Shown here: piece by piece, positions 1 through 64,000 of the stretch | Position numbering within the stretch: position 1 is the stretch's first letter | Layout of the letters: each line of letters starts with the position of its first letter | Assembly (NCBI GenBank): GCA_016192985.1 | Contig: JACPTC010000017.1 | Coordinates: 65,766 to 129,765, forward strand | DNA: 64,000 nucleotides | Reading direction: 5' to 3' | Origin: Candidatus Woesearchaeota archaeon | GTDB taxonomy: Archaea > Nanobdellota > Nanobdellia > Woesearchaeales > GW2011-AR4 | Translations under genes and position numbers: made by a program | Notes under the pieces: generated by a model | The model's database searches: none | What the model saw: only the letters and a program-made list of their open reading frames with translations | What the model was told of the DNA's origin: nothing

Positions 1-150
1 AGCAAATCACAGCCAAAATCTGATGTAAATGAGAATATTAACCCTTTTCTTAATTCTATCTTGAAAATGGTATACATTGCAGAATTAAGCGGGCTTCAAT
101 ATATGAATTACCCATTTGGAGTTAATATACTGGCTGTCGGAAAGAAGAAA
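1..150 (+). CDS. 3' end of a gene running in from the window edge (partial, function unknown)
   Basis: Open frame from position 1 to TAA at 148-150 (...NILAVGKKK*); no start inside the window. Confidence 0.25.
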
Positions 151-170
151 TAACAAATTACTCAACCTCT

Positions 171-869
171 ATGAGAAAAAATCTGTGGCTGTTTGACATT
201 GATGGAACTCTTGTTAACATAAATAAGATTCATCTTGCCTCTTATAAGCTCGATTATAAGGAGACAGCTGGAAAAAATGTATCGGACGGCACAATACTGA
301 GCACATTCGGCATGTCAGAAAGCGATGCACATAAAAAAATATTCCAAAAGCTCGGAATACCATACGATACAAGCCTCATCACAAAAATAATGTCATCACA
401 CATTCCAAATTTCAAAAAAATCCTAAATCAGACTGACATAATTCCATTGGAAGGTGCGATAAGTTTTTTGGAATATTTAAAAAAGCGCCGCCAATATACA
501 GGTATAGTGACAGGAAATCTGGAAGAAATTGCAAAACTTATCCTACATAAGTCTAGTTTAATAAAATCATTTTCTGCCCTGAATTGCGATGACGGCAAAA
601 GCAGCAGAATACAGATATTAAAGCGCGCAATTAATTCAGCTAAAAGGCGAAAATATAAATTTAAAAAAATAATTGTTATTGGCGATACAACCAAAGACAT
701 TGAAGCCGGAAAATATGTAAAAGCCTTAACAGTTGCTGTAGCAACAGGCTCTGATAGCATCAAAAAACTAAAAAAATTAAAACCCGATATAATGTTAAAA
801 TCCTTGAAAGACTACAGGCTCATTTTTAAAGAACTTGGCGAAGACTTATCATCTTTTCATCAACAATAG
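171..869 (+). CDS. HAD-superfamily hydrolase (subfamily IA-like phosphatase)
   Basis: N-terminal motif LWLFDIDGTLVN (DxDGT nucleophile motif), TGIVTGN, and a K...IVIGDTTKDIEAGK motif IV; 232 aa. Confidence 0.65.
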   Translation: MRKNLWLFDIDGTLVNINKIHLASYKLDYKETAGKNVSDGTILSTFGMSESDAHKKIFQKLGIPYDTSLITKIMSSHIPNFKKILNQTDIIPLEGAISFLEYLKKRRQYTGIVTGNLEEIAKLILHKSSLIKSFSALNCDDGKSSRIQILKRAINSAKRRKYKFKKIIVIGDTTKDIEAGKYVKALTVAVATGSDSIKKLKKLKPDIMLKSLKDYRLIFKELGEDLSSFHQQ

Positions 870-1849
870 CTCCTTTTCCGCTTCTTTCAAATCGTGCTCG
901 ACCATTATCCTGACCAGTTCTTTGAATTTTGTTTTTGGTTTGTAGCCAAAAGCTTTAGTCGCTTTTGAAAAGTCCCCTGTCAATGAGTCTGTTTTTCCTG
1001 GTCTAAATAGTTTTTTGTCAAATTCAACGTAATCATAAGCGTCAAGCCCGACAACCTTGAATGCCTCCTCCAAAAACTCCTTTATCGAATGAAGCTCGCC
1101 TGTGCATATTATGAAATCATCTGGATTCTTCAACTGCAATATGCGCCAGGCTGTTTCTGCATACTCTTTAGCATAGCCAAAGTCAATTTTCAGTTCTATA
1201 TCTCCAAGAATCAGCTTTTTCTGCAATCTTTTTGATATTCTGGCAGCGGCCTTGGTTATCTTTCTTGTTACATACTCTTCCAGTCGCCTGGGGCTTTCAT
1301 GATTGTAAAAAATCGCTGTAGAAGCAAACAAGCCAAAAACCTCGCGATAATACTTTGTCAACAAATAAGCAAATGCTTTTGCGCATCCGTAGGGACTTTG
1401 TGGCTTGAAATAGGCATCTTCATTTTGTGGGTTTTGGGCTTTTCCAAACATGTTTGATGACAATGGCTGGAAAAATTTTATTTTTTTGTCAACCTGTTTT
1501 ATGATTTCAAGTATCCTGCCAACAGCTGCGCCTGTAATGTCAAATGAATAATCCACTGAATCATAGCTCCAGCTTACATGGTCTTGGTCTGCCATGTTGT
1601 AAACTTCATTTGGCCCGATTTCATTAATAACTCTGTAGATTGATGTAGCATCAGCAAGGTCGCCTTTATGCAGTCTAATCTTATCTAAAATATGCATTAT
1701 ATTTTTTTTATTGCCAGTTGCACTTCTTCTTATTAACCCATGGACTTCACAACCCTTGTCGAGCAAAAGCTCAGCTAGGTATGAACCGTCTGCCCTGCTT
1801 CCGCTACTTGGCCGGTTATACCTAAAACAAGGGCTTTTTTCTCTTTCAT
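849..1849 (-). pseudogene. GDP-mannose 4,6-dehydratase-like SDR gene split by a frameshift
   Basis: The 1766..849 ORF has the GMD-like NHESPRR motif and YxxxK but lacks the Rossmann N-terminus. That N-terminus (MKEKKALVLGITGQ) lies upstream at 1849..1775 in another frame. Removing 17 nt (1791-1807) restores [23 protein letters not shown]. Confidence 0.5.
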
Positions 1850-1888
1850 TTCATACAACCTCCATTTGTATTTGTAACTTTGCTTTTT

Positions 1889-4267
1889 TCATACAATCCT
1901 GAAATTCGGCAGCGGAACAATAAATCTGCCGCCTTTTTCCCTCCATTCTTTTTCTCTTTCAATAAACTCCTTTAAGAAGGCATAGGGTAGCACTAGGAAA
2001 TAATCTGCTTTTTTCCTTGCTTCTTCTTCAGACATTATCGGAATCATTGTGCCTATTGTACACTTATTCCACTTTTCAGGGCTTTTGTCAGCAGCTCCCT
2101 CAATAAGCTCATTTGTAAGCCCGTAATACTGAAGAATGGTATTCCCCTTTGTTGATGCACCATACACATAAACCTTTTTGCCTTTCTTGACTTCTTGCCT
2201 AATAAATTCCACACACCTCTTTTTATTTTCCTCAATTCTTCTAAAAAATGCCTCGTAGTCCTCTTTTGTGAATTTTTCATCAAACAAAATGCTCCCTTTA
2301 TTGTAATGCCTCGCATATAAGCGGTAGGAACCGCCATTAACATCATTCTCCTCTATCTTAAAAATTTCCAAGCCATTTTTCTCAAAAAGGTATTTAAGAG
2401 ACTCAATGGAATAATACTCAAGATGCTCATGGCAATTATGCACTATGGCGTTTGATACAAGATAAGTTTCATCTTCGGTTTCAATGTTGTAAACCAGATT
2501 GTCATATTTTTTAAAATTAACACTTTTTACTGGAGCTAAAATATAGTTATTCTTATAGATAACATGGCAATTTTCATTACCTTTGTGTTCATAACCAAAT
2601 ATTTGCCCCAATACTTTTGATGTACCTCGTAATTGCCAAGAATCTTTTGATATTACTTCTCCACTTCTTATCTTTCTTGGATAAGGTTTCACATAGCTTA
2701 TGCCAAGCATTCCACCCAAAGATGCGGTTAGGAGTTGAACCTGTAACGCAAGAGTTTTAGATGAGGTGTGGAAATGCACCTTGTTTCCTTTGATGTAACC
2801 GTCACCATCAAATAATCCACGTAAGAAGGCTATTTTAATCTCTTCTGGCGAAAACATAATAAAATCTGGAACATGCTTGTTAATAGCCCCTTTTCCCACC
2901 AATTTAGGAAGAGCACGCGCTAAGGCAGCACAAACAACACGGACTTCAATAGAATTTCTGTCATTATAAGAAATAATGCTTGTTTTGTATTCCAGAGTTT
3001 TGAATATGTAACTTATTCTTTTTAATAGATTAGTTTCCTTTTTGTTTATAGTAAAACAAACATATGGGTTGTTGACTTTACCACCTATATGCCCTTCTGC
3101 TACATATAATCCAAGTAACCATGCAGTATCATTATTTATAGGTAGCGATGACAAACCACTTCTATAGCCACGACTATTTATTTGATTGAATTCTGTCAAG
3201 TCTATTTTATCCAAAAATTTGTTATGTATCAGTTTTGGGATAACAACAAAATCTGCTCTTCTAATTTCTTTTGCTGGAACCCACTCTAATTTGTAGTTAT
3301 CTAGTTTTGTTTTTAATTGCATACAATCATGTCTAAACCATTCTTTTTTAACAATTTTAATAGGGTGTTCAGGCGTTACCTCAATAGCTTCCAAATACAT
3401 TGGTTTAATTTTGACAATATCACCTTTAAAATGACGACTAATTGTATTTCTAATTTCCACTAATGTTCCACCATTTCCAATAGCGTAATTGCCTTTGGCT
3501 AATTTACTAATTGGTTTATTATCGCCTAAAATTATAGTGTCTGGTTTGACGCATATATTCCCAACATCGTTTTTTTCCAGCATATTCTTAAGGCACATGA
3601 GTTGAGCAACGAAAATGCCGTCTTCAGCCATTGCCTTAGCAGAGTCAGCAACAAACTGGTTTGGGTCTTCCATGTCATAAAACATTCCAATAGCGGTTAT
3701 TGCCTTTGCTTTCCCTGTGCCTAATTTTTTGTACGCATCATAGCTCCAAAAATCATGTATAATCAAATCACAATTCTGCCTGAGCTCGTTTATGAGGTTG
3801 TCAGCAGGCTCGCATCCTATTTTTATAATTCCTTTTGGATAAGATTTCAACAATGTCCCGTCATTAGCGCCAATATCCAAAACTATATCCCCTTCTTTCA
3901 GATTTGCCATTTTTGAGACAGTTTCGGTTATTTCGCGCAACGCTCTTTTCATTGTTTCCGTAAATCCTGAATGGTACCAGTAAAATTTGGAATAAAGCAG
4001 TTCCTGGGGAGCTGTGTGCCTCAATTGCAAAAGCGAACAATCTTCACAAAGAACCAATTCCAGCGGAGCTTTCATATGCTTGGAATGATCTTCCATTTTT
4101 ATAAAGTTGCTTACATACAAATTGCCCAAGGAGAAAATTGAAATAATATTGCTGGAATAGCATAATCTACAGGCTTTTATCATTGTGTAAGGCATCTGCT
4201 CCTGGTTGCTGTGAACAGCGGACAATGGAATTGTTGCCATTTTATTAATCATTAACAGGAAAACCAC
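1889..4267 (-). CDS. NDP-hexose C-methyltransferase (TylCIII-like) interrupted by an intein
   Basis: N-terminal Zn-ribbon CRLCYSS...CEDCS, class I MTase motif VLDIGANDGT, and a C-terminal NDP-hexose C-methyltransferase (TylCIII)-like domain. The mature host is 419 aa after removing the 373-aa intein. Likely real start is M25 at 4195. Confidence 0.75.
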   Translation of the reverse strand: MVFLLMINKMATIPLSAVHSNQEQMPYTMIKACRLCYSSNIISIFSLGNLYVSNFIKMEDHSKHMKAPLELVLCEDCSLLQLRHTAPQELLYSKFYWYHSGFTETMKRALREITETVSKMANLKEGDIVLDIGANDGTLLKSYPKGIIKIGCEPADNLINELRQNCDLIIHDFWSYDAYKKLGTGKAKAITAIGMFYDMEDPNQFVADSAKAMAEDGIFVAQLMCLKNMLEKNDVGNICVKPDTIILGDNKPISKLAKGNYAIGNGGTLVEIRNTISRHFKGDIVKIKPMYLEAIEVTPEHPIKIVKKEWFRHDCMQLKTKLDNYKLEWVPAKEIRRADFVVIPKLIHNKFLDKIDLTEFNQINSRGYRSGLSSLPINNDTAWLLGLYVAEGHIGGKVNNPYVCFTINKKETNLLKRISYIFKTLEYKTSIISYNDRNSIEVRVVCAALARALPKLVGKGAINKHVPDFIMFSPEEIKIAFLRGLFDGDGYIKGNKVHFHTSSKTLALQVQLLTASLGGMLGISYVKPYPRKIRSGEVISKDSWQLRGTSKVLGQIFGYEHKGNENCHVIYKNNYILAPVKSVNFKKYDNLVYNIETEDETYLVSNAIVHNCHEHLEYYSIESLKYLFEKNGLEIFKIEENDVNGGSYRLYARHYNKGSILFDEKFTKEDYEAFFRRIEENKKRCVEFIRQEVKKGKKVYVYGASTKGNTILQYYGLTNELIEGAADKSPEKWNKCTIGTMIPIMSEEEARKKADYFLVLPYAFLKEFIEREKEWREKGGRFIVPLPNFRIV
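2435..3553 (-). mobile_element. Intein with LAGLIDADG homing-endonuclease domain in the C-methyltransferase
   Basis: Starts with Cys (...VGNI|CVKPDTIILG), block B TPEHP, LAGLIDADG motifs LLGLYVAEGHIGG and LRGLFDGDGYI, ends ...AIVHN followed by +1 Cys (CHEHLEYYS). Host flanks rejoin into a conserved NI-HEH motif. Confidence 0.8.
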
Positions 4268-4271
4268 ATTT

Positions 4272-5000
4272 TTAATTCTTGCTGGTTCCTATCGCAATTA
4301 GTCTGTCCCCTATAGGGAAAATAAATTTGTTCTCAACATACTTGTACCACCAATAAATTAATTTGTTGAGTGCTGGGTTTAAAGCGCCGTAAGGATATTC
4401 CTTTTTTTTTGTTATAAGCAAGTATATCGTTGGAATGAGGCAAAAAAAATTATAATATGCCAGCTTTATGTCAGAATAGCCTGCTTTCTCAAGCTTTTCC
4501 CTGAGGAGTTTTTTTGTATACCTTTTTGTGTGCCCTATCCTTCTATCCCTCTCAGTGTACAGCCATTCGAATGTAGGCATGTCAAAAACCAATATCTTGC
4601 CATTGTTTTTAAGAACCCTTCTTGCTTCAGCCATCATCCTTTCCTCATGCTCTATGTGCTCCAGAACACCTGCAAAAAGAACCGCATCAAACTTTTCTTT
4701 TGGATGAATCTTTTCAAGCCTTATGCACTCAAAGCGCACTTTCAGCTTGTTTTTTTTTGCTTTGTCTTTTGCAAGCTTGATAAGCCTAGGGCTGATGTCA
4801 ATGCCTGTTACGTCAAGCCCTTTTCCTGCCAGATAAACAGATACTTTTCCCAAGCCGCACCCGACATCCAATATACGGTAGGCATTTATGCTCTTGAGCA
4901 GCTTATAAATAGCTTCTGCTCTTTGCTCATTGTATAAGGGTGTTTCTCTGTCCAGCGCCATCTCAGCTGCTTCAGTTTCATATTGCTCCTGCCTGTTCAT
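4272..5000 (-). CDS. Class I SAM-dependent methyltransferase
   Basis: Motif I ILDVGCGLGKVSVYLA, DxD post-I, VLFAGVLEHI motif; 242 aa. Confidence 0.7.
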   Translation of the reverse strand: MNRQEQYETEAAEMALDRETPLYNEQRAEAIYKLLKSINAYRILDVGCGLGKVSVYLAGKGLDVTGIDISPRLIKLAKDKAKKNKLKVRFECIRLEKIHPKEKFDAVLFAGVLEHIEHEERMMAEARRVLKNNGKILVFDMPTFEWLYTERDRRIGHTKRYTKKLLREKLEKAGYSDIKLAYYNFFCLIPTIYLLITKKKEYPYGALNPALNKLIYWWYKYVENKFIFPIGDRLIAIGTSKN

Positions 5001-5045
5001 ATTTTTATGGTACTAACCAAATTATTTAAATATATCTGCTTGATT

Positions 5046-5765
5046 TTATATTGTGAATCTCCATTTTATTATCTTCAAGCAATACTGAATGCCATATTTA
5101 AGCAAAACAAGCAAATTACCATCAGACTTTGATAATCCGCCTTTCCTTTGCCCGTATCCATACCCAACTTCTGCAATCCTGAATCCCCTTTTCGAGCAGA
5201 GGTACATTAACTCAACAAAATATTCCCCAAACCCTTTATCAGGAAATTTCACTTTTTTGAAAACTTCCTTTCGCACAGCTGCAAACCCAGATGTATGGTC
5301 CTTAATATAAGTTCCAAGCAATAAGCAGCTGTAAATGTTTATCAGTATGCTCAGAAACACTCTCCAATTAGCTCTTGTGTCCTTTCCACCATGCACATAT
5401 CTAGAGCCAATGACTATATCATATTCATCAAGCTTTTTCACCAGCCTTGGAATTTCTTCTGGAGGTATTCCTAAGTCACAATCCATCCACACAACCACAT
5501 TGCCTTTTGACTCATTTACGCCTCTTGCCAAAGCAGATGCAAGACCCCTTTCATGCATTCTTCTTATCAGCTTAACTTTAGGATTCCCAATATTTTTGAC
5601 AATTTTCCAAGTTCCATCAGGGCTATTGTCATCTACAACTATTATCTCAAGCAGATTTTTGCCCAAACTGGCTGATATTCTTTTGACAGCTTCCTTAATA
5701 TTGTCCTTTTCGTTATAGGAGGGCAAAACAACAGAAACCCTGAATGATAAAGAGCTTTGTCTCAT
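5046..5765 (-). CDS. GT2-family glycosyltransferase (Dpm1-like)
   Basis: VSVVLPSYNEKDNI ... IIVVDDNSPDGT (DxD) ... GSRY; 239 aa. Confidence 0.75.
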   Translation of the reverse strand: MRQSSLSFRVSVVLPSYNEKDNIKEAVKRISASLGKNLLEIIVVDDNSPDGTWKIVKNIGNPKVKLIRRMHERGLASALARGVNESKGNVVVWMDCDLGIPPEEIPRLVKKLDEYDIVIGSRYVHGGKDTRANWRVFLSILINIYSCLLLGTYIKDHTSGFAAVRKEVFKKVKFPDKGFGEYFVELMYLCSKRGFRIAEVGYGYGQRKGGLSKSDGNLLVLLKYGIQYCLKIIKWRFTI

Positions 5766-5766
5766 T

Positions 5767-6891
5767 TTAACTCTTCTTAATAGATTTGATTGAGTCCGCT
5801 ACTTTCTCTATATCCTCTCTTGTCAAATGGCTTGAAGAAGGCAGATAAAATCCATGCTTTTCAAGGTAGTCAGATACTGGATACTGCCCGCTAGCGTCTG
5901 GAAACTTTTCATCATTTTTCTTATAAACTGGCTGATTGTGCATTCCTATGAAAAAACTTCTTGTGTCAATTCCCATTTTCAGCAACTCTTCCCTGAGTTT
6001 TGGCACATCCAATCCAAATTCTTTTTCAGCCAAAATACCATACATCCAATAGACGTTTTTTGCCCATTCTGCCTCGGGAGGTGTAATGATTCCTTTTGCA
6101 TCTTTCAGGAGCTTATTGTAGTGATTGGCATTATCCCTCCTGGCAGACACATGCTGCTCTATTCTCTCCAGCTGCGCCAGTCCAATTGCTGCCTGTATGT
6201 TCGTCATTCTGTAATTATAGCCGATCCCTTCATGCAGGAATCTTGTCTGTCCGAAATAATGGTTCTTCAACAGCCTTGCATTTTCAGCCCATTTTTCATT
6301 GTTTGTGACTATCATGCCACCCTCTCCTGTTGTTATAATTTTGTTAGCATAAAAGCTGAAACAGGCTATGTCACCCAATCCACCTGTTTTTTTACCCTTG
6401 TATTCTGCACCGTGGGATTCTGCAGCGTCCTCTATAACGGGTATGCTGTATCTTGTTGATACTTTTCTGAGCTTGTCCATGTCCACAGGATGCCCATATG
6501 TGTGCACAACCATTATCGCCTTTGTCTTTTTAGTTATTTTTTCTTCTATATTGTTGATGTCAATATTCCAAGTCTCAAGCTCAGAATCAACCAAAACAGG
6601 CTTTGCTCCAGCATATATGACTGCATTGCATGACGCAATCATGGTGAAAGTTGGAATAATCACTTCATCTCCTTTGCCTATGCCCATGGCTTCAATTGCA
6701 AGATGCAAGGCTGCTGTTCCCGAGGAGCAGCTTACCCCTTGGGAAACACCGCAATAGTCACTAAATCTTTCTTCAAATTCTTTTATGAATTTTCCAGAAG
6801 AAGATATCCATCCTGACTTCAAGCATTCTGTAACATACTTTATTTCATTGCCTTTTAACGTAGGTTCGCATACTGGTATGAATTCTTTCAT
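5767..6891 (-). CDS. DegT/DnrJ/EryC1/StrS-family PLP-dependent sugar aminotransferase
   Basis: 374 aa; DIACFSFYANKIITTGEGGMIVTN (PLP-lysine region), GYNYRMTNIQAAIGLAQL. Confidence 0.8.
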   Translation of the reverse strand: MKEFIPVCEPTLKGNEIKYVTECLKSGWISSSGKFIKEFEERFSDYCGVSQGVSCSSGTAALHLAIEAMGIGKGDEVIIPTFTMIASCNAVIYAGAKPVLVDSELETWNIDINNIEEKITKKTKAIMVVHTYGHPVDMDKLRKVSTRYSIPVIEDAAESHGAEYKGKKTGGLGDIACFSFYANKIITTGEGGMIVTNNEKWAENARLLKNHYFGQTRFLHEGIGYNYRMTNIQAAIGLAQLERIEQHVSARRDNANHYNKLLKDAKGIITPPEAEWAKNVYWMYGILAEKEFGLDVPKLREELLKMGIDTRSFFIGMHNQPVYKKNDEKFPDASGQYPVSDYLEKHGFYLPSSSHLTREDIEKVADSIKSIKKS

Positions 6892-7322
6892 TTGAATTTT
6901 ATACCGCTATCCCTTAATACTCTCTTAACATAAGGATCAAGTCCTTTCTCAATCCTATTTATAATTTTATAATCTCTGTACTCATTATTAAGCGTAAATC
7001 TAAAATCCTTTTTTATTGGCTCTGCCACGAAGCATACGCTCAATGTATGAGTGCCATTATTCTTATTTTTTTTACCTTCCTCATTACCGTCAAAGCGGCT
7101 TCTTACAAAAAATTCTTCATATACTCCAATCATCTTCAGCAATTTTGCCTCAATTCCTACTTCCTCTTTCACTTTTCTCTTTACCGCTTCCTTGAATGTC
7201 TCCCCTTTCAGTATTCTGCCGCCAATAAGCCACCATTTGTTTTTTGCAGGCTCGTAAGCCCTCTTAAACAAAAAAACCCTGTTGCCGGACTTAAGCACAA
7301 CATCAACGCAAGGTACAGGCAT
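6888..7322 (-). CDS. NUDIX hydrolase (GDP-sugar hydrolase-like)
   Basis: Nudix box GGRILKGETFKEAVKRKVKEEVGIE. The longer ORF to 7454 overlaps the next gene, so the internal start MPVPCVDVV at 7322 is preferred. Confidence 0.6.
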   Translation of the reverse strand: MPVPCVDVVLKSGNRVFLFKRAYEPAKNKWWLIGGRILKGETFKEAVKRKVKEEVGIEAKLLKMIGVYEEFFVRSRFDGNEEGKKNKNNGTHTLSVCFVAEPIKKDFRFTLNNEYRDYKIINRIEKGLDPYVKRVLRDSGIKFK

Positions 7323-7365
7323 TGATTCAACTATTTTTCTGTATAGGCTTGGAGGAATCTTGGTC

Positions 7366-7815
7366 CTATAAATACTCCTTTTCAGCATCTTTCCCCCTAT
7401 ATGGCCCCTGCTTAAGCTCAACAAATTTTGAATCCTCAATAAACTTAACTTCATGAGGGCAATTGAGAATAATCATGTCTCCTCCGCCCAATAGCACGCT
7501 TGAATGCTTATCTCTTTCGTTGTATATGCCAATCTCTACCTTTCCATTTTCCACATAAAAAAATTCCTGCGGATAAACATTTTTAAGCTCTTTGAATGGC
7601 TTGTGCCTGTGAGCCTTGACATTGATTCCTGCTTTGCTTATATGAACGCCCAGCTGAAATGAGAAATCTTCAGGCGTTATGAAATTTAAGCCTGGCTTTG
7701 CAAAGCTGTTTCTAACAACAATTGCAAGCACTTTGTCATCTGCAACTATCCTCTCTACATGATGCTCCATTTTATATACGATAACTTTCCCCGCTATATA
7801 AATCTTTTTAAACAA
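7366..7815 (-). CDS. Cupin-fold protein, WxcM/FdtA-like sugar ketoisomerase candidate
   Basis: 149 aa, single cupin barrel with His cluster HRHK, sits inside the sugar cluster. Assignment is by weak similarity only. Confidence 0.35.
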   Translation of the reverse strand: MFKKIYIAGKVIVYKMEHHVERIVADDKVLAIVVRNSFAKPGLNFITPEDFSFQLGVHISKAGINVKAHRHKPFKELKNVYPQEFFYVENGKVEIGIYNERDKHSSVLLGGGDMIILNCPHEVKFIEDSKFVELKQGPYRGKDAEKEYL

Positions 7816-7895
7816 TTATTTTTAATCTCTTGAGATGGAAATTAACTATAAAGCGATAAACATTTAAATAGCGTTTTACTCTTAATCGACTTACT

Positions 7896-10148
7896 ATGGG
7901 GGCGTTATCTGTAGTTTTGTTCTTTTTGTATACATGGGGCTTTGGTTTTTCATTGGCAAAATTTGTTAAGGAGACTGAAAGTTTTTTTGAAAGAAATGTT
8001 ATAAGAATAGGCCTAGGTCTTGCTGCAGTTCCATTAGTTGGGGTAATGCTGAGCTTATTTAAGATTCCTGTTGATTGGAGAATTTTTTTAGGGCTTAGCT
8101 TATTGCACCCTTTATTTTACATTCTTAAGAACTATAAAAACTTTAAGCCGAACTTAAACCTAAAATTCAGAAAATCTGATTTGAATTTTTTGCTGGTTAT
8201 TTTGATTTTTTCATTAGCACTCCATATGTATTTGAAAGGCGCATTTGCTTATCCCTATCTTGAGGATGACGATTCATGGTCGCATGCGCTGGGCGTTAAA
8301 TATGTATCAGTCCAAAAAACTTTTTTCAACCAGTTTGGAGGCATCCATTATCTAGACCCTTATCCGCCTGTTTATGACGGCATTTTGGGGTTAATGCATC
8401 AAACATCCCCTTCACTTATGTGGACTCTTAAGTTTTTTAATGCCTTAATCATATCTTTGAGCATCCTATTTTTTTACCTTCTTGTAAAAGAATTAACAAA
8501 TAATTCGGCTGTTGCACTGTTCTCAACAATTGCTTTGTCAATGATCCCTGCTTATCTCAGCCATTTTATCTGGGCGCACTCGTTTGTGCCTGCATTTATT
8601 TTCTTGTCGTTTCTGTTTCTCGAGAGAACAAAGCACGACAAAAAGTGGATGTATCTTGCTTCTGTTGCTATTGCGGCGCTTATTCTTACTACTGTGACTC
8701 AAAGCCTGAAATTTATGTTTTTGTTTTTAATATATCTTGCGGTTAAATGCGCTATTGAAAAAAGATTTGTTTTTGAAATCTTTTTTGCAGGAGCCCTTGG
8801 TTTTATCCTCTCCCTTATATGGTGGATACCTCTCGCTTATAGATATGGAAGCGTCCTTGATTTGCTTAAAAAACTTGGGCTTGCTTCTGATGTTTTCGCC
8901 CTGCCTCTCAGCTATCTAAACAGCCCTTACCTTTATCTTGGCCTTGCTGTTTTGAGCATTGGAGCATTTGCAATTTATTATTTTATGAAGAATAAGCTGG
9001 CTGCAAACCAAAAAAGTATTTTGGGCGTGGCTTTTTCTTTACTTATTTTAGTTTCTTATTCAGTATCATATTCATTTGTAAATGGCGTTGGAACAGCTGA
9101 TAGAATATACGACTTCAATGACTTTTTCATAGCCCACAAACAAAATCTTATTAACAACCCGTTAGGATTGGGAATTGCGGTGTCTGCGCTTTTTTTTATA
9201 ACACTGATTTTCGTAATAATCAGGCAATTTTCTGTAATAAAAGCAAAAAAAGAATCAATGCCAAAAACCCAATTTCATATTCTATTATATATCAATGCAA
9301 TTAATTCAATTCTCTTAGCAGTTTCATTACTCTCTTTTTTTTCCTTTAGATTCAAGCCGGGCACTTTAATAAAGCAATGGATGCTTCGGGAGCCAAGCAA
9401 TTACTCCTATATCTACTCATTCTCATTTAAAGTTTGGGGAATTTATCTGTTAATTACAACCCTCATTATTGTAGCTTCTGTCTACATATTTTTAATTTGC
9501 AAAGGCTGCATTGAAAAGCAAAAATTTTGGATTCCACTCTCGCTTTTATGGTTTGTATACTCTTTTGCAGGATTGTACGACATACCAACCCAGATGTTCA
9601 CTTTCAGAATATGGGCAATGCTTGCCTTTATCTTAAGCATTTTTGTAGGATACGGTTTTATTTCTACTTTGAAACTGGCGCAAAGGTTAGGTGCGCCGCA
9701 AATAATAGTCTGGACGATTTTTATAGCTCTGATTTTTTATACTTCAGGAATCCAAAAATATGCGATTAACACCTCAATCTGGCCGCCCGGCGGTTTCTGG
9801 ACATCAAACGACGAAATAAAAGGCTATATCTGGCTCAAAGATAATCTGCCATCTGAAGCAAAGATATTTACTTTTTCAAACAACGGCGTGATTATAGGAT
9901 TTGATAAATACATCTGCCATTGGTGCCAGGATGTCAGGGAATTCCAAAGCAGAGGATTTAACAGCACAGCACAGGAATTGCACAAATGGCTTAAGTCCAG
10001 AAATTACCAGTATTTTGTTTTGGATGGGCAAACTGCCCGCAAGTACGGCATCAACGAGACAAACCAAAAACTGCAGTCCACACTTTCATCCGGACTATTC
10101 AAGCCGGTTTACCAGACTAACGGCTTCATTTTGTTAAATGCCGCATAA
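7896..10148 (+). CDS. Polytopic membrane protein, GT-C-like glycosyltransferase candidate
   Basis: 750 aa, about 13 hydrophobic helices, acidic DDDSWSH motif in the first loop as in ArnT/PMT/STT3-type enzymes. No WWDYG motif was seen. Confidence 0.4.
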   Translation: MGALSVVLFFLYTWGFGFSLAKFVKETESFFERNVIRIGLGLAAVPLVGVMLSLFKIPVDWRIFLGLSLLHPLFYILKNYKNFKPNLNLKFRKSDLNFLLVILIFSLALHMYLKGAFAYPYLEDDDSWSHALGVKYVSVQKTFFNQFGGIHYLDPYPPVYDGILGLMHQTSPSLMWTLKFFNALIISLSILFFYLLVKELTNNSAVALFSTIALSMIPAYLSHFIWAHSFVPAFIFLSFLFLERTKHDKKWMYLASVAIAALILTTVTQSLKFMFLFLIYLAVKCAIEKRFVFEIFFAGALGFILSLIWWIPLAYRYGSVLDLLKKLGLASDVFALPLSYLNSPYLYLGLAVLSIGAFAIYYFMKNKLAANQKSILGVAFSLLILVSYSVSYSFVNGVGTADRIYDFNDFFIAHKQNLINNPLGLGIAVSALFFITLIFVIIRQFSVIKAKKESMPKTQFHILLYINAINSILLAVSLLSFFSFRFKPGTLIKQWMLREPSNYSYIYSFSFKVWGIYLLITTLIIVASVYIFLICKGCIEKQKFWIPLSLLWFVYSFAGLYDIPTQMFTFRIWAMLAFILSIFVGYGFISTLKLAQRLGAPQIIVWTIFIALIFYTSGIQKYAINTSIWPPGGFWTSNDEIKGYIWLKDNLPSEAKIFTFSNNGVIIGFDKYICHWCQDVREFQSRGFNSTAQELHKWLKSRNYQYFVLDGQTARKYGINETNQKLQSTLSSGLFKPVYQTNGFILLNAA

Positions 10149-10197
10149 TGCTTAGCGAATAAAAATATTTATAAACAAAAATAGTGTGGGTTCTTGT

Positions 10198-10734
10198 ATG
10201 GAAGAAAATAAACCATTTTACGATAAGAAATCACTAAAAAATTTTAAATCAAAAAAAATACTGGATTTGGCAGCTGCAAAAACAAAAATATTCAGGATCA
10301 AGGGCAGGGGTAAGACAGCGGGCTTGTGCCATGGTGGCTTTGACCTTTTGCACCCCGGACATATAAGGCATTTTGAAAGCGCAAAAAAACTTTGCGATTG
10401 CCTGTTTGTCTCAGTAACATCCGATAGGTTTGTTTCAAAATTGAAGGGGAATGGCAGGCCAATATTCACAGACAAACTCAGGGCATATGCTGTTGCAGGC
10501 ATAGAATTTGTGGATTATGTTGTAATCAGCGATTTTAAAACTGGTGTTGAAGTTATAAGACTCCTAAGGCCCAGCTATTACATAAAAGGCCCTGATTATA
10601 TTGATAAAAACGACATGGCGTTAAAAGAAGAGATTTCTGCCATAAATTCTGTGGGCGGAGCCATAAAATACACTAATGACCCTAAGTTTTCAACCACAAA
10701 AATAATAAAATATATCAAGGAACACTTTGATTGA
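10198..10734 (+). CDS. Sugar-phosphate nucleotidyltransferase, RfaE/HldE domain II-like (heptose-1-P adenylyltransferase-like)
   Basis: GLCHGGFDLLHPGHIRHFESAKKL (HxGH cytidylyltransferase motif), NGRPI, KGPDY; resembles the HldE C-terminal domain. Confidence 0.7.
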   Translation: MEENKPFYDKKSLKNFKSKKILDLAAAKTKIFRIKGRGKTAGLCHGGFDLLHPGHIRHFESAKKLCDCLFVSVTSDRFVSKLKGNGRPIFTDKLRAYAVAGIEFVDYVVISDFKTGVEVIRLLRPSYYIKGPDYIDKNDMALKEEISAINSVGGAIKYTNDPKFSTTKIIKYIKEHFD

Positions 10735-10760
10735 ATCGCTGCAAAGAAGCCAAATTTATT

Positions 10761-11477
10761 CTAAAACCTCTCTAAGATTTTATACCTTACGAAAAGTTTT
10801 GCAACTGTTTTTATGACTCCAAACACATTATGTGGCATGAAAATATTTATTGACATCTGCTTTTTATGCATCTGCATTGGAACTTCCTTGTAAGTATACC
10901 CCTGATGTAGGAACTGGATAATAATCTCTGCAAATAATGCGCAGCTGTTTGTTGTCATTTTTATATTTTTAAGGAGCTTCCTCCTGCAAAGATTCAATCC
11001 CAGATAATAATTTATGTTCTGCCCGAATAGGAAGTTTGTCGCGCCTGTAAATGCGCCTGAAATTACCCTCCTGTACAAAGGGCGCACTTTTTTGTTTTCA
11101 ATGTATGTTATGATTAAATCAGCTTCACCTGCATGCTTAATAAGCGCCCTTATAGACTCTTCTTTAATCTCATTGTCGCCTGGAACTCTTGTCACGTAGT
11201 CTTTTGTGGCCAATTCCAAACCTTTCTTATACGAGAAGCCCATTCCCTTGTTGGTTTTTGAATGAAACACTTTAATTCTGTTGTCATCCTTTTTCAGCTT
11301 GTCTGCTATTTCCGCTGTTTTGTCGCTGCTGCCGTCATTTACAATTATTATCTCGTATTCGTCAATAAGGCCATTTACTGCTTTCTTTACAGTATTTACA
11401 GTATCTTTTAGATTCCTCTCTTCATTGAAAGCAGGCACAATTATACTTAAAGAATATCTTGACTTTTTTTTTGCCAT
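10761..11477 (-). CDS. GT2-family glycosyltransferase
   Basis: LSIIVPAFNEERNL ... IIIVNDGSSDKT ... RVPGDN; 238 aa. Confidence 0.75.
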   Translation of the reverse strand: MAKKKSRYSLSIIVPAFNEERNLKDTVNTVKKAVNGLIDEYEIIIVNDGSSDKTAEIADKLKKDDNRIKVFHSKTNKGMGFSYKKGLELATKDYVTRVPGDNEIKEESIRALIKHAGEADLIITYIENKKVRPLYRRVISGAFTGATNFLFGQNINYYLGLNLCRRKLLKNIKMTTNSCALFAEIIIQFLHQGYTYKEVPMQMHKKQMSINIFMPHNVFGVIKTVAKLFVRYKILERF

Positions 11478-11489
11478 TTCAAATTTTGA

Positions 11490-12728
11490 TTACCTGTTTC
11501 TGAAATCTTCCATCGTTTCAGTTAAAGCATCTATAACTCTTTTTATCTCCCACTCCCTCATCTGAGGGGAAATTGGCAGGCTCAGCTGCTCGTTAAACCA
11601 GGCACGCTCAAGATTAGGACATTCACCCATGCCATGGCCCCTCATGCGCATTATGCCGCCTAGGTGCATTGGCCAAAACCTTATTACGATGTGTATGTTG
11701 TATTTTTCCTCTATATATTTAACCAAATCGTTCCTGTTGATTTCACCTCCATAATCCAAGAAAAAAGTAAAAAGGTGCCATGCATGTTTACACCCTGGCA
11801 GAATCTTTACTTTTCTTAAGCCTTTAATATTATCGATAGCATCATTGTATCTATTGGCAATATTTTCCCTGATAGAATTAAATCTGTCAAGCTTCTTTAG
11901 TTGCACTCTGCCTACTGCCGCTTGCGGTGTAGACATCCTGTAAGTTTTTCCAACCTCCATTATGCTTTTCCACTCATAGTCCCATGCGTCTCCTGGGTGC
12001 ATGAATGCAACTGATTTCGGCTTTGGATAGTCACCAAGATTTGACGCCTGCCTTTTTATTCGCTCTCCATAAGGGAAATTTGTGCGCAATCCTTGTGCAA
12101 TCTCATGCCATTCCCTTCTATTTGATACAATCATGCCTCCTTCGCCAAGTGTTGTAATGTTCTTAAGAGTTGAAAATGAAAAGCACGCAATATCGCTGTC
12201 GCTGCCTATCTTTTTCCCTTTGTATTCTGCCCCAAGCGCATGGGCAGCGTCCTCGATTACAACTATACCATGCCTATGTGCAATTTCTCTTATTGGGACA
12301 ATATCTGCAGGATTACCACCATGATGAGTTATATATATCGCTTTTGTCTTTTCTGTAATTAAGGACTCTATCTTGTCCGCATCTATGTTTAGTGAGTCAG
12401 GATCCACATCTGCAACCTTAATGGTTACATTGCGCTCAAGAAGAGGAGCGTAAGCAGCCCAGAACGAGTTGCCCTGGCAAATAACCTCATCCTTGTCAGT
12501 CAGGTTTAAAATCTGCATAGCTATATGGAGGGCAGCACCGCATGAGCTTACTGCAACAGCATGCTTCACATTGCAGTATTCCGCAAATTCCTTTTCAAAC
12601 AATTCAACTTCTGGACCTCTTGTTAATGGCTGTCCAGATTCAATAACCCTTTTTATGGCATCAAGCTCTTCCTGCCCTAATATAGAACCAACAGGGTATT
12701 CTTCTATCTTAGGGCTTGCTTCTTTCAT
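11490..12728 (-). CDS. DegT/DnrJ/EryC1-family PLP-dependent sugar aminotransferase
   Basis: 412 aa; DIACFSFSTLKNITTLGEGGMIVSN, HAVAVSSCGAALHIA. Confidence 0.75.
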   Translation of the reverse strand: MKEASPKIEEYPVGSILGQEELDAIKRVIESGQPLTRGPEVELFEKEFAEYCNVKHAVAVSSCGAALHIAMQILNLTDKDEVICQGNSFWAAYAPLLERNVTIKVADVDPDSLNIDADKIESLITEKTKAIYITHHGGNPADIVPIREIAHRHGIVVIEDAAHALGAEYKGKKIGSDSDIACFSFSTLKNITTLGEGGMIVSNRREWHEIAQGLRTNFPYGERIKRQASNLGDYPKPKSVAFMHPGDAWDYEWKSIMEVGKTYRMSTPQAAVGRVQLKKLDRFNSIRENIANRYNDAIDNIKGLRKVKILPGCKHAWHLFTFFLDYGGEINRNDLVKYIEEKYNIHIVIRFWPMHLGGIMRMRGHGMGECPNLERAWFNEQLSLPISPQMREWEIKRVIDALTETMEDFRNR

Positions 12729-13381
12729 TTTTCCAAATCTTTTTCTTTAAAAATATGCAGTACATACTTATTTCCCATATGCACAAAGAAAGCAGGATAG
12801 CGTTTGTTGTCCACAACCCTAAGCAGATTAAACTGCTCACGTATTGTCTTGTCTATATTAAGCTCACTATCCTTTAAAGTTCTTCTCTTGCAAAAGGTGG
12901 GATTGCCAGCTTGCTTTTTTGGCTTTAAATTGGGATAAGAATCTAAAAACCTCAAAACAAGCTCAAATACCTTAAAAGTTTGCTTATGCCTGATTTCGTC
13001 ACTTAGCTCGTGGCCTTCAAAAATTATAGGCTCCTGAAAATAATAGTCACCGCTATCAATTTTTTCTGCTGCCTCAAATAAAGTGATGTAAATAACATTT
13101 TTTCCTTCAAGTATTTGATTGACAAGAGCAGCGCTTCCTCTCCCTTCTGGCAGTTTGCTTGGATGCACCACTATATTGTGCTTGTTAAGCCCCAGCATCT
13201 TATTTGACAATATTGAATTGCAGCCCAGAATAAACAATATGTCCCCTTTCTTTATGTGAGCAGGGTTGGAAATGAATTCCAATTCATGCCCTCGGCCTTT
13301 AATATTCTTAATAAGCTCCGAAACATAGTCATTGAGGTAGCTGTCTTTGTTGTCAATCATTACAGTTATTTTTAATGGCAT
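12725..13381 (-). CDS. Formyltransferase (sugar N-formyltransferase candidate)
   Basis: HPSKLPEGRGSAALVNQILEG matches the formyl-transferase HxSLLPxxRG motif; adjacent to the aminotransferase. Confidence 0.65.
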   Translation of the reverse strand: MPLKITVMIDNKDSYLNDYVSELIKNIKGRGHELEFISNPAHIKKGDILFILGCNSILSNKMLGLNKHNIVVHPSKLPEGRGSAALVNQILEGKNVIYITLFEAAEKIDSGDYYFQEPIIFEGHELSDEIRHKQTFKVFELVLRFLDSYPNLKPKKQAGNPTFCKRRTLKDSELNIDKTIREQFNLLRVVDNKRYPAFFVHMGNKYVLHIFKEKDLEK

Positions 13382-13471
13382 TTTGCGTCACAAAGCACTT
13401 ATTACACAAAAATCAAATCCCCTATTTAAATATAACTGGCATATTATAGAACCTAGAACCCTAAAAATACC

Positions 13472-14596
13472 TCAGTCCCCCACAGGCTCCAAGCCATCAT
13501 AAACCCTTTGAATAAACTTCAACAATTTCTCCTTTGTTATGCTCTCCTTATTTCCGATAATGTTTACTGCAATGCCCCCAACACAGTTTGATATAAATGG
13601 CACAAGCTCCTTTGGAATGCCCTTATAAGTAAGCAAAGACATTATCGAAAAAACTGCATCGCCAGCCCCAACTGTATCAATTACCCTGTGCGTTAAAATA
13701 GGGCATTTGAGGATTTCCTCTGAGTTATCCATGTAAGCGCAACCCTTGCTTCCAAGAGTTATCAGGATTTTGTCTGCAATCCCCATTTTTGCTAGCCTAA
13801 TCATCATTGTATCAATGCTTTCAAACCTGCTTACTAAAGCAAGCTTCATTTCGTTTTCATCCATGCTTGTAAAATTAACATGCCCATATTTGGTTATAAA
13901 ATTAAACCCGTAGTTTGAGCTGTTTGTCTGCACATTTAATGTGATATATTTGGAATACTTCTCAAGCGTTCTAATGATTTTATCGGTGATAAAGCCATGC
14001 CCAAAATCACCTACTACAACCAAATCATATTTTGGCAATTCCTTTTTAAGAGCGTCTATTATCTCGCTCTCTAGTTTTTCGCTTATCGGCACATCATTTA
14101 TGTGCTCTATTTTGAAGAGCTTATGCCCCCTTGCATAATCTATAAACCTAGTCTTTACAGTTGTTGAAGCGTCATTTTTAACAAAGAATTTTGCATTTAT
14201 ATTCCTGTTCAATGAATCTTTAATAAAATCTGCCCTGGAATTAGTATCTCCCATCAAGCTGATAAGGCTTACCTTGTTTGTAAAATTGCTTATATGGTTT
14301 GCAATAATAAGAATTCCTCCTAAGTAAACCTCATGATTCAGATAATCTACAGACATTATAGGGTCTTTTATAGCCCTCCCTTTAGGAACTGTAAAGTGGT
14401 ACTCATCAATTATGGCATCTCCTATTAGCAAAACCTTTAAATCGTCCAAGCCTTCAAGCAGTGCATTCACATCCTCAACAATAAACTTGGATTTTATTTT
14501 CTGGACATACTCTTCATTATCCATTTCAATGAAATGAAATCCTAATTTATTTATAAAACATTTGGAATTAGTATAAATATATAAACCGATTTCCAT
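13472..14596 (-). CDS. PfkB-family sugar kinase, RfaE/HldE domain I-like (heptose-7-phosphate kinase-like)
   Basis: LLIGDAIIDEYHF...GG N-terminal motif and C-terminal DTVGAGDAVFS ribokinase signature. Start may be the internal M at MDNEEYV. Confidence 0.65.
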   Translation of the reverse strand: MEIGLYIYTNSKCFINKLGFHFIEMDNEEYVQKIKSKFIVEDVNALLEGLDDLKVLLIGDAIIDEYHFTVPKGRAIKDPIMSVDYLNHEVYLGGILIIANHISNFTNKVSLISLMGDTNSRADFIKDSLNRNINAKFFVKNDASTTVKTRFIDYARGHKLFKIEHINDVPISEKLESEIIDALKKELPKYDLVVVGDFGHGFITDKIIRTLEKYSKYITLNVQTNSSNYGFNFITKYGHVNFTSMDENEMKLALVSRFESIDTMMIRLAKMGIADKILITLGSKGCAYMDNSEEILKCPILTHRVIDTVGAGDAVFSIMSLLTYKGIPKELVPFISNCVGGIAVNIIGNKESITKEKLLKFIQRVYDGLEPVGD

Positions 14597-14608
14597 ATAC
14601 CATTAAAA

Positions 14609-15649
14609 ATGGCAGACAAACAGAAAAGGGCGATTGTAACAGGAGGGGCAGGATTCATAGGTTCGCATATGACAGAGCTTTTGTTAAGCAGGGAATATAA
14701 GGTTATTTCGATAGATGACTTGTCAAATGGACAGCAGGAAAATATTGACATTTTCACGGATAATAAAAATTATGAATTCTTAAAAATTGATTTGTCACAG
14801 AAATTTGACGACTCGCTGTTTAAGGGCACTACTTACGTATTTCATATGGCTGCTCTTGCAGACATAGTTCCATCAATACAAAAACCATTGAAATACCACA
14901 ATGCAAACGTCAACGGCACAATAAATGTTCTTGAAGCGTGCAGGAGACATAGAGTTAAAAAATTAATTTACAGCGCATCATCATCTTGCTATGGAATCCC
15001 TGACATATACCCAACATCAGAGAATGCAGAAATGAGGCCACAATATCCATACGCATTCACAAAACTTATTGCAGAACAGTATGTATTATTCTGGCATAAG
15101 CTATATAAACTGCCAGTGGTGTCATTAAGGTACTTCAATGTTTATGGAACAAGAGCGAGGACAAATAACACCTATGGTGCGGTTTTTAAGGTTTTTTTGT
15201 CTCAGAAACTGCACAACAAGCCCTTGACTGTTGTCGGAGATGGCAGACAGACAAGAGACTTCGCTTATGTTACAGATGTTGCTAAGGCCACTTTAATCGC
15301 CGCAGAGTCCGATATAGTGGGCGAAGTTATAAACATAGGCACAGGAGCCCCAAAATCCGTCAATTATCTTGCAAAACTTATCGGCGGCAAAACAATACGG
15401 ATTCCAAAAAGACCAGGAGAGCCGGAATCAACGCATGCAGATATTAAAAAAGCAAAAAATTTGCTGAAGTGGATGCCAGAGGTGACATTTGAGGAGGGAG
15501 TTCAAATCATGCTTAACAATATAGGATACTGGAAAAACGCGCCTCTCTGGGACAAGAAATCAATCAAAAGCGCAACAAGGACATGGTTCAAGTACCTATC
15601 TAAACAAGGTGGTAAAAAATCAAAAGCAGATTATTTAATACAGTACTAA
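14609..15649 (+). CDS. NAD-dependent sugar epimerase/dehydratase (SDR, GalE/UXS-like)
   Basis: AIVTGGAGFIGSH Rossmann motif, catalytic YAFTK (YxxxK). Confidence 0.8.
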   Translation: MADKQKRAIVTGGAGFIGSHMTELLLSREYKVISIDDLSNGQQENIDIFTDNKNYEFLKIDLSQKFDDSLFKGTTYVFHMAALADIVPSIQKPLKYHNANVNGTINVLEACRRHRVKKLIYSASSSCYGIPDIYPTSENAEMRPQYPYAFTKLIAEQYVLFWHKLYKLPVVSLRYFNVYGTRARTNNTYGAVFKVFLSQKLHNKPLTVVGDGRQTRDFAYVTDVAKATLIAAESDIVGEVINIGTGAPKSVNYLAKLIGGKTIRIPKRPGEPESTHADIKKAKNLLKWMPEVTFEEGVQIMLNNIGYWKNAPLWDKKSIKSATRTWFKYLSKQGGKKSKADYLIQY

Positions 15650-16614
15650 TTACGGGTGGCTCTGGCTATGTTGGCAGCGCCTTAGTTCCAAAACTGCTTT
15701 CCCACGGATATAAAGTAATTGTATATGATTTGTACATCTATGGAGATGTTTTTTCTGATATAAAAAACCCAAACCTTATTGAGATAAAAGGAGACATAAG
15801 AAACCAAGATATTCTTATAAATGCTGCTAGAGGCGCTGATGCAATTATACACCTTGCATGCATTTCCAATGACCCAAGCTTCGAGCTTGACCCAGCAGTA
15901 GGCAAATCAATAAATTATGATGCGTTTTACAATGTCTTGGAAGCGGCAAAAGCCAATAAGGTGAAAAGACTGATTTATGCAAGCACATCAAGTGTCTATG
16001 GGATTAAGTCCGAAAAGGATGTTATCGAAACAGCTTCATTGGAGCCGCTGACAGATTACTCTAAATACAAGGCAGAATGCGAGAGAGCGCTTGCAGATTT
16101 TAATGGTGGCTTTGAATGGGCCATAATTAGGCCTGCTACTGTTTGCGGTTATGCAAGAAGGCTAAGGCTTGATTTGGTTGTCAATATCATGACAATCAAT
16201 GCCCTAGTCAATAGGAAAATAAAGATTTTCGGCGGCGAACAGCTGAGGCCAAACATAAACATACTAGATATGGTGAGAGTATACGAGCTTTTTTTGTCAG
16301 CTTCAAGCGAAAAGATAGATGGCCAGACTTTCAATGCGGGATTTCAAAACCTTTCACTAATTGAAATTGCTAAACTTGTGAAAAAAGTATGCAATCAAGA
16401 TACGCCAATAGAAATCGTACCTACAAACGACAAGAGATCTTACCACATCAATTCTGACAAGATAAAAAAGGTCATGGGCTTTAAAACAAAATTCACTGTT
16501 GAAGACGGGATCAGAAGCCTGATTGGAGCTTTCAATAAAGGACTGATAAAAGACGGCTTGAGTAATCCACTATATCACAATATCAAGAGAATGCAGGAAG
16601 TCCAGTTGAAATAA
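15640..16614 (+). CDS. NAD-dependent sugar epimerase/reductase (SDR) with no canonical start codon
   Basis: Frame is open from 15616. It encodes ...TVLITGGSGYVGSALV (Rossmann motif) upstream of the only canonical start (TTG 15730), so the start must be non-AUG or mutated. Catalytic YSKYK motif is present. Confidence 0.65.
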   Translation, partial: TVLITGGSGYVGSALVPKLLSHGYKVIVYDLYIYGDVFSDIKNPNLIEIKGDIRNQDILINAARGADAIIHLACISNDPSFELDPAVGKSINYDAFYNVLEAAKANKVKRLIYASTSSVYGIKSEKDVIETASLEPLTDYSKYKAECERALADFNGGFEWAIIRPATVCGYARRLRLDLVVNIMTINALVNRKIKIFGGEQLRPNINILDMVRVYELFLSASSEKIDGQTFNAGFQNLSLIEIAKLVKKVCNQDTPIEIVPTNDKRSYHINSDKIKKVMGFKTKFTVEDGIRSLIGAFNKGLIKDGLSNPLYHNIKRMQEVQLK

Positions 16615-16641
16615 CCCAAATTTTGATGTTTTAATCATACA

Positions 16642-18546
16642 ATGATAGAAATAGTCTACCTAATTTTTTTGATGCTGGTTTCAATTGCACTAGGCCAGTG
16701 GATTTTAAAACTATTAAAGGTAAGCTTTTCCTCCTATTTGGAAGAGTTTGTTTTTTCCTTGCCGCTTGGATTGTCCACTTTGGCTTATACCACTTTTTTA
16801 ATAGGAATTGTGGGGTTTTTATACAAGCCAGTCATAATCCTAATATTGGCTGTACTTTTTGTTATTCTGTTCCGCGACATAAAAAGATGCTTGTCAAATA
16901 TTGCTAACACCCTAAAAAAATTCAATTCAAAGTCATTGATAAACAAATATTATATCGGGTTTGATTTTTATTCTATTCTTATTGTTTTTATTGTGTTTTT
17001 TGCCATCTTCAATTTTGTGCTTAGTTTTACCCCGCCATGGCATTTTGACGTGCTTGCATACCATCTGGCTGTGCAAAAACTCTACCTTAATGCCCACAAG
17101 ATCATTTATTTGCCTTATCTTTTCTTCTCTAACCTGCCATCATTGGTTGATTGGATATACCTTATTGGCCTTGTACTGCATAATGGCATATTGTCCAATC
17201 TGCTCGGCTACTCTCTTGGAATAGTCTTTATTTTGGCAATTTACTCATTTTGCAGGAAATTCTTCAATCATAGAATTGCTTTGCTGTCATCATTAATTTT
17301 TTACAGCATTCCAATGGTCTCAATGCTAGCAAAAACAGCGCACATAGACGTACAGTTTGCCTTATTTATATTTCTGGCCATATACGCTTTGTTTTCCTAC
17401 TTTTCATCTAAGAGCAATAAATGGCTTGCTTTATGCGCAGTTTTTTCAGGTTTGGGAGCATCAACAAAGATATTCGGCGCAGCAGCTGTTCTGGGAATTT
17501 TATTATTGCTTCTCTTAAATATGGCATCAAGAACAGCAAGCAATGGAATTGGATGGAGGCAATTTTTATTGAGACTAGCCATGTTTGGCGTCATTGCCAT
17601 ATTCGTAACTTCTCCATGGCTTTTGAAAAACTACTTCTTCACAGGGAATCCATTCTGGCCTGCGCTAAATAACATTTTTCATGGCAAATACTGGGATGAA
17701 AATCATCAGGAAGACCTTTCAAAGATGATAAATCTTAGAAAGCCAAGCTTGGCAAACTATGCAAGGCTGCCATGGGATATACACACTCAGGCAGGCAAGA
17801 GTGCAGGAAATATAGATGAAGATTTGGAGATTGGGCCATTCCTGCTTGCCTTTTTGCCAATTTATCTGTTGCTAAGCAAAAAGAACAAAATCATAAACCA
17901 GATGCTTCTTCTAGTTTTTATTTATCTGAGCATCTGGTTTTTCTTATCGCATGTCCTTAGGTATGTGATATTCATAATGCCTTTGGTAGCAATAATCTCA
18001 GCTTATGTATGTGAGGAACTTCTTAACAACTTCCGCATATCAGCAATCCTGAAGGCACTTCTTGTCTTTACTTTCAGCTTTAACCTAATATTCTTGATTC
18101 TATCAACTGCAAAAGAACTGCCTGTTGCAATAGGGTTTGAAACAAAAGACGCTTTTTATTCAAAGTATCCAGGAGCAATATACAAGGCTTCAAAGTTCGT
18201 CAATTCCAACCTGCCTGAAAACTCAAAAATTTTGCTTTTTAGGGATACAAGAGGTTACTTCCTTGACAGGGACTATGTATGGGGTGATCCTTTAATGCAA
18301 TTGTATATTGACTATTCAAAATTCAAGAATGAAGACGAGCTTTATGAAGAGCTGAAAAGCAAAGGCATAACCCATATACTGGCTAACACAAGGTTTAGTT
18401 GGAGTAATGTGCTTCAAGATGTTGTAGCAAATGACTACAGGTATAACAAGAGAATATTAGGCTTGATGGATAATCTATTAATAAAACATACCGTTAATAT
18501 TTACGATAATGAAGGCATTTTGATAAACAGAATGAAAAATGAATAA
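16642..18546 (+). CDS. Polytopic membrane protein, GT-C-like (ArnT/PMT-type) glycosyltransferase candidate
   Basis: 634 aa, about 12 TM helices followed by a C-terminal soluble domain; sits in the glycan cluster. Confidence 0.4.
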   Translation: MIEIVYLIFLMLVSIALGQWILKLLKVSFSSYLEEFVFSLPLGLSTLAYTTFLIGIVGFLYKPVIILILAVLFVILFRDIKRCLSNIANTLKKFNSKSLINKYYIGFDFYSILIVFIVFFAIFNFVLSFTPPWHFDVLAYHLAVQKLYLNAHKIIYLPYLFFSNLPSLVDWIYLIGLVLHNGILSNLLGYSLGIVFILAIYSFCRKFFNHRIALLSSLIFYSIPMVSMLAKTAHIDVQFALFIFLAIYALFSYFSSKSNKWLALCAVFSGLGASTKIFGAAAVLGILLLLLLNMASRTASNGIGWRQFLLRLAMFGVIAIFVTSPWLLKNYFFTGNPFWPALNNIFHGKYWDENHQEDLSKMINLRKPSLANYARLPWDIHTQAGKSAGNIDEDLEIGPFLLAFLPIYLLLSKKNKIINQMLLLVFIYLSIWFFLSHVLRYVIFIMPLVAIISAYVCEELLNNFRISAILKALLVFTFSFNLIFLILSTAKELPVAIGFETKDAFYSKYPGAIYKASKFVNSNLPENSKILLFRDTRGYFLDRDYVWGDPLMQLYIDYSKFKNEDELYEELKSKGITHILANTRFSWSNVLQDVVANDYRYNKRILGLMDNLLIKHTVNIYDNEGILINRMKNE

Positions 18547-18657
18547 CAAGCTGAAAAGCGCTTTTACATTGCTGTGGATACTGTTTTTCTACCTATCACA
18601 CTATTATTTTGTAATAAAGAAATACCTCATTCTTGTACCAAACTACATAAAATTTTT

Positions 18658-19650
18658 TTAGTCTCCTAAAACACCTATGCTCCTGTAATATTTTATTGCT
18701 CTTTTTACAGACTCATTTAGTGGAATTTTCGGCTTCCATCCTAATCTTCTCGCTTTGCTGTTGTCAAAATATTTATAGTTAAAGTGCCATCTTACTGATT
18801 CTGTTGTGAGTGGCGGTTCATCAATTAAATTCTGGAAAAAAGCGCCTAACAGATACATCGGATAATAAGAAACCCTAGGCAACATGAAGCGTATCTTTGG
18901 CTTTTTGAGGAGCTTCGCAATAAGATTATAGAAATCATAAATCCTTGCATTGTTGGTGCTGAGTATATACCTTTCCCCCACCACGCCTTTTTCCATGACA
19001 AGAATCAAGCCATCAACTATGTCTTCCACCGCGACATTTCCGCCACCGCCAGGATAAACAAATTTTATTCGGCCTTGGTATATGCTTTGATACAATCCAA
19101 ACCTTCTTTTGTCAACCTCACCGGCTCCTATAACATAGGACGGGTTTGCAATGACCGCTTTAAGCCCTCTTCCGACATAATACTTTACTTTGTCTTCAGC
19201 AAGCTTTTTAGACTGGGCATATAGGTTATCCTTGAAGTCAAGATTGTAATTCTCATTTAATTTTATCTTCCCGCTTTTTGCGAATCCAAACACAGAGCTG
19301 GAACTTACATTGACCACCTTTTTGACATCTGATTTCAGGCACGCTTTCATAACATTCTCTGTTCCCAAAATATTCGTGCTGAATATTTCATTCTTGCGCT
19401 TTGGACTGCTCAATGTGCATGCTGCCAAATGGAATAGATAATCCGAGCCCCTGACGGCATTTAACACGGACTTGTAATTCCTTATGTCACCTTTTATTTT
19501 TTTTATCTTAAGACCACTTAGAAACGGATGATTTATGTCTCTGGCGAAAACAGTTATTTCGTTTTTGCCGTCATAAAGCTTTCTTACTAGGTTGGCTCCT
19601 ATAAACCCGGAGCCCCCTGTAACCACTATTTTACCTTGGATTTTGCCCAT
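18658..19650 (-). CDS. NAD-dependent epimerase/dehydratase (SDR)
   Basis: KIVVTGGSGFIGANLV Rossmann motif, YAQSK catalytic motif; 330 aa. Confidence 0.75.
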   Translation of the reverse strand: MGKIQGKIVVTGGSGFIGANLVRKLYDGKNEITVFARDINHPFLSGLKIKKIKGDIRNYKSVLNAVRGSDYLFHLAACTLSSPKRKNEIFSTNILGTENVMKACLKSDVKKVVNVSSSSVFGFAKSGKIKLNENYNLDFKDNLYAQSKKLAEDKVKYYVGRGLKAVIANPSYVIGAGEVDKRRFGLYQSIYQGRIKFVYPGGGGNVAVEDIVDGLILVMEKGVVGERYILSTNNARIYDFYNLIAKLLKKPKIRFMLPRVSYYPMYLLGAFFQNLIDEPPLTTESVRWHFNYKYFDNSKARRLGWKPKIPLNESVKRAIKYYRSIGVLGD

Positions 19651-19779
19651 ATTTCCTGTCCCTAAATCTCTAACAAATAAAAATATCTGCTCAGTTCCTC
19701 TATTTAAAAATTTTATCGCTTTTCTGTTCTAAATTCTAAATAGAAATATTTATATATAAGATTCCCAAGGTTTTGGAAT

Positions 19780-20829
19780 GTGGACTTGCAAAGCGTCGTA
19801 GGTTTAGAAAAGATTTTGAGCTCTACAGGTGCGCCTACGAGAATTATTCTAGGAAATGATGTTGTTTATGCTAACCCTGCTTTTCTCAGATTATTGGGGA
19901 TTGAAGAAGCTCATGCGCTCGGACCATGGAGGCATAATTTAGTTGCTGAGGATGTGCCCGGAGCCGTTGCAGGAATGGAGCTTATCATGTCCGGTAAGGA
20001 ATCTCATGCAGAATATGTGTATAGGATGGCTGATGCAAGCGGAAGAACAAAATATTTTAAAGTTTTTGCCTCTGAAGTGGCTTATGACAACCAGCTTGCT
20101 GTTATGGAAACTCTTTTTGATGTTACAGAATATGCACATGCAGCAGAAAGACAACTTGCGGCAATTGCGCATGAGCTGCGTACGCCTTTAAATATTGTAA
20201 GGCTAACCGCATCTGTATTGGAAAGGATTGACCCAAGCGACCCAAAGTTTATGAAACTTCTGAATCGCATAGCTCCCAATGCAGAACGAATGGCAGAAAC
20301 AATTGAAACTCTTATGGCTTTGGCACGCGCTGAACACGATATTAACAAAGAGCACGTTAATTTGACAAAAATGGCTTATATGACTATGGAGCGCCTTATG
20401 CAGCAAGATCCAAAGCGAAATGTGCAATACTCTATCCAAGATGGAGTTGAAGCAAGTGGCGACAAAAGTTTGCTAGGCGTAGTTTTAACGAACTTGCTGG
20501 GAAACGCTTGGAAATACACAAGCAGAATAACTGATGGGCCAGCCTTAATAGAGTTTGGCTGTCGTCCATACAATGGTAATGACACAAGTCATAGTGGAGA
20601 CTGGGCATATTTTGTTCGTGACAATGGCGCTGGATTTGATCCGGCTACTGCTCAAAACTTATTTGGTTTTGGTCAACGCCTGCATTCTGAGCAACAATTT
20701 AAAGGAAACGGAATCGGGCTTAATACGGTAAAAAAAATAATAGAGTGCCACGGCGGCAAAATATGGGCTGAAGGCGCTGTTGGCAAAGGCGCGACTTTCT
20801 ACTTTACACTGCCTTTAGGTCAATCTTAA
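19780..20829 (+). CDS. Sensor histidine kinase (PAS-like N-terminus, HisKA, HATPase_c)
   Basis: H-box IAHELRTPLN, N-box LLGNAWKYT, G1 DNGAGFD, G2 GNGIGLNTVKKIIECHGG. GTG start. GC content is visibly above the local background. Confidence 0.8.
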   Translation: MDLQSVVGLEKILSSTGAPTRIILGNDVVYANPAFLRLLGIEEAHALGPWRHNLVAEDVPGAVAGMELIMSGKESHAEYVYRMADASGRTKYFKVFASEVAYDNQLAVMETLFDVTEYAHAAERQLAAIAHELRTPLNIVRLTASVLERIDPSDPKFMKLLNRIAPNAERMAETIETLMALARAEHDINKEHVNLTKMAYMTMERLMQQDPKRNVQYSIQDGVEASGDKSLLGVVLTNLLGNAWKYTSRITDGPALIEFGCRPYNGNDTSHSGDWAYFVRDNGAGFDPATAQNLFGFGQRLHSEQQFKGNGIGLNTVKKIIECHGGKIWAEGAVGKGATFYFTLPLGQS

Positions 20830-20956
20830 TAAACTCAAAACCATTTGACAGAGAACAGCTTGTGTTATACTATCCTATTATTTGTCAGTAGCAGCATAAT
20901 CCATTTTCTGATTATAAAAAGATTTAAAAGATGGCTTAGTCGTATGAGATAAAGAA

Positions 20957-22003
20957 ATGACAAAAAGCATATTAAAACCACTAAAACAAGCGGGATGGAA
21001 TGGTAGCCAGAGAATGATATTCATAGCGCTGAATGGTATTGGCAATACAATCATTCTGACTCCTGCCTTGGTAAATCTCAAGAAGAATTGGCCTAAATCT
21101 TATGTCACAGTATTGACTTTGAGAGATTCTGTGGGAATTATCTCAAGCAATCCTTATATAGACGATGTTATTGTTTACCCATCAAAAAAATCATTATTAT
21201 CAAGAATCGTGTTTCTATTAAAACTAAGAAGGCAAAAATATGATATAAGCTTTTATCCGTATCCAAATGTCAATATAATGAGTGCATTATTTGCATTTAT
21301 CATAGGAGCAAAATGCAGGGTAAATTTTTATTACAGATTTCTGGGCAAGTGGAGCGGGATTTTTGACTCTATCAGCGTTCCGGTCGACCTTGAAAAGCAC
21401 GATATAGAAAAAAATCTGGATTTGCTTAGGGCATTAAACCTGAAAATATACTCTAAAAACCCCTGTATCTACATTAAAAAAGAAGATACGAAATATGTTG
21501 ACGGGCTTCTTAAAAATAATGTAAAAAGAAAAGACATATTGATTGGCATGCATGTTGGCTCAAAAGAAGGAATGAGAATATGGCATACGGAAAATTTCGC
21601 TTCTTTAGCTAAGAAGCTTTCAGCGGATAAAAGAGTTAAAATATTGCTTGTCGGCACAGATATAGAAATGAACCTCATCAAAGATTTTGGCGAATTTAAA
21701 AAGCAGAATATCATCAACCTTATAAACAAGACGACAATACCTCAAACAACTGCATTAATCGGAAGATGCAAGCTTTTTGTTACAACAGACTCTGGACCTA
21801 TGCACATGGCAGTTGCTGCTGGAACAAGGGTAATTGCCGTTTATCTTGGCCCGCATATAAAAAGAACCGCGCCATACGGCAAAAAGCACATAGTATTTTT
21901 GACAAACAAGGCTACTCATAAGGAAGACAAAAACAAAAACCACATTTACGTTGACAAAGTGACTCCAGACATGGTTTTTAAAAAAATTAGGAAGATACTG
22001 TGA
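20957..22003 (+). CDS. GT9-family glycosyltransferase (heptosyltransferase-like)
   Basis: GT9 signature KLFVTTDSGPMHMAVAAGTRVIAVYLGP; HVGSKEGMRIWHTENF. Confidence 0.7.
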   Translation: MTKSILKPLKQAGWNGSQRMIFIALNGIGNTIILTPALVNLKKNWPKSYVTVLTLRDSVGIISSNPYIDDVIVYPSKKSLLSRIVFLLKLRRQKYDISFYPYPNVNIMSALFAFIIGAKCRVNFYYRFLGKWSGIFDSISVPVDLEKHDIEKNLDLLRALNLKIYSKNPCIYIKKEDTKYVDGLLKNNVKRKDILIGMHVGSKEGMRIWHTENFASLAKKLSADKRVKILLVGTDIEMNLIKDFGEFKKQNIINLINKTTIPQTTALIGRCKLFVTTDSGPMHMAVAAGTRVIAVYLGPHIKRTAPYGKKHIVFLTNKATHKEDKNKNHIYVDKVTPDMVFKKIRKIL

Positions 22004-22016
22004 TTCCTTATAAAAA

Positions 22017-23144
22017 TCACTGAATGAAACATCTATAAAATTTTTCAGCCACCTTGCCTATTGTAAAATTATTCAAAATATACCTTCTGCCCTTATCTGC
22101 CAATTTTTCAGCATATTTTTTGTTATCCAGCAGCATTTTGATGCCATTTGCCATATCATTAACGTCAAATTTTTTTGTAACAATTCCATATTCCTTGTTT
22201 TTGACCGCAAACTCAACACCGCCGCAATCCATAACCAACACTGGAATTCTGCATGCAAGAGCCTCATTCACAGCAGGAGTAATCTCTTGTGTATTTGCGA
22301 GAACAAAAACAGAGGACATATTATATATGACAGCAAGCTCAGCGTGGCTCTTTGCCCCTAAAAACTTTATCTTATCTCCTATCCCCAAACCTTCAGATAA
22401 CTGAACAAGTTCGTCTTTATAATAACCCTCGCCAACAATCCATAACTCAATGTCATAGCCCCTATCTATAATCTCTTTTGCTGCCCTGATAATCATATCG
22501 TGACCTTTTAATTTATAAAGCGCACCAACCGATAAAACAACAGGTCTTGAGTTTTTTTTAACATTCATGGGCTTGAAGCAATGTACATCAGTGGGATGCC
22601 CAATTACCACACTTTTTTTGGAACCTTTCTGCAGCAAACCAAGGTTTATGCATCTTTTTTCAGCTTCAGGGTTTGCAAATAAAAGGTATCTTGCGTAATT
22701 GCAGGCTTTTTCAGCAAAATACAACGCTATTGGTTTTGTATACTTAAATAAGAAAAAACCCTCAATGGTCTGGGAAGTCCTGTATATCAGCCTGATTTTG
22801 TATTTTTTAGCTGCCAAATATGATTGATAGGCAAACCAATAAAATTCAGGATTACTTGATTCTATGGCATCATAACCCTTTAATTTGCCAATCAAATCAA
22901 AATAATAAAACCTTGGAAAACCCAAAAGCAGGAATATTTTTTCGATTACCGTTCTATAATCCAAGCTATTTATCTTTTCAACTTTAAAGTTTTTGTAAGA
23001 AAAATTGTTTTTTGCATCGGTAAATATTGTAACTTCTATCCTATATTTTTTTATCAAATATTCATAAACTTTCAGTAAATTTTGCAATGAGGACTTTATG
23101 TCGGGCTGTGTAGGAATTACAACAGCCACTCTCAATTTTTTCAT
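22017..23144 (-). CDS. GT4-family glycosyltransferase (Glycos_transf_1)
   Basis: C-terminal E...PVLVMDCGGVEFAV motif region and LGIGDKIKFLG. Start set at MKKLRVAVVIPT to avoid overlap with the wecB-like gene. Confidence 0.7.
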   Translation of the reverse strand: MKKLRVAVVIPTQPDIKSSLQNLLKVYEYLIKKYRIEVTIFTDAKNNFSYKNFKVEKINSLDYRTVIEKIFLLLGFPRFYYFDLIGKLKGYDAIESSNPEFYWFAYQSYLAAKKYKIRLIYRTSQTIEGFFLFKYTKPIALYFAEKACNYARYLLFANPEAEKRCINLGLLQKGSKKSVVIGHPTDVHCFKPMNVKKNSRPVVLSVGALYKLKGHDMIIRAAKEIIDRGYDIELWIVGEGYYKDELVQLSEGLGIGDKIKFLGAKSHAELAVIYNMSSVFVLANTQEITPAVNEALACRIPVLVMDCGGVEFAVKNKEYGIVTKKFDVNDMANGIKMLLDNKKYAEKLADKGRRYILNNFTIGKVAEKFYRCFIQ

Positions 23145-23196
23145 ATTATTCCTCAATAGATAACTATTTATATACCTTTTTGTTTTTTCAGACGAT

Positions 23197-24309
23197 ATGT
23201 TGAAAATAATAAATGTAGTGGGAACAAGACCTAACTTCATTAAGATAGCGCCTCTAATAAAAGAGATGAAGAAGCATAAGGATATAAACCCTATTTTGAT
23301 ACACACTGGCCAACACTATGACGCTTCTATGTCAAAAGCCTTTTTTGAGGATTTAAATATACCAAAACCCAATCTGAACCTCGAAGTTGGCTCAGCTTCT
23401 GACGCCGCTCAAACTGCCAAGATAATGCTAAAATTTGAGAAAGCGCTGTTGAAGGAGAAGCCTGATTTGGTTTTAGTTGTTGGCGATGTAAATTCTACCT
23501 TTGCAGCAGCTATCACAGCAAAAAAATGCGGAATTAAAGTTGCGCATGTTGAATCTGGCCTAAGGAGTTTTGACATGAAAATGCCTGAAGAAATAAACAG
23601 GATTCTTACAGACCACGTTTCAGACTTTTTGTTTACAACAGAAAAAAGCGCAAATCAAAATTTAATTAACGAAGGCATAGACAAGAAAAAGATATTATAT
23701 GTTGGAAATGTGATGATAGATACGCTAATAAGCCACAGGGAAAAGGCGAAAAAATCAAGAATATTGCAGAAGTTAGGTTTATACAAGAAGGAATATGCCG
23801 TCCTGACACTGCATAGGCCGAGCAATGTCGATGATAACGAATCGTTTAAATCTATTTTCAATATTTTAAATAAAGTCCAGAGAAAAATCAAGATTGTATT
23901 CCCTATACACCCAAGAACACTAAAAAATTTGAAGAAACACTGCTTATTGGAAAGTCTCAAAAGTAAAAAGAGCATAGTGCTGACAGAGCCGCTTGGCTAC
24001 CTTGACTTCTTAAGCTTGATGATAAATTCAAAATTTGTTATCACGGATTCTGGCGGAATACAGGAAGAAACTACAGTCTTAAATGTACCTTGCGTGACCA
24101 TCAGGAATACCACAGAAAGGCCAATAACCACAACAGAAGGCACTAATGTTCTTGTTAGTACAGATGAAGATAAGATACTCAATTCTTGCAATCATATTAT
24201 AAAGGGAGTAAATGTAAAAAGCAAAATCCCTAAACTGTGGGATGGCAAGGCTGCAGACAGGATAATCAACATCCTATTGGCAAATTTGGGACGCAATCAT
24301 CAAACATAA
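23197..24309 (+). CDS. UDP-N-acetylglucosamine 2-epimerase (non-hydrolysing, WecB-like)
   Basis: MLKIINVVGTRPNFIKIAPL, HTGQHYD, DSGGIQEE. Confidence 0.8.
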   Translation: MLKIINVVGTRPNFIKIAPLIKEMKKHKDINPILIHTGQHYDASMSKAFFEDLNIPKPNLNLEVGSASDAAQTAKIMLKFEKALLKEKPDLVLVVGDVNSTFAAAITAKKCGIKVAHVESGLRSFDMKMPEEINRILTDHVSDFLFTTEKSANQNLINEGIDKKKILYVGNVMIDTLISHREKAKKSRILQKLGLYKKEYAVLTLHRPSNVDDNESFKSIFNILNKVQRKIKIVFPIHPRTLKNLKKHCLLESLKSKKSIVLTEPLGYLDFLSLMINSKFVITDSGGIQEETTVLNVPCVTIRNTTERPITTTEGTNVLVSTDEDKILNSCNHIIKGVNVKSKIPKLWDGKAADRIINILLANLGRNHQT

Positions 24310-24319
24310 AGTATATATA

Positions 24320-25777
24320 ATGATGTCTGCTCTAAATGATTTTATGTCTATCCAATCAAGAATATTGAAGAATATAAGTTTTGTAAGCGCTGGCGAGCTA
24401 ATATCAAATTTTTTATCATATTTTCTAATCATTTTTATTGCCCGACTCCTCGGATCTGAAGGACTGGGAATTTACTCATTTGCATTCGCATTTGTTGGGC
24501 TGTTTGCGGTCTTCAATGATTTTGGACTTTCAACTTTTTTCGTTAGAGAAGTTTCAAAGAAAAGGGAAGATATAGAAAAATATTTTGGCAATTACGCCGC
24601 AATGAGGCTCATCTTGTGCATTATTTCGGCTGTATTGCCTTTGGTATTCATTTTATTCTTAAAGAGGTCGTCGTATGTTGTTGGTGTTGTGTATCTGGCT
24701 GCCGTAGCACTTTTCTTCCAAAATTACTCTTATATTCCGAGAAATACGTTTCTGGCTTATCAGGTTATGCAGTATGATTCTGCCATCAAGATAATCGAAA
24801 GAATTGTTGCATTTACGTTAGGTTTGTACGTGCTCTGGGCAGGCTACGGATTGCTGGCGTTTCTTATAGTGCTTGCTATATCCAATTTTATAGCGTATAT
24901 AATGTCTGTGATATTTCTAAGAAAGATAAATATAAAGTTTAGATTCAAAATAGACTATAAAATATGGAAATCAATGCTCAAAACTTCTTGGCCATTTTGG
25001 CTTTCAATGATTTTTTTACAAATTTATTTTCAGCTAGACACAGTGATGCTTTCTTTTATGAAAGGATACGAGGCTACTGGATTGTATAATGCAGCTTACA
25101 AGTTGATATTTGTTGCTGATAAAATACCTTTGATAATTGGTCTTGTATTATTTCCTGTTATGTCTGAGCTATACGCTAGCATGTCAAAGGGACTATTAAA
25201 AAAAACACTTCAAAAAGGCTCACATTTAATGATAATTTTGAGTCTTCCATTGATTTCAGGCACAGTTATTTTGGCAGACCGGATAATATTATTTATCTAT
25301 AAATCCGATTTTAAAGGCTCTATTATTGCCCTTCAAATACTGATATGGACTACCTTTTTCATGTTTCTGAGTTATCTTATCGGCTGGTTCCTTAATGCAA
25401 CTAACAGGCAGAAGATTTTTACATATACTACGGGCTTGTGTCTCGCTTTTAATGTAATACTAAATTTTATGCTTATACCCTCCTTTGGTTACACTGGAGC
25501 TTCGATAGCGACGCTTGTAACCGCCGCATTGAATTTTTTATTATTATACCATTTTAGTATCAAATCCGGATATTTTGTAAATATTTTCAAATTAATTTTA
25601 AAACCCCTAATTGCCGCTATACTGATGGGAGCATTGATAATCTTTTTTGGGAAAGATATTCATCTTCTCGCATTGATACCTGTATCAGCTCTTTTTTATT
25701 TTTTATTGCTTATTCTTATGAAAGATGTCAAAAAAACGGACTTTGAGGATTTCCTTTCAAAGAAAAGTTTTAAATAA
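24320..25777 (+). CDS. Wzx-like oligosaccharide flippase (MOP/polysaccharide biosynthesis protein family)
   Basis: 485 aa, about 12-14 TM helices, polysacc_synt-like organisation. Confidence 0.6.
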   Translation: MMSALNDFMSIQSRILKNISFVSAGELISNFLSYFLIIFIARLLGSEGLGIYSFAFAFVGLFAVFNDFGLSTFFVREVSKKREDIEKYFGNYAAMRLILCIISAVLPLVFILFLKRSSYVVGVVYLAAVALFFQNYSYIPRNTFLAYQVMQYDSAIKIIERIVAFTLGLYVLWAGYGLLAFLIVLAISNFIAYIMSVIFLRKINIKFRFKIDYKIWKSMLKTSWPFWLSMIFLQIYFQLDTVMLSFMKGYEATGLYNAAYKLIFVADKIPLIIGLVLFPVMSELYASMSKGLLKKTLQKGSHLMIILSLPLISGTVILADRIILFIYKSDFKGSIIALQILIWTTFFMFLSYLIGWFLNATNRQKIFTYTTGLCLAFNVILNFMLIPSFGYTGASIATLVTAALNFLLLYHFSIKSGYFVNIFKLILKPLIAAILMGALIIFFGKDIHLLALIPVSALFYFLLLILMKDVKKTDFEDFLSKKSFK

Positions 25778-25799
25778 GCCCCAAAAATCCGCAGATAAA

Positions 25800-28439
25800 A
25801 TGCCTACAATACTCGGCTTTCATAGCCATAATCTTACAGGCGCTGCGCTCGTCAGTGACGGAAGGATTATTTCTGCAGTCAATGAGGAAAGACTAGACCG
25901 AATTAAAAACAGCCCTGCATTTCCTGAGAAATCTATAAAAGAAGTTTTAAGAGAAGGAGAGATGAAAAATGAGGAAGTAGACTCTATTGCGATAGGTGAC
26001 CTTATTTACAAATTTCCCGCCATTAGTGAATACATCAAGAGATTATTTGTAACTTCCCCAAAATACCACTACAATATAATTGGAAGGATTAAGCATATAT
26101 GGAATATGCAATCAAAATGTTCCAAGGCAAATTTTAGATACTCAAACAAAAATTTTCCTGGCAAAAATATCAATAATGTAGAGCATCATGTCGCGCATGC
26201 CGCTTCTGCCCATTTTACTAGCGGCAATGATAAAAACTTGATAGTGACTATTGACGGGTGGGGCGATAAACTGTCAAATGGCGCATACATCGGCAATAAA
26301 GCTAGCATTAATAGATTATACAGCTCTTATGATTTGGACTCATTGGGCTACTTTTATAGCAGAATCACTGTTGCTTTGGGCTTCAAGCCCCACAGGCACG
26401 AAGGAAAGATAACAGGACTCGCTGCTTATGGAAAGCCAAGCAGCGATTTAACTAAATTAATGGACAAAATGGGATATTTTGATAGAAGGAACATGAGATT
26501 CAAGTTCAATCTCGGTGAAGATTATTTCCCAACGCTGGATGTCAAGGAAAAGCTTATACATAAACTATCAAAATTTAAGAAAGAGGATGTTGCTGCAGCA
26601 GCCCAAAAATTTCTTGAGGACACAACAAGGCAGTATGTAACAGCTTTAATAGATAAAGAAGGCAGCCATCACCTAGTATGTGCTGGAGGAATCTTCGCTA
26701 ATGTTAAAATGAACCAGATAATCAAGGATTTGCCAGGAGTTAAAAGCATTTTTGTTCATCCAAACATGGGGGACGAAGGCTTGTGCCTTGGATGCGCCCT
26801 AAAAACCTATAATGATAAGTATGGGTATATGAATGTTAGATTAAAAGATGTTTATTTTGGTCCAGAATTTACAGATCAAGAAATTAAAGAAGAGCTTGAC
26901 AAGTTCAATCTGGAATATGAGCACTTAAAAGACATTGAGTACCAAGCTGCAGAACTGCTGTCCAAAGGCAAGGTGGTTGCCCGCTTCAATGGCAGAATGG
27001 AGTATGGGCCAAGAGCTTTAGGCAACAGAAGCATTCTTTATCAGACACAAGACAAAAGTGTAAATGACTGGCTTAACAAGCATTTGCATAGGTGTTATGA
27101 TGATAAAACAGAAATTTTGACTAGTGAAGGTTGGAAGCTTATTAAGGACATTTCAGATGGCGAAGTTGTAGCAACGCTCAATCCAAAAAAAGACAGCCTC
27201 GAGTTTCAAAAAATCACCAAAAAAATTTCATATGATTATGACGGGCAAATGTTTAAGATTAAAAACAAGAGGATAGATCTGGTTATAACTCCTAATCATA
27301 ATCTATGGGTTAAAAAAAAGCATGGATCATCCTTTTCATTTATAAAAGTGGATGATGTTGCAAAAATAAGAACATATCATTATCAAAAAAAAGGAGGAGT
27401 TGATTGGAAAGGTAAAAGACGCGAAAGCTTCAGATTAGGAAGAAAAAAAATCCTTATGGATATTTGGTTGGAATTTTTAGGATATTACCTTTCCGAAGGC
27501 AGTGTTTATTATGATGGATATGGTCATTATAGGGTTTCCATTGCGCAATCAAAGAATTCTCGGCATTTTATCTCAATAGAAAGATGCTTAAAAAAACTTC
27601 CATTTAAGTTTTTTTATTCAAAAAAAGAATTTATTGCCAATAATAAAATGCTTTTTGATTATCTAAAAAAGCTTGGCAAATCTGGAAATAAGTATATCGC
27701 TAGAGAGTTTATGTCTTTAGAGAAGAAACAGCTTATGATTTTATTTAAAGCTTTAATTGACGGAGACGGCAACATAAGGGGAAACGGCTATAGATACGCT
27801 ACTACCAGCAGATTGCTTGCTGATAATGTTCAAGAGCTAGCGTTTAAATTAGGTTATAGTGCTTATTTATCCATGCAGAAGAAAAGTCTTAATCCAAAGC
27901 ATAATCAGTTGTATATGGTTAAGATAGGAAGAAGTCCTGTGGCTACTGTAAGAGCTAATCAAATAACTAAAATTCCATATAAGGGGAATGTATATTGTGT
28001 TACCGTGCCTAATCATATTATCTATGTAAGGCGCAACGGCAAGAGCGTTTTTTCAGGAAACACAGAATTTATGCCTTTCGCGCCAGTAACCATAGCAAAA
28101 TATGCAGATAAATGCTACCAAGGCATAAGGGGGGCGGAATACACAGCAAAATTTATGACTATCACATTTGACTGCACAGACTGGATGAAAGAGGCTTGTC
28201 CAGGCGTTGTGCATATCGATGGAACTGCAAGACCGCAGTTGATTGAAGAATCCGATAATCCAAGCTATTTCAGGATAGTTGATGAATACAGGAAAATAAC
28301 AAATGTACCGTGCCTGATAAACACAAGCTTTAACATGCATGAAGAGCCTATTGTATGCACACCAAATGATGCAATAAGGGCATTTAAGGACGGCAATTTA
28401 GACTATTTGGCTATAGGAAATTATCTTGCAAGAAATTGA
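25800..28439 (+). CDS. Carbamoyltransferase (NodU/CmcH family) interrupted by an intein
   Basis: N-terminal MPTILGFHSHNLTGAALVSDGRII...EERLDRIKN and the conserved ...LNKHLHR|TEFMPFAPV motif split by a 323-aa insert. Mature host is about 557 aa. Start chosen at the MPTIL ATG at 25800. Confidence 0.8.
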   Translation: MPTILGFHSHNLTGAALVSDGRIISAVNEERLDRIKNSPAFPEKSIKEVLREGEMKNEEVDSIAIGDLIYKFPAISEYIKRLFVTSPKYHYNIIGRIKHIWNMQSKCSKANFRYSNKNFPGKNINNVEHHVAHAASAHFTSGNDKNLIVTIDGWGDKLSNGAYIGNKASINRLYSSYDLDSLGYFYSRITVALGFKPHRHEGKITGLAAYGKPSSDLTKLMDKMGYFDRRNMRFKFNLGEDYFPTLDVKEKLIHKLSKFKKEDVAAAAQKFLEDTTRQYVTALIDKEGSHHLVCAGGIFANVKMNQIIKDLPGVKSIFVHPNMGDEGLCLGCALKTYNDKYGYMNVRLKDVYFGPEFTDQEIKEELDKFNLEYEHLKDIEYQAAELLSKGKVVARFNGRMEYGPRALGNRSILYQTQDKSVNDWLNKHLHRCYDDKTEILTSEGWKLIKDISDGEVVATLNPKKDSLEFQKITKKISYDYDGQMFKIKNKRIDLVITPNHNLWVKKKHGSSFSFIKVDDVAKIRTYHYQKKGGVDWKGKRRESFRLGRKKILMDIWLEFLGYYLSEGSVYYDGYGHYRVSIAQSKNSRHFISIERCLKKLPFKFFYSKKEFIANNKMLFDYLKKLGKSGNKYIAREFMSLEKKQLMILFKALIDGDGNIRGNGYRYATTSRLLADNVQELAFKLGYSAYLSMQKKSLNPKHNQLYMVKIGRSPVATVRANQITKIPYKGNVYCVTVPNHIIYVRRNGKSVFSGNTEFMPFAPVTIAKYADKCYQGIRGAEYTAKFMTITFDCTDWMKEACPGVVHIDGTARPQLIEESDNPSYFRIVDEYRKITNVPCLINTSFNMHEEPIVCTPNDAIRAFKDGNLDYLAIGNYLARN
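27093..28061 (+). mobile_element. Intein with LAGLIDADG homing-endonuclease domain in the carbamoyltransferase
   Basis: Cys1 (R|CYDDKTEILTSEGW), block B TPNHN, LAGLIDADG motifs FLGYYLSEGSV and LIDGDGNI, block F VYCVTVPNHIIYV, terminal ...SVFSGN followed by +1 Thr. Penultimate residue is Gly rather than His. Confidence 0.75.
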
Positions 28440-28472
28440 TAAAGGTATCATATACATGGAGGAAAAGCTTGA

Positions 28473-30932
28473 TTAATCTCTTGATAAAAAAAATATCTTA
28501 GCAAAATAAAAAGATATAGCCATCAATGTCAAAATAGTTATCAATTTGCCTATTCTGTATGATAGAGGATCAAATATAAATTCTATTTCGTGATGGCCAT
28601 TGTTCAGGTATACAGACCTGAAGATATAATTGGCTCTGTAAATCCTGGCTTCCTTTCCGTTGTCGAAAGCTTTCCATCCAGGATACCATATTTCGCTCAT
28701 GACTAAAAAGCCGGGCTTGTCGGTGTCAACTTCAACTTTGATTTTATTGGGAGAATAGAATGTGACATCTGCTTCTTTAAATGCATTTCCTGTCTGCTTT
28801 AGTTTCACACTTTCTTCCAAAATTACATTCTTTCTTGGGTCAAAATCCCCGCTTTTTAAAATCTCAATGATCTTGCTCCTTTCAGCAACTATATAATTGC
28901 CTACAATGAAGGCTCTTGGCACGAATTCCAGATTTTCATAAACATAATTGGTTTGGAAGCTTTCCAGCTCCAGCATCTTATGTTCCAATTTTTTGTCTGA
29001 ATAGGTCTTCTTGTCGTTGCTGTCATAAACAATTGAAGTCGAGTTGTAAAGAAGTATGTAGTTCTGGTCTTTCAGCTTTTGGGTTGTTATAACATACTTT
29101 ACATTCAGCAAATCAAGCATCTTCTTGTGCCTTATCTCCTTGAAAGGTATTGTCGGGGAAGGAAAAAATGGGAGGCTTGCCATTTCGCTGGCATATTCCC
29201 TGTAATAATACAGCACCATGCCATCATACCCGTTTATGCTTTCAAGATCGTATCTGACAGCAATTTCCTGCGGAATTGATTTTGCCATGTCAAGAAATCT
29301 AAAATAGCCTTTGTCTTTGCTTAAAAAAGAGGGAATCTCATTTTGTATGTAGACATAGTCGCTGCCTTTTAAGTCAATAAAAGGCATGCTAAAGAGCCAT
29401 AAGTCGGCAATTACCAATGCGCAAATTCCTAACTTAAAGTAATCTACCTTAACCTGCTTTTTATACCACAAAAAGAGCAGTAAAGTGCCTATGATAGATA
29501 TACATATGAACAATATTAAATCATGCCGAATTTCACGCAAATTGCTGTCAACCTTCTCTTTATAATACTGCAAAGGTTGAAGCCCCAGCTCTAGTTGGCT
29601 TTTTGAATATTTTGATTCAAGTATGCTGTTTCCTATAGCCATTATCCCATTTTTAAATAAAATAATTCCCGAAAAAATTAATATAGAAAATATTATTGAT
29701 GCCGTTAATATGGCTATCATCCTCCTCAGAAATAATTTGTCCTGCTTGGATTTAATATAGATTAAAAAATCTGCCCCAAAACCAGCTATCAAGGGCATGG
29801 AGAAGAAGTAAAAGAATAGCATCCTTGCCGGAGCCCTTAGGTATCTAAATAATGGAATATAATTATAGAAATAATGATAGAGGGGATTGAACCTTCCAAA
29901 TGATAAGAAAATAGCCACTAGGCAAATAGCAAGAAAAAAGAATGCAAAAACATTTTTTCTTTTAAATGCAAGTAACGATAATATAAGGGGGAAAATACCA
30001 AGATAGATTATTAATTGCCAATATGGAAAGAGGCTCCAGTAGTTGCTGTGAAGAAGCGTTCCAAAGAAGTTAGGACTTACAGACGTTATAAGATGATATG
30101 GCGGAAATGATCCAAGAGTAGAGAAGTCATAGCTCAAACCCCTTGAGCGGGTATCATACTTTAGTATTTCTATTGACGGCAGCAATTGAACTGCAGAAAG
30201 AAAAACTGAAATTAGTAACGCCAAAAAATATATTAAAGAAATGTCCTTTACAGATTTAAAATTTTTTTCATGCTTAATTACTACTAAAATTCTGAATATA
30301 AAATAAACAAATAAGAATAAGTAAGTGTAGATAAGCTTCTGCGTGTGTGCCCCTAAAATAATAAGAGATAAGGATATACCAGTTAAAATTCCATAAACAT
30401 CTTTCCTGCTCTTTATCCCGCATTCAAAAAAGTATAGTGTCAAAGGAAAGAATACCATCATTGGCAATTCATTAGTCAGTCCGGCAAAAATGAACATCAC
30501 AAAGCCGCCATTGAATATGTAAATTACAGATGCTATAAAAGAGCTGAATCTGCTTAAGCCAATCTTTGCTGCATATAAATAAAAAAAAGCTCCAGCAAGG
30601 AAAAAATGGGATATATAGAGAATATTGAACAATAGCGCCATATCTGAAAAAAACATAAACACTGAATTAGGTGGATAAAAAATCTTGGAGAAATGATGCG
30701 CCAAAAAAGGCATGCCTCCAAATGTGTAGGGATTCCAGAGAGGTATTTGACTGAAATTCTGAAAACTGTCGTGTATTAATTCTTTCCAGAGAAGATCTGC
30801 CGCAACTAAGTCGGAAAATGGAGAGTAAATTATATTCATGGGTGATAAAATTGCCTTCCAGAAAAATGCCAACACCAAAAATATTAAAAATAATGAGTAC
30901 TTGTTCTTTTTGAAAAATATTATTAGTCCCAT
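28473..30932 (-). CDS. YfhO-like polytopic membrane protein (putative membrane glycosyltransferase)
   Basis: 819 aa; about 13 N-terminal TM helices, large extracytoplasmic domain, single C-terminal TM (LITILTLMAISFYFAKIFF), as in the bacterial YfhO family. Confidence 0.4.
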   Translation of the reverse strand: MGLIIFFKKNKYSLFLIFLVLAFFWKAILSPMNIIYSPFSDLVAADLLWKELIHDSFQNFSQIPLWNPYTFGGMPFLAHHFSKIFYPPNSVFMFFSDMALLFNILYISHFFLAGAFFYLYAAKIGLSRFSSFIASVIYIFNGGFVMFIFAGLTNELPMMVFFPLTLYFFECGIKSRKDVYGILTGISLSLIILGAHTQKLIYTYLFLFVYFIFRILVVIKHEKNFKSVKDISLIYFLALLISVFLSAVQLLPSIEILKYDTRSRGLSYDFSTLGSFPPYHLITSVSPNFFGTLLHSNYWSLFPYWQLIIYLGIFPLILSLLAFKRKNVFAFFFLAICLVAIFLSFGRFNPLYHYFYNYIPLFRYLRAPARMLFFYFFSMPLIAGFGADFLIYIKSKQDKLFLRRMIAILTASIIFSILIFSGIILFKNGIMAIGNSILESKYSKSQLELGLQPLQYYKEKVDSNLREIRHDLILFICISIIGTLLLFLWYKKQVKVDYFKLGICALVIADLWLFSMPFIDLKGSDYVYIQNEIPSFLSKDKGYFRFLDMAKSIPQEIAVRYDLESINGYDGMVLYYYREYASEMASLPFFPSPTIPFKEIRHKKMLDLLNVKYVITTQKLKDQNYILLYNSTSIVYDSNDKKTYSDKKLEHKMLELESFQTNYVYENLEFVPRAFIVGNYIVAERSKIIEILKSGDFDPRKNVILEESVKLKQTGNAFKEADVTFYSPNKIKVEVDTDKPGFLVMSEIWYPGWKAFDNGKEARIYRANYIFRSVYLNNGHHEIEFIFDPLSYRIGKLITILTLMAISFYFAKIFFLSRD

Positions 30933-30973
30933 TTTTCATAACGTTAACAAAAATAGAAAAGTCCCCCATTTAA

Positions 30974-31795
30974 TTATTTTTTGATTCCTATGACGAACAT
31001 ATCGTTGCTTGTTAAAAAGACAAATGGCCTGCAAGACATAAGCCTTGCCATTAGCCTGAAGATTGGGATCTTTATCAGATCCCTAGTTAGTAAATATTGG
31101 CCACTTCTTAGAATATCTTTCTCAATTACAATTTTAACATTTAGCCCGGATTTCCTTGCCAATCGATAAAAACTTAACGGGTTCATTTCATTGATGTGGA
31201 CCTTTCTTGCAATATTTCTGGAATTCTCAAAATCATCAATTACTGTTTTCTTCCCTACAATTCTAAGAAAAATTTTGGCAAATGGATATATCAGTTTTAT
31301 GAAATATGTATTTGGAGCAGTATGGATAACCACCTTCCCGCGTGGTTTCAATACTCTTTTGGCTTCCTTGAGCATTAGTATGGCTTCATCCTCGTTCAAA
31401 TGCTCTATTATATCTTCCATTAAGATTTTATCGAATGTGTTATTGGCAAATGGGAGATTAGTGGCATTTGCAACAAATGCCTCTGCATTTTTGCTTCTTT
31501 GGGTTAATTTCCTTGCTATTTTTACTGCTTCCTCAGAAAAATCAATTCCTATTGCATTAACACCCCTCTTCGAAGCATTAAATATTATTTCTCCACGCCC
31601 GCAGCCAATATCGAGAAAATGTTCGTCTTTTTTGAGTTCAAGGTACTCCATAGCTTTTTTGAGCCGAAATGAGAGTTCACCTTTTTTAAATGTCTCAAAT
31701 CCTTCACAGTATCTGTTGAGATAATATTCTTTGCCGTAATTTCTTACATCTGAAAAATTTTCAGAAGAATTTTTATTAACCATAAAATTTAGCAT
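30974..31795 (-). CDS. Class I SAM-dependent methyltransferase
   Basis: FLDIGCGRGEIIFNASKRGVNAIGIDFSEEAV motif I/II. Confidence 0.65.
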   Translation of the reverse strand: MLNFMVNKNSSENFSDVRNYGKEYYLNRYCEGFETFKKGELSFRLKKAMEYLELKKDEHFLDIGCGRGEIIFNASKRGVNAIGIDFSEEAVKIARKLTQRSKNAEAFVANATNLPFANNTFDKILMEDIIEHLNEDEAILMLKEAKRVLKPRGKVVIHTAPNTYFIKLIYPFAKIFLRIVGKKTVIDDFENSRNIARKVHINEMNPLSFYRLARKSGLNVKIVIEKDILRSGQYLLTRDLIKIPIFRLMARLMSCRPFVFLTSNDMFVIGIKK

Positions 31796-31870
31796 CTTTT
31801 ACTTAATTTAAAAACTTTCGCAATATTTATAAGTTTGGCCTCTGTTCGTTGAATTCTTTACGAGGTTTAT

Positions 31871-32629
31871 ATGTCGCTATCCGTTGTTATGCCAGTCTAT
31901 AATGAACAGGAGATTATAGGTGAAGTTGTAAGGTCCGTTTACGCAAAAATAATAAACAAAATTCCTGACAGCGAATTCATAATAGTGAATGACTGCAGCA
32001 CAGACAATACCCTAAAAGTACTGAAAAAATTAAGCAAGGAGTTTAAAAAAATCAGGATAATAACTCCCGAAAAAAACGGTGGGCATGGCAAAGCCATACG
32101 CTTGGGCTTTCTAAATGCAAGGAAAGACTGGATATTTCATATTGATAGCGATAATGAATACGACCCTGCTGAATATTGGAAGCTTGACAAACTTAGGGAA
32201 AAATATGACATCATCCTGGGCCATAGGAAGAGTAGAAACGACCCACTGCACAGGCTTGTATTGACTAGAGTAGCGAGACTTATAAATTTCCTTCTTTTTG
32301 GCTCTTTAATCAAGGATACAAACAGCGCTTTTAAGCTGATTAACAGGAAAGCTGCGCAGCATATCATTAGCGTTCTTCCCGAAGATGCCTTTGCATATTC
32401 CATCCTAATGAGCATGATGGGTAGGAATTTGGGCTATAACATTATGGAGATTCCTGTTACCCATTTTGGCAGAAAGTCAGGAAAAAGACACTACCTTGGA
32501 TTGAAACTGGCAAAAGGCGTTATTAGGGGTGGCACAGACATGCTTTCATTGCGGCTCACAGCTTGGAAACTTCCAAACTCTGAATACAAGAAAGCAGAAG
32601 GAATAAAAAACAGTTATGGGCGTATTTAA
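31871..32629 (+). CDS. GT2-family glycosyltransferase
   Basis: LSVVMPVYNEQEII ... IIVNDCSTDNT ... IDSDNEYDP. Confidence 0.75.
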   Translation: MSLSVVMPVYNEQEIIGEVVRSVYAKIINKIPDSEFIIVNDCSTDNTLKVLKKLSKEFKKIRIITPEKNGGHGKAIRLGFLNARKDWIFHIDSDNEYDPAEYWKLDKLREKYDIILGHRKSRNDPLHRLVLTRVARLINFLLFGSLIKDTNSAFKLINRKAAQHIISVLPEDAFAYSILMSMMGRNLGYNIMEIPVTHFGRKSGKRHYLGLKLAKGVIRGGTDMLSLRLTAWKLPNSEYKKAEGIKNSYGRI

Positions 32630-32631
32630 CT

Positions 32632-33999
32632 CTATTGCACATAGCCAGAAGACATCACAGTTCCCCTGATCTCTTCTCCGGCGTCATTTTCCATGCCCCT
32701 TACCTCTGCAAATTTTACAATGTTCCTTTCTCCTATGACCCTAACAAGGTAATTCTTCCATTCAATAATCTGCTGAGGATTTTTGTGTAGGTATGCAGCG
32801 TCCTCCTCTTCCCTTTTGCCGATTGTGTGATAATATTCAAAAGTTGATTCCTTGTCTATGGGGAAGTCAAATCTTTCAGGATCATACCATATCTGGCATC
32901 CTGGCAATGGGACAAAAATATGCATTCCAAAGCTGTCTGCTGGAGCTTTTCTTATAAACTCGGCACTTTCCTCAACAGTCTCTCTTGTTTCTCCTGGCAG
33001 ACCAACAATCATCTGGGCCCTTACTTTGAGTCCCATCTCTTTTGCTAATTTTATGGCGTTCATATTTTCTTCAACAGTTGTCTGCTTTTCAATTATATCC
33101 AGTATCTTTTGGCTGCCAGTCTCAATTCCGTATGTGACCATTCTGCAACCAGACTGATACATAAGCCTAAACAGTTCTTTGTCGGTTCTGTCAGCTCTGG
33201 TCAGGCAATGCCAATCGTACAAAATGCCCTTGTCATGCAGTTCTTTCAACGATTTGCATAATTCAACTACCCTTTTGTCATCAACAATAAATGTGTCGTC
33301 AATAAAGTAGATCCTGTCAACTCCGTACCTTTTATGCACAAACTTTATCTCCTCAATTACCCTCTCAACAGTCTTGTACCTCATCCTTCTTTTGCTGACA
33401 GAGGCTTGAGCGCAGAATGTGCAGTCAAACGGGCAGCCTCTCGCAGTCATTAATTTTGCCTCTTTGTTGTTGGGCGTGGAGCCTATCACAAGGTTTGTGC
33501 CCATCTTGACATAATCATACATGTCAACCATGTCAAAGGCAGGCATAGGAATCTTATTTATATCTTCGACCAGGGGGCAAGTGATTATCCTTTCCCTTCT
33601 CCCTTTTACTATGTCAAGCATAGCCTGCTCTCCTTCCCCCTTGATTGCAATATCGGCTTTTGTATCCCTCAAAGTCCTCTCCGGCTCAACAGTCGGATGA
33701 AAGCCGCCTACTACCACAACAGCATCTGGCTGCCTTTTCTTTATCTTTTCAATTATTTTTATGACGATAGAATAATGCGGGGTCGCGCATGTTATGCCGT
33801 AAATATCCCCATCAGGAATAAACCAATATTTTTCAGGAAAACCTGCTAAATCACAAAAAGTCACATCAATATTATTTACTCTCAAATAAGACGCTATGTC
33901 CAAAAGCCCTAAAGGCGGTTGCTCCCTGTCTGAAAGAAGCCATGGGCTAGGGGGATTTATCAAAACAACTTTTGGCGAAACTGGCAATTCCATGCGCAC
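32632..33999 (-). CDS. B12-binding-domain radical SAM enzyme
   Basis: N-terminal cobalamin-binding-like domain, CxxxCxxC as ARGCPFDCTFCAQ, radical SAM core; 455 aa. Confidence 0.65.
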   Translation of the reverse strand: MRMELPVSPKVVLINPPSPWLLSDREQPPLGLLDIASYLRVNNIDVTFCDLAGFPEKYWFIPDGDIYGITCATPHYSIVIKIIEKIKKRQPDAVVVVGGFHPTVEPERTLRDTKADIAIKGEGEQAMLDIVKGRRERIITCPLVEDINKIPMPAFDMVDMYDYVKMGTNLVIGSTPNNKEAKLMTARGCPFDCTFCAQASVSKRRMRYKTVERVIEEIKFVHKRYGVDRIYFIDDTFIVDDKRVVELCKSLKELHDKGILYDWHCLTRADRTDKELFRLMYQSGCRMVTYGIETGSQKILDIIEKQTTVEENMNAIKLAKEMGLKVRAQMIVGLPGETRETVEESAEFIRKAPADSFGMHIFVPLPGCQIWYDPERFDFPIDKESTFEYYHTIGKREEEDAAYLHKNPQQIIEWKNYLVRVIGERNIVKFAEVRGMENDAGEEIRGTVMSSGYVQ

Positions 34000-34041
34000 A
34001 TAAGTTAAAGTTGCGATATTTAAACTTTTCTGAATTTTGGC

Positions 34042-34233
34042 TCATACTCTCTTTTTTATGCCTTCGAAAATTTCCATAAATTTCCTTCTGTAGAGCCTTT
34101 TAAAAACAGGATTAGGTTCGCCATAGGCTACCCACTCCAAGAATTTTTTCTTCTTTTCCTCATAATCTTTTATTTTTTCTTCATGTTCTGCAATTTTTTT
34201 CCTAAGCTCTTCAATTTCGTCACTCATTTTCAC
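34042..34233 (-). CDS. Small coiled-coil protein (hypothetical)
   Basis: 63-aa K/E-rich ORF; weak support. Confidence 0.25.
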   Translation of the reverse strand: MKMSDEIEELRKKIAEHEEKIKDYEEKKKKFLEWVAYGEPNPVFKRLYRRKFMEIFEGIKKRV

Positions 34234-34287
34234 TAACTTTCATTAAATCTTATTTTAAAAATAATACCTTATATTAATAACTATTGG

Positions 34288-36231
34288 CTAGCTGTAAAGC
34301 TGAAAAATGTTTTTTGGCTTTTCTATATTTTCATTTTCAATGTATATTCTGTGCCATATATCAAAAGATATAATTCCCCATAACTGCCTCCCATAATAAA
34401 GGCTTGATTTTTCATAATTTCTTATTATCTTCCTGATTGCATCTTGGTTGAAGTACCTGCCTTTGCATATGCTCGATTTTGACAATATTGCCTCTGCTGC
34501 TTCTTTCAGGCTTTGCCTAAACCAGACATCCATTGGGACTACAAATGGGTGCTTTTTCCTTTTTAGTATTTCTTTTGGCATCAAACCTGACACAGCTTTT
34601 TTCAGTATATATTTCTGCTCGAGACCGTTCAACTTCAGTCTTGTAGGTATTTGGAATGAGAACTCAGCAAGGTTATGGTTGAGGAATGGCACCCTTGCCT
34701 CAATAGAATGCGCCATTGTCATCTTGTCCATTTTGTGAAGCAAGTGATACGGCAACCTTCTTTTTATGTCAAGGTATATAAGCTTATTAAGGATATTCTT
34801 CTTAGTGCACCCATAAAAATATGGACTTATCTGCTGCGAGTAATCATTGCTCTCCTGCTCAAATGTGTACAGTTCTTTAGAGTAAATCTCTTTTTTCTCG
34901 TCATCGCTGAAGAATGATGTTAGAGTCATGTAACTTTCCTCTTTGTTTTTAAGGTTGTCTACAAAATGATACAGCCTTTCTTTTCCTTTTTCGCCCAGCG
35001 AAGAGGCAAAAGTAAAAAAATTATTAAGAAATTCATTTGGTAACATTTTAATGCACTTGACAGCGCTCTTTAACAAAAATCTCGGTGCTAAATTTTTGTA
35101 CCTTTCCGCCAAAGTCATGAATTTAAATTCGTCATAGCCTCCAAAAAGCTCGTCAGCCCCTTCACCAGTAAGCACAACTGTCACCTCTTTTTTTGTGAAC
35201 TCCGAAAGCAGGTATTGTGCAAGTATTGTTGGGTCATTGTCAAGGTCATCAAGATGCCATATGGCAGATGGCAGATATTTAATGGAATCGGACTTTACAA
35301 TCAGCTCGTGATGGTCAGTACCATAATGCTCTGCCATCAGCCTAGAGTATCTTGACTCATTGAAAGGCTCTTCAGCTTCAAACGCCACGCTGAAGGTTTT
35401 TATATCAGAATCTGTAAATGTTTTCATAAATGCGGTTACAATGCTTGAATCAAGGCCTCCTGAAAGATAAATTCCAAGAGGAACATCGCTTATCATCTGC
35501 ATCCTCACAGACTCCTTGAGAATCTCAACAATCTTTTCTGAATAATATCTTTCAGGTTTGTTTGTTTCTTTGTTTATATCCAAGTCCCAATATTTGCTGA
35601 TTTTAATCTGCTTGTTTTGGTATATCATCAAATGCCCCGGAGCTAATTTCATTATTCCATCAAACATGGTTTGCTCAGATGGAGTGTACCTAAAAGTCAA
35701 ATAATCTGCCAGGGCTTTCCGGTTCACGGCCCTTCTTACTTCATGGTATTTGAGTATAGCCTTAATCTCAGAAGCAAATAGAAGCTTACCCTCAAAATAA
35801 GTGTAATACAATGGCTTTATCCCGAGCCTGTCAACAACCAATAAAATCTTTTTTTTGCTTGAGTCCCAAAGAGCAAATCCAAACATGCCGTTTAAGCTTT
35901 TAACGCAATCATCCCCATATTCCTCATAGCTGTGGACAATAACCTCTGTATCTGCCTTTGTGTAAAACTTATGCCCTTTTTTTTCAAGTTCCTGCCTCAG
36001 CGCTTGAAAATTATAAATTTCTCCATTGAAAACAACACAAACAGATTTGTCTTCGTTGAAAATAGGCTGCTTTCCTGTTGATAAGTCTATTATGCTTAAC
36101 CTTCTCGCGCCAAGACTTACTTTCCTATCAATATAGTACCCTTCCTCATCAGGCCCCCTGTGATAAATGGCCCCATTCATCCGCTTGAGAAGTCCTCTAT
36201 CGTCCCAGTTAAATCCGCAAATGCCGCACAT
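34288..36231 (-). CDS. Asparagine synthetase-like (glutamine-hydrolysing) amidotransferase
   Basis: MCGICGF N-terminal class II GATase nucleophile, SGGLDSS PP-loop; 647 aa. Confidence 0.8.
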   Translation of the reverse strand: MCGICGFNWDDRGLLKRMNGAIYHRGPDEEGYYIDRKVSLGARRLSIIDLSTGKQPIFNEDKSVCVVFNGEIYNFQALRQELEKKGHKFYTKADTEVIVHSYEEYGDDCVKSLNGMFGFALWDSSKKKILLVVDRLGIKPLYYTYFEGKLLFASEIKAILKYHEVRRAVNRKALADYLTFRYTPSEQTMFDGIMKLAPGHLMIYQNKQIKISKYWDLDINKETNKPERYYSEKIVEILKESVRMQMISDVPLGIYLSGGLDSSIVTAFMKTFTDSDIKTFSVAFEAEEPFNESRYSRLMAEHYGTDHHELIVKSDSIKYLPSAIWHLDDLDNDPTILAQYLLSEFTKKEVTVVLTGEGADELFGGYDEFKFMTLAERYKNLAPRFLLKSAVKCIKMLPNEFLNNFFTFASSLGEKGKERLYHFVDNLKNKEESYMTLTSFFSDDEKKEIYSKELYTFEQESNDYSQQISPYFYGCTKKNILNKLIYLDIKRRLPYHLLHKMDKMTMAHSIEARVPFLNHNLAEFSFQIPTRLKLNGLEQKYILKKAVSGLMPKEILKRKKHPFVVPMDVWFRQSLKEAAEAILSKSSICKGRYFNQDAIRKIIRNYEKSSLYYGRQLWGIISFDIWHRIYIENENIEKPKNIFQLYS

Positions 36232-36255
36232 TATGCCACTGCAAAAAATTGTTGT

Positions 36256-37572
36256 TTATAAATTATTTTCTTTTAGCAAGTCTTTCGCAGCATCAATTCC
36301 GGTCCTGATGACATTATTGACATTCCTGCTATTTGGGTATATCTTAAAGCTTCCGGCAAAATACAAGTTTCTAGCATTTTCTATTTTTTTCATATTTTCT
36401 TCATAGCCTTGTAAAAATATTGGAGTTGCGTATCTCTCTTTAGACAGTTTGAACCACAAAATATCCTTTCTATTCATATGCGGGAACATTTTTTGCAAGC
36501 CTGACAAATAAGCCTTCTTTATTGAACTTTCATTTACTTTCCAGAATTCATGCTCTGGAGACACATAGTTAAAGATGTAAACAATATGGAAATTCTTGTA
36601 ATTTCTGCTTGGAATGAAATTTGTATGTTCTATAACACCATGAAATGGCAGATCTGCAGATGATACATTAATCCAGTAATAGTCGCTCAATCTTCTCTTC
36701 AGCCCTATTGTGGCGCATATAACTGCCTGATATTTTATTTTTTTAATGCAATGCATTAATTTTCCTGGAAAATTTTTGGCTATTCTGCTGAATATTTCTA
36801 ATGGCAAGGTATTAATAACATAATCAGCTTCAATAATCTTGATTTTGTTGCTTTTGCTTATCTTTATTATGTACCTGTCTTTGCTGTATCTGATTTCCAC
36901 TATATCTGAATTGTAAATTATCTCTGATTTTGCCCTTATTCTATTATACAATGCTTTTATCAGCGAATTATAACCTCCTTCCATATAGCCAAGCTTTTCT
37001 GAAACAAGACTTTTGCTCCTTGATTTTGCCCTTGCATGCAGCCTCCCATAAACAAACGCAGCAGACGCATTGTCTATTGACATAGCAAATTTTATTTTTA
37101 GCATTGGCCTGAAAATCTTTTCATATGCGTCACGCCCAAATACCCCAATCAGCCATTTTTCAGCGCTGACCTTGTCAAGATTCCCATAATCCCTGTTTTT
37201 TGCTATTTTCAGCATACTGAGCCCGAATTTTATGCGGTCCATGAATGCCAAAGGCTTGAAACGCAAAATGTCTAATGGGCTTGTGAACCCGTACAGCTTA
37301 TTTTTATAATAAAATCCCATTTTTGTTTTTCTCCAGATAAACTTATCTTTAATTCCTAGCTCTTTTGCAAGCTGAAAAACCAGCTCATCTGTAGGGAAAA
37401 AATGGTGATAAAACCTTTCAATGTAGAAGCCGTCAATCTTGTAGCTGGAAGCAAGGCCTCCTATATTTTTGCCCTTTTCTATAATTGTTGTATTAAAGTT
37501 ATGCTTTGCCAACTCGTATGCTGCTCCAAGTGCAGATGCGCCTCCTCCAAGAACTACTATTTTTTCCGCCAT
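36256..37572 (-). CDS. FAD/NAD(P)-binding oxidoreductase (amine-oxidase/desaturase-like fold)
   Basis: VVLGGGASALGAAYELAKH dinucleotide-binding motif ... EKGKNIGG; 438 aa. Confidence 0.55.
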   Translation of the reverse strand: MAEKIVVLGGGASALGAAYELAKHNFNTTIIEKGKNIGGLASSYKIDGFYIERFYHHFFPTDELVFQLAKELGIKDKFIWRKTKMGFYYKNKLYGFTSPLDILRFKPLAFMDRIKFGLSMLKIAKNRDYGNLDKVSAEKWLIGVFGRDAYEKIFRPMLKIKFAMSIDNASAAFVYGRLHARAKSRSKSLVSEKLGYMEGGYNSLIKALYNRIRAKSEIIYNSDIVEIRYSKDRYIIKISKSNKIKIIEADYVINTLPLEIFSRIAKNFPGKLMHCIKKIKYQAVICATIGLKRRLSDYYWINVSSADLPFHGVIEHTNFIPSRNYKNFHIVYIFNYVSPEHEFWKVNESSIKKAYLSGLQKMFPHMNRKDILWFKLSKERYATPIFLQGYEENMKKIENARNLYFAGSFKIYPNSRNVNNVIRTGIDAAKDLLKENNL

Positions 37573-37576
37573 AACT

Positions 37577-38563
37577 TCATTGTAGTATCTCTCTTATTAT
37601 ATAACCCTTAGTTTGGCTCCTTGAATAATAGATTCTAATAGTCAGCTCTGCTAAAAATCCAAAAATAACAAAAAGAATCCCTATGATAATCAGAAATCCT
37701 GAAAAAAGAAGAAGAGGCCCAAACTGGACAAACTGGCCGGTATTCAAATATTTTCTGTACAAATCCCAAACCTTAACAACGCCAATCAATACCCCCAGAA
37801 TTATCTGGAAAAGTCCCAATAAACCGAAAAAATGCAATGGCCTTGAGCCGTACTTCATCAGGAAACGTATGTATAGGAGGTCTAAAAAGCCTTTTAGCAG
37901 CCTGTCAATTCCGTACTTGCTTTTTCCATACTCTCTTTTGTTGTGCTTTACCTTTATCTCTCCGATTTTAAATCCCCTTATGGCGATTAATGCAGGTATA
38001 TAGCGATGCATTTCTCCATATAACTCCAAATCATTAACTGACTCTTTTTTATAAGCTTTCAAGCTGCAGCCGCTGTCATGTATGTCTAAACCCGTCAGTT
38101 TTCTGTGCAACCAGTTTGATATTCTTGAAGGCACTGTTTTTGATAACGGATCTTGCCGCTTATCCCTCCAACCAGAAACAACGTCATAGCCTTCGTCCAT
38201 TTTAGCCAGTAATCTTGGAATGTCCTCTGGGTCATTTTGTAAGTCAGCATCTATCACAATGAGCACATTTCCCTTTGCATTAGAAAAGCCGGCATTTATT
38301 GCAGCACTCTGCCCAAAATTTTTTCTTAGAACTATTATCCTGATGCTTTTGTCTTTTCTCTGCAAAGCCTTTAGCCTTTCAAGGCTTCTGTCAGTGCTGC
38401 CGTCATCCACGAATACAATTTCACAGGACATTTTTAATTTGGACATGGCATGTTTGATTTTTTTGTGTAAAGAAAGTATGCTGTCCTGTTCGTTATATAA
38501 CGGTATTATTATTGACAAATCTAACCCATTTTTCATATACTCAAGTTTTCTTAATATGTTCAT
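37577..38563 (-). CDS. GT2 glycosyltransferase with C-terminal TM helices (GtrB/ArnC/Dpm-type polyprenyl-phosphate sugar transferase)
   Basis: LSIIIPLYNEQDSI ... IVFVDDGSTDRS ... DADLQNDPEDI plus two C-terminal hydrophobic helices. Confidence 0.7.
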   Translation of the reverse strand: MNILRKLEYMKNGLDLSIIIPLYNEQDSILSLHKKIKHAMSKLKMSCEIVFVDDGSTDRSLERLKALQRKDKSIRIIVLRKNFGQSAAINAGFSNAKGNVLIVIDADLQNDPEDIPRLLAKMDEGYDVVSGWRDKRQDPLSKTVPSRISNWLHRKLTGLDIHDSGCSLKAYKKESVNDLELYGEMHRYIPALIAIRGFKIGEIKVKHNKREYGKSKYGIDRLLKGFLDLLYIRFLMKYGSRPLHFFGLLGLFQIILGVLIGVVKVWDLYRKYLNTGQFVQFGPLLLFSGFLIIIGILFVIFGFLAELTIRIYYSRSQTKGYIIREILQ

Positions 38564-38576
38564 AAATCTTTTGGTG

Positions 38577-39527
38577 CTACTTCCTGGCTGTGTACCATTC
38601 GACCATTTTCCTTATTCCTGCGTCAAGGCTTATTTTTGGATTATAGCCAAGGATTCTCCGCGCTTTTGAAATATCAGCGTAGGTTATAGGGACATCCCCT
38701 TTTTGCACCCCTAATCGCTTGACTTTTGCTTTCTTTCCTGTGTGCTTTTCCAAAATCCTTATAAAAGCTTTCAAGTCAACCGGATTAGAATTTCCTATGT
38801 TGATTATCTCAAAACCCAAATTTTTTTCCATAGAAGATAATATCCCATCAATAACATCACTCACATAAGTGTAGTCTCTTTTCGAAGTTCCATCGCCGTA
38901 GACTGGCAAGTCTTTGCCTTCAAGAATCAACTTCATAAACTTGAAAGGGGCCATATCGGGCCTTCCACGCGGACCGTAAACAGTAAAAAGCCTCAAGCAA
39001 ACTATTGGAATCTTATAAAGGTTGTAGTAAGTTCTGCACATCAGCTCAGCGCTTAATTTTGTGGCAGCATAAGGTGAAACAGGATTTGTGGCACTCATAT
39101 TCTCGGAAAACGGGACTTTTCCAAGCCCATAAACCGAGGAAGAAGATGTAAAAACAAATTTTTTTATTTTGTATCTTCTTGCCATCTCAAGGAGATTTAG
39201 GGTGCCTTCAACATTTGTTTTAACATAAGAAAACGGATCCTCTATCGATGGCCTTACTCCAGCCCTTGCTGCCAAATGCAAGATTGCCTGTATGCTGTTT
39301 TCTTTGAATATCGGAAGCAAGGATTTCAAATCTGCAACATCGCTTTTATACAACCTAAAATTTTTGTTTTTGAGAAGTGCTTTTGTGTTTTCCTCTTTTA
39401 TTTTTGGATCATAATACTCATCAAAGTTATCAATGGATACTACATTAACGCCTCTCTTCAAAAGAGACCAACAAGCATGGCTGCCTATGAAACCAGCTCC
39501 ACCGGTTACCAAGACATTCTTGTACAT
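38577..39527 (-). CDS. NAD-dependent sugar-nucleotide epimerase (SDR)
   Basis: NVLVTGGAGFIGSH, YAATK catalytic motif; 316 aa. Confidence 0.8.
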   Translation of the reverse strand: MYKNVLVTGGAGFIGSHACWSLLKRGVNVVSIDNFDEYYDPKIKEENTKALLKNKNFRLYKSDVADLKSLLPIFKENSIQAILHLAARAGVRPSIEDPFSYVKTNVEGTLNLLEMARRYKIKKFVFTSSSSVYGLGKVPFSENMSATNPVSPYAATKLSAELMCRTYYNLYKIPIVCLRLFTVYGPRGRPDMAPFKFMKLILEGKDLPVYGDGTSKRDYTYVSDVIDGILSSMEKNLGFEIINIGNSNPVDLKAFIRILEKHTGKKAKVKRLGVQKGDVPITYADISKARRILGYNPKISLDAGIRKMVEWYTARK

Positions 39528-39611
39528 AGGCTAAAGTATAAAACAGTTGTATATATACCTTATTATCATTAATTAGAAACACTTAAATACTAAGATATTT
39601 TCAGCAAACTA

Positions 39612-39821
39612 ATGCCAAAGGACATAAGCAAAGAAGAGCAGATTGGATTTCACAAAGGGGCATTGACAACCCTTGCAAAAGAAAGGGAAGAGATGCTCAA
39701 GATATTGTCCATAGTTGAGCAGCTTATGCAGATGCATGTTAAAAGCCTGAAAGATTTGGGTGTTGATCTTCAGAAAGAAGCCCAAAAAGGCAAGAAGCCA
39801 ATAGAAGATGCCTTGAAGTGA
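39612..39821 (+). CDS. Small hypothetical protein
   Basis: 69-aa ORF between two convergent/divergent genes; no recognisable domain. Confidence 0.25.
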   Translation: MPKDISKEEQIGFHKGALTTLAKEREEMLKILSIVEQLMQMHVKSLKDLGVDLQKEAQKGKKPIEDALK

Positions 39822-39868
39822 TTTTTTAATTCTTTTGACAGCTACATTTTATTTTTCCCAATATAAAG

Positions 39869-40840
39869 ATGAAAATCAAAGAGCTTGGCGGGGAATTTGA
39901 ATTAATAAAAAAGATAAAGGACAAGACAAAGGCATCGTCAAAGGAAGTTGTTGTCGGGATTGGCGATGACGCAGCTGTTTTAAAGTACGATGAATTCACT
40001 TATCTCCTATTCACAACAGACATGCTTGTCGAAAACGACCATTTCTCCATGAGGCATTCAAAGCCTGAGCAGATTGGGATGAAGGCAGTCGAGCAGAATG
40101 TAAGCGACATTGCTGCAATGGGCGGCTTGCCAAAGCACGCTTTAATCTCATTGGCATTGCCGGATAGCATCGATGTCAGATTTGTGGATGGATTGTACAA
40201 TGGCATACATGAAAAATGCAGAAGATACAACATTAGCATTGTTGGAGGCAATATTTCACATTCAAAAGAGATTGTAGTCAATATTGCACTGATAGGTTTC
40301 GTGGAGAAAAAATATTTGGCATTGAGGAGCGGAGCTAAAATAGGAGATTTAATTTTTTGCAGCGGCGATGTTGGGAAATCAACAGCCGGCCTGGAATTGT
40401 TGAGAAATGGATTAAATGGCGAATCAACAAAAAAGCACCTTGAGCCGCAATGCAGGCTGGATTTGGCAAGAAAATTAGTTAAGGTTGGAATTAGCTCCAT
40501 GATTGATGTAAGTGATGGCGTTGCGCCTGAAGTCAAGCATATATGTGAGGAATCAAAAGTCGGCGCTGTTATTTATGCCGACAAAATTCCGATATCCAAT
40601 GACACGCTTACTGATTCAAAAAAACTAAATAAGAATGGCATTGACTTTGCGCTTTATGGGGGAGAGGATTTTGAGTTAGTGTTTACAGCAAATAAAAATA
40701 AATTAAATGAATTTAAAAAATATGATGTAAAAGTTATTGGAGACATTGTTGATAAAAAGTATGGAATTAAATTAATAAAAAATAACAGAAAACTTGATTT
40801 GAAAAGCGGGTTTGACCATTTCAAAAGATTGAGAGTTTAA
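39869..40840 (+). CDS. thiL: Thiamine-monophosphate kinase-like (AIR synthase-related family)
   Basis: GEFELI ... VGIGDDAAVL ... TDMLVENDHF ... GGNIS, typical ThiL/PurM-fold motifs. Confidence 0.65.
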   Translation: MKIKELGGEFELIKKIKDKTKASSKEVVVGIGDDAAVLKYDEFTYLLFTTDMLVENDHFSMRHSKPEQIGMKAVEQNVSDIAAMGGLPKHALISLALPDSIDVRFVDGLYNGIHEKCRRYNISIVGGNISHSKEIVVNIALIGFVEKKYLALRSGAKIGDLIFCSGDVGKSTAGLELLRNGLNGESTKKHLEPQCRLDLARKLVKVGISSMIDVSDGVAPEVKHICEESKVGAVIYADKIPISNDTLTDSKKLNKNGIDFALYGGEDFELVFTANKNKLNEFKKYDVKVIGDIVDKKYGIKLIKNNRKLDLKSGFDHFKRLRV

Positions 40841-41808
40841 ATATTAAAATTCCAAAATCCGTCTAGGCTTAATTTTAGACTCTTGATTCTAGACAGAAAC
40901 TCCCTCTCTACATTAGCTGCTGATATTGTTTTTTGCTCACTAAACTCTAAATTGGATTTTTCTTTGTTTATGCCTAGTAGAAATGCGGATACGCAATGCG
41001 GTAATGCCTGTACATTATACCCACCTTCTAAGCAAGCAAATATATTATTAAAGTTACTAGATAACAATTTACCCAGTTCATAGTAAGAATTAATTGTCAG
41101 ATTGAGTTGAAGCAAGGGGTCGTCCTTATGCCCATCGAATCCGGCAGACACAGCTACTACATCAGGTTGATATTTTTCTTTAACAATTGGGATTATTTGC
41201 GATAGAATGCCAACAAAAATATCATCAGAAGTATAAGGCGGGACTGGAATATTGATTGTGTAATATTTTCCTCTACCTGTGCCAACCTCGTTAACCCATC
41301 CCGTGCCAGGGTAAGCTGGGTATTGATGAATAGATAGATACAAAACTTTGTCAGTGTTATAGAAAATATCCTGGCTGCCATTACCATGGTGCGAATCCAC
41401 ATCCAGAAGCAGCACTTTCTTTCCCCTTTCATTAAGCCATTTGCACGCAATTGCAATGTTATTAAACAGACAAAACCCCATTGCCCTGTTTGCAGTAGCG
41501 TGATGCCCCGGCGGCCTTATTAAAGCAAAATCGTTCTGCTTTGCTGCCTTTATCGCAGCGCCTACAGCATAGCATGCAACCTCATAGCTTTTTTTGTTTG
41601 TGTAAGTGTCTGAATCGAGCCAAATTTCTTTTGAACTTGCATTTTTAATTTTTTCAATATAATCCTTATTATAAATCAATTTCAAGTATTTTTCCCCATT
41701 TTCAATTTCTGATTGTTCCAAATCTCCAAAAGCAAGAAATCTTTCAGGCCTTTCATGATGGTTGCTTGCCTTATGTTCAAGAAATATTTTTTTGTAGATG
41801 AGTTGCAT
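40837..41808 (-). CDS. Histone-deacetylase-family amidohydrolase (AcuC/HDAC-like)
   Basis: IRPPGHHA, DVDSHHGNG, GGY motifs of the arginase/deacetylase fold. Confidence 0.75.
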   Translation of the reverse strand: MQLIYKKIFLEHKASNHHERPERFLAFGDLEQSEIENGEKYLKLIYNKDYIEKIKNASSKEIWLDSDTYTNKKSYEVACYAVGAAIKAAKQNDFALIRPPGHHATANRAMGFCLFNNIAIACKWLNERGKKVLLLDVDSHHGNGSQDIFYNTDKVLYLSIHQYPAYPGTGWVNEVGTGRGKYYTINIPVPPYTSDDIFVGILSQIIPIVKEKYQPDVVAVSAGFDGHKDDPLLQLNLTINSYYELGKLLSSNFNNIFACLEGGYNVQALPHCVSAFLLGINKEKSNLEFSEQKTISAANVEREFLSRIKSLKLSLDGFWNFNI

Positions 41809-41809
41809 T

Positions 41810-42196
41810 TTATTTGATTAATTTTAGCCCAATTTTTTCCAGCACTTTAATTGCTTTACCTGTGCTCCTTTCCTTTACCAAAAAATGGTCTCTTGAATAT
41901 GAAGAAATAGGAAATATGCTAACATTGGCTTTTGCTAATGCACTAGAAATATTAGCTGTTACACCAACCACATTTAAAGGAAAAACAATATCTAAGGTAA
42001 AAATCTTCCAATTTTTATCAATATTAATCATATTTTTGTTGTTCTTAATCTTTGATTGCTCAATAATTGAGGTGATTTCATCTTTATCTTTAATGACAGC
42101 AAAAGCATCTGGCAAAACTTTCTTTGTTTTTGCAATTGCAAATTTTTCTTTCCAGACATAGAATTTGCCTTTTTTGAAATAATATTCCAACTTCAT
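41810..42196 (-). CDS. Hypothetical protein, ACT-like small-molecule-binding domain candidate
   Basis: 128 aa; weak resemblance to the ACT fold. Confidence 0.25.
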   Translation of the reverse strand: MKLEYYFKKGKFYVWKEKFAIAKTKKVLPDAFAVIKDKDEITSIIEQSKIKNNKNMINIDKNWKIFTLDIVFPLNVVGVTANISSALAKANVSIFPISSYSRDHFLVKERSTGKAIKVLEKIGLKLIK

Positions 42197-42220
42197 GTTT
42201 ATCTTTTCTATAAATTAAAA

Positions 42221-42516
42221 AGCGGGAGGACGCGCTTGGAAATGGGCAAAGGCCATTGCAATCAGCTACCTTGCTTCAAGCTCCACTCTGTTACTCATAA
42301 GCACCGGCACAAAAGATTACCGCTGCTTAAGGTCAATTTTGCAATTGATTTCCTTCCGGACCTTACGGATTCTCAAAAGCACCGGTCCTACAAGGCAGAG
42401 CTTCTACGCCTGCAGCAAGACCAACTGCAACAACCCAAGCTGCTCTCCAAGCTTCACCGCGCCTAAGCACATCTGCGCTTACAGGAGAGTGCTAGCTTCC
42501 CGGCAAAGTCCTCCCA
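42221..42516 (-). ncRNA. Signal recognition particle RNA (7S/SRP RNA) candidate
   Basis: About 296-nt GC-enriched non-coding island. The 5' GGGAGGAC pairs with the 3' GUCCUCCC. Minus strand carries AAGGUCCGGAAGGAA, close to the SRP helix-8 GGAA-tetraloop motif. It carries an Alu-domain-like CCUGUAAGCGC...GCGCGGUGAAGC and an AGCAGCGG motif. A TTTAAAA box lies about 25 nt upstream and TTTTT immediately downstream on the minus strand. Confidence 0.5.
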
Positions 42517-42535
42517 TAGCCAGAATAATATAAGG

Positions 42536-42543
42536 ATTTTAAA
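42536..42543 (-). promoter_or_regulatory. TATA-like box upstream of the SRP RNA candidate
   Basis: Minus-strand TTTAAAA about 20-27 nt upstream of the predicted RNA 5' end. Confidence 0.35.
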
Positions 42544-42934
42544 GTTTATCTATTATATCCATAAACTTTAAAACCTACCTTTCACCTCTTAAATTTATGG
42601 TGGCGATAGTTTAATGGCAGAATAGGCGGCTGTGGTACAACCTTTTCTTTTGCAAAGAAAAGCTTGACCAAAAGAAAGGCACTCACGAGGTGGTGGGATG
42701 AATCCCACTGATTGAACCTTTGCTTTAGTGGAAGGGTTGTATAGAGCCCGCTTGGCGGGAGTTCGATACAACGGCGAAGTCCGCTGACACTATCGAAAAT
42801 GCAAGACATTTTCGGAAGTTCCAAAAACCATAAGTTTTTGATACCTTGCGGGGCATAAAGCCTCGAGTGCTCGCTTCGCTCGCAATCGTTGTCGAAAATC
42901 TCCCTCGCCGCCCTTTATTTTAGAAATTAAGAGA

Positions 42935-43330
42935 ATGAAACCGACAGGCAAACCAGAGGAGGGGTGGAAAAAGAAACTACAGCCAGAGCAATACCACATA
43001 TTGAGAGAAAAAGGAACCGAAATGCCGTTTACGGGAAAGCTTTTGCATAATAAGGGTGATGGCACTTATTTGTGTGCGGGCTGCGGTGCTGAGCTTTTCT
43101 CATCAGAAGCAAAGTTTGATTCAGGGACAGGCTGGCCAAGCTTTTATGAGCCAAAGAACAGGGAAAATGTTGAGCTGAAAAAAGATTTTACTCAAGGCAT
43201 GGTAAGGACAGAAGTCTTGTGCAAGAAATGCAACGGCCATCTAGGGCATGTTTTTGGAGATGGTCCGGCGCCAACGGGAAAGAGGTTCTGCATCAATTCG
43301 TGCGCTTTAGAGTTCAAAAAATCAAAATAA
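42935..43330 (+). CDS. msrB: Peptide methionine sulfoxide reductase MsrB
   Basis: CAGCGAELF ... GWPSF ... CxxC pair ... RFCINS catalytic Cys; 131 aa. Confidence 0.85.
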
Positions 43331-43334
43331 TACA

Positions 43335-43850
43335 TCATTCTTTTGAATAATACTCAATTTTTAAGATAAATCTGTAAATAATATATGGCAAAACAAAAAA
43401 TATTGAATAAACAAATCCTACTAAAAAATTATTTTGGACAACCTTTAATTCCAGTATTTGTGAAATATCGTTGGAAACACTAGATATAACTAGTATGTTG
43501 GTGAAAGCAATTAACGGGATTAATATCGCTAAAATTATGTGATGCCTCTTATTCAGGTGCTCTATGCTCCGTATAACCAACTCAAAAAGCAATCCGAAGA
43601 CCAGGCCCAAACCAATGATGATTGCATATATAATTCCGCCTTTTAAAGTTGCCAAAATGGGCATCAATGCAACAGAAATTGAATAGTTTGCAGTTATTAT
43701 TACGGCAAGCAGTATCCAGTAAACCCTTTTTTCGAGAAACAATCCTTCTTTGGTTTTGCTTTGTTTTGCCTTTTTTATTATTTTAAGCGCTTTGTTTATT
43801 TCTTTTTTATTCCATCCCCTTTTCTCAAGCCTTTTGATTAGGTTGTCCAT
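43335..43850 (-). CDS. Hypothetical membrane protein
   Basis: 171 aa, about 4 TM helices. Confidence 0.35.
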   Translation of the reverse strand: MDNLIKRLEKRGWNKKEINKALKIIKKAKQSKTKEGLFLEKRVYWILLAVIITANYSISVALMPILATLKGGIIYAIIIGLGLVFGLLFELVIRSIEHLNKRHHIILAILIPLIAFTNILVISSVSNDISQILELKVVQNNFLVGFVYSIFFVLPYIIYRFILKIEYYSKE

Positions 43851-43866
43851 GCTGCCAGTGAGTTAG

Positions 43867-44337
43867 CTAGTGCTCCTCTTTTTCCTCGTTAATTATTTTT
43901 TTGACAAAATACACAAAGTTCTTTGTACTCTCATAATATTCTTTTAAAGTGTCAATGCTCACCTCAACAACTTCGCCTTTGTCAATTGTTGCTATCATTG
44001 TGACATGCCTTCTGAATTCCTCCCTTTTTGCGTACTCTGCTTTGCTTAACTTTCTTAATCTTATGTAAAAATTAATGTAATCAAGCAATTCAGCGTTGTC
44101 AGGAAACGTCTTTTTCAGCAAATCACATCTCAGCCCTATATTTGAAGGAATGGCTGCTACCAGCTTTTTTTCTTTCGCATATTCCAGCAAAGATTGCAGC
44201 CCAAAGCCAATGCAATTTATAAGTCTTTCAATTACATGCTTGATGACATCTACTGTTCTAGTATACTTCAAACTTACCCAGAAAAGATGCTCAACTCTTT
44301 TTAACTCCTGTATTGCCTCTTCGAATGACTCTTTCAT
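43867..44337 (-). CDS. Hypothetical protein
   Basis: 156-aa ORF, no recognised motif. Confidence 0.3.
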   Translation of the reverse strand: MKESFEEAIQELKRVEHLFWVSLKYTRTVDVIKHVIERLINCIGFGLQSLLEYAKEKKLVAAIPSNIGLRCDLLKKTFPDNAELLDYINFYIRLRKLSKAEYAKREEFRRHVTMIATIDKGEVVEVSIDTLKEYYESTKNFVYFVKKIINEEKEEH

Positions 44338-44353
44338 AGAACACCAAACAGAA

Positions 44354-44692
44354 TTATTTTTTTTGCAGTCTTAATATGGCTTCTGCCAAGTTTCCGTTGC
44401 TTTCTTCAAGCGCAGCATGGGCCTCTTGGGTTGTGCATCTTGTCTGCTCTATGACTGTTGCAATATCCTCTTGGCTTATCTCCGCATTACTTCTATCCAC
44501 TTCAATGATATCGCCAACAACTTGGAGCGTTTCCTGGCCCATCATATTGATTTTGCTCACATGCGGATTCTTAATAACCAAATCTTTGCCAGGCGCTTTT
44601 ATAATCACTTCATGGGCTTCGATCTCTTCTTGCCTGATTCCAAGTCTTTTCATTGCTTTCTGCATATCTCTTGGATTCATTCCTGGGAACAT
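44354..44692 (-). CDS. nac: Nascent polypeptide-associated complex protein (NAC alpha, with UBA domain)
   Basis: MMGQETLQVVGDIIEV (NAC domain) and C-terminal UBA-like EQTRCTTQEAHAALEESNGNLAEAIL. Confidence 0.8.
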   Translation of the reverse strand: MFPGMNPRDMQKAMKRLGIRQEEIEAHEVIIKAPGKDLVIKNPHVSKINMMGQETLQVVGDIIEVDRSNAEISQEDIATVIEQTRCTTQEAHAALEESNGNLAEAILRLQKK

Positions 44693-44701
44693 GACACCAC
44701 C

Positions 44702-44896
44702 CTATATACCAATCAATCTGTTGCCGTAAGAGTAAAGAAATAGCATTATTACAATAACAACAATACAAAGCACAATTATATGGCCTGGCTTGAACTTTAT
44801 TTTGCTTTGATACTCATCAAAATACCTAACTAAACCTCCCATTCCAGAGGGCATAGATATTTTGTCCTGTGCCATTTTATTTTGCGTGTTTGCCAA
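44702..44896 (-). CDS. Preprotein translocase subunit Sec61-beta (SecG, archaeal)
   Basis: 64 aa; GLVRYFDE motif followed by a single C-terminal TM helix. Confidence 0.6.
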   Translation of the reverse strand: MANTQNKMAQDKISMPSGMGGLVRYFDEYQSKIKFKPGHIIVLCIVVIVIMLFLYSYGNRLIGI

Positions 44897-44918
44897 TATT
44901 AATGAATTGTAAATTGAT

Positions 44919-45293
44919 GGCAGGGTTCGAATAAGCCGCCTTTTGTCAGGCCCTTAGTGCAATTACAAAATTGCGATAGCCTGTCTTAGCATTAAACTAA
45001 GCGTCTTTAATCAGACTTGCACCAGCCAGGACTCGCCGTTTCATCCATGCTGCAAAAACGTCCGTTGGTTATCTGAATCTTCTCGCGAAGATCTTCGCAA
45101 ACATCATCCTTGGCTTGCATGCGAATTTGCTCGCAGGCTAGCATTCATTCACAGCGGTCTCGTTTCTGAGCGGTTGCCGTCAATTACTAGACCTCACTTT
45201 CGCGAGTAGCTACGTTGGGTGGGCGGACTTTCCTCAGCGCTTCAACAGCAAAAACTCGCTGTATAGGCACCGAAGCTAAGTACTAACCCTGCC
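44919..45293 (-). ncRNA. rnpB: RNase P RNA (archaeal type A-like)
   Basis: Minus strand has CR-I-like GAGGAAAGUCCGCCCACC and CR-V-like ACAAAAGGCGGCUUA. The 5' GGCAGGGUU pairs with the 3' AACCCUGCC (P1). About 375 nt. TATA box TTTATATA about 26 nt upstream. Confidence 0.75.
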
Positions 45294-45315
45294 TTTGCAT
45301 AGTATAGAAATTGGG

Positions 45316-45324
45316 TATATAAAA
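45316..45324 (-). promoter_or_regulatory. TATA box for RNase P RNA
   Basis: Minus-strand TTTTATATA centred about 26 nt upstream of the RNA 5' end. Confidence 0.45.
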
Positions 45325-45606
45325 TTATCTGTTTTTCTTCTTCAAAAAAGCTTCCTTAAGCTGCCTTAGCTCATCGAGTTGCTCTAGCAAAATTCCTTCT
45401 TTTATGTCCTCGCCAATGGCAAGCAGTATTATGAATATAACCATCAAAAGCCAAAGGAAAACAGTCTGCAAAAATCCCCATGTTATTTTATAGCCTTCAA
45501 TAGCGAAAACCTTGTTAATGAAAAAGTAGCCTATCACAAGAACAAGCAACCCTACAACCAACAGAAGTTTCTCAAAAATACTAGTTTGCCTCTTTTTTTC
45601 CATCAA
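45325..45606 (-). CDS. Small membrane protein (hypothetical)
   Basis: 93 aa, two hydrophobic helices. Confidence 0.3.
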   Translation of the reverse strand: MMEKKRQTSIFEKLLLVVGLLVLVIGYFFINKVFAIEGYKITWGFLQTVFLWLLMVIFIILLAIGEDIKEGILLEQLDELRQLKEAFLKKKNR

Positions 45607-45673
45607 TACTAATCTTTACTACTATGTTTATATACTTTTCTTTTATATTGATGGTTAAACCAGCACACTTAAA

Positions 45674-46810
45674 TTATTTTCTTCTTAACACTATAATCTT
45701 TAATGATTGCTCGCCGCTCCAGACGTCTTTTTCTTTTCCAACAACAAATTCATGCTTTTCCGCATGCTTTTTGACAAATTCAGGGATTCTGGAAATCAAC
45801 GCAATGACGCCCTTGTTGTTTAATATATAAGCGCTTTGATAGAAAAATTCATTGTAAATTTTGTCCAAATTCGCATTTTTTGACGCCGGCGGATTTGATA
45901 CAATCACATCAACACTTCTTTCCTTAAACCTTATATCAAGCCATTCCAGCTCAACTCGGCTGAAATTAATCAGCTTGTCAACTCCAGCTATTTTAGCGTT
46001 TTTCTTTGAATAATCAACGCACTTGAACAAGTTGTCAAAGCTGTATATCTCCGCCTTGGCCTTTTTTATGCTTTTATCAATTTTGCTAAAGAATTTCTCA
46101 AATTCAATTCCGAGCTTCAATTTTAAAAAAGCAAATCTGTCTTTCTTATAGTAATTATGCGGAAAGCCAGACGCATAAAACGCAGCTTCAATTGAAATCA
46201 CCCCATCCTTGGAGAAAGGGTCAAGCACAACACCATTTTTTTCAAAACCGCCTTCTTTGACAAGAGCGTAGGCAATGGTTCCTCTCAAAGAGTTTGGATG
46301 AAGAAAAATCTTGTAGCTTCTTTTATTGAGCTCAAAACCGGCAAAATCTATTCCAAAATAACATTTATTATTGATAATATAAACAAAAAAAATCATTTCG
46401 CAATCTTTTATACCAAACGCAATATTCTTATCAATATTCTTCTTTTTCAAATTCTGTAGAATAAACTTGGCAGATTTTATTTCAACATTGACACTGTTGA
46501 AATTATGGGTCCCTATTCTCATACATTCCACTCTGAATATTCTGTGATCATTTAGCCATTCTTCAAAATCCAATCCCGCAATAAACTTTTCAAAATCCTC
46601 AAAAAAGTTTTCAAACTGGAAACTTCCCATCATACATAGAACCCTGTCGACTGATTGTGCCTTATAGCACAGCAAGCATAAATCCCCGAAATCCTTAAAA
46701 TCAAATATAACACATCCTTCATCTATTTTACATACTGCATTAGTCAATTCCCGGATTTCAACTGAAGCTGATTCTTCAATCCCTCTCGAGACTATAGCTA
46801 GGCCTTTCAT
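45674..46810 (-). CDS. THUMP-domain RNA (guanine-N2) methyltransferase-like (Trm14/RlmL-type)
   Basis: Motif I DPFSKDGVISIEAA, motif IV VSNPPA, N-terminal THUMP-like region; 378 aa. Confidence 0.45.
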   Translation of the reverse strand: MKGLAIVSRGIEESASVEIRELTNAVCKIDEGCVIFDFKDFGDLCLLCYKAQSVDRVLCMMGSFQFENFFEDFEKFIAGLDFEEWLNDHRIFRVECMRIGTHNFNSVNVEIKSAKFILQNLKKKNIDKNIAFGIKDCEMIFFVYIINNKCYFGIDFAGFELNKRSYKIFLHPNSLRGTIAYALVKEGGFEKNGVVLDPFSKDGVISIEAAFYASGFPHNYYKKDRFAFLKLKLGIEFEKFFSKIDKSIKKAKAEIYSFDNLFKCVDYSKKNAKIAGVDKLINFSRVELEWLDIRFKERSVDVIVSNPPASKNANLDKIYNEFFYQSAYILNNKGVIALISRIPEFVKKHAEKHEFVVGKEKDVWSGEQSLKIIVLRRK

Positions 46811-46901
46811 AACAGAAAAAACTTCGGTTGATTTAAAAATATTTTGTGGAATATCCTTTTTAACAAATAATTATTTAAAATATAGGCAAATCACGAAAAT
46901 A

Positions 46902-47528
46902 ATGGCAAGCAAATCAAGGGAATTTAATCTCAAAATAATCTTAACTACCGTACTTTTTATATCATTTACAGATACTTATTTTATATTAAAAAATGAACAT
47001 TTCTCCCAATTATTTTGGTTTTGCAATGCCATGCTTTATCTGATAGTTATAGGTATATATTTTGAAAGTTCTATTTTTTTAACCGGCATTTTTTTGGGAG
47101 CTTTGGTTGTTCAACTACCATGGATTATTGATTTTTTATTAAAACTGTTATTTAGATATGAATTATTTGGCATAGCATCTTACATGTTCGATTATGGATT
47201 TAAGAACATAAGATTCTATATTGAGCTAGATCATCTGCTCATTATTCCCTTATCCATTTATGGAATTAAACGGTTCGGCTTTAACAAAAATGGATGGATT
47301 TTTTCAACAATTGCAGCTTTTTTGTTAAACATTGGAGCTTTTGCTTTTTCGTCAAATGCAGACAATGTTAATTGCGTATTTTACTCGTGCTTCAATGATA
47401 AAATAACTTTAAACAATACTTTTGTTTTTATGATGCTATGGGCAAGTTTAATAAGCATATTAACTTTTATTTTGAGCAGAATCATCCACAAAATCCCAAT
47501 TCTGAAAACTATGTCAAAAATTAATTAA
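46902..47528 (+). CDS. Hypothetical membrane protein
   Basis: 208 aa, about 6 TM helices. Confidence 0.35.
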   Translation: MASKSREFNLKIILTTVLFISFTDTYFILKNEHFSQLFWFCNAMLYLIVIGIYFESSIFLTGIFLGALVVQLPWIIDFLLKLLFRYELFGIASYMFDYGFKNIRFYIELDHLLIIPLSIYGIKRFGFNKNGWIFSTIAAFLLNIGAFAFSSNADNVNCVFYSCFNDKITLNNTFVFMMLWASLISILTFILSRIIHKIPILKTMSKIN

Positions 47529-47542
47529 ATGATTATTAAATA

Positions 47543-50500
47543 TTATTCCTTCTCTGTACATTTCTGCACATTCTTTCTGACTTTTTGTAGTTTGCAATTA
47601 CCATATTTTGAGCATTCTTTAGGCGTCAAATCAGAACATTGTACCTTTATACATTTCTCTAATTCTTTAGTTTGTGTCCATCCGCATTTTCCATCGTTTT
47701 GTCTTTCGCATTTGCCAAATTCTTGATAGCAAGCGTATTTTGGTTTGTATTCGCATGTAGTAGCCATTTTGTCCATGTAAGAAGCCTCTCCGCAAAGCTC
47801 GCCAGAGCAGCCTCCAGCTTTGCATGGCTCAGGTTTATCAACGCATTTTATCCTATTCTTTCTTGCTTTTATGACTTCGCAATTATCGTATTTTTGGCAC
47901 TCATCTATTATTAATTCAGAGCATTTTCTTTTTACGCAAGTGCCATCTTTGCAGCCGCTCGCACATCTAAACATATCTCTTTGCGGATTATTGTTGGCAT
48001 CGCAGGAAAGCTCGATTACATAACATTCTTTGCCGTCGCAATAATCCTTATGCTCATAATTGCCTGCAGCTACTTTTACTGCACATTTGTCAGGCACAGG
48101 AGACAAATCCCAGCCAGGGTAATTTGTTGCAAGTGTTCCTTTGGTATAGTATTCTTTTCCGCCATCGGAGTCCACACATTTAAGTGCAGATGTAATCTCA
48201 ATTTCTTTTGTTGCCTTAATGCCTTTACCACTTATTTTGTCGAAAGTTACCCTATATTTTCCAGTTTTTACGCTAGTGCCTTTGCAATCAAGCCTTGCTG
48301 GCCAATCTCTGGAATCGCATGCAGAATAATCCATTTGGTTCCATACTCCTACATATTTCTGTTCTCCCGGTTTGATAGGTATTTCTGATATAATGAATGC
48401 GCAATCAAAAACCGGCCCATGATTTCTTACCATATTCCCTTTCAAATCGGTAATTGTAATCAAGGGATTGCAAGTGCTGTCTGTTTCCTGGCCTGTTTTT
48501 GAGCTATAATATAAAATTTCATCCCCATTGTTCTTTACAAAAATATCTATCTTTTCTCCAGCGTAATAACTTTCTTTTTGCGTTACTACTTCTAACCCAT
48601 TTTGAGGACTGATACATGCCCCATTTGAGCAGCCTTTAGCTCCGCAACCTTGTATTTTTCTTTTAGCAACGCCATTTTCACAATAAAACTCAGTCATTTC
48701 GCTTAAAAGTCCATTTCCTAAATCCATTCCAGAACACTCATCCGCAACTTCTATGGCATCAAAAAAAGCGTCAGGAAGACCGTCCCCTTTCACCACTCCT
48801 GGCAAATTCGAAGCCTTAATGCTACCTTTAACGTAGTAATTTATTCCTTCATCAGAATCTGTGCAATTTCCTTCTTGCACTGCGACAAAGTCACTGCAAA
48901 CGCTATACTTGTTCCCATGGCAAAGCTGAAGTTTCTGCCCGTTGCTTATTCCAAAGAAGCCGCTTAATGGTTGCGTTACCTTGATGTTTTCTCCAGAAGT
49001 GCAGAAATAATTAGGTGTGTGCATAATGGCTTTTTTATCATTCAAAAGGTGTACACATACATCAAAGTTTTTGGAATAAGTAACTTCCAAACTAGAATCT
49101 ACTATTTTAATTGATTGAAGTCTGACTTCCTCTGCTTCACAACTGTCAGTCTCAAAAGAACCACTTGAAGTAAAGCCAACAACCAAGGGCTTTCTGTTAT
49201 GGCCTCTTTCGCGCACCCATTCAACTTTATACTCATAATTTTTTCCTTGCACGGCTTCATTCCAACTGACTGAACTGCTGTCAGGCTGTCCAGACCATTC
49301 AGCTCCTCCAGCGATAGTTATGTCAACGCCCTTCGATTTTTCGTCAAATGGCCAATTAATCAATTGCCATGAAATAACAACATGAGGCAACCCATTCTTG
49401 CAAGTGGCAGTAGCACTTGAAGTTGCTGAAGGTTCGGAAGATGCTTGGACTTCAATTGGAACGCTTCGAACCAGCTCTTTAAACCCATTCTCTCCATAAT
49501 AAATAAGTTCGTAAGTGCCTGGGTTTTTTGGAGCTTGCAAAGCGCCGGTTCCTGACTTTAATCCCTTAATATAAAAAAATCCAAATTTGTCATTCCATTG
49601 CGCTCCTTTTGGAGCAAAGGCAATGTAGTCATTTTCAAATGCAGTGCCTAAATTGTCCCAATAAACAGAAAGTTCCTCTCCTGCTTTTACATCTGTTTTT
49701 GATGGTTTTATATTAACAAGTGAAACAACTTCAAAACTTGTACTAACCACGTTATTATCTCTGTCAAACTCTTTTAAATTATTTGAAGGGTCAAGCTTTA
49801 CAATGAGATTTTTCATTCCTTGTGTTGGGAACGTAAATATAAAAGCAGACATACAACTCTCGCCGGGTTGTAAAACAGTTGATTTGCCGCACGTATCAGA
49901 CTTATGAATATTTTGAATTCCATCATCATTATTGGAGTAAATATACAGCGTAGGCGAAGCAACAGCAGTGCCAATATTAACAACTTTAAAAGCTACAAGA
50001 ACTTCCTTATTTGATTCTCTGATGGTCGGTGATATAAAAAAGCCTTCAGGCACGGCAAGGTCTGGAAGACTGGCTGAAAGACTGCAAGTAGCATCAACTT
50101 CAAAAGAATTCACGCCACATTTACCTGTGTCTTTGTCACATTTATTAATACATGACGTTTCAGCGTAACTCTTCCAAGTTCTGGATGGCTTACAAGAAGT
50201 TTCGCTACCCTGTAATTCACTATAACCATCATGACATGCCCATTTTGCGTACCTAAATCCCACTGGTTGTTGTTTTTCAACGCATTTTTTCCTATTCTTT
50301 CTAACCTTTTTAAGCTCGCAATTATCGTATTTTTGGCACTCATCTATTATTAATTCAGAGCATTTCATGCACCTATCATTTCTGCAGCCATTTGGACACA
50401 TATAACTTGTTTTTTTACCTACATCCCCTTCGCAATAATACTCAGTTAGTTCGTTGTCCAAGCAAACATCATAATCCTTAGCTTCTTTTTTTCCTAATAT

Positions 50501-50635
50501 TACGAAACCCTTTTCGAAATAATTTTTTCCACCATCAGAATCTGTACATATCTTGGGCGGTGGAGGCGGTGGAGCTTTTGAGTTTACTGGCTGCACAAAT
50601 ACGTAAACAAACAAAATTGACAATAACGACAGCAA
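47543..50635 (-). CDS. Large secreted cysteine-rich repeat protein (surface protein candidate)
   Basis: 1030 aa. Signal peptide followed by PPPPPPK. Three C(T/V)DSD(G/E)G..Y..KG modules. Two near-identical KCSELIIDECQKYDNCE modules plus a third divergent copy; many Cys. Confidence 0.6.
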   Translation of the reverse strand: MLSLLSILFVYVFVQPVNSKAPPPPPPKICTDSDGGKNYFEKGFVILGKKEAKDYDVCLDNELTEYYCEGDVGKKTSYMCPNGCRNDRCMKCSELIIDECQKYDNCELKKVRKNRKKCVEKQQPVGFRYAKWACHDGYSELQGSETSCKPSRTWKSYAETSCINKCDKDTGKCGVNSFEVDATCSLSASLPDLAVPEGFFISPTIRESNKEVLVAFKVVNIGTAVASPTLYIYSNNDDGIQNIHKSDTCGKSTVLQPGESCMSAFIFTFPTQGMKNLIVKLDPSNNLKEFDRDNNVVSTSFEVVSLVNIKPSKTDVKAGEELSVYWDNLGTAFENDYIAFAPKGAQWNDKFGFFYIKGLKSGTGALQAPKNPGTYELIYYGENGFKELVRSVPIEVQASSEPSATSSATATCKNGLPHVVISWQLINWPFDEKSKGVDITIAGGAEWSGQPDSSSVSWNEAVQGKNYEYKVEWVRERGHNRKPLVVGFTSSGSFETDSCEAEEVRLQSIKIVDSSLEVTYSKNFDVCVHLLNDKKAIMHTPNYFCTSGENIKVTQPLSGFFGISNGQKLQLCHGNKYSVCSDFVAVQEGNCTDSDEGINYYVKGSIKASNLPGVVKGDGLPDAFFDAIEVADECSGMDLGNGLLSEMTEFYCENGVAKRKIQGCGAKGCSNGACISPQNGLEVVTQKESYYAGEKIDIFVKNNGDEILYYSSKTGQETDSTCNPLITITDLKGNMVRNHGPVFDCAFIISEIPIKPGEQKYVGVWNQMDYSACDSRDWPARLDCKGTSVKTGKYRVTFDKISGKGIKATKEIEITSALKCVDSDGGKEYYTKGTLATNYPGWDLSPVPDKCAVKVAAGNYEHKDYCDGKECYVIELSCDANNNPQRDMFRCASGCKDGTCVKRKCSELIIDECQKYDNCEVIKARKNRIKCVDKPEPCKAGGCSGELCGEASYMDKMATTCEYKPKYACYQEFGKCERQNDGKCGWTQTKELEKCIKVQCSDLTPKECSKYGNCKLQKVRKNVQKCTEKE
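47841..47927. repeat. Intragenic direct repeat, copy A, within the Cys-rich gene
   Basis: About 87 nt, with a perfect 49-nt core cgcaattatcgtatttttggcactcatctattattaattcagagcattt identical to copy B. Confidence 0.8.
50280..50366. repeat. Intragenic direct repeat, copy B, within the Cys-rich gene
   Basis: Matches 47841-47927; encodes the repeated KCSELIIDECQKYDNCE module. Confidence 0.8.
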
Positions 50636-50753
50636 GACTAACTTTTTGATGTTTCCCGCCTCTTTTTATGAATATTTATATTCCTTCTATTTAATATTTT
50701 CCATATCTAATAAAATAAAAGTATTTATATTGCCCATTCCATTCAAGTTATGT

Positions 50754-51152
50754 ATGATAAGGATAATATTAGATACAAATTTTTTATTAATCCCGCTACA
50801 ATTTAGGGTAGATATATTCTCTGAATTTAACAGAATATGCAAATTTAATTACGAATTATACATTTTTGAGCAGTCAATTTGCGAGCTAAGTAACATCATT
50901 GAAGAGCAGTCAGGTCTAAATAAAAAAGCAGCACGGTTTGCACTAAAACTCATTAAATTAAAGAATATCAAAATAATCAAATCCGAAAAAATTGATGTTG
51001 ATTTGCTGATACTTGACAGCATAAACAAAGATGTAATAATAGCTACACAAGATGCTGAGCTTAAAAAGGAGCTGCTAAAGAAAGGTGCTTCTTTAATCAT
51101 CCTGAGGCAGAAAAAATACCTGCATTTGATTGAGAGAAAGCTTTATAAATGA
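50754..51152 (+). CDS. PIN-domain nuclease, Fcf1/Utp24-like
   Basis: RIILDTNFL ... IIATQDAELKKEL acidic PIN residues. Occupies the conserved archaeal position upstream of rpoE'. Start chosen at MIRIILDTNF. Confidence 0.55.
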   Translation: MIRIILDTNFLLIPLQFRVDIFSEFNRICKFNYELYIFEQSICELSNIIEEQSGLNKKAARFALKLIKLKNIKIIKSEKIDVDLLILDSINKDVIIATQDAELKKELLKKGASLIILRQKKYLHLIERKLYK

Positions 51153-51176
51153 CTCGTGTATTCCGAATACGTTAAA

Positions 51177-51770
51177 ATGTTCTATAAGATTGAGCTGAAA
51201 GATCATATACGGATACCTCCTAATCTATTCAATTTGCCATTGGAGGAAGCAGTAGTCAAGAGAATAAAGACCAAATACAGCGGATATATATCAAAAGATC
51301 TTGGCATTGTGGTGGACGTGCCAGGGGTAAAGGAAATAGGGGAGGGCATTATCATAGCTGGGGACGGCGCATCATACTACAATGTTTCATTCGAGCTTTT
51401 AACATTCAAGCCCGAGATGCAGGAAATAGTGGTTGGAAAAATTAAAGATATAGCAGAGTTTGGAGCTTTCATCAACATAGGACCAATTGACGGCATGATA
51501 CACATTAGCCAGACCATGGATGATTTTGTCAGCTTCAGCAAGGACAAAGCACTGACAGGCAAGGAGACAAAACGTGTCCTGAAAGTAAATGATGTTTGCA
51601 GGGCACGAATAATTGCTGTATCTTTTAAAGACCCGCTAAACCCGAAACTGGGACTCACAATGAGGCAGCAGGGCCTTGGAAGACTTGACTGGATAAAAGA
51701 GGATCTTGAAGAGAAAACCGGCAAAAAAGAAGAAAAGGAACCAAGAGAAAGCAAAGAGAAGAAGAAATGA
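51177..51770 (+). CDS. rpoE: DNA-directed RNA polymerase subunit E' (Rpb7 homologue, S1 domain)
   Basis: MFYKIELKDHIRIPPNLF N-terminus, S1-like EIVVGKIKDIAEFGAFINIG. Confidence 0.8.
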   Translation: MFYKIELKDHIRIPPNLFNLPLEEAVVKRIKTKYSGYISKDLGIVVDVPGVKEIGEGIIIAGDGASYYNVSFELLTFKPEMQEIVVGKIKDIAEFGAFINIGPIDGMIHISQTMDDFVSFSKDKALTGKETKRVLKVNDVCRARIIAVSFKDPLNPKLGLTMRQQGLGRLDWIKEDLEEKTGKKEEKEPRESKEKKK

Positions 51771-51952
51771 AAAAAAAAGTATGCAAAAAATGCAGGATGT
51801 TTGTTGAAGGCAACGAATGTCCTGTCTGCAAGTCAAACCAATTTTCAACAAACTGGCAGGGCAGGCTTAACATTATCGATGCCAACAAATCGCTAATAGC
51901 AGAAAAAATAGGCATCAAGTCAAAAGGGGAATATTCTATTAAGGTAAGGTGA
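51767..51952 (+). CDS. spt4: Spt4 / RNA polymerase subunit E'' (zinc ribbon)
   Basis: 61 aa; CKKC...CPVC zinc ribbon; conserved position after rpoE'. Confidence 0.7.
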   Translation: MKKKVCKKCRMFVEGNECPVCKSNQFSTNWQGRLNIIDANKSLIAEKIGIKSKGEYSIKVR

Positions 51953-52254
51953 TTTTTATGCAGATGAATCTTACAAATAAAAAAGAAGAGCCACTTTTGT
52001 CAAGAACAAAAATTACAGCAAGATTAGAGTTCGAGAAAGCCACACCCTCTTATCAGGAAATAACCACACTGCTTGCAACTCACTTAAAGGCTGAAGAGAA
52101 GCTAATAGCTATAAGGCACATCTATAATTCATTCGGCAACAGGAAGGCAGAAGTAACCGCCTATATTTATGCGGACGAAATCAAGAAACAGGCTATAGAG
52201 CCAAAGGTCAAAGAGAAGAAGGAGAAAAAAGCAAAAGAAGAAAAGAAAAAGTAA
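51949..52254 (+). CDS. rps24e: Ribosomal protein S24e
   Basis: KKEEPLLSRTKITARLEF... typical S24e N-terminus and K/E-rich tail; start among MIFMQM is uncertain. Confidence 0.7.
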   Translation: MIFMQMNLTNKKEEPLLSRTKITARLEFEKATPSYQEITTLLATHLKAEEKLIAIRHIYNSFGNRKAEVTAYIYADEIKKQAIEPKVKEKKEKKAKEEKKK

Positions 52255-52259
52255 TTAAA

Positions 52260-52442
52260 ATGGCAAAGGAACAGGCAAAGAAGAAATTGAAAGGGAGATG
52301 GAATCTTTACGAGAAGTCAGGAGATAAACTAACAAGGAAAAATAAGTCATGCCCAAAATGCGGGCAGGGCACTTTTATGGCTAAACACTCAAACAGATGG
52401 AACTGCGGTCACTGTAAATATACAGAATTCTTGGGGAAATGA
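52260..52442 (+). CDS. rps27ae: Ribosomal protein S27a(e) (C4 zinc finger)
   Basis: CPKCGQGTFMAKHSNRWNCGHCKYT. Confidence 0.8.
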   Translation: MAKEQAKKKLKGRWNLYEKSGDKLTRKNKSCPKCGQGTFMAKHSNRWNCGHCKYTEFLGK

Positions 52443-52468
52443 CTTTTTTACATTATTTTATACATTAC

Positions 52469-53359
52469 TTATTTGTTGCTAAACTTCTGAAAAACAAGCA
52501 AATCTTCAGTTGTTAATTTCTCTCTTCTTTTGATTTTTTGCTGTATTTCCTCTTCCTTTGACTTCAAGAATAACTCTTGCTGCATCTTTATTATTTCATT
52601 TTTTTGAAAATTTATTTTGTCCAATTCCTCTTTTATGTCATTCATTATTTTCAATTTTTCCTTTAATTCAGCGTTTGCTTCTTTAAACCTTTTCTTAAAC
52701 TCAGAAAATTTTTTGAATGCGTCTTGCTCCTCATCTTTCATATTGTCAATCTCTGCAGAAATCTTTAATATTCCTTCATGCAAAATCTGGCTTTCTTTCG
52801 CCTTTTCCTGTATCAATCTATGGTTTTCATTTGCCTCTTTTCTCATCCCCTTGATCACATCAGAGATTTGATCGGTTTTTTTGCCTGCTTCTGCCATGAT
52901 ATCAGCATTTTCGTACAATTTTTTCAATTCTTTTATCCTTCTCATCAATGCCTGTTCTTTATCAAATGGCATCGGCTCTGTTTCTATCTTAAACTCAAGC
53001 TTTTCAATACTCTGCTTGATATTAGAAGGAGATTCCCTTATGTTCAATGATTTTTCAAGCTTGATTTTTTCTTTTCTTAGATTACCCAGCTCCTTTAATT
53101 TTTGAGATATGCCCCTGTTTATGCCGTCCCTTTTCGGTTTTAACTGCTTGACCTCATTAGTAAGCAAGTCTCTTTTGGCTTTACTGCTCTTTATCAGCTG
53201 GATAGCTTCTTTAATTTTTTTTGAGAATTCCTCTTTTTTCTTGAACCATGACTCTTTTTCTTTGTCCAGCCCATTCAGCAAATTCCTTAACGTAGATACC
53301 TCTGCCCTGTGCTTGTTCAGTTCTTGAACTAACTGATTTTGGCTTTGCTGTGATGTCAT
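52469..53359 (-). CDS. Coiled-coil protein (hypothetical)
   Basis: 296 aa, K/E/L-rich heptad-like sequence throughout. Confidence 0.35.
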   Translation of the reverse strand: MTSQQSQNQLVQELNKHRAEVSTLRNLLNGLDKEKESWFKKKEEFSKKIKEAIQLIKSSKAKRDLLTNEVKQLKPKRDGINRGISQKLKELGNLRKEKIKLEKSLNIRESPSNIKQSIEKLEFKIETEPMPFDKEQALMRRIKELKKLYENADIMAEAGKKTDQISDVIKGMRKEANENHRLIQEKAKESQILHEGILKISAEIDNMKDEEQDAFKKFSEFKKRFKEANAELKEKLKIMNDIKEELDKINFQKNEIIKMQQELFLKSKEEEIQQKIKRREKLTTEDLLVFQKFSNK

Positions 53360-53381
53360 GAATCTGATGCAAATGCATGTT

Positions 53382-53693
53382 TCAGCCGAATAAAGCGCCT
53401 AATCCAGCTGCTGCGGCCTCCTCACTTTTCTTCTCTTCAGCCACTTTCTTCTTTTCATCAACTTTTTCAGCCTTGTGCTCGCCATGTGCTACCGGCGCTG
53501 CCACTGCAACCTGAGCTACTGCTGCCTTTTCAATCGCTTCTTCTATGTTGACTCCTTCCAAAGCTGCGACAAGTGCCTTTGCCCTTGCGTCGTCAACCTT
53601 GACCTGTGCTGCTTCTAGCACTTTCTTGACATTCGCTTCATCAACCTTTTGGCCTGCCTTGTGAAGCAACATAGCTGCGTATATGTACTCCAT
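53382..53693 (-). CDS. rpl12: Ribosomal stalk protein P1 (L12e)
   Basis: [29 protein letters not shown]... Ala/Glu/Lys-rich hinge, C-terminal GLGALFG. Confidence 0.85.
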
Positions 53694-53696
53694 CGT

Positions 53697-54794
53697 CTAT
53701 ACCTCCAATTTGGTCCAAATAATTTTCTGGCCAATTTTGTTTGATTTTGTTATTAAACCTTTCTTATATAAATCTTTTAATGGCATGTTTACATTACTTT
53801 TTCTAACGCCTAATTTGAAAATTAATTCTTCTGTAGAAAGATTTTCCGATGAAAGCAAGTCAATAATTTCTTCCTTTGTTTCGTTATTTTTTCTTCTTAC
53901 ACCATTATAATTATTTCTAATTTCAATTAATTTTGATAGTTTATTTAACTTCGTGGGATGATTAAATCCAATTACTTGAAAATATTTTTCAATCTCTTTT
54001 GGTTTTATTGTTAAATAAAAATATGATTCTGATTTTTCAGCTATTTGAACATCGCTAAAATCTAATTTTCCTGTTAGTAATTCTTTTATAGATAATAAAA
54101 TATTTTTATTAGTTGAATAAATACTTATCTTATGATTCAAATCTACATTTCCTTCGTCATCAGCAAAAGCCCTGATTAGAGCTACGGAAAATTCTATTGG
54201 CAAATCTTTAATTCTTTCCGGGATTATGGCATTTCGTGTTTTGAAATCAATATTATAAAAGAATTTAATTAAGTCCGCAATAACTCTTGGGGACCTTAAA
54301 TCGTAACAGCCTGAATTTCTATAATAGATTTTTTCATCTACATCACCAAAAACAGATGAAATTAGTTTTTGGAAATTATCTATTAAGTCTTTATTTGAAT
54401 TTGTGTATATAGGAATATTATTCTTGTTGACGCTTCCATCTCCAATTAAATGTGCAATCAGGGCAAATAACTCTGGACTTTCGATTATCGGTAGTTTAGG
54501 ATTTTTAACCGCTAAGCTCGAATTAGGGCCTTTATAGGTGATAACATTGCTTTCAATTTCATTCCAATCAAGACCTCTTTTATTAACTATTTTTTTAATA
54601 TGGACTAAAGGTATGAATAGATTTAATTTTTTCCAAAAATGAATTACTTGAGGAGATACAGACAAGAAATTTGCTAATTTTTTTAACGAGCCAAAATAGT
54701 TTATACTATCATCTATAAATTTATCATTATCGCTAAGTAATATCCTAATCCTATCTGCTGGAAAATCTTTCAAATGAAATTTTTTAATTACCAT
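53697..54794 (-). CDS. Free-standing LAGLIDADG homing-endonuclease-like protein with flanking HTH domains
   Basis: Two LAGLIDADG motifs (LIAHLIGDGSV, LIRAFADDEGNV), an N-terminal HTH-like region and a C-terminal winged-helix-like region. Start codon directly abuts the P0 stop (TAAATG) and its stop lies 3 nt before the P1 start. Confidence 0.7.
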   Translation of the reverse strand: MVIKKFHLKDFPADRIRILLSDNDKFIDDSINYFGSLKKLANFLSVSPQVIHFWKKLNLFIPLVHIKKIVNKRGLDWNEIESNVITYKGPNSSLAVKNPKLPIIESPELFALIAHLIGDGSVNKNNIPIYTNSNKDLIDNFQKLISSVFGDVDEKIYYRNSGCYDLRSPRVIADLIKFFYNIDFKTRNAIIPERIKDLPIEFSVALIRAFADDEGNVDLNHKISIYSTNKNILLSIKELLTGKLDFSDVQIAEKSESYFYLTIKPKEIEKYFQVIGFNHPTKLNKLSKLIEIRNNYNGVRRKNNETKEEIIDLLSSENLSTEELIFKLGVRKSNVNMPLKDLYKKGLITKSNKIGQKIIWTKLEV

Positions 54795-55907
54795 TTATTT
54801 CTCTTTCTTCTCATGCTCTTCTGCTGATTTCTTATGAAGCTCATGGTATATTTTCTCAACTTCCTTTACTTCCTGCTGCTTTTCCCTCATTTTTATGTTT
54901 GCTTCAAGCTCTTTTTTTGTAGGAGCTTTTATTTCATGTGATTCTGATTTTTGTTCTTCAGGCATTATTTCTTGAAATTCTTTTTTTACTTCGGTTTTAT
55001 CTTCTGCATTTTCGTCTTTTATCTCATGCTTTTTTTCAAAAGTTTCTATATTTGCAGAATCTTTCAGGCTTATCATTTGCTGCTGGGCTTTTCCCAAAAG
55101 CAATTCAATGATTCCCTTGTCAAAAATATTTTGTGAAATTCCAAGATTTTTTGCGTCATTGTTTGCCTTTCCAATCAAAACCGAAATAGTTTCTTTTGTT
55201 GGGTAAGCAGAGTTCACTGCAAGATTAAATGCCCATCTTGAAGCATTGCTTAGCCTGTTTTTGTATTCTGTTTCGTCAATTGAAAGCACATCCTTTGTAT
55301 AGATTAACCCCCTTTCATAAACAGCAACCAGCTCAAGGCCGACTTCCATTGGCTGAATTCCAAGTCTTGTTAAGATTTCAGCAACCTTTGGCTTTATCTT
55401 TTCCCCGGCTTTTACAACAACTGTGTCCTCCTTTATAGCCACTTTGCCACTTTCCACTCCAGCTTTAATGCCAGCTAATGCAAGCTCTCCAATTATAGGT
55501 CCAGGAGCAAATGATGTTGGGCCTTTGCTTACAGCAATATCCCGAGGGGCTGTTTGGCCGGGCTTTGCCGGCGCAGGGCTTTTGTTTTTCTGCAGGGTTT
55601 TGCTTAGCTTGAAGGGATTTTCTTTTGTGAATATCAATGCAGGCATTCCGCCTAAATGAACTTCAAGCTTTTCAATACCTTCTTTTTTTGATTTTGTCTG
55701 TTCGATGGCAAGATTCATAAACCTTCTTTTTGTCATTGTAATCTTGAAGCTACTTCTCAATTGAGCCCTCATTGCCTGCAACTGCGGTGCAGGAAGATTC
55801 TCCATATTGACAACTGCGATTATAGGATACTCATTAATGAGGTTAACAAGACTGCCTACAATCTCCTTTTTGTATTCCGCAACATGCGCTTGTATTGCTT
55901 CTGCCAT
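54795..55907 (-). CDS. rpl10: Ribosomal stalk protein P0 (L10)
   Basis: MAEAIQAHVAEYKKEIV...; P0 core with long K/E-rich C-terminal extension; 370 aa. Confidence 0.85.
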   Translation of the reverse strand: MAEAIQAHVAEYKKEIVGSLVNLINEYPIIAVVNMENLPAPQLQAMRAQLRSSFKITMTKRRFMNLAIEQTKSKKEGIEKLEVHLGGMPALIFTKENPFKLSKTLQKNKSPAPAKPGQTAPRDIAVSKGPTSFAPGPIIGELALAGIKAGVESGKVAIKEDTVVVKAGEKIKPKVAEILTRLGIQPMEVGLELVAVYERGLIYTKDVLSIDETEYKNRLSNASRWAFNLAVNSAYPTKETISVLIGKANNDAKNLGISQNIFDKGIIELLLGKAQQQMISLKDSANIETFEKKHEIKDENAEDKTEVKKEFQEIMPEEQKSESHEIKAPTKKELEANIKMREKQQEVKEVEKIYHELHKKSAEEHEKKEK

Positions 55908-55910
55908 TTT

Positions 55911-56591
55911 TTATTTTGTTTCTTTTGCTACCTCAATTTTCTCTCCAATCTTGACAGGCTTTCCCATGGTTAATTTTACATACACTCCTTTGATGTTATG
56001 GCTTTCATTAGGCAATCCCTGTAGCAATGAATTATAAACAAAAATAGCGTTTTCAGTTGCTTTATTGATGTCCATATCCTCAACTCCAATAGCGCACTGG
56101 ATCAAAGGTGCGGTTCTTGCAGTTATTCTTACTGTGCGCTGCAGTTTCTCGTACAAGGCTCGGAGGTTTGCATTTGGAGGCACTATGCACCCAGACTTAG
56201 GATTTGGCATCTTTGCTCTTGGTCCGAATATCCTTCCAAAGGCAGTAGCAACTTTCGGCATTATGTTCGATTGGGCAATGAAAAAATCAAAGCTATTGGC
56301 AATTTTTCTTATTTCCCTTTTGTCCTTATACTTAGCGAAATTGTCTGCTAAAATCACAGAATCGCAAACTGATTGTGCCTGTTGCTCAAGCTCAGGCCCT
56401 ACCAAAGCACATACCTTTGCTTTCTTGCCTCTTGGGTGCGGCAATGTTACAAAGGCATCAACCTGATGCTCCTGCTTTTTTAAGTCAAGCCCTTTTAAGT
56501 TTATGATTAAGTCAAAACTCTGCTTAAAATTTCTTTTCTCAGAAATATCCTTTGCCTTTAGTAAAGCTGCTTGTATTTGTTCTTTATCCAT
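55911..56591 (-). CDS. rpl1: Ribosomal protein L1
   Basis: MDKEQIQAALLKAKDISEKRNFKQSFDLIINLKGLDLKK...; 226 aa. Confidence 0.9.
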   Translation of the reverse strand: MDKEQIQAALLKAKDISEKRNFKQSFDLIINLKGLDLKKQEHQVDAFVTLPHPRGKKAKVCALVGPELEQQAQSVCDSVILADNFAKYKDKREIRKIANSFDFFIAQSNIMPKVATAFGRIFGPRAKMPNPKSGCIVPPNANLRALYEKLQRTVRITARTAPLIQCAIGVEDMDINKATENAIFVYNSLLQGLPNESHNIKGVYVKLTMGKPVKIGEKIEVAKETK

Positions 56592-56716
56592 TTGCCCTCC
56601 TACCGAAGTAGTTTAACGGGTAATATATGTATGGAATATTGGAGGCTTTAAAAAAGTATGTGTTTTTGGAAAGATTTAAATATTCCTAGCTTAATGAGTT
56701 TTAAAGGGAATAATAA

Positions 56717-56959
56717 ATGAAAAAAGAGGTATTGTCAATTTTAATTTTGATGGCTATTTCCATAGTTGCCTGCCAGCAAGCTGTTAAAAAGGAAGTCATT
56801 GAAAAAATGCCTGAAGCGCCTAAGTTGGATGCGACAAGAGAAGCAGCTGTAGATTCTGTTGGCAAAGATTTGGACAATGTAAACAATGTTGAAAAAGACT
56901 TAAGCACAGAGGAACTTAGCGATTTAGATGCAGAATTGGCGGACATGCAAAATATTTAA
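56717..56959 (+). CDS. Small secreted/lipoprotein-like protein (hypothetical)
   Basis: Signal-peptide-like LSILILMAISIVAC followed by an acidic region; 80 aa. Confidence 0.3.
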   Translation: MKKEVLSILILMAISIVACQQAVKKEVIEKMPEAPKLDATREAAVDSVGKDLDNVNNVEKDLSTEELSDLDAELADMQNI

Positions 56960-56994
56960 GAAGATTTTTATAAAAATACTATTTCTTCTGGCTT

Positions 56995-58092
56995 ATGATT
57001 AAGATTGATGGGAGCTATGGAGAGGCTGGCGGACAAATCGTGCGAACAGCATTAGCCCTTTCCACAATCACCCAAAAACCATTTGAGATTTATGACATTA
57101 GAAAAGGGCGCAAAGACTCTGGACTGAAAAGCCAGCATTTGTATTGTGCAAAAGCCCTTCAGGAGCTTTGCAGCGCTGATATAGAAGGAGCAGAGCTTGG
57201 CTCTTTATATTTGAAATATCATCCAAAAAAGATTGTTGCTAAAAATCTGGACATAGACATTGAAACTGCTGGCTCCATAACGTTGTTGCTTCAGGCTTTG
57301 TTATTGCCCTCAATATTCCTAAGCAAGCCAATCACAATAACCATAAGCGGGGGCACAGATACAAGATGGAGCATGCCTTTTGACTACTTCTTCAATGTTT
57401 TGCTGCCGCAACTCCAGCGATTTGCTAAAATAGAAGCTAAATTGTTGAAGAGAGGATACTATCCAAAAGGCAATGGCAAAGTTGAAATTAAAATAGCCTC
57501 AAAATACAAGTTAAATGATTTTTCTAGTTTTGATGAATTTCACAAACATTTAATACAAAATGTTCAGAAATATAATTTAATAGAACAACATTACTTAATT
57601 CAAATAAAAGGCATTTCGCACGCATCAAGTAATCTGCAAAATGCTAAAGTTGCAGAAAGACAGGCAGAATTTGCTAGGAACATGCTAAAATCTAAATATA
57701 ATATCCCAATAAACATATCAACTCAGTACCAAGAAACCTTATCAACAGGCTCTGGCATCACTTTATGGGCGATTTTTTCAAAAGATAAAGATGACATTGA
57801 TGAAAATAATCCGATTAGGCTTGGTGCAGACGCTCTTGGCGAGCAAGGCAAAAGAGCAGAAATTGTTGCAGAAGAAGCAGCCAAGAACTTAATCATGGAA
57901 ATTGAAAGCAAAGCTCCCGTAGACATGCATCTTGCAGACCAAATATTGCCATTCGCGGGATTAATTGGAAATTCAAAAATTAAAGTTTCTGAAATAACAA
58001 ACCACTGCAGGACAAATATTTATACAATAAACCAGTTTCTTGGACAAGTTTTTGAAATTGATGAAGAGAATAATATCCTATCGATTGACTGA
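56995..58092 (+). CDS. rtcA: RNA 3'-terminal phosphate cyclase
   Basis: MIKIDGSYGEAGGQIVRTALALS N-terminus and ...HLADQ motifs; 365 aa. Confidence 0.85.
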   Translation: MIKIDGSYGEAGGQIVRTALALSTITQKPFEIYDIRKGRKDSGLKSQHLYCAKALQELCSADIEGAELGSLYLKYHPKKIVAKNLDIDIETAGSITLLLQALLLPSIFLSKPITITISGGTDTRWSMPFDYFFNVLLPQLQRFAKIEAKLLKRGYYPKGNGKVEIKIASKYKLNDFSSFDEFHKHLIQNVQKYNLIEQHYLIQIKGISHASSNLQNAKVAERQAEFARNMLKSKYNIPINISTQYQETLSTGSGITLWAIFSKDKDDIDENNPIRLGADALGEQGKRAEIVAEEAAKNLIMEIESKAPVDMHLADQILPFAGLIGNSKIKVSEITNHCRTNIYTINQFLGQVFEIDEENNILSID

Positions 58093-58134
58093 AACAACAA
58101 CATTTTTAAATCAAAATCTTATCCCAAAAATAAA

Positions 58135-58311
58135 ATGGCAGAAAAACATGCAGTATGCACTTCATGCAAGAAGAGAATAAGCAACACAATAGGCTCAACT
58201 AGGTTTATGTGCCCCAAGTGCGCTAAGGTGGAAATTGTAAGATGCAATCATTGCAGAGAAATAGCTGCGCATTACAGATGTTCCAGTTGTGGCTTTGAAG
58301 GACCTAATTGA
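58135..58311 (+). CDS. Small zinc-ribbon protein (translation-associated Zn-ribbon typically found upstream of aEF-1beta)
   Basis: 58-aa ORF not in the ORF track (below its cutoff): MAEKHAVCTSCKK...CPKC...CNHC...CSSC, four CxxC pairs; stop at 58309-58311. Confidence 0.5.
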   Translation: MAEKHAVCTSCKKRISNTIGSTRFMCPKCAKVEIVRCNHCREIAAHYRCSSCGFEGPN

Positions 58312-58313
58312 AT

Positions 58314-58592
58314 ATGGCGAAGGTAGTTGTAACTTTCAGAATAATGCCCAAAGACCCCAGCATAGACTTGTCCGGATTAGAAAGCGGAATTAAAAAAGAG
58401 ATAGTGGATTTCTGCAGCTCTGAAGAATTTAAAACCAATATTGAGCCAATAGCATTTGGATTGAAGGCTCTCAAAATGATTTTTGTAATGGATGAAAGCA
58501 AAGGCAGCACAGAAGAGCTTGAAAACAGGATAAGCCGCATTAATGGTATAGAATCTGTTGAAGTGGTTGATGTAAGAAGGGCAATTGGTTAG
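58314..58592 (+). CDS. Translation elongation factor 1-beta (aEF-1beta)
   Basis: MAKVVVTFRIMPKDP ... GIESVEVVDVRRA, typical aEF-1beta; ATG at 58314 preferred over the upstream TTG. Confidence 0.8.
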   Translation: MAKVVVTFRIMPKDPSIDLSGLESGIKKEIVDFCSSEEFKTNIEPIAFGLKALKMIFVMDESKGSTEELENRISRINGIESVEVVDVRRAIG

Positions 58593-59344
58593 CTGAACAA
58601 TGTATACTCAAGCTCATCCAAGCTTGTGAATCCTAGGGCGGCAACATTGCCTTCTGCCGTCTTAACACATAAAGTCTGGCCCGAAAATAATTGCATAACT
58701 GCAACATCTGTAAAAATACAATCTTCTTTCTGGGCTTCTCTTATTGGCTTATCAATAGCATTTATTTGTGCAGGTGTTAACGCAGTGAAATGAAGGTAAG
58801 AATCATATTTTCTTGAAAATAGGTCGCTTTTATCTGTCCTTAGTTGTGTAAATTCCATCTTGTCAAAGTCATAATACATTGCAAAATAACTTAAGTTAAT
58901 TTTGCTGAATTTATGGTTTTCTGCAAATTCATTTTCAGGCTGGCTCTCATTGGCTGGCTCTTGGCTTGTCTTTTTTGTTTCTTTATCTTCCACAGGCTTT
59001 TCAGTTTCAAGTTTAAGCTGGATTAACTCCACATTAATTTCTTCTGTTCTTCCTACCCTTATAGCCACTGTTTTTTGAAAGTCCTTGTAACCCTCCTTTT
59101 TAGCTAACAGTGTATAAGACCCAACCGGGACGTTATAAATTGTGAATGGGGTGCTGCCTTTAAACTCTCCATCTATGTATACCTGTGCCAAGCTCGGTGT
59201 TGATTCGACAAAGAGAATGCCTGTGTCGCCAATTTCTTCTGTTTCTTGGGAAGTTTGTTTTTCTATTTTTTGAGCGCACCCTGCAGCAGATACAGCAAAA
59301 AATACCAGCAATACCAGCATGGTTATGATATTCTTGTTCTCCAT
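58589..59344 (-). CDS. Lipoprotein with PEGA domain
   Basis: Signal peptide with AAGC lipobox-like cysteine, PEGA-like ILFVESTPSLAQVYIDGEFKGSTPFTIYNVPVGSYTLLAKKEGY. Confidence 0.5.
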   Translation of the reverse strand: MENKNIITMLVLLVFFAVSAAGCAQKIEKQTSQETEEIGDTGILFVESTPSLAQVYIDGEFKGSTPFTIYNVPVGSYTLLAKKEGYKDFQKTVAIRVGRTEEINVELIQLKLETEKPVEDKETKKTSQEPANESQPENEFAENHKFSKINLSYFAMYYDFDKMEFTQLRTDKSDLFSRKYDSYLHFTALTPAQINAIDKPIREAQKEDCIFTDVAVMQLFSGQTLCVKTAEGNVAALGFTSLDELEYTLFS

Positions 59345-59377
59345 ATTTTCATATATTGGGCGCGATAATATAAAAAT

Positions 59378-60460
59378 CTATTTATTTTTCATCAAATTGA
59401 TTAACTTTGCAAGAGGCATATCGCTCCTTATACCTTCTCCTTTAAAATGAGTTTCGCTAGCCTGATAGCCTAATTTTCTTATTTTGCTTATTACAAATTC
59501 CTTTTTTTGCAAATGCTTTAATTTGTTTTTCCGGCAAATATCACTTAAATCATAAAAACCGACAGCATCAATTTTTGATTCATCTCTTATTATTTTTAAA
59601 AATCTGGTCAATTCTTTGTTGTTTTTGAAGAATTTATTTTTCAGAGCATTGACATATATTCTGCTTGTTAGATGCTTGTCCCATAAATTGCCGAGCCACA
59701 TGGGCCCCGCATTATTGAAATATCCATGGGATTTCAAGGTCTCGTCTGATTTATTTTTTCCTTTATAATTTTTTAGAAAAATCCTCATATAATGCTCTTT
59801 TGAATAAGAAAAAATTGGGATGAATGCCCTACTGAATTGTGCTGCAATGAGCTGTACTTTTCTTATTAAAATCCTTAAGCCTGTTTCATGCATCAAGGAA
59901 TCCCTTCTTGGCATTGCCCAGTACTTTCTCATGCAGGCTTTGGGGAATGTGCCGCACAACGCGCTTGTATCAGTTGCCGTGACTGCCAATATGCCGTCTC
60001 TTGACAGCCTTTTGCATGCTGCGTCAAGAAATAAGTTTGGCGTGCCGAATGGGTCAATATCAATATAATCAAGACCCATGGAATGCAAAAGAAAAATATT
60101 AGCATCGAGATTTTGAATTATAATATTATTATTCTGATCATATTTAATTTTATTTAATTCCAAATTTTCTTTAATGAGGCTTACAGCGCTCTTGTCATAG
60201 TCATTAATGCAAATTCTTTTAATTTTATTTTTATTCAATTCTTTCAAAAACCGGATGCTCCTGACTCCGGTTGCTGCCAAAGGATCCGCAATCTGCAAAT
60301 CAGTTTTATCAATAGAATTAAGCAGCAATACTGAAATATCCCTGTTTAGGCTCATTGCAGGGTTGTAAAAAACCCTCATTTCTTTTGATATTTTTTTCGT
60401 CTTTGGTATTTTTAATTTTGCAGAGCCTTCACTAATTATCGAGCGCATAAGGATAGTCAA
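59378..60460 (-). CDS. trm1: tRNA (guanine26-N2)-dimethyltransferase Trm1
   Basis: VFYNPAMSLNRDISV, DPFGTP and the overall TRM1 family layout; 360 aa. Confidence 0.85.
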   Translation of the reverse strand: MTILMRSIISEGSAKLKIPKTKKISKEMRVFYNPAMSLNRDISVLLLNSIDKTDLQIADPLAATGVRSIRFLKELNKNKIKRICINDYDKSAVSLIKENLELNKIKYDQNNNIIIQNLDANIFLLHSMGLDYIDIDPFGTPNLFLDAACKRLSRDGILAVTATDTSALCGTFPKACMRKYWAMPRRDSLMHETGLRILIRKVQLIAAQFSRAFIPIFSYSKEHYMRIFLKNYKGKNKSDETLKSHGYFNNAGPMWLGNLWDKHLTSRIYVNALKNKFFKNNKELTRFLKIIRDESKIDAVGFYDLSDICRKNKLKHLQKKEFVISKIRKLGYQASETHFKGEGIRSDMPLAKLINLMKNK

Positions 60461-60530
60461 CTCAGGCTTAAATAAAAATTTTTCTTATTGAGGATAAGTT
60501 TAAAAACCTAGTAGCTTTGCTTTGGGGTGA

Positions 60531-62300
60531 TTGAAAATGCTGCGCCAATTAATAATAACAGTAATGGGAAATGTTGATAGCGGCAAAACTCAACTGCTTG
60601 ACACAATTAGAGACACCTCTATTGTCGAGTCAGAGCCCGGCAGAATAACCCAGTGCATTGGATGCTCATTTATAACTGCGGATGTAATAAAAAAAATTTG
60701 CGGCAATCTGCTTCAAAAAACAAAGCTAGAGATAAAAATTCCTGGCTTTATTATATTGGACACGCCTGGCCATGCTGCTTTCACAAATCTCAGAAAAAGG
60801 GGCGGCAATCTTGCTGATATTGCAATTTTAGTGATTGATATTAATGAAGGTGTTAAGCTGCAGACGGAAGAGTGTATAGATATACTAAGGCAGTATAAAA
60901 CCCCTTTTGTCATTGCACTAAACAAAATTGATTTGCTGCCCGGATGGGTGTCAAAGTCTGGTGTTAATTTGCTGGACAACATTCAATCCCAGAGAGAGAA
61001 TGTTCTGATTTTTGTTGAAAAAAAACTTTATGAGGTTGTCGGCAGGATTAGCCAGTTTGGCTTTAATGCAGAAAGGTTTGACAGGATTGAGGATTATGCA
61101 AAACAAATTCCAATAATACCAATATCTGCAAAAACCACTGAAGGCTTGCCGGAGATTTTAATGGTATTGGCAGGTTTGTCGCAAAAATTTTTGGAAGAAA
61201 GCTTAAGAGTTGATGTTAAAGGCAGTGCAAAAGGAACAATACTTGATGTCAAAGAAGAAAGAGGCCTAGGAACAACAGTTGATGCCATAATCTATGATGG
61301 CTCCTTAATGCAGAATGATATGATTGTTATAGGCTCATTAAAAGAGCCAATCGTGACAAAAATCAAAGCTTTGTTTGAGCCTTTGCCGCTTGCAGAAATG
61401 CGTGATAAAAAGGCAAAGTTCAAGCCAGTAAAAGAGGTAACTGCAGCAACCGGCGTTAAAATTGCCGCTCCTGAGCTGGATAATGTTGTCGCAGGAATGC
61501 CATTGAGGAGCTGCCTGCCAAATGAGACTGAAAAGGTAAAGGAAGAAATACAAAAGGAAGTGGAGGAAGTTATAATAGAAACTGACAAGCAGGGAATTGT
61601 AATAAAGGCAGATTCGCTTGGCAGTTTGGAAGCGCTTGTTAAAATATTAAAAGAGAAGAATATTGAAATAAAAAAAGCCAGCATTGGCAATATTTCAAAA
61701 AAGGACCTTTCAGATGCAGAAACCAATTATGAAAAGTATCCGCTCCAGAGTTCAGTTCTTGGATTTAATGTAGGAATAATGCCGGAAGTTAGGGTTCCGT
61801 CTAATGTCAAAGTATTGACTAATGAGGTCATCTACAAACTCATAGAAGATTTTGAAAAATGGCAACAGGAAGAAAGGAAGATAATTGAGTCTAAAGAGAT
61901 AGAATTTTTAAACATGCCCTGCAAAATTCAGATAATGAAAGGTTATGTCTTTAGGCAGAGCAATCCCGCTATTGTTGGAGTAGAGGTGCTTACAGGTACT
62001 CTAAAAACAGGAGTTCCGCTAATGAAGAAAGACGGGGCAGCAATAACTGAGGTAAAAAGCATTCAGCAGGAGCAGGAAAATCTTGAGAAAGCTGAAAAAG
62101 GCAAACAAGTCGCTGTTTCATTGAGCAATGTCACAATAGGCAGGCAATTGCAGGAAGAGGATGTGCTATATTCAGCAATTCCAGAAGAGCATTTCAGGAA
62201 ATTCAAGGAGCTCAAGAAGCTTTTGAGCAATGATGAAATAGAAGTGCTCAAGGAAATAGCTGAGATAATGAGGAAAAGCAATCCAATGTGGGGAATTTGA
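60531..62300 (+). CDS. infB: Translation initiation factor aIF5B (IF2 homologue)
   Basis: G1 VMGNVDSGKT, DTPGH, NKID G-domain motifs and beta-barrel domains; 589 aa, no intein insertion. Confidence 0.85.
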   Translation: MKMLRQLIITVMGNVDSGKTQLLDTIRDTSIVESEPGRITQCIGCSFITADVIKKICGNLLQKTKLEIKIPGFIILDTPGHAAFTNLRKRGGNLADIAILVIDINEGVKLQTEECIDILRQYKTPFVIALNKIDLLPGWVSKSGVNLLDNIQSQRENVLIFVEKKLYEVVGRISQFGFNAERFDRIEDYAKQIPIIPISAKTTEGLPEILMVLAGLSQKFLEESLRVDVKGSAKGTILDVKEERGLGTTVDAIIYDGSLMQNDMIVIGSLKEPIVTKIKALFEPLPLAEMRDKKAKFKPVKEVTAATGVKIAAPELDNVVAGMPLRSCLPNETEKVKEEIQKEVEEVIIETDKQGIVIKADSLGSLEALVKILKEKNIEIKKASIGNISKKDLSDAETNYEKYPLQSSVLGFNVGIMPEVRVPSNVKVLTNEVIYKLIEDFEKWQQEERKIIESKEIEFLNMPCKIQIMKGYVFRQSNPAIVGVEVLTGTLKTGVPLMKKDGAAITEVKSIQQEQENLEKAEKGKQVAVSLSNVTIGRQLQEEDVLYSAIPEEHFRKFKELKKLLSNDEIEVLKEIAEIMRKSNPMWGI

Positions 62301-62317
62301 GTTTAATACAAATTAAA

Positions 62318-62770
62318 ATGCCAGAGCTAAAAATCCTCAACAGCAAGGAAATAAAGGAAATTCTCATGCTTATAGAAAGCCAATGGGGAGCTAAAATAAA
62401 ATTGGATTATGGTTTTTTAAAAAGCAGCAAAAACAGAGTCTTTGTGGTTAGCAAAAGCATTTCAGAAATTGACGTTTCAAAACTAAGGATTAATTCTGTG
62501 GGGATGTATTTTTGCGAAATTGACGGCAAAGGCATAAGGCTAAGCATTGAAGGCAGCCAGATTATAGGCCCAAAAGCAGCTAAAAACATTGCTGAGATTA
62601 ATGAAGAGGAAACAAAAAGATGGTTCAAGGGAGAGGATTTGGAAACTAAAGGAAATTATTCGGGATTTTTAATAATAAAAAATAAAAATGATTTTCTTGG
62701 AAGCGGAAAATACGCAAATGGAAGAATTTTGAATTATGTGGGGAAGACGAGAAGGGTTAATTTTATTTAA
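62318..62770 (+). CDS. Nip7-like (UPF0113) PUA-domain RNA-binding protein candidate
   Basis: About 150 aa; N-terminal ...KEIKEILMLIESQWG...RVFVVSK... and a C-terminal PUA-like GFLIIKNKNDFLGSGK; similarity is modest. Confidence 0.4.
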   Translation: MPELKILNSKEIKEILMLIESQWGAKIKLDYGFLKSSKNRVFVVSKSISEIDVSKLRINSVGMYFCEIDGKGIRLSIEGSQIIGPKAAKNIAEINEEETKRWFKGEDLETKGNYSGFLIIKNKNDFLGSGKYANGRILNYVGKTRRVNFI

Positions 62771-62794
62771 TATTTCTTGATTTAAATGCCGATA

Positions 62795-63943
62795 TTATAG
62801 TTGAGTTATAATTATAGGTTTTATGTCCCTTCCAAAAATTTGTTCGAGAATCTTAGCATAATGACTACGGAGTCCTCTTACATATTTACGTACCGTACTT
62901 CGTCTTTTATCATAATCGAGGTGACTTGTTCTACCTTCTACAAACTCATTTTCAAAATAAGTGCTCTTATCAACAATCTGTATTCCTCTTACAGAAGGCT
63001 CAAAACGACCTGCATTAGCGCCAGTAGGATGAGCTAAAACGACAACCTTCAGAGCCTTAAACCCGCTGGGTTTTGGTTTCTCATAAAAGTTTGTGGTATG
63101 GATATGTTCAACGTCAAAATTACCTATTCTCGGAGCGCTTCGTAAAAAGCTTTCGAATTCAAATACTTCATCTAAAGTACCAACGACTGGTCTATGTGCT
63201 ACCCAATCACTAATAGGTTGTTCAGTTCCTTCACCATTTTCTTGTATGCTGCCATAAGGTAAACTTGCCAACTTTAATAACTTACTCGCCAACGATGCTT
63301 TTTGTCTGTAGCTGGTATGAACAGGTGCATACTCCATATATTCCCCTATAGAAGGTGTACGAACTGGAGTCAGTACTATATAACCAGGTGTAGGAGAGAT
63401 AAATGGTACTAATTTTGTCATATCCAATTCACCATCTTTCATAAAACCTTTTTGTTCTAGTTCTCCCGCTTTAAAGTAAAAAAATCTTGAAGCAGCAATT
63501 GCAAAAGAACTAAATCCATTTGTTGCTGTTCCAACTCTATCTAAGAATTCTGTGGTTTGTTCTACTGTTACGCGCTCATCAATAGTTGTACTTCCGCTAT
63601 TTTTGAACAAAAGATAAGGGTTAAATCCAAAGTCTATTGGAATTATACTTTTAACTGGTTCAGAACCATGAAACATACCCTCAACCAGCATTACAACTCT
63701 TGCATCGCTACCGTATAAATGCCTGCTCAGATCTTGTGTAAATGGATATGTAGACGCATCTAAATCCCTAGCTTTAGTTTGGAATTCACTTTTCGCTTTA
63801 CTAACTAAACCCTCACCAAATCTTCTTTTTTCGCCAGCTAAAAATCCTTGCCGTGTATTAGCTATAATTTGATGAATAGCTGAGTCGGGTGAAACATAAT
63901 GACTCAATAAATGAGGTTCACCATTATGGTAATTTTTGCCCAT
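62795..63943 (-). CDS. Hypothetical protein with atypical (higher-GC) composition
   Basis: 382-aa uninterrupted ORF. Codon usage rich in cgt/gct/ggt/acc, unlike neighbouring AT-rich genes. No motif recognised. Confidence 0.4.
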   Translation of the reverse strand: MGKNYHNGEPHLLSHYVSPDSAIHQIIANTRQGFLAGEKRRFGEGLVSKAKSEFQTKARDLDASTYPFTQDLSRHLYGSDARVVMLVEGMFHGSEPVKSIIPIDFGFNPYLLFKNSGSTTIDERVTVEQTTEFLDRVGTATNGFSSFAIAASRFFYFKAGELEQKGFMKDGELDMTKLVPFISPTPGYIVLTPVRTPSIGEYMEYAPVHTSYRQKASLASKLLKLASLPYGSIQENGEGTEQPISDWVAHRPVVGTLDEVFEFESFLRSAPRIGNFDVEHIHTTNFYEKPKPSGFKALKVVVLAHPTGANAGRFEPSVRGIQIVDKSTYFENEFVEGRTSHLDYDKRRSTVRKYVRGLRSHYAKILEQIFGRDIKPIIITQL

Positions 63944-64000
63944 TCTTGTATACTTCCAAATAACTAATACTTAAATCTTTCTATAATTTTCTACTTAAAA

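Follow-up and report, generated by a model that had tools for sequence, protein, structure and literature searches.

The gene at positions 1889 to 4267 of the window (the whole 64,000-nucleotide stretch of Woesearchaeota DNA analysed here) raises the question of what 373 additional residues are doing in the middle of the catalytic motif of a sugar C-methyltransferase, and whether this insert still splices and moves. The first-pass annotation had proposed an intein with a LAGLIDADG endonuclease at 2435–3553, and translation of the reverse complement places the element there, exact to the base. The features of the locus, all on the minus strand, are as follows:

1889..4267, minus strand: precursor open reading frame (C-methyltransferase plus intein), 792 aa when begun at the GTG (4267)
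3554..4267, minus strand: N-extein, with a Zn-binding CxxC...CxxC domain (PF08421) and most of the class I SAM-methyltransferase domain (motif I VLDIGANDG), ending in ...NDVGNI
2435..3553, minus strand: intein, 373 aa, 42.3 kDa, class-1 HINT splicing domain in which a two-motif LAGLIDADG homing endonuclease is nested
3509..3553, minus strand: block A (CVKPDTIILGDNKPI) with Cys1 (CVKPDT; codon 3551..3553), the N-terminal nucleophile
3350..3382, minus strand: block B (EVTPEHPIKIV), with Thr60 and His63 of TxxH; TPEHP occupies intein residues 60–64
2564..3196, minus strand: homing-endonuclease domain, approximately intein residues 120–330
3092..3118, minus strand: LAGLIDADG motif 1 (LLGLYVAEG, intein residues 146–154), catalytic Glu153
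2798..2824, minus strand: LAGLIDADG motif 2 (LRGLFDGDG, intein residues 244–252), catalytic Asp251
2435..2497, minus strand: blocks F and G (LVYNIETEDETYLV / SNAIVHN), including His372-Asn373
1889..2434, minus strand: C-extein and stop, starting with the +1 Cys of CHEHLEYYS and containing the C-methyltransferase C-terminal domain (PF08484)
1889..1891, minus strand: stop codon of the precursor

Motifs and predicted fold of the intein

The intein comprises residues 239–611 of the 792-residue frame, begins with CVKPDTIILGDN and finishes with SNAIVHN, and is flanked by ...NDVGNI on one side and CHEHLEYY... on the other. The hallmarks listed previously, namely Cys1, TPEHP in block B, two LAGLIDADG motifs, a terminal HN and a +1 Cys, are all present in the translation. 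In an alignment of 37 relatives, conservation is 90% or higher at Cys1, Thr60/His63, Glu153, Asp251, His372 and Asn373, and likewise at the +1 Cys. Pfam recognises LAGLIDADG_3 (PF14528) in two stretches (E 6e-17) and Hom_end (E 1e-5); the Intein_splicing profile gives E 3e-7 and 30.7 bits, under its gathering cut-off of 35.8 bits. The NCBIfam matches correspond to the intein portions of models for intein-containing Tes, aIF2, RNR and RNA polymerase, and PI-PkoII (PDB 2cw7) is matched in sequence at E 9e-12. Judged from sequence, these motif and domain matches are far beyond chance.

The AlphaFold (AF2) model of the intein (pLDDT 93.7, pTM 0.92) predicts the HINT plus double-LAGLIDADG fold with high confidence. 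The best Foldseek match of this model in the PDB is the TliVMA intein (7qsu/7qss; E 9e-22, TM 0.70), followed by PI-SceI (1vde), PI-PkoII and PI-PfuI (1dq3). All four solved inteins share with it the HINT domain with a nested double-LAGLIDADG endonuclease, Cys1, TxxH, HN and a +1 nucleophile, but across them (E 9e-22 to 6e-15, TM at most 0.70) the sequence identity is only 13–18%. Their hosts are V-ATPase, DNA polymerase and RNR, in contrast to a sugar methyltransferase here, and the present intein is compact at 373 aa. The modelled endonuclease contains two halves, each with the alpha-beta-beta-alpha-beta-beta-alpha pattern of secondary structure that the pseudo-dimeric LAGLIDADG fold calls for, and matches I-DmoI at E 1e-8, with a TM of 0.63–0.72 when normalised to target length.

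The host enzyme and its predicted spliced product

The true start of the precursor is likely the ATG at 4252, which is called in other assemblies and gives a 787-aa precursor of 90.2 kDa and a 414-aa spliced product; otherwise it would be the ATG at 4240 or the ATG at 4195, the latter preceded by GGAG. Exact-product look-ups of the frame begun at 4267, 4240 and 4195 returned no match. The spliced size of 419 aa given in the first-pass annotation thus stands if the GTG at 4267 starts the gene, but falls to 414 aa with the ATG at 4252.

Joined in silico, the exteins form a contiguous C-methyltransferase, with Pfam matches to PF08421 (7e-12), PF13489 (1e-12) and PF08484 (1e-34). The spliced protein aligns end to end with TcaB9 (3ndi; E 8e-30), with the D-mycarose 3-C-methyltransferase 4rv9 (E 3e-46) and with the sugar 3-C-methyltransferase 5t64, over a range of E 3e-46 to 9e-28, and the alignments with 4rv9 and TcaB9 are gapless at the junction. 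Common to all of them are the Zn-binding domain, SAM motif I, x-x-E-H and the C-terminal domain, whereas none of the solved TcaB9-type structures carries an intein. The 120 best intein-free homologues are 373–424 aa long and the insert is missing from every one, which speaks against a domain found throughout the host family. Excision restores the motif GN[ILV]CHEH, present in 115 of these 120 proteins; the +1 Cys is therefore native to the host subfamily.

The insertion point lies within the active-site motif NI-[C]-HEH, as had been proposed; the TcaB9 alignment and the column of the 4e2x substitution both confirm it. The CHEH of the host aligns with YDEH of TcaB9, and the active-site Glu-His is kept. 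Specifically, the +1 Cys shares its column with the TcaB9 Tyr that the depositors of 4e2x changed to Phe, three residues before the conserved E-H. The Tyr-Asp of TcaB9 (IYDEH) is replaced by Cys-His (ICHEH) in the archaeal/CPR subfamily of the host. In work from 2012, Bruender and Holden are said to have identified His225 as the catalytic base of TcaB9.

The neighbouring genes, arranged as they are at orthologous loci, encode GDP-mannose 4,6-dehydratase, a DegT aminotransferase, GT2, a NUDIX hydrolase and a second methyltransferase; the window holds no second C-methyltransferase paralogue. This gene content fits C-3 methylation of an NDP-4-keto-hexose as the putative host activity. Both the sugar and its nucleotide carrier may be other than those of the TcaB9-type enzymes, since the gene adjoins a GDP-mannose 4,6-dehydratase and not dTDP-sugar genes.

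The adjacent GDP-mannose dehydratase gene contains a frame-breaking 17-nt insertion with a bulge-helix-bulge-like character, and RNA splicing is a plausible explanation for it. Metagenome contigs scanned for an exact 23-mer of this insertion gave no match, its plain RNAfold z-score of -0.77 is unremarkable, and no tRNA genes for an intron-style comparison are present in the window.

Proposed splicing and homing of the intein

The locus very probably contains a canonical class-1 intein with an intact double-motif LAGLIDADG endonuclease, situated in GNI|CHEH of a TylC3/TcaB9-type NDP-hexose 3-C-methyltransferase in a Woesearchaeota surface-glycan cluster. From these features we infer protein splicing, DNA cleavage and the substrate of the enzyme. 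Translation would give a precursor of approximately 90 kDa, which should be inactive because 373 residues split its catalytic motif. Cys1 would then undergo the N-S acyl shift, the host-native +1 Cys would take part in trans-thioesterification, and Asn373 would cyclise with the help of His372. Splicing would yield a ligated methyltransferase with a calculated mass of 47.9 kDa and the native NICHEH, whose junction peptide is predicted to include NDVGNICHEHLEYY, and a free 42-kDa endonuclease. The endonuclease would cleave intein-free alleles across the GGGAAT(A/G)T(A/G)|TGCCATGAGCAT junction, and repair would copy the intein in. Meanwhile, the location in an indispensable motif would shield the intein from imprecise deletion.

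Empty and occupied alleles

The empty site is found in a syntenic Woesearchaeota orthologue that is 79% identical over the exteins and keeps all motifs. Across the junction, 28 of 30 nucleotides of the empty-site orthologue are identical, compared with 75% over the whole gene; the empty allele lies at L001 6001-7230. Assemblies of sequencing runs whose accessions lie close together (SRR121134xx, perhaps a single study) hold the empty allele as well.

The family search gives approximately 16,000 hits. C-methyltransferases with an intein at NI|CHEH occur in public metagenomes and form at least about 25 protein clusters at 50% identity, and some of these metagenomic proteins are auto-labelled 'intein/homing endonuclease'. 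The occupied site is also present in 14 metagenome contigs, 12 of them with both splice junctions, and in three GTDB genomes, a lower bound since only two short peptide patterns served as queries for these genomes. The cluster look-up yields almost no taxonomic names for the occupied alleles; hosts with an assignment belong to DPANN (Woesearchaeota, Micrarchaeota), to Nitrososphaeraceae and to a CPR bacterium, the last being a Saccharibacteria MAG (L005) whose assignment rests on the binning of one 22-kb contig (CAYJRT010000002.1).

Probable mobility of the intein and alternative explanations

Similarities of intein and host are discordant among the occupied alleles. Compared with one relative (L006), the exteins of the window are 72.5% identical and the intein 48.4%; compared with another (L008), the exteins are 48.4% identical and the intein 58.2%. 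In the one partial pair formed with a close relative (L004), the intein is 75% identical at third codon positions, against 50% for the C-extein (p = 1e-5). These comparisons indicate that inheritance of the intein is non-vertical, and the discordance, together with the lower synonymous divergence of the intein in the L004 pair, points to recent homing. The GC content of the intein (32.9%) is close to that of the exteins (37–39%), and with so small a gap GC alone is no argument for foreign origin.

Late in the homing cycle, inteins usually still splice but have lost their mobility. The element could accordingly be one that still splices while its endonuclease is inactive or targetless, persisting because precise deletion is rare. 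Endonuclease-less mini-inteins at the same site, such as P0270 with an insert of approximately 150 aa, agree with this explanation, as does the intein dN/dS of 0.16 in a co-inherited pair (dS equal in intein and exteins), several-fold above the 0.02–0.03 of the exteins. However, both LAGLIDADG motifs and their catalytic acidic residues are intact and conserved, and the intein dN/dS of 0.11, or 0.16 in the co-inherited pair, includes the endonuclease half; by these estimates the intein is under purifying selection, an indirect sign that it still splices. The discordance and the lower synonymous divergence described above also oppose loss of mobility, and related Woesearchaeota, as well as the SRR121134xx-run assemblies, still hold empty targets. 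Immobility is therefore unlikely, although it is the alternative that retains the most weight.

Compatible with the mobile intein proposed here is its co-option as a conditional switch, for example a redox switch acting through Cys1 and Cys+1, that turns on C-methylation of surface sugars. That inteins may splice conditionally has been suggested in general terms (PMC4760082). Both junction nucleophiles are Cys, the intein has three Cys besides Cys1, and the insert splits the catalytic motif, so methyltransferase activity would strictly need splicing. More speculatively, splicing may gate surface-glycan methylation. Presence/absence polymorphism in close orthologues and horizontal movement nevertheless fit a selfish element better, and we regard co-option as improbable.

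Still less credible is a dead, non-splicing remnant in a methyltransferase pseudogene of a decaying glycan cluster. Such decay would agree with the frame-shifted GDP-mannose dehydratase gene next to it: should it be a pseudogene, selection on this methyltransferase copy, and the pathway as a whole, could be relaxed. It would also agree with block F, where Asn356 aligns with the Asp in VYDL of PI-PkoII and an Asp/His is usual in inteins (PMC7765530), although it does not define them. The Asn, however, is kept across the whole intein family and is therefore no lesion of this copy, and RNA splicing offers a plausible account of the dehydratase insertion. Moreover, the 792-codon frame is unbroken, the nucleophiles, TxxH and HN are all present, and identity of the exteins to intact orthologues is 79%, with no motif lost. 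Finally, readings of the insert as an assembly chimera or as an accessory domain specific to the family are refuted by the 120 best homologues without the insert, by the intein motifs and fold, by the same architecture on more than a dozen other contigs, and by two independent assemblies from other sequencing runs (L087 and L088) that reproduce the interrupted gene at more than 99.9% nucleotide identity.

Host range of the intein family

Inteins had been described in the first-pass annotation as overwhelmingly confined to replication, recombination and ATPase genes, with a sugar-tailoring host as unusual. The host is indeed uncommon, and no earlier description of a C-methyltransferase intein host or site was found in open-access full text; the rarity was nevertheless overstated, given the relatives in metabolic hosts, the COG1004 precedent and the dozens of same-site metagenomic copies. 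Of the archaeal intein hosts, UDP-glucose/GDP-mannose dehydrogenase (COG1004) ranks within the 15 most frequent (PMC4760082). Its inteins likewise sit in a nucleotide-sugar, envelope-biogenesis enzyme and not in a replication protein, a precedent by host type; the host fold and insertion site differ, and these inteins occur in Euryarchaeota.

The C-methyltransferase copies are the nearest relatives of the present intein (41–87% identity). Outside this host family, the closest are metagenomic inteins of Nitrososphaerales NuoB, thioredoxin, dCMP deaminase, radical-SAM, Icc phosphoesterase and GNAT proteins, which have 29–37% identity over the full intein (E 1e-26 to 1e-47) and the same conserved residues but occupy other hosts and sites. 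Most of these relatives sit in metabolic enzymes such as NuoB, thioredoxin, dCMP deaminase and radical SAM. Within the C-methyltransferases, four further intein sites are found besides NI|CHEH: YWYR|, DIG|NDG, MFYD| and GA|STKGN.

A second intein is located in a carbamoyltransferase gene 23 kb away in the same window, where the intein family profile finds no third.

It is possible, though somewhat doubtful, that TylC3/TcaB9-type C-methyltransferases form an unrecognised intein hot spot with at least five independent conserved-motif sites, that the NI|CHEH element moves between DPANN, Nitrososphaeraceae and CPR, and that the host range in uncultivated small-genome lineages is dominated by metabolic and glycan enzymes. 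The carbamoyltransferase intein of the same window and the metabolic hosts occupied by the intein family in Nitrososphaerales form the context of this proposal. The intein itself seems to have passed between DPANN and Thaumarchaeota, and possibly CPR bacteria as well. If true, the hot-spot reading would challenge the 'replisome bias' drawn from cultured genomes.

The single element is a standard intein and therefore leaves the understanding of inteins unchanged; what it adds is a host family and an insertion site. The pattern, with about five sites, apparent cross-lineage exchange and a second tailoring-enzyme intein, is of more interest than the single copy, and is relevant to the unsettled matter of why inteins seem biased to replication proteins (PMC4760082). 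In addition, the natural empty and occupied alleles and the mini-intein variant suit homing and splicing assays, and a splice at a native Cys in the N-I/C-H-E context may be of interest for protein engineering.

Architecture and fold of the intein

The C-methyltransferase gene and its insert are both read from the reverse strand, with the following features:

1889..4267 (-), host ORF, 792 codons from GTG
2435..3553 (-), intein, 373 codons, beginning CVKPDTIILGDN and ending SNAIVHN
Either side of 2435..3553 (-), extein flanks, N-terminal ...NDVGNI and C-terminal CHEHLEYY...
Intein residues 60-64, TPEHP
Intein residues 146-154, LLGLYVAEG
Intein residues 244-252, LRGLFDGDG
Intein residues 372-373, terminal His372-Asn373

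The hallmarks listed by the first-pass annotation, comprising Cys1, TPEHP, two LAGLIDADG motifs, the closing HN and a +1 Cys, are all present where it placed them. In Pfam, the insert matches LAGLIDADG_3 in two stretches (E 6e-17), Hom_end (1e-5) and Intein_splicing (3e-7; 30.7 bits, slightly below the 35.8-bit cut-off), while its flanks match PF08421, PF13489 and PF08484. The NCBIfam matches of the insert fall on the intein parts of intein-containing Tes, aIF2, RNR and RNA-polymerase models, and the one solved structure matched by its sequence is the intein PI-PkoII (E 9e-12).

An AlphaFold model of the intein, built from a 37-sequence alignment of relatives, has a mean pLDDT of 93.7 and a pTM of 0.92. 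Its top PDB matches are endonuclease-containing inteins, led by TliVMA (E 9e-22, TM 0.70) and followed by PI-SceI, PI-PkoII and PI-PfuI, and its middle domain is matched by the free-standing LAGLIDADG enzyme I-DmoI. Within the same alignment, each of Cys1, Thr60, His63, Glu153, Asp251, His372, Asn373 and the +1 Cys is kept by at least 90% of the sequences. PI-PkoII carries an Asp in block F, whereas the window intein has Asn356 at that position; this Asn is conserved family-wide, and is thus a family trait rather than damage to the window copy. Mechanistically, the window intein is ordinary.

Excision and the host catalytic motif

Joined in silico, the two exteins align end-to-end and without a gap at the junction with the D-mycarose 3-C-methyltransferase of PDB 4rv9 (E 3e-46), with TcaB9 (8e-30) and with a further sugar 3-C-methyltransferase, and the Pfam methyltransferase match becomes better and continuous once the insert is removed. 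The best 120 homologues of the spliced sequence (up to 79% identity; best named, Candidatus Woesearchaeota) are all 373-424 aa long, so none carries the insert, which is an intein and not a domain of the host family. GN[ILV]CHEH stands at the junction in 115 of these 120, bearing out the proposed placement inside a conserved NI-[C]-HEH motif; the +1 Cys is therefore native to the subfamily, whose exact consensus is restored when the insert is removed.

Where the window enzyme has ICHEH, TcaB9 has I-Y-D-E-H. PDB 4e2x differs from wild-type TcaB9 by a Tyr to Phe change in the very column of the +1 Cys, which implies that its depositors saw this residue as mechanistic. The His three residues further on was reportedly proposed as the catalytic base by Bruender and Holden in 2012. 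The insert thus interrupts its host within the catalytic motif, a typical position for inteins (PMC7765530).

Empty site and genomic setting

The glycan cluster runs from a cupin-like ORF through NUDIX, DegT aminotransferase, GT2, class I methyltransferase and C-methyltransferase genes to GDP-mannose 4,6-dehydratase. The same order is found in a Woesearchaeota MAG (GCA_016187465.1; L001) around a 409-aa orthologue without the intein, where 28 of the central 30 nt at the insertion point are identical to the window, against 75% over the whole gene; this is an empty homing site. The class I SAM methyltransferase gene at 4272..5000 (-), which in the window separates GT2 from the C-methyltransferase, is missing from that place in the otherwise syntenic L001. 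An assembly artefact is excluded, the occupied allele having been recovered at >99.9% identity in two independent assemblies from other sequencing runs, where the gene is annotated as 787 aa long.

The window is of archaeal origin, as archaeal RNase P RNA and SRP RNA are encoded elsewhere in it. No intein is present in its aIF5B (IF-2; 60531..62300 (+)), a classical host of inteins in archaea; this protein is 100% identical to an NCBI entry from a Candidatus Woesearchaeota archaeon. NCBIfam gives no match at E<=1e-10 for four large ORFs (365-1030 aa): 47543..50635 (-), 16642..18546 (+), 53697..54794 (-) and 62795..63943 (-).

Inteins across the C-methyltransferase family

The closest relatives of the intein alone (44-87% identity) lie in C-methyltransferase fragments at the identical insertion site, one of them from a Nitrososphaeraceae archaeon. 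When 1.84 billion cluster representatives were searched exhaustively by HMMER, with the complete precursor as query, about 25 representatives of 740-850 aa emerged; in these the exteins are interrupted at query position 214/215, and the inserts end HN|CHEH. Full-length occupied alleles are present in a Micrarchaeaceae (DPANN archaeon) MAG (L006, 2311..4704), a Nitrososphaeraceae MAG (L007) and contig CAYJRT010000002.1 (L005, 2338..4707), which is assigned to a Saccharibacteria (CPR bacterium) MAG by binning only; if that binning is right, inter-domain transfer is implied. The L005 intein, at 65%, is the most similar to that of the window among complete intein alleles, and in both L005 and L006 an intact GDP-mannose dehydratase gene comes after the occupied allele. 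Full-length occupied alleles are also found on 14 JGI contigs, for 12 of which both splice junctions were recovered.

One of the roughly 25 representatives (P0270) has a mini-intein of about 150 aa at the NI|CHEH site, and inteins also occupy four further conserved motifs of the enzyme family:

DIG|(C/S)NDGT, SAM motif I, five representatives
YWYR|SGITET, two representatives
MFYDL|CDP, one representative
GA|STKGN, one representative

The proteins behind these four sites and the mini-intein are P0237, P0276, P0296, P0314, P0331, P0268, P0298, P0257, P0321 and P0270. The insert of another protein, P0256, is without intein features. Automatic annotation already tags some intein-bearing C-methyltransferases as 'intein/homing endonuclease' (JGI) or 'LAGLIDADG family homing endonuclease' (NCBI), and full-text literature searches turned up no account of inteins in these enzymes. 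What might be worth a small study is the spread over several sites and lineages.

Proteins of replication/repair host 66.9% of archaeal inteins and those of nucleotide metabolism 8.3%, and UDP-glucose/GDP-mannose dehydrogenase is one of the 15 commonest hosts (Novikova et al., PMC4760082). The next-closest relatives of the window intein (29-37% identity; P0006-P0091) occupy Nitrososphaerales NuoB (dozens of clusters), thioredoxin, dCMP deaminase, radical-SAM, Icc phosphoesterase and GNAT (acetyltransferase) proteins, a lineage living almost entirely in metabolic enzymes. The C-methyltransferase, initially regarded as an unusual host, is therefore uncommon, yet precedented in kind.

Mobility and selection

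Pairwise comparison of 11 full alleles reveals rank inversions between host similarity and intein similarity.

Extein and intein identity in selected pairs of alleles
Window and L006 or L013: extein 72.5-72.7%, intein 48.4-48.7%
Window and L008: extein 48.4%, intein 58.2%
L005 and L008: extein 45.5%, intein 61.7%

Against L004, the closest relative (a partial gene), nucleotide identity is 86.7% in the intein part and 76.8% in the C-extein, and at third codon positions the values are 75% and 50% (Fisher p = 1e-5), so the intein DNA split later than the host gene, a signal from this single pair. The intein dN/dS for the pair is 0.11. Between L006 and L013, dS is 0.36 in the intein and 0.35 and 0.27 in the exteins, so that this pair looks co-inherited; the corresponding dN/dS is 0.16 for the intein and 0.02-0.03 for the exteins. 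Taken together, the rank inversions and these substitution patterns indicate that the intein has been kept functional by selection and has moved horizontally between alleles, as should be expected of an active homing intein, the sign of recent transfer coming from one pair.

A short insertion in the adjacent dehydratase gene

Directly downstream of the methyltransferase, the dehydratase gene is itself interrupted:

849..1849 (-), GDP-mannose 4,6-dehydratase gene
1790..1808 (-), clean, frame-breaking 17-nt insertion inside that gene

The insertion splits the Rossmann motif GITGQ|DGSYL, is missing in three homologues and is found again in an independent assembly. It is a candidate bulge-helix-bulge mini-intron of an archaeal mRNA; alternatively, the gene may be a recent pseudogene. 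In the predicted RNA fold a 12-bp exon-exon helix brackets the insertion; next comes a GCC(A)/(G)GGC helix, flanked at the insertion boundaries by the 3-nt stretches AGU and AGA, and then a GC-GGAA-GC hairpin. Canonical bulge-helix-bulge cleavage leaves two nucleotides of each 3-nt stretch on the 5' side of the cut; cuts at these positions would join ...GGC CAA G|AC GGU..., bringing G-Q-D-G back in frame. The flanking duplex reaches -14.0 kcal/mol, equalled at only 0.08% of 20,000 random window positions, and is weak (-0.5 to -5.8) in homologues without the insertion. Only three Watson-Crick pairs make up the central helix, and in the minimum-free-energy fold the 5' site is not a clean bulge but part of a 5/2 internal loop. 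The only archaeal mRNAs documented to be spliced by the tRNA splicing endonuclease are those of cbf5 and HVO_1309 (PMC2738675, PMC10485636).

A second intein in a carbamoyltransferase

The window contains another intein on the forward strand:

25725..28439 (+), NodU/TobZ-type carbamoyltransferase ORF
27093..28061 (+), second intein, 323 aa

It possesses Cys1, two LAGLIDADG-like motifs, a terminal Gly-Asn in place of His-Asn and a +1 Thr; the intein of the methyltransferase is no more than a distant relative. The host is interrupted at ...NKHLHR|TEFMPFAP..., and the spliced carbamoyltransferase aligns with PDB 7xb6 without a gap across the junction (E 1e-68).

Follow-up and report, generated by a model that had tools for sequence, protein, structure and literature searches.

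Two putatively mobile inteins and a candidate free-standing homing endonuclease gene within 64 kb of a woesearchaeotal genome

The free-standing homing endonucleases of T4-like phages have a well-established lifestyle. Their Seg and Mob genes are ORFs lodged between conserved genes, are patchy among relatives and co-convert flanking markers, and I-TevI carries an accessory helix-turn-helix (HTH) DNA-binding module (PMC3943268, PMC3384342). In the LAGLIDADG family, I-DmoI and I-Tsp061I are archaeal, monomeric and intron-encoded; fungal mitochondrial and algal chloroplast intergenic ORFs and yeast HO lie outside introns and inteins, and HO has an added DNA-binding domain (PMC7487136, PMC3384342). 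Inteins such as PI-PkoII, TliVMA, PI-PfuI and PI-SceI, with hosts of the DNA polymerase, V-ATPase and ribonucleotide reductase type, consist of a Hint domain for splicing and, nested within it, a two-motif endonuclease. An archaeal intein of UDP-glucose/GDP-mannose dehydrogenase is known from 10 cases and falls in COG category M (PMC4760082, Table 2).

The stretch of DNA analysed here (the window, 64 kb) contains three LAGLIDADG elements, intein 1, intein 2 and the free-standing gene X (Table 1), at the places given in a preliminary description, which ran exactly from the last codon of intein 1 (position 2435, minus strand) to the ATG of X (54794). A six-frame motif scan of the window and Pfam scans of 49 of its 53 ORFs of at least 150 aa found no further intein or LAGLIDADG element. 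All data derive from metagenome-assembled genomes. X resembles the phage genes in its position between conserved genes, patchiness, flanking-marker co-conversion and accessory HTH module, but those are GIY-YIG or HNH enzymes of viral genomes, whereas X is a LAGLIDADG protein of an archaeal chromosome. Its location outside introns and inteins and its added DNA-binding domains recall the fungal and algal ORFs and HO, which are, in contrast, organellar or eukaryotic nuclear. To our knowledge, none of the latter targets a ribosomal-protein operon spacer or provides the gene that follows with its ribosome-binding site. The two inteins have the build of PI-PkoII and its like, but their hosts are a sugar C-methyltransferase and a carbamoyltransferase.

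Table 1. Coordinates of the three elements, their host genes and neighbouring features in the window
Feature	Position	Strand	Basis or remark
Intein 1 precursor gene, NDP-sugar C-methyltransferase (TylC3/TcaB9 family)	1889..4267	-	Unbroken 792-codon ORF
Intein 1, 373 aa (precursor aa 239-611)	2435..3553	-	Splice residues, intein-less relatives
Intein 1 LAGLIDADG motif 1, AWLLGLYVAEGHIG, acidic Glu	3083..3124	-	Pfam LAGLIDADG_3
Intein 1 LAGLIDADG motif 2, IAFLRGLFDGDGYI, acidic Asp	2792..2833	-	Motif scan
Intein 2 precursor gene, NodU/TobZ-type carbamoyltransferase	25725..28439	+	Single 904-codon ORF
Intein 2, 323 aa (precursor aa 457-779)	27093..28061	+	Splice residues, intein-less homologues
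Intein 2 LAGLIDADG motif 1, WLEFLGYYLSEGSV	27465..27506	+	
Intein 2 LAGLIDADG motif 2, LMILFKALIDGDGNI	27732..27776	+	Motif scan
rpl1, opening gene of the L1-L10-X-L12 operon within the window	55911..56591	-	Pfam Ribosomal_L1
rpl10 (stalk protein P0), stop codon abutting the X ATG	54795..55907	-	Pfam Ribosomal_L10, RL10P_insert
X, free-standing candidate homing endonuclease gene, 365 aa	53697..54794	-	LAGLIDADG_3 E 8.8e-8, HTH_5 (Pfam)
X N-terminal Cro/YdaS-like HTH	54627..54689	-	Weak Pfam matches YdaS_toxin, P22_Cro
X LAGLIDADG motif 1, LFALIAHLIGDGSV	54429..54470	-	D119, G120 invariant (20 family members)
X LAGLIDADG motif 2, SVALIRAFADDEGNV	54144..54188	-	D212, D213, E214 invariant (20 family members)
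X C-terminal winged HTH, ArsR/MarR-like	53700..53879	-	HTH_5 26.3 bits (cut-off 22)
X last 52 nt (codons KSNKIGQKIIWTKLEV + stop), remnant in two X-less relatives	53697..53748	-	blastn
rpl12 Shine-Dalgarno GGAGGT, inside last codons of X	53701..53706	-	
rpl12 (stalk protein P1), directly downstream of X; 'type A' 5' end ATGGAGTACATATAC	53382..53693	-	

Two inteins in a glycan gene cluster

In both precursors, the break in the host domains coincides exactly with the element, and the residues of the splice junctions are intact. The 792-aa precursor exhibits Methyltransf_13, Methyltransf_23 and Methyltransf_14 separated by LAGLIDADG_3 (E 9.9e-16) and Intein_splicing; phmmer aligns the known structures of the C-methyltransferases TylC3 and TcaB9 (4rv9, 3ndi) to aa 30-237 and 613-790 with a gap between, and the sole PDB match of the precursor outside methyltransferases is PI-PkoII (E 1e-10). 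In the 904-aa precursor, LAGLIDADG_3 (E 5.5e-7) and Intein_splicing separate Carbam_trans_N from Carbam_trans_C, and solved carbamoyltransferases (7xb6, 9s2t, 3ven) match in two blocks, aa 32-454 and 781-902 (phmmer). The Intein_splicing scores, 28.9 and 29.6 bits, lie under the curated cut-off of 35.8. Intein 1 begins with Cys1 (CVKPDTIIL), contains block B TPEH and ends in VHN; the +1 residue is the Cys that opens the host motif CHEH, and intein-less relatives are contiguous at this point (NDVGN[ILV]/CHEHLEYYS, the slash marking the site). The corresponding features of intein 2 are Cys1 (CYDDKTEIL), TPNH, a terminal SGN and the +1 Thr of the host RTEFMPFAP motif, and an intein-less carbamoyltransferase that is 73% identical (P0258) reads NKRLNR/TEFMPFAP. 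Its penultimate residue is Gly in place of His, and the SGN ending is common to related inteins at the same motif (P0138, P0260, P0262 and P0264). Judged by sequence, both elements are full-size inteins, with a Hint splicing domain and a nested two-motif endonuclease.

Both inteins are AT-rich at third codon positions (GC3 0.24 and 0.29, against 0.42 and 0.38 for their exteins) and patchily distributed. The methyltransferase site is filled in 5 of 77 close homologues, and allelic inteins occur in P0036, P0037, L087, L088, L089 and L108. Of the 150 best cluster representatives, about 6 carry an intein at the carbamoyltransferase site; the closest one (73% identical) is empty. Intein and extein similarities to relatives are discordant: L088 is 71–74% identical to the intein 1 precursor in the extein but 48% in the intein, whereas L108 shows 60–63% and 58%. 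Intein 1 is an in-frame insertion before the CHEH motif, and intein 2 one just ahead of TEFMPFAP, a motif of its host's C-terminal domain; post-translational splicing would leave both host enzymes working, and cutting of intein-less alleles would allow both inteins to spread.

A literature search found no published reports of inteins in sugar C-methyltransferases or carbamoyltransferases, and we know of no such case. The hosts are glycan-tailoring genes, as first described, in one large cluster of sugar-nucleotide and glycosyltransferase genes that extends over window positions 1 to ~40 kb (Pfam scans). Such non-informational hosts are not confined to this lineage, as the nearest non-allelic relatives of the inteins reside in genes of this kind in other archaea and bacteria, namely those for NuoB, thioredoxin, radical-SAM, ThyX, NDP-sugar dehydratase and peptidase M23 proteins. 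UDP-glucose dehydrogenase is likewise a known archaeal intein host (PMC4760082). It gives precedent for glycan-pathway hosts, being a cell-envelope/sugar-nucleotide gene, although the enzyme and insertion site differ and the cases are from Euryarchaeota (PMC4760082).

Gene X in the ribosomal stalk operon

X consists of an N-terminal HTH, a double-motif LAGLIDADG core and a C-terminal winged HTH; a Hint domain, splicing blocks and a flanking extein are all absent. Its GC content is 0.27 and its GC3 0.21, against 0.37 for the window. In the AF2 model (pLDDT 91.5), the N-terminal HTH comprises helices 23-34, 37-44 and 48-56, and the winged HTH comprises a β hairpin and three helices. The best PDB fold matches (Foldseek) are the intein endonuclease domains of PI-PkoII, TliVMA, PI-PfuI and PI-SceI, as well as I-DmoI and I-Tsp061I (TM 0.65-0.71, target-normalised, probability 1.0). 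In contrast to the latter two, which are intron-borne and only ~19% identical to it, X is a separate, free-standing ORF flanked by protein genes on both sides, and it carries ~170 additional residues in its two HTH modules. Sequence and model together suggest that X, one of 34 family members found, encodes a homing endonuclease whose catalytic core resembles that of I-DmoI and lies between two HTH modules.

All 11 of 11 full-length copies lie between rpl10 and rpl12. Only 3 nt separate the X stop codon from the rpl12 ATG in the window; the X 3′ end meets the rpl12 start in the full-length loci and overlaps it in L167. X-less loci likewise have GGAGG equally far from the rpl12 ATG. In the 80 species representatives whose L10 is 55–85% identical, X was present in L021 alone, and its sisters L023 and L057 (flanks 87–89% identical at the nucleotide level) have a 126–153-nt spacer instead. 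The X-bearing lineages are scattered in an L1+L10 tree (neighbour joining, ~520 aligned columns, calculated without support values). Two otherwise X-less loci retain remnants of the X 3′ end (blastn), at 5071-5122 in L009 (98% identity) and at 2375-2424 in L025 (94%).

The similarities of X and rpl12 disagree with those of host markers. Between the window and L021, identity is 69% for L1, 77% for L10 and 84% for X, whereas between L021 and L170 it is 85%, 87% and 79%. L009 and L170 are 79% identical in L10 and 95% in L12, and the first 12 nt of L021 rpl12 carry donor-like changes relative to the sister genomes. The dS of X is 0.62 versus 1.8 for L10, a difference partly confounded by the extreme AT bias of X (GC3 0.21). 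In deep comparisons, X diverges at about the L1/L10 rate, as would also be expected if it had long been inherited vertically and been lost many times. A pure parasite should leave some copies with internal decay (frameshifts), but none were seen, and no relatives of X were found in IMG/VR viral contigs.

These features, together with a dN/dS of 0.13 for X, fit the classical homing cycle, here at a target not described before. X would be co-transcribed and translationally coupled with the stalk operon, its last codons serving as the rpl12 ribosome-binding site. The protein would cut X-less alleles near the rpl10/rpl12 junction, whether carried by another genome copy or by incoming DNA, repair would copy X and a short rpl12 5′ stretch into the cut allele, and later deletions would remove X, at times sparing its last ~50 nt.

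Alternative readings and kinship of the elements

Homing by X has to be weighed against domestication as a DNA-binding regulator of its own stalk operon. WhiA (DUF199), a bacterial regulator derived from a LAGLIDADG endonuclease, is a precedent for such a fold with an HTH turned regulator (PMC3384342), and WhiA structures are among the fold matches of X. The database label of X ('ArsR family transcriptional regulator'), its HTH and winged-HTH domains, its fixed, translationally coupled position in an essential operon, the full length of all family members found, a dN/dS of 0.13 and the divergence rate noted above all point the same way. However, 79 of the 80 related species representatives lack X, among them the nearest ones and both sisters of the X-bearing genome, and the remnants in L009 and L025 mark it as dispensable. 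Moreover, the metal-binding acidic residues lost in WhiA (PMC3384342) are invariant in X, and the incongruence with host markers runs against a resident regulator, which we consider unlikely. By analogy with I-TevI, X may combine nuclease and autorepressor roles. The same pattern could arise if metagenome assembly or binning had produced chimeric contigs, or had drawn X-bearing and X-less loci from unrelated organisms; every dataset is of this origin, and the titles of several records are clearly wrong ('Methanosarcinales' or 'Aminicenantes' for Woesearchaeota-like loci). Nevertheless, the exact X protein occurs on 4 contigs, the longest of 131,650 bp, 11 independent assemblies, produced in different projects, share the L10-X-L12 order, and reading frames are continuous across all junctions. 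Binning errors are immaterial because the compared markers sit on the same contig, and we regard an artefact as a negligible prospect. Anatomy, conserved catalytic residues, site specificity, patchiness, remnants, incongruence and the predicted fold thus favour X as a homing element.

For the inteins, the question is whether they are retained as conditional-splicing switches that control the methyltransferase and carbamoyltransferase post-translationally in glycan tailoring. Because both interrupt conserved, probably catalytic motifs, the precursors should be inactive until spliced; both hosts lie in one glycan cluster, and other inteins have been proposed to splice conditionally (PMC4760082, PMC6195587). 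However, selfish inteins generally insert at conserved motifs (PMC2814812), the elements are absent from most close homologues, the nearest ones included, and at least one allelic copy (P0035) lacks the N-terminal splice junction. Both endonuclease domains keep their catalytic residues, which is characteristic of mobile inteins and not of co-opted ones and makes a switch improbable. The preliminary description further linked all three endonuclease domains through their co-occurrence and shared two-motif architecture; the latter is real but merely defines monomeric LAGLIDADG enzymes. Duplication, domain swapping or recent exchange within the genome or lineage would account for three elements within 64 kb, all AT-richer than their surroundings, and for the weak similarity of inteins 1 and 2 (30% over 139 aa, E 3e-8). 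When the endonuclease domains alone are compared (phmmer), however, intein 1 scores 25 bits against intein 2 and 16 bits against X, and similarity between intein 2 and X is undetectable, whereas outside relatives, numbering from 34 to more than 100 per domain, give far higher scores (family medians 68, 72 and 194 bits). Each element is most similar to allelic elements from other organisms (intein 1, 44–87% identity; intein 2, 44%; X, 40–84%), and X has no Hint remnants. Kinship of the three domains is therefore refuted at the level of sequence relationship, and a link of this type is highly improbable.

Since each domain is nearer to outsiders than to the other two, independent acquisition is indicated rather than exchange within the genome. 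The window thus probably holds three unrelated selfish LAGLIDADG elements, acquired separately: two mobile inteins and the homing endonuclease gene X. The initial idea of intein and endonuclease-gene traffic in this lineage survives in part; the elements are neither related nor in hosts peculiar to the lineage, but each is patchy among close relatives, and X exhibits gain, loss remnants and gene-conversion footprints, supporting their movement in these archaea.

Two inteins within a glycan-biosynthesis island

The preliminary description claimed three LAGLIDADG elements in the window, and open reading frames (ORFs), Pfam matches and structural-homologue alignments agree that all three are real and lie at the positions claimed. 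A six-frame motif scan of the window, together with Pfam searches of 49 of its 53 ORFs of at least 150 aa, revealed no further intein or endonuclease. Two of the elements interrupt enzymes, one a sugar C-methyltransferase (intein 1) and the other a NodU/TobZ-type carbamoyltransferase (intein 2). The solved sugar C-methyltransferases TylC3 and TcaB9 match residues 30-237 and 613-790 of precursor 1 only, and solved carbamoyltransferases, including TobZ, match residues 32-454 and 781-902 of precursor 2. The host alignments contain in-frame gaps of 373 aa (intein 1) and 323 aa (intein 2), with host Pfam domains on both flanks.

Features of the window, with positions on its forward strand
Feature	Position (nt)	Strand	Size or score	Description
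Precursor 1	1889-4267	-	792 aa	Methyltransf_13/_23 and Methyltransf_14 split by LAGLIDADG_3 and Intein_splicing (Pfam)
Intein 1	2435-3553	-	aa 239-611	Starts at Cys (CVKPDTIIL); block B TPEH; ends ...VHN, then host Cys
Formyltransferase-like gene	12725-13381			Glycan island
Precursor 2	25725-28439	+	904 aa	Carbam_trans_N and Carbam_trans_C split by LAGLIDADG_3 and Intein_splicing (Pfam)
Intein 2	27093-28061	+	aa 457-779	Starts at Cys (CYDDKTEIL); TPNH; ends ...SGN, then host Thr
B12-binding radical-SAM enzyme	32632-33999			Glycan island
Asparagine synthase homologue	34288-36231			Glycan island
Archaeal SRP RNA	42224-42515	-	99.8 bits	In a stretch without a long ORF
Archaeal RNase P RNA	44919-45293	-	114.6 bits	In a stretch without a long ORF
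CARDB-domain protein	47543-50635	-	1030 aa	Secreted, cysteine-rich
rpl12 (P1)	53382-53693	-		Downstream neighbour of X; ATG 3 nt past the X stop codon
X	53697-54794	-	365 aa	LAGLIDADG_3 and C-terminal HTH_5 (Pfam); no splicing blocks
rpl10 (P0)	54795-55907	-		Upstream neighbour of X; stop codon directly before the X ATG
aIF5B/IF-2	60531-62300	+	589 aa	Uninterrupted

Each intein carries the N-terminal nucleophile and the T-x-x-H of block B (Cys239 and TPEH in intein 1, Cys457 and TPNH in intein 2). The C-terminal junction of intein 1 is HN followed by Cys, and that of intein 2 is GN followed by Thr, without the penultimate His; the same SGN ending occurs in the homologous proteins P0138, P0260, P0262 and P0264. 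The Pfam Intein_splicing scores, 28.9 and 29.6 bits, are both below the cut-off of 35.8. Homologues that are inteins of other hosts number 103 for intein 1 and 212 for intein 2, with E values down to 1e-139, and a PDB search with precursor 1 matched PI-PkoII at an E value of 1e-10. The LAGLIDADG motifs end in ...VAEG and ...FDGDG in intein 1 and in ...LSEG and ...IDGDG in intein 2; the terminal acidic residue is Glu or Asp in each of the four, so both endonuclease domains appear intact. In relatives without the intein, the sequence continues unbroken across the insertion points (marked here by a slash), as ...NDVGN[ILV]/CHEHLEYYS... in the methyltransferase and ...NKRLNR/TEFMPFAP... in the carbamoyltransferase, indicating that the +1 residues are native to the hosts and that the insertion sites are conserved motifs. 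The CHEH motif at the site of intein 1 aligns with the H/D-E-H of solved methyltransferases, and its Glu-His pair presumably corresponds to active-site residues of TcaB9. Inteins generally insert in conserved motifs (PMC2814812). By their sequences, inteins 1 and 2 are ordinary members of the LAGLIDADG-intein class and are predicted to splice.

Both inteins are sporadic among close relatives of their hosts. JGI metagenomes were searched for relatives of the methyltransferase N-extein; of the closest 80, 72 run through the site uninterrupted, five contain an intein at the same codon and three are cut by contig ends. L086, the nearest relative at 73% identity, has an empty site, and another at 73% identity (L087) has an intein 77% identical to intein 1. 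The inteins of L088 and L089 (71% extein identity) are just 46-48% identical to intein 1, and that of L108 (63% extein identity) is 58% identical, so that intein and extein similarity disagree. In P0035, a partial NCBI protein of 594 aa with an allelic methyltransferase intein, the last 8 N-extein and first 9 intein residues of the window copy are missing; this deletion takes out Cys1 and block A, precluding splicing by the standard route and leaving a decayed intein or a pseudogene. For the carbamoyltransferase, 1.84 billion cluster representatives were searched exhaustively without a profile and the best 150 were inspected. The best match, P0258 (558 aa, 73% identity), is intein-less, and only about six of these 150 representatives (P0259, P0260, P0261, P0262, P0264 and P0295) carry the intein. 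GC3 is 0.24 in intein 1 versus 0.42 in its extein, and 0.29 versus 0.38 for intein 2. The patchiness and the AT-rich third positions present the usual picture of selfish, sporadically distributed inteins.

The description of both hosts as glycan-tailoring genes is borne out by their neighbours, which encode NDP-sugar dehydratases and epimerases, DegT aminotransferases, glycosyltransferases of the GT1, GT2, GT9 and PMT types, a flippase and additional methyltransferases. The first ~40 kb of the window (1-42000) form a single glycan-biosynthesis island, which extends at least 4.6 kb further past the left end (contig L174) and is large given the small DPANN-type genome. Within the window, inteins occur only in glycan genes, and aIF5B/IF-2, a classical archaeal intein host, is uninterrupted. 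The nearest non-allelic relatives of intein 1 are inteins in NuoB, thioredoxin, radical-SAM, dCMP deaminase and SufB genes, mainly of Nitrososphaerales; those of intein 2 reside in ThyX, thymidylate synthase, NDP-sugar dehydratase, peptidase M23, GTP cyclohydrolase I and RuvC genes of archaea and Patescibacteria. These hosts show that metabolic genes are common homes for both intein lineages among uncultivated microbes. In a genome survey of archaeal inteins, the hosts were nevertheless replication and repair genes in 66.9% of cases and nucleotide-metabolism genes in 8.3%, and UDP-glucose dehydrogenase was the sole sugar-pathway enzyme among the top 15 hosts (PMC4760082). Our literature searches found no report of either insertion site and nothing relevant on carbamoyltransferase inteins or DPANN inteins.

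Elsewhere in the window, the CARDB-domain protein has no other family match, and contains repeated 'CSELIIDECQKYDNCE...' and 'CTDSDGG.NYY.KG' modules at both ends.

Identity of the LAGLIDADG gene in the stalk operon

The third element, X, is a free-standing gene in the L1-L10-L12 operon of the window, which is archaeal and 37% G+C. X itself is strongly AT-biased (GC 0.27, GC3 0.21). Its last codons contain GGAGGT, the ribosome-binding site of rpl12, and in X-less relatives GGAGG lies equally far from the rpl12 ATG. Among 5.8 billion proteins searched, 34 were relatives of X, most of them ~365 aa long and 40-84% identical. The two LAGLIDADG motifs of X end in ...IGDG and ...ADDEG. In 20 members that share 30-81% identity with the window copy, no variation occurs at D119/G120 and D212/D213/E214, where the two LAGLIDADG helices have their acidic ends. 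An AlphaFold model built from the alignment of these 20 members (mean pLDDT 91.5, pTM 0.88) was matched best by Foldseek to the endonuclease domains of the TliVMA and PI-PkoII inteins, I-DmoI and I-Tsp061I, with a probability of 1.0; WhiA ranked lower. The model also exhibits an N-terminal helix-turn-helix (HTH) and a C-terminal three-helix winged HTH.

In databases the family is named 'ArsR family transcriptional regulator', for which the sole basis is the winged HTH, one accessory domain (HTH_5, 26.3 bits versus a cut-off of 22, residues 305-350 only). ArsR/SmtB regulators are small proteins, essentially just a winged-HTH dimerization and DNA-binding domain. In X, that domain occupies the last ~60 of 365 residues, and the bulk consists of the LAGLIDADG core and the second HTH. 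In architecture, X is like WhiA, yet it lacks the defining features of that protein. WhiA has lost the catalytic acidic residues, with Arg and Gly in their places (PMC3384342), whereas D119 and E214 of X are invariant; and WhiA is universally present, whereas X is missing from 79 of 80 related species representatives and its bearers are scattered in the host tree. In its predicted way of working, X is akin to free-standing homing endonuclease genes carried by T4-type phages and by organelles, and its catalytic core is that of I-DmoI. On all sequence evidence, the 'ArsR'-labelled family is a free-standing LAGLIDADG homing endonuclease, for which a secondary regulatory role of the HTH domains is possible by analogy with I-TevI (PMC3384342). 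We found no literature report of a LAGLIDADG gene targeting an archaeal stalk-operon spacer, and nothing relevant on Woesearchaeota homing endonuclease genes other than rRNA group I introns.

Gain and loss of X between rpl10 and rpl12

In all 11 readable full-length loci (the window, L001, L003, L005, L021, L166, L167, L169, L170, L171 and L172), X is flanked by rpl10 and rpl12, with its end at the rpl12 start. Its stop codon is 1-12 nt ahead of the rpl12 ATG in nine of them, and the ORFs overlap in L167. The distance to rpl10 ranges from an overlap to ~1 kb that holds extra small ORFs: two on the reverse strand in L005 (3004-4000), and in L169 (1994-2497) one of 95 aa and one of 49 aa, the latter ribbon-helix-helix-like by eye. 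The 95-aa ORF was considered as a second rpl12 copy upstream of X, and was found to be unrelated. Thus the rpl10-proximal side of X gathers cargo, and the rpl12 side is fixed. An outlier, 26% identical and without the winged HTH, lies elsewhere.

A survey with the P0 N-terminal domain, covering a single genome for each species, gave 80 Woesearchaeota or Nanoarchaeota loci whose P0 is 55-85% identical to that of the window. L021 alone among them contains X, and in the ~20 closest relatives rpl12 begins 1-330 nt beyond the rpl10 stop. In a neighbour-joining tree of L1 and L10, calculated without support values, X-bearing lineages are scattered. L021 groups among L023 and L057, with flanks 87-89% identical at the nucleotide level; these sisters have a spacer of 126-153 nt versus 1,090 nt of X in L021. 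Many contigs that are 55-85% identical to the window across L1-L10-L12 have discordant titles, 'uncultured Methanosarcinales archaeon' for L008, L016, L017, L025, L029, L032 and others and 'Candidatus Aminicenantes bacterium' for L051, which probably reflects mislabelling or bin contamination in public metagenome-assembled genomes.

Archaeal P0 normally has a factor-binding tail in common with P1. Across the window and loci L001-L085, P0 is without the C-terminal ...GLGALFG, X present or not, and P1 retains it. The P0 tails extend 2 to ~440 residues beyond the conserved domain, and many are Lys/Glu-rich with a recurrent terminal ...L(x)KKGTLRK motif. Truncation of P0 by insertion of X was rejected because X-less relatives are equally tail-less and the window tail matches theirs.

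Losses and gains of X have left traces. Two remnant loci keep only the last ~50 nt of X, directly after the rpl10 stop: L009 (5071-5122) is 98% identical to nt 1047-1098 of the window X, and L025 (2375-2424) is 94% identical to the X 3' end. Both remnants apparently start at one X nucleotide, the upstream boundary in L025 being blurred by divergence, in different rpl10 contexts: rpl10 is long-tailed in one locus and short in the other, and the two are not sisters. This common start could reflect recurrent deletion at one point, selection keeping the rpl12 translation signals, or the spread of one resistant allele. Two alleles of the first 15 nt of rpl12 can be distinguished. All crown-clade X-bearing loci, both remnant loci and a few clean empty ones have type A (ATGGAGTAyATATAC, Ile4); most empty loci, the sisters of L021 among them, have type B (ATGGAATAyGTGTAy, Val4). 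Four of the first 12 nt of rpl12 differ between L021 and these sisters; at three of them L021 matches the window, and the remainder of the gene is sister-like. The rpl12 5' end of L021 thus reads as a short conversion tract; co-conversion of the whole gene was rejected because rpl12 nucleotide identity to the window is 76-86% across most of the clade and the donor-like sites are confined to those 12 nt. Whole-gene conversion of rpl12 is likely in L009, where L12 is 95% identical to that of L170.

Identity of stalk-operon genes and X between pairs of loci
Pair	L1	L10	X	L12
L021 vs L170	85%	87%	79%	88%
Window vs L021	69%	77%	84%	78%
L009 (remnant) vs L170	70%	79%	absent in L009	95%

We initially read X as a vertically inherited, domesticated operon gene because X identity tracked that of L1 and L10 in four occupied loci. 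This reading was dropped as the main explanation because 79 of 80 related species are without X; in the deep branches, X may have resided long and been lost many times. Purifying selection acts on X (dN/dS 0.13, window versus L021), and no frameshifted copy was observed among those examined. Its lower synonymous divergence, considered as proof of recent transfer, lends weak support, since a GC3 of 0.21 brings early saturation and the effect is partly compositional. A viral vector was also considered and rejected, as IMG/VR viral contigs contained no relative. Together, the remnants, rpl12 alleles, conversion tract, incongruence, selection and composition are the traces expected of a homing cycle, in which X would invade with co-conversion, reside under selection for activity and then be lost. 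Its apparent target would be the conserved ribosome-binding site and start region of rpl12. We consider it rather unlikely that X is more than a parasite, namely an HTH/LAGLIDADG/winged-HTH nuclease that is hard to delete, with the rpl12 ribosome-binding site in its last codons, and that may autoregulate the stalk operon; such a property would explain why the same final ~50 nt were kept in both losses.

Relationship of the three elements and implications

The three elements had been proposed to share an architecture indicative of active intein and endonuclease traffic in the lineage. In whole-element BLASTP comparisons, intein 1 is 30% identical to intein 2 over 139 aa (E 3e-8) and 27% identical to X over 192 aa (E 6e-5), and intein 2 is 24% identical to X (E 0.09). 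The endonuclease domains alone were also used as queries against all proteins collected in this analysis. In the list for the intein 1 domain, intein 2 ranked 125th with 25 bits and X 166th with 16 bits; the intein 2 domain did not retrieve X, and intein 1 came last for the X domain (14 bits). Median scores to their own outside families are 68 (intein 1), 72 (intein 2) and 194 bits (X), and each has its closest relatives among allelic elements of other organisms. The three are therefore no closer to one another than to outside members of the class, and the proposed link among them does not hold. The general intuition of mobile-element traffic in this lineage was right, with good evidence for X.

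The three elements overturn no current understanding. They correct the annotation of the X family from 'ArsR family transcriptional regulator' to free-standing LAGLIDADG homing endonuclease, and add two intein insertion sites, both in glycan-tailoring enzymes, to a record in which about three quarters of archaeal inteins are in replication, repair and nucleotide-metabolism genes (PMC4760082). The apparent target of X and its extra DNA-binding modules may interest meganuclease engineers. If X is hard to delete, its persistence in a cellular chromosome would be of a kind new for homing endonuclease genes, and the protein would be a meganuclease scaffold extended by nature, with a long composite target. 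The Woesearchaeota rpl10-rpl12 locus offers a natural and compact view of the homing cycle in archaea that have not been cultivated: sites that hold X, clean empty ones, remnants and conversion tracts are all represented. Homing requires DNA exchange between cells, and the locus can therefore serve as a marker of gene flow in this group, which has been studied almost solely through metagenomes.

Follow-up and report, generated by a model that had tools for sequence, protein, structure and literature searches.

The closest described system to the genes analyzed here is the ADP-heptose pathway, for which work from 2002 is summarized in PMC10948575. According to the same article, HygP, an isomerase of the GmhA family, yields an altro-heptose epimer that is then processed by GmhB and HldE, and the septacidin and hygromycin pathways provide variant heptose epimers and 4-amino-heptoses from ADP-heptose. 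NDP-heptose enzymes in archaea have already been published (Tang et al. 2024): that work (Tang et al., Science 2024; PMC11461863, PMC11573728) established functional heptose enzymes in archaea, including Methanococcus maripaludis. The heptose nucleotidyltransferases (NTases) described there have one, two, or three domains and carry the motif (F/L)XXGXSTT, in which Arg5 was linked to CTP/UTP promiscuity.

The locus and its genes

The window, a 64-kb stretch of DNA, derives from a Woesearchaeota (DPANN) MAG. The host is an archaeon, and an Rfam scan of the window located an archaeal SRP RNA at 42224-42515 and an archaeal RNase P RNA at 44919-45293. The encoded proteins are also 100% identical to database entries for Candidatus Woesearchaeota archaeon. 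A first-pass annotation had read a PfkB-type kinase, an NTase, and a GT9 glycosyltransferase in this window as a horizontally acquired, bacterial-style toolkit of nucleotide-heptose genes serving a surface glycan. An ORF check found all three ORFs where that annotation had placed them, with the RfaE domain I, HldE domain II-like, and GT9 signatures, and a surface-glycan island that spans more than 40 kb includes this region, in agreement with the proposed setting. The longest kinase ORF indeed spans 13472-14596 on the minus strand, but homologues and gene callers begin at Met25, so that the likely coding region is 13472-14524 (350 aa). The genes considered below are as follows.

7896-10148, plus strand: polytopic membrane protein of 750 aa, upstream of the NTase gene; relatives are DUF6541
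10198-10734, plus strand: stand-alone cytidylyltransferase-fold NTase of the window-type HldC-like family (PF01467, TIGR02199)
10761-11477, minus strand: GT2 glycosyltransferase of 238 aa, candidate polyprenyl-phosphate sugar synthase (PF00535, 100 bits)
11490-12728, minus strand: DegT/DnrJ/EryC1-type sugar aminotransferase in the kinase operon (PF01041, 315 bits)
12725-13381, minus strand: formyltransferase-like protein, directly downstream of the kinase (PF00551, 29.6 bits)
13472-14524, minus strand: PfkB-fold sugar-phosphate anomeric kinase of the window-type HldA-like family (Pfam PfkB, TIGR02198, tree)
14609-15649, plus strand: SDR1, epimerase/dehydratase, divergent from the kinase (PF01370, PF16363)
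15619-16614, plus strand: SDR2, epimerase/dehydratase (TGGSGYVGS motif; GalE and dTDP-glucose dehydratase models under cutoffs)
16642-18546, plus strand: PMT_2-type GT-C membrane glycosyltransferase, candidate user of a lipid-phosphate-linked sugar (PF13231, PF02366)
18658-19650, minus strand: SDR3, HpnA-like, conserved neighbor of the GT9 gene (TIGR03466, 174 bits, below cutoff)
20957-22003, plus strand: GT9-family GT-B glycosyltransferase of a small Woesearchaeota clade (PF01075, TIGR02201, structure model)

Gene order and sequences were the same in independent assemblies from several samples. GC and GC3 contents agreed with those of the window, the nearest relatives were all from DPANN archaea, and the DPANN window-type kinases formed a clade with 82% bootstrap support in a neighbor-joining (NJ) tree. 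Nothing therefore points to a recent horizontal transfer of these genes, contrary to the acquisition that had been suggested.

Relationship of the kinase and NTase to HldA and HldC

The Pfam and NCBIfam matches of the kinase, the NTase, and the GT9 protein were far beyond chance. The best NCBIfam model for the kinase was TIGR02198 (rfaE_dom_I; E 4.7e-36), on which it scored 124.5 bits (cutoff 345); its best PDB match by sequence was HldA (4e84). In its predicted structure (pLDDT 90), the top seven PDB matches were Burkholderia HldA, with E values of about 2e-25 in the structure comparison, compared with 5.6e-19 for the next PfkB kinases. The NTase (178 aa), which carries GGFDLLHPGH, matched PF01467 with 57 bits and, as its best NCBIfam model, TIGR02199 (rfaE_dom_II; E 2e-32) with 112 bits (cutoff 181.5); its best PDB match by sequence was HldC (5x9q). 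Since the nearest characterized families were RfaE/HldE and GT9, rather than ribokinase or FAD synthetase, the family assignments of the first-pass annotation were upheld.

Family resemblance did not extend to orthology with bacterial HldA and HldC, and the scores of the two proteins amounted to a third to two-thirds of the equivalog cutoffs. In a distance-based NJ tree of 61 kinases, calculated with 300 bootstraps and without an outgroup, 48 window-type kinases were split from 13 others at 100% bootstrap, and E. coli HldE clustered with canonical DPANN kinases at 99%. The window kinase clustered with those of L013, L092, and L093 at 99%; the labels of some TPA contigs ("uncultured Methanosarcinales") are doubtful. 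The kinase showed 51-64% identity to DPANN window-type relatives and 17-25% to canonical members; the value was 20% for E. coli HldE and 23% for a canonical HldA from a DPANN genome. Similarly, the NTase was 58-61% identical to the NTase portion of NTase-HAD fusion proteins and 37% identical to a canonical DPANN HldC. The DPANN contig L005 carries a canonical set, whose HldA, HldC, GmhB, and GmhA scored 375 (cutoff 345), 182.4 (cutoff 181.5), 164, and 201, respectively, together with a window-type kinase that scored 118.8, and L018 also holds both sets. These comparisons indicate that the window-type kinase and NTase form a family of their own, sister to HldA and HldC rather than orthologous with them.

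The window-type family was found in about 50 genomes, mostly of DPANN archaea and some of bacteria, and comprises the same four folds as the ADP-heptose pathway, namely an SIS_2 isomerase, a PfkB kinase, a HAD-IIIA phosphatase, and a cytidylyltransferase-fold NTase. Elsewhere, the kinase is accompanied by its own GmhA-like isomerase, fused or encoded directly downstream, and in most cases the partner NTase and a GmhB-like HAD-IIIA phosphatase form a single fusion protein. Gene fusions thus link the components, as kinase-SIS (545-557 aa), NTase-HAD-IIIA (355-359 aa, matching GmhB and histidinol-phosphatase models), and NTase-kinase proteins (476-479 aa), the last with the domain order reversed relative to HldE; the bacterial NTase-kinase fusions likewise remained under the NCBIfam cutoffs. 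The three architectures described for the enzymes of Tang et al. include neither the NTase-HAD nor the kinase-SIS fusions. Among 30 loci in which 5 kb or more was available on either side of a window-type kinase, an NTase, an SIS protein, and a HAD-IIIA protein were encoded nearby in 26, 19, and 18, respectively. The window-type SIS proteins are GmhA-like (111-115 bits on TIGR00441) and, like GmhA, have Asp94 and the serines that bind phosphate, whereas Asp, Glu, and His take the places of GmhA Glu65, Gln172, and His180 in 29, 28, and 27 of 29 sequences, respectively.

The absence of GmhA and GmhB from the window, as first annotated, was confirmed. No SIS/GmhA or HAD-IIIA/GmhB gene was detected in the 64 kb by tblastn, by phmmer seed labelling, or by Pfam searches of ORFs of at least 150 aa, and none was detected in a further 4.6 kb leftward. 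A HAD protein encoded at 171-869 was considered as GmhB and rejected, because it is a PpaX-like HAD-IA protein. With neither isomerase nor phosphatase in about 69 kb, the inferred pathway is locally incomplete, and the window was the only DPANN locus among the 30 that lacked both SIS and HAD-IIIA. In the three closest relatives, the SIS gene lies directly downstream of the kinase, a position occupied in the window by the formyltransferase-like gene. The NTase is without the C-terminal HAD-IIIA domain carried by most relatives; stand-alone NTases without HAD were also found in L015 and L029, both of which retain SIS.

The kinase, a full-length ORF with an intact catalytic GAGD motif, retained 46 of 47 family-conserved columns, its sole deviation (A73I) being equal to the family median, and kept the family-specific lid motif GRAxKDP including its basic residues. 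The lid charge is reversed in window-type kinases, with Lys53 in place of the Glu of canonical kinases. In the NTase, HPGH and STT were both preserved, as were 44 of the 47 columns conserved in its family; the three deviations include an Arg-to-Leu replacement. Like one class of the NTases of Tang et al., the enzyme is mono-domain and has STT; unlike their motif, it reads NDPKFSTT, without Gly at position 4 and with Phe for Arg5. Because nearly all family-conserved residues are kept, both enzymes are probably active. The window holds a reduced set: the isomerase gene beside the kinase and the phosphatase part of the NTase have been lost, and the two enzymes that are left look intact.

The GT9 block and the neighboring putative tailoring genes

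The GT9 protein (348 aa, containing TTDSGPMHMAVAAG) scored 96.8 bits on PF01075 against a gathering score of 22 and 117 on TIGR02201 against a cutoff of 170, and the best matches of its predicted structure (pLDDT 93.7) were 3tov, WaaF, and WaaC. It shares the GT-B fold and the donor-side D(S/T)GxxH motif with WaaC, WaaF, and WaaQ (CAZy GT9), and of the WaaC residues in contact with ADP-heptose, Asp261 and His266 are unchanged, with Arg as the equivalent of Lys192. However, it is at most 23% identical to the E. coli enzymes, and Asn occupies the position of the catalytic Asp13 of WaaC in 24 of 25 members of its clade, which argues against the heptosyltransferase role first assigned to it. To our knowledge, the Kdo-lipid A acceptor is absent from archaea. 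Nor did the protein behave as the third member of a heptose toolkit: GT9 genes were near the window-type kinase in 2 of the 30 loci, and heptose genes were within 10 kb in none of three loci of GT9 relatives. Instead, the GT9 gene belongs to a separate conserved block with SDR3, GT4, UDP-GlcNAc 2-epimerase, and Wzx-type flippase genes. Synteny of this block was seen in L010, in which an SDR3 homologue adjoins the GT9 orthologue; in L011, it lies near the orthologue.

The kinase, formyltransferase-like, DegT, and GT2 genes run in the same direction with tight spacing, and the GT2 gene is the last of this operon, convergent with the NTase gene. The GT2 protein matched models of dolichyl-phosphate hexose transferase, PpgS, and ArnC over its full length but weakly (30-46 bits), and its homologues (160-264 bits) adjoin the window-type NTase in 15 of the 30 loci. 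The DegT protein matched PseC, ArnB, and WecE models under their cutoffs, with a homologue near the kinase family in 16 of the 30. The formyltransferase-like protein gave weak matches to fmt, ArnA, and sugar N-formyltransferase models, and only in the window does such a gene adjoin the kinase (1/30). SDR1 is 27.5% identical to E. coli HldD and scored 174 bits on the GalE and 137 bits on the heptose 6-epimerase model, both under cutoffs; a homologue of at least 350 bits was near the kinase family in 10 of the 30 loci. For SDR2, homologues of 200-450 bits were near the kinase in 13 of the 30, bacteria included. Its annotated start at 15730 truncates the Rossmann motif, as TGGSGYVGS precedes the first canonical start codon. 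GT-C proteins were encoded near the kinase family in 7 of the 30 loci, with PMT_2-type homologues in L016, L022, L023, and L024. The 750-aa membrane protein had no match in Pfam and NCBIfam searches, and in L001 (with the annotation DUF6541), L028, L037, and L044 a homologue accompanies the kinase family.

This layout resembles the Arn pathway of undecaprenyl-phosphate-L-Ara4N, which comprises ArnA (formyltransferase/dehydrogenase), ArnB (aminotransferase), ArnC (GT2), and ArnT (GT-C). The window clusters a formyltransferase-like protein, DegT (212 bits on the ArnB model), SDRs, GT2 (46 bits on the ArnC model), and the PMT_2-type GT-C, although the scores are far under the Arn equivalog cutoffs. 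Across the 30 loci, GT2, DegT, and SDR2 were associated with the kinase and NTase, whereas the formyltransferase was not. Since the latter pairing is confined to one locus, and L010 carries a formyltransferase, DegT-SDR, and PMT_2 block without a kinase or NTase nearby, the Arn-like tailoring genes may act on another NDP-sugar. In the HygP/septacidin systems, SDR and aminotransferase enzymes reportedly tailor an NDP-heptose (Tang et al. 2018), a role for which SDR2 and DegT would be the counterparts in the present family; those systems belong to actinobacterial secondary metabolism, whereas the window-type family is tied to membrane glycosyltransferases in glycan islands.

Interpretation of the reduced set

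We consider it somewhat better than an even chance that the kinase and NTase are partners in the sister family of HldA and HldC, are retained as a reduced set, and feed an Arn-like downstream route. The original reading, an ADP-heptose toolkit with GmhA and GmhB elsewhere in the genome, appears quite unlikely. It accounts for the best curated models and solved structures being HldA, HldC, and GT9 heptosyltransferases and for the donor-side residues of WaaC in the GT9 protein, and production of ADP-heptose by archaeal enzymes has been demonstrated (PMC11461863, PMC11573728). However, all three proteins fall under equivalog cutoffs that genuine canonical DPANN copies of HldA and HldC reach, the two kinase groups are parted in the tree, both sets coexist in L005 and L018, and the GT9 protein departs from WaaC at Asp13 and shows no conserved linkage to the kinase family; the base composition and the DPANN relatives also speak against this reading. 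The fallback offered in the first-pass annotation, a related 7-carbon or hexose-1-phosphate activation chemistry, comes closer to what the evidence favors. Activation of a non-heptose sugar, for example a hexose or octose phosphate from the variant SIS, with shared folds and logic only, seems rather improbable. The four window-type components score at about half of the heptose-family cutoffs or lower, two of three GmhA catalytic residues are replaced, the kinase lid charge is reversed, and the set coexists with canonical ones, all of which would fit such a substrate; yet for each of the four the heptose family comes well ahead of any other curated SIS, PfkB, HAD, or cytidylyltransferase family, and the GmhA serines that bind phosphate are conserved together with Asp94. 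We know of no other pathway that joins these four folds.

The missing partners could also reflect a lineage-specific repurposing, a two-step salvage route in which a free, non-phosphorylated sugar, acquired from the environment or the host, is phosphorylated at C1 by the kinase and then activated by the NTase, making the isomerase gene and the phosphatase domain dispensable. DPANN archaea are metabolically reduced symbionts, the double absence is unique among the DPANN loci with adequate flanks, the SIS loss would be recent given that the three closest relatives still have SIS, stand-alone NTases also occur in L015 and L029, and the two window enzymes otherwise look intact. Such salvage is nevertheless unlikely: L015 and L029 still carry SIS, the missing genes could sit elsewhere in the MAG, and the single deviation of the kinase (A73I) and its unchanged GRAxKDP lid argue against a change of substrate. 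That the two genes are decaying, non-functional remnants of a lost pathway is highly improbable; the local lack of partners and the three NTase deviations would be expected of decay, but both ORFs are full-length with intact motifs, the kinase deviates no more than the family median, and the same order and sequences recur across independent assemblies.

For the favored sister-family reading, a four-step logic as in ADP-heptose synthesis would apply: the isomerase would turn a ketose phosphate into an aldose phosphate, the kinase would phosphorylate the anomeric carbon, the distal phosphate would be taken off, and the NTase would couple the sugar-1-phosphate to a nucleotide. The predicted product is probably an NDP-heptose that differs from ADP-heptose or is handled apart from it. 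The window enzymes would need either a salvaged sugar or an isomerase and a phosphatase from genes located elsewhere. Operon structure and recurrent neighbors suggest that the SDRs may then oxidize or dehydrate the NDP-sugar and the DegT enzyme may aminate it, with N-acylation or N-formylation to follow, and that the adjacent GT2 may move it onto polyprenyl phosphate for the GT-C membrane transferases, the PMT_2-type and 750-aa proteins.

Gene setting in the glycan island

A first-pass annotation had proposed that an RfaE-type PfkB kinase, a nucleotidyltransferase (NTase), and a GT9 protein form a bacterial-style heptose toolkit in this archaeal DNA. All three open reading frames (ORFs) were found, and they are listed here with the other genes of the kinase operon and the contents of the surrounding island.

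Features of the heptose-type genes and the glycan island (window coordinates)
10198-10734, plus strand: NTase of 178 aa with the motif GGFDLLHPGH; Pfam PF01467; best NCBIfam model TIGR02199 (rfaE_dom_II), E = 2e-32
10761-11477, minus strand: GT2 of the kinase operon
11490-12728, minus strand: DegT aminotransferase of the kinase operon
12725-13381, minus strand: formyltransferase-like protein of the kinase operon
13472-14596, minus strand: PfkB kinase ORF; best NCBIfam model TIGR02198 (rfaE_dom_I), E = 4.7e-36
20957-22003, plus strand: GT9 protein of 348 aa containing TTDSGPMHMAVAAG; Pfam GT9 model, 96.8 bits against a gathering score of 22
1 to about 39,500: large glycan island with several GT2 and GT4 genes, two DegT aminotransferases, at least five SDR epimerases/dehydratases, a GDP-mannose-dehydratase-like gene, methyltransferases, a UDP-GlcNAc 2-epimerase, a Wzx-type flippase, a carbamoyltransferase, a B12-radical-SAM enzyme, and PMT_2/YfhO-type membrane proteins

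The kinase gene most likely spans 13472-14524 and encodes 350 aa, because all homologues and the gene callers start at Met25 of the ORF. It is the first gene of a co-directional minus-strand operon, where it is followed by the genes of the formyltransferase-like protein, the DegT aminotransferase, and the GT2. The NTase gene, located on the plus strand behind the gene of a 750-aa membrane protein, converges on this operon, and two SDR genes and a PMT_2 GT-C enzyme gene are divergent from the kinase. The host is archaeal, as archaeal RNase P RNA and archaeal SRP RNA were detected in the window by Rfam. The right-hand third of the window carries archaeal housekeeping genes (aIF5B, ribosomal proteins L1 and L10, Trm1, and an Rpb7-like protein), and the identical matches of the kinase and the GT9 protein are proteins of a Candidatus Woesearchaeota metagenome-assembled genome (MAG).

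Several other features of the window were observed. A 1,030-aa protein (47543-50635, minus strand) contains a CARDB domain and has no other family match; it may be a cell-surface (S-layer-like) protein and would then be a candidate target of the glycan island. LAGLIDADG homing-endonuclease domains were present in large intein-like insertions within two sugar-tailoring enzymes (1889-4267, minus strand, and 25725-28439, plus strand). The insertion-bearing C-methyltransferase has 792 aa compared with 412-415 aa in relatives, and the insertion-bearing carbamoyltransferase has 904 aa compared with 582 aa in one relative. Inteins within glycan-modifying enzymes, rather than replication proteins, are unusual. 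LAGLIDADG and an ArsR-type HTH are combined in a free-standing ORF at 53697-54794 (minus strand). In the second SDR gene divergent from the kinase (SDR2, annotated at 15730-16614, plus strand), the Rossmann motif TGGSGYVGS lies upstream of the first ATG, GTG, or TTG; the open frame extends back to 15616 and runs into the end of the preceding SDR gene, which is read in a different frame. This arrangement was identical in independent assemblies, and relatives have either an ATG start or the two SDRs fused; translation of SDR2 may therefore begin at a non-canonical codon (ATC or ATT) or involve some coupling or recoding. The longest ORF of a GT4 gene (22017-23306, minus strand) overlaps the start of the UDP-GlcNAc 2-epimerase gene (23197-24309, plus strand) by about 110 bases; its long N-terminal extension is probably untranslated, since gene callers choose a shorter version of 375 aa.

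The window-type enzyme family and its reduced form in the window

The kinase and NTase were compared with the HldA, HldC, GmhA, and GmhB sets of the bacterial ADP-heptose type, here called canonical, which are also carried by some DPANN genomes. The kinase has the PfkB/ribokinase fold (PF00294 match; AlphaFold model with a pLDDT of 90), and the motif DTVGAGDAV, containing the GAGD anion hole and the catalytic Asp, is invariant across its family. The seven best PDB matches of the model in Foldseek were all Burkholderia cenocepacia HldA (E = 2e-25 to 3e-24), and the first PfkB match other than HldA was Pfk-2 (E = 5.6e-19). The NTase has the cytidylyltransferase fold (PF01467, 57 bits) with HPGH and FSTT present. 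Where heptose nucleotidyltransferases carry the motif (F/L)XXGXSTT (PMC11461863), its sequence is N-D-P-K-F-S-T-T, with an intact STT, a Phe in position 5, and mismatches in positions 1 and 4. The aligned chain 5x9q of B. pseudomallei HldC likewise has no Gly in position 4. A ribokinase or FAD-synthetase (RibL-type) identity, the grouping that would have spoken against the RfaE/HldE placement, was rejected, because these models gave 17-43 bits compared with 112-124 bits for the rfaE models and because HldA is closest.

The placement proposed by the first-pass annotation holds for the best models and structures and fails for orthology. The kinase scored 124.5 bits on TIGR02198 against a curated equivalog cutoff of 345, and the NTase scored 112 bits on TIGR02199 against a cutoff of 181.5. 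A neighbour-joining tree was built from 61 kinases; it separated 48 kinases of the window's type from the remainder, consisting of E. coli HldE, canonical DPANN copies, and other bacterial copies, in 100% of 300 bootstraps, and E. coli HldE grouped with the canonical DPANN kinases at 99%. The window's kinase is 51-64% identical to the other window-type kinases, 23% to canonical DPANN HldA, and 20% to E. coli HldE, and canonical DPANN HldA and E. coli HldE share 38% identity. The lid motif shows a charge reversal, GRAxKDP in window-type kinases versus SPEAP in canonical ones. Fast evolution of DPANN archaea was rejected as the sole cause of the low scores, since the related DPANN contig L005 carries a set at or near the cutoffs: HldA with 375 bits (cutoff 345), HldC with 182.4 bits (cutoff 181.5), GmhB with 164 bits (cutoff 178), and GmhA with 201 bits (cutoff 209). 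A second kinase of L005, located 6 kb from this canonical set, is 54% identical to the window's kinase and reached only 118.8 bits, and both canonical and window-type sets are present in the Woesearchaeota locus L018. The window-type kinase family is the closest relative of HldA, and the window's kinase and NTase are related to HldA and HldC without being orthologous to them.

To survey the family, GTDB species genomes were scanned with a kinase alignment and contigs were looked up, which yielded 49 non-redundant loci. Members labelled Woese-, Nano-, and Pacearchaeota were 45-64% identical to the window's kinase. Identities of 33-43% were seen for full-length relatives from one Thermoplasmata MAG and from bacteria of scattered lineages, among them Desulfobacteraceae, Sumerlaeota, Elusimicrobia, Riflebacteria, Cloacimonadota, and Pelagibacteraceae. 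Some TPA contigs labelled "uncultured Methanosarcinales" grouped with the DPANN members, and their labels were treated as doubtful. Metagenomic homologues number in the thousands, with 7,871 matches for the GmhA-like isomerase (SIS) and 1,061 for the kinase. The SIS partner is either fused to the C-terminus of the kinase, giving proteins of 545-557 aa, or encoded by the next, overlapping gene. The NTase partner is 58-61% identical to the window's NTase, and its C-terminus is usually fused to a GmhB-like HAD-IIIA phosphatase domain matching GmhB and histidinol-phosphatase models. Bacterial members have the NTase joined to the kinase at its N-terminus, opposite to the domain order of HldE. Co-occurrence was counted in the 30 loci with at least 5 kb on each side of the kinase.

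Genes near window-type kinases (number of loci among 30)
NTase: 26/30
SIS: 19/30
HAD-IIIA: 18/30
DegT: 16/30
GT2 homologue of 10761-11477: 15/30
SDR2 homologue: 13/30
GT-C membrane protein: 7/30
GT9: 2/30

Because the kinase, SIS, NTase, and HAD-IIIA recur together, all four ADP-heptose activities appear to form a parallel set able to coexist with the canonical one. The window-type SIS (for example L003:9938-11635, L092:11037-11591, and L093:7087-7644) is closest to GmhA, scoring 111-115 bits on TIGR00441 (cutoff 209). Where GmhA has the catalytic residues Glu65, Gln172, and His180 (PMC4697000), the window-type SIS has Asp in 29 of 29, Glu in 28 of 29, and His in 27 of 29 sequences, respectively, and Glu-Gln-His is retained in canonical DPANN GmhA. 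Asp94 is invariant among the 29 sequences, of which 27 to 29 carry the phosphate-binding serines. The SIS family is very large and tightly conserved; the best 120 of its 7,871 matches were at least 67% identical. Split transketolase/E1-type TPP enzymes, an acetolactate-synthase-like TPP enzyme, NDP-sugar C-methyltransferases, and radical-SAM enzymes were seen beside the window-type kinase in four relatives' loci (L001, L005, L092, and L011), and these recurring neighbours hint that the sugars of these DPANN glycan islands are branched or chain-extended.

The window departs from this pattern. As the first-pass annotation had noted for GmhA and GmhB, an SIS or HAD-IIIA gene was found nowhere in the 64 kb by tblastn with a DPANN SIS domain, phmmer seeds, and Pfam searches of all large ORFs, nor in a further 4.6 kb to the left of the window. 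A HAD gene at 171-869 was rejected as a GmhB substitute; it encodes a PpaX-like HAD-IA protein, which does not recur beside kinases of the family and may be a non-specific phosphatase. The window's kinase groups with those of L013, L092, and L093 at 99% bootstrap, and in all three of these loci an SIS gene lies directly downstream of the kinase. In the window, the formyltransferase-like gene takes this position, an arrangement found in no other of the 30 loci, and the NTase stops where the HAD-IIIA domain of its relatives starts. Every other DPANN locus with adequate flanks among the 30 has SIS, HAD-IIIA, or both. Of the 47 kinase columns with a family conservation of 90% or more, 46 are unchanged in the window's kinase, a number equal to the family median, and the NTase retains 44 of 47 conserved columns, including HPGH and STT. 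Since these columns are kept and the kinase/NTase arrangement recurs in independent assemblies from several samples, the pair is probably functional.

Two explanations can be considered for the missing isomerase and phosphatase steps. Either they are encoded elsewhere in the MAG, or the lineage of the window starts from a different, possibly salvaged, substrate. In the SIS-family search, none of the best 120 of 7,871 matches was on the window's contig, and the matches were too alike to single out the MAG's own SIS. The window itself holds a reduced copy of the four-enzyme system, accompanied by an unlinked and atypical GT9 gene, and is a more modest result than the family.

The GT9 gene and its clade

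The GT9 gene encodes a bona fide GT9-family GT-B protein. Its model had a pLDDT of 93.7, and the best PDB matches in Foldseek were a Veillonella GT9 (3tov, 4e-21), E. coli WaaF (2e-17), and E. coli WaaC (6e-14). The first-pass annotation was right about the family, as the Pfam score and the fold indicate, and went too far in naming a heptosyltransferase: the scores were below the equivalog cutoffs of TIGR02201 (117.3 against 170.2), TIGR02195 (88.4 against 134.6), and TIGR02193 (61.6 against 185.3), and the catalytic Asp is replaced by Asn. The replaced residue, Asp13 of the N-terminal xGD motif in WaaC numbering, is the catalytic base (bioRxiv 10.1101/2021.06.16.448588, 10.1101/2022.06.13.495986). 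The GT9 clade comprises 25 proteins with at least 50% identity, every named one from Woesearchaeota, and identity drops sharply to 29% or less in the next relatives. The Asp13 position is Asn30 in the window's protein and Asn in 24 of the 25 clade members; all four E. coli enzymes compared and 16 of the 17 more distant relatives (P0146-P0162) have Asp there, and the remaining one, P0147, has Asn. The clade also has an invariant Asp149 after the conserved His148 (KHDVEKN), a position occupied by Ala, Met, or Ile in the E. coli enzymes, and this Asp149 might serve as a replacement catalytic base. WaaC contacts ADP-heptose through the donor-side residues Lys192, Asp261, and His266; the corresponding residues of the window's protein are Arg, Asp278, and His283, which are conserved across the clade. 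The protein might still bind an ADP-heptose-like donor, but classifying it as a heptosyltransferase is not justified.

The kinase, NTase, and GT9 genes, which had been read as one toolkit, do not form a conserved unit, as GT9 occurs near the kinase family in 2 of the 30 loci. No heptose-nucleotide genes were found within 10 kb of the GT9 gene in the contigs of three relatives, and its conserved neighbours there, an HpnA-like SDR, a GT4, a UDP-GlcNAc 2-epimerase, and a flippase, are the same block as in the window. Between the HpnA-like SDR gene and the GT9 gene, the window carries a PAS-HisKA-HATPase histidine kinase gene (19780-20829, plus strand). This gene is an insertion, because the two flanking genes are adjacent in the syntenic block of the relative L010. 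The Ala/Gly-rich histidine kinase has a GC content of 0.43 (window, 0.37) but a GC3 of 0.34, and its surroundings showed no receiver domain. In L018 (12930-19402), canonical HldC, GmhB, and HldA genes lie 3 kb from a distant GT9 gene with Glu at the catalytic-base position, and this is a more convincing pairing of a heptose set with GT9 than that of the window.

Origin, proposed pathway, and meaning

The suggested horizontal acquisition was considered, and no sign of a recent event involving bacteria was seen. Recent transfer of the kinase, NTase, and GT9 genes from a high-GC donor was rejected, since their GC and GC3 equal the window average; their nearest relatives are all from DPANN archaea, and the DPANN window-type kinases form a clade with one Cloacimonadota sequence at 82% support in the neighbour-joining tree. 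Ancient transfer in some direction is likely, because the window-type family is common to both domains.

Most economically, we infer a second pathway with the same four-step logic as ADP-heptose synthesis, its chemistry being predicted. A precedent for such a variant pathway is HygP, a GmhA-family isomerase, which converts sedoheptulose-7-P to an altro-heptose epimer that is then processed by GmhB and HldE (PMC10948575). The recurrent neighbours (SDR2, DegT, the small GT2 next to the NTase, and GT-C) and the operon layout suggest the downstream route. The NDP-sugar would be oxidised or dehydrated by an SDR2-type dehydratase/epimerase, then aminated by DegT, and here perhaps N-formylated; the GT2 would transfer the modified sugar to polyprenyl phosphate, and the PMT_2 and 750-aa proteins would use the lipid-linked sugar outside the membrane. 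This proposed layout is reminiscent of the Arn pathway. The GT2 at 10761-11477 gave weak matches to polyprenyl-phosphate transferase models, and L010 contains a block of formyltransferase, DegT-SDR, and PMT_2 genes without the kinase and NTase.

Taken jointly, the window-type set (Asp-Glu-His SIS, HldA-like kinase, and HldC-like NTase fused to a GmhB-like phosphatase) would be a second nucleotide-heptose pathway abundant in DPANN archaea. It would make a heptose epimer or nucleotide conjugate other than ADP-D,D-heptose, which would be aminated and loaded on dolichyl phosphate for GT-C cell-surface glycosylation; the lineage of the window would be pared to the kinase and NTase using a host-derived precursor, and the Woesearchaeota GT9 clade would work without the canonical catalytic Asp. 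We put this joint reading forward tentatively and regard it, in its full form, as rather unlikely.

Heptose nucleotides, for a long time considered typical of bacteria, are now known as innate-immune agonists made across kingdoms, and their purpose in archaea is described as an open question (PMC11573728). Functional archaeal NDP-heptose enzymes have already been published (Tang et al. 2024, as summarised in PMC11461863 and PMC11573728), and ADP-heptose clusters have been noted in Methanococcus maripaludis glycan islands (PMC12667266). In the literature searched, the window-type family appears to be undescribed, as do its isomerase with the Asp-Glu-His signature and the fusions of NTase with phosphatase and of kinase with isomerase, although Tang et al. 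(2024) may cover them. With the same reservation for that paper, the abundance of the family in DPANN glycan islands and the Asn-for-Asp GT9 clade also appear to be undescribed.

The results caution that the labels "ADP-heptose synthase" and "heptosyltransferase" should not be transferred by homology. Many archaeal "RfaE-like" annotations in DPANN genomes represent a distinct, paralogous four-enzyme system with its own active-site signature and fusions, embedded in glycan islands beside lipid-phosphate-type glycosyltransferases. This gives a testable hypothesis on archaeal heptose-like sugars, namely that they may serve cell-surface glycosylation via a lipid-linked donor.
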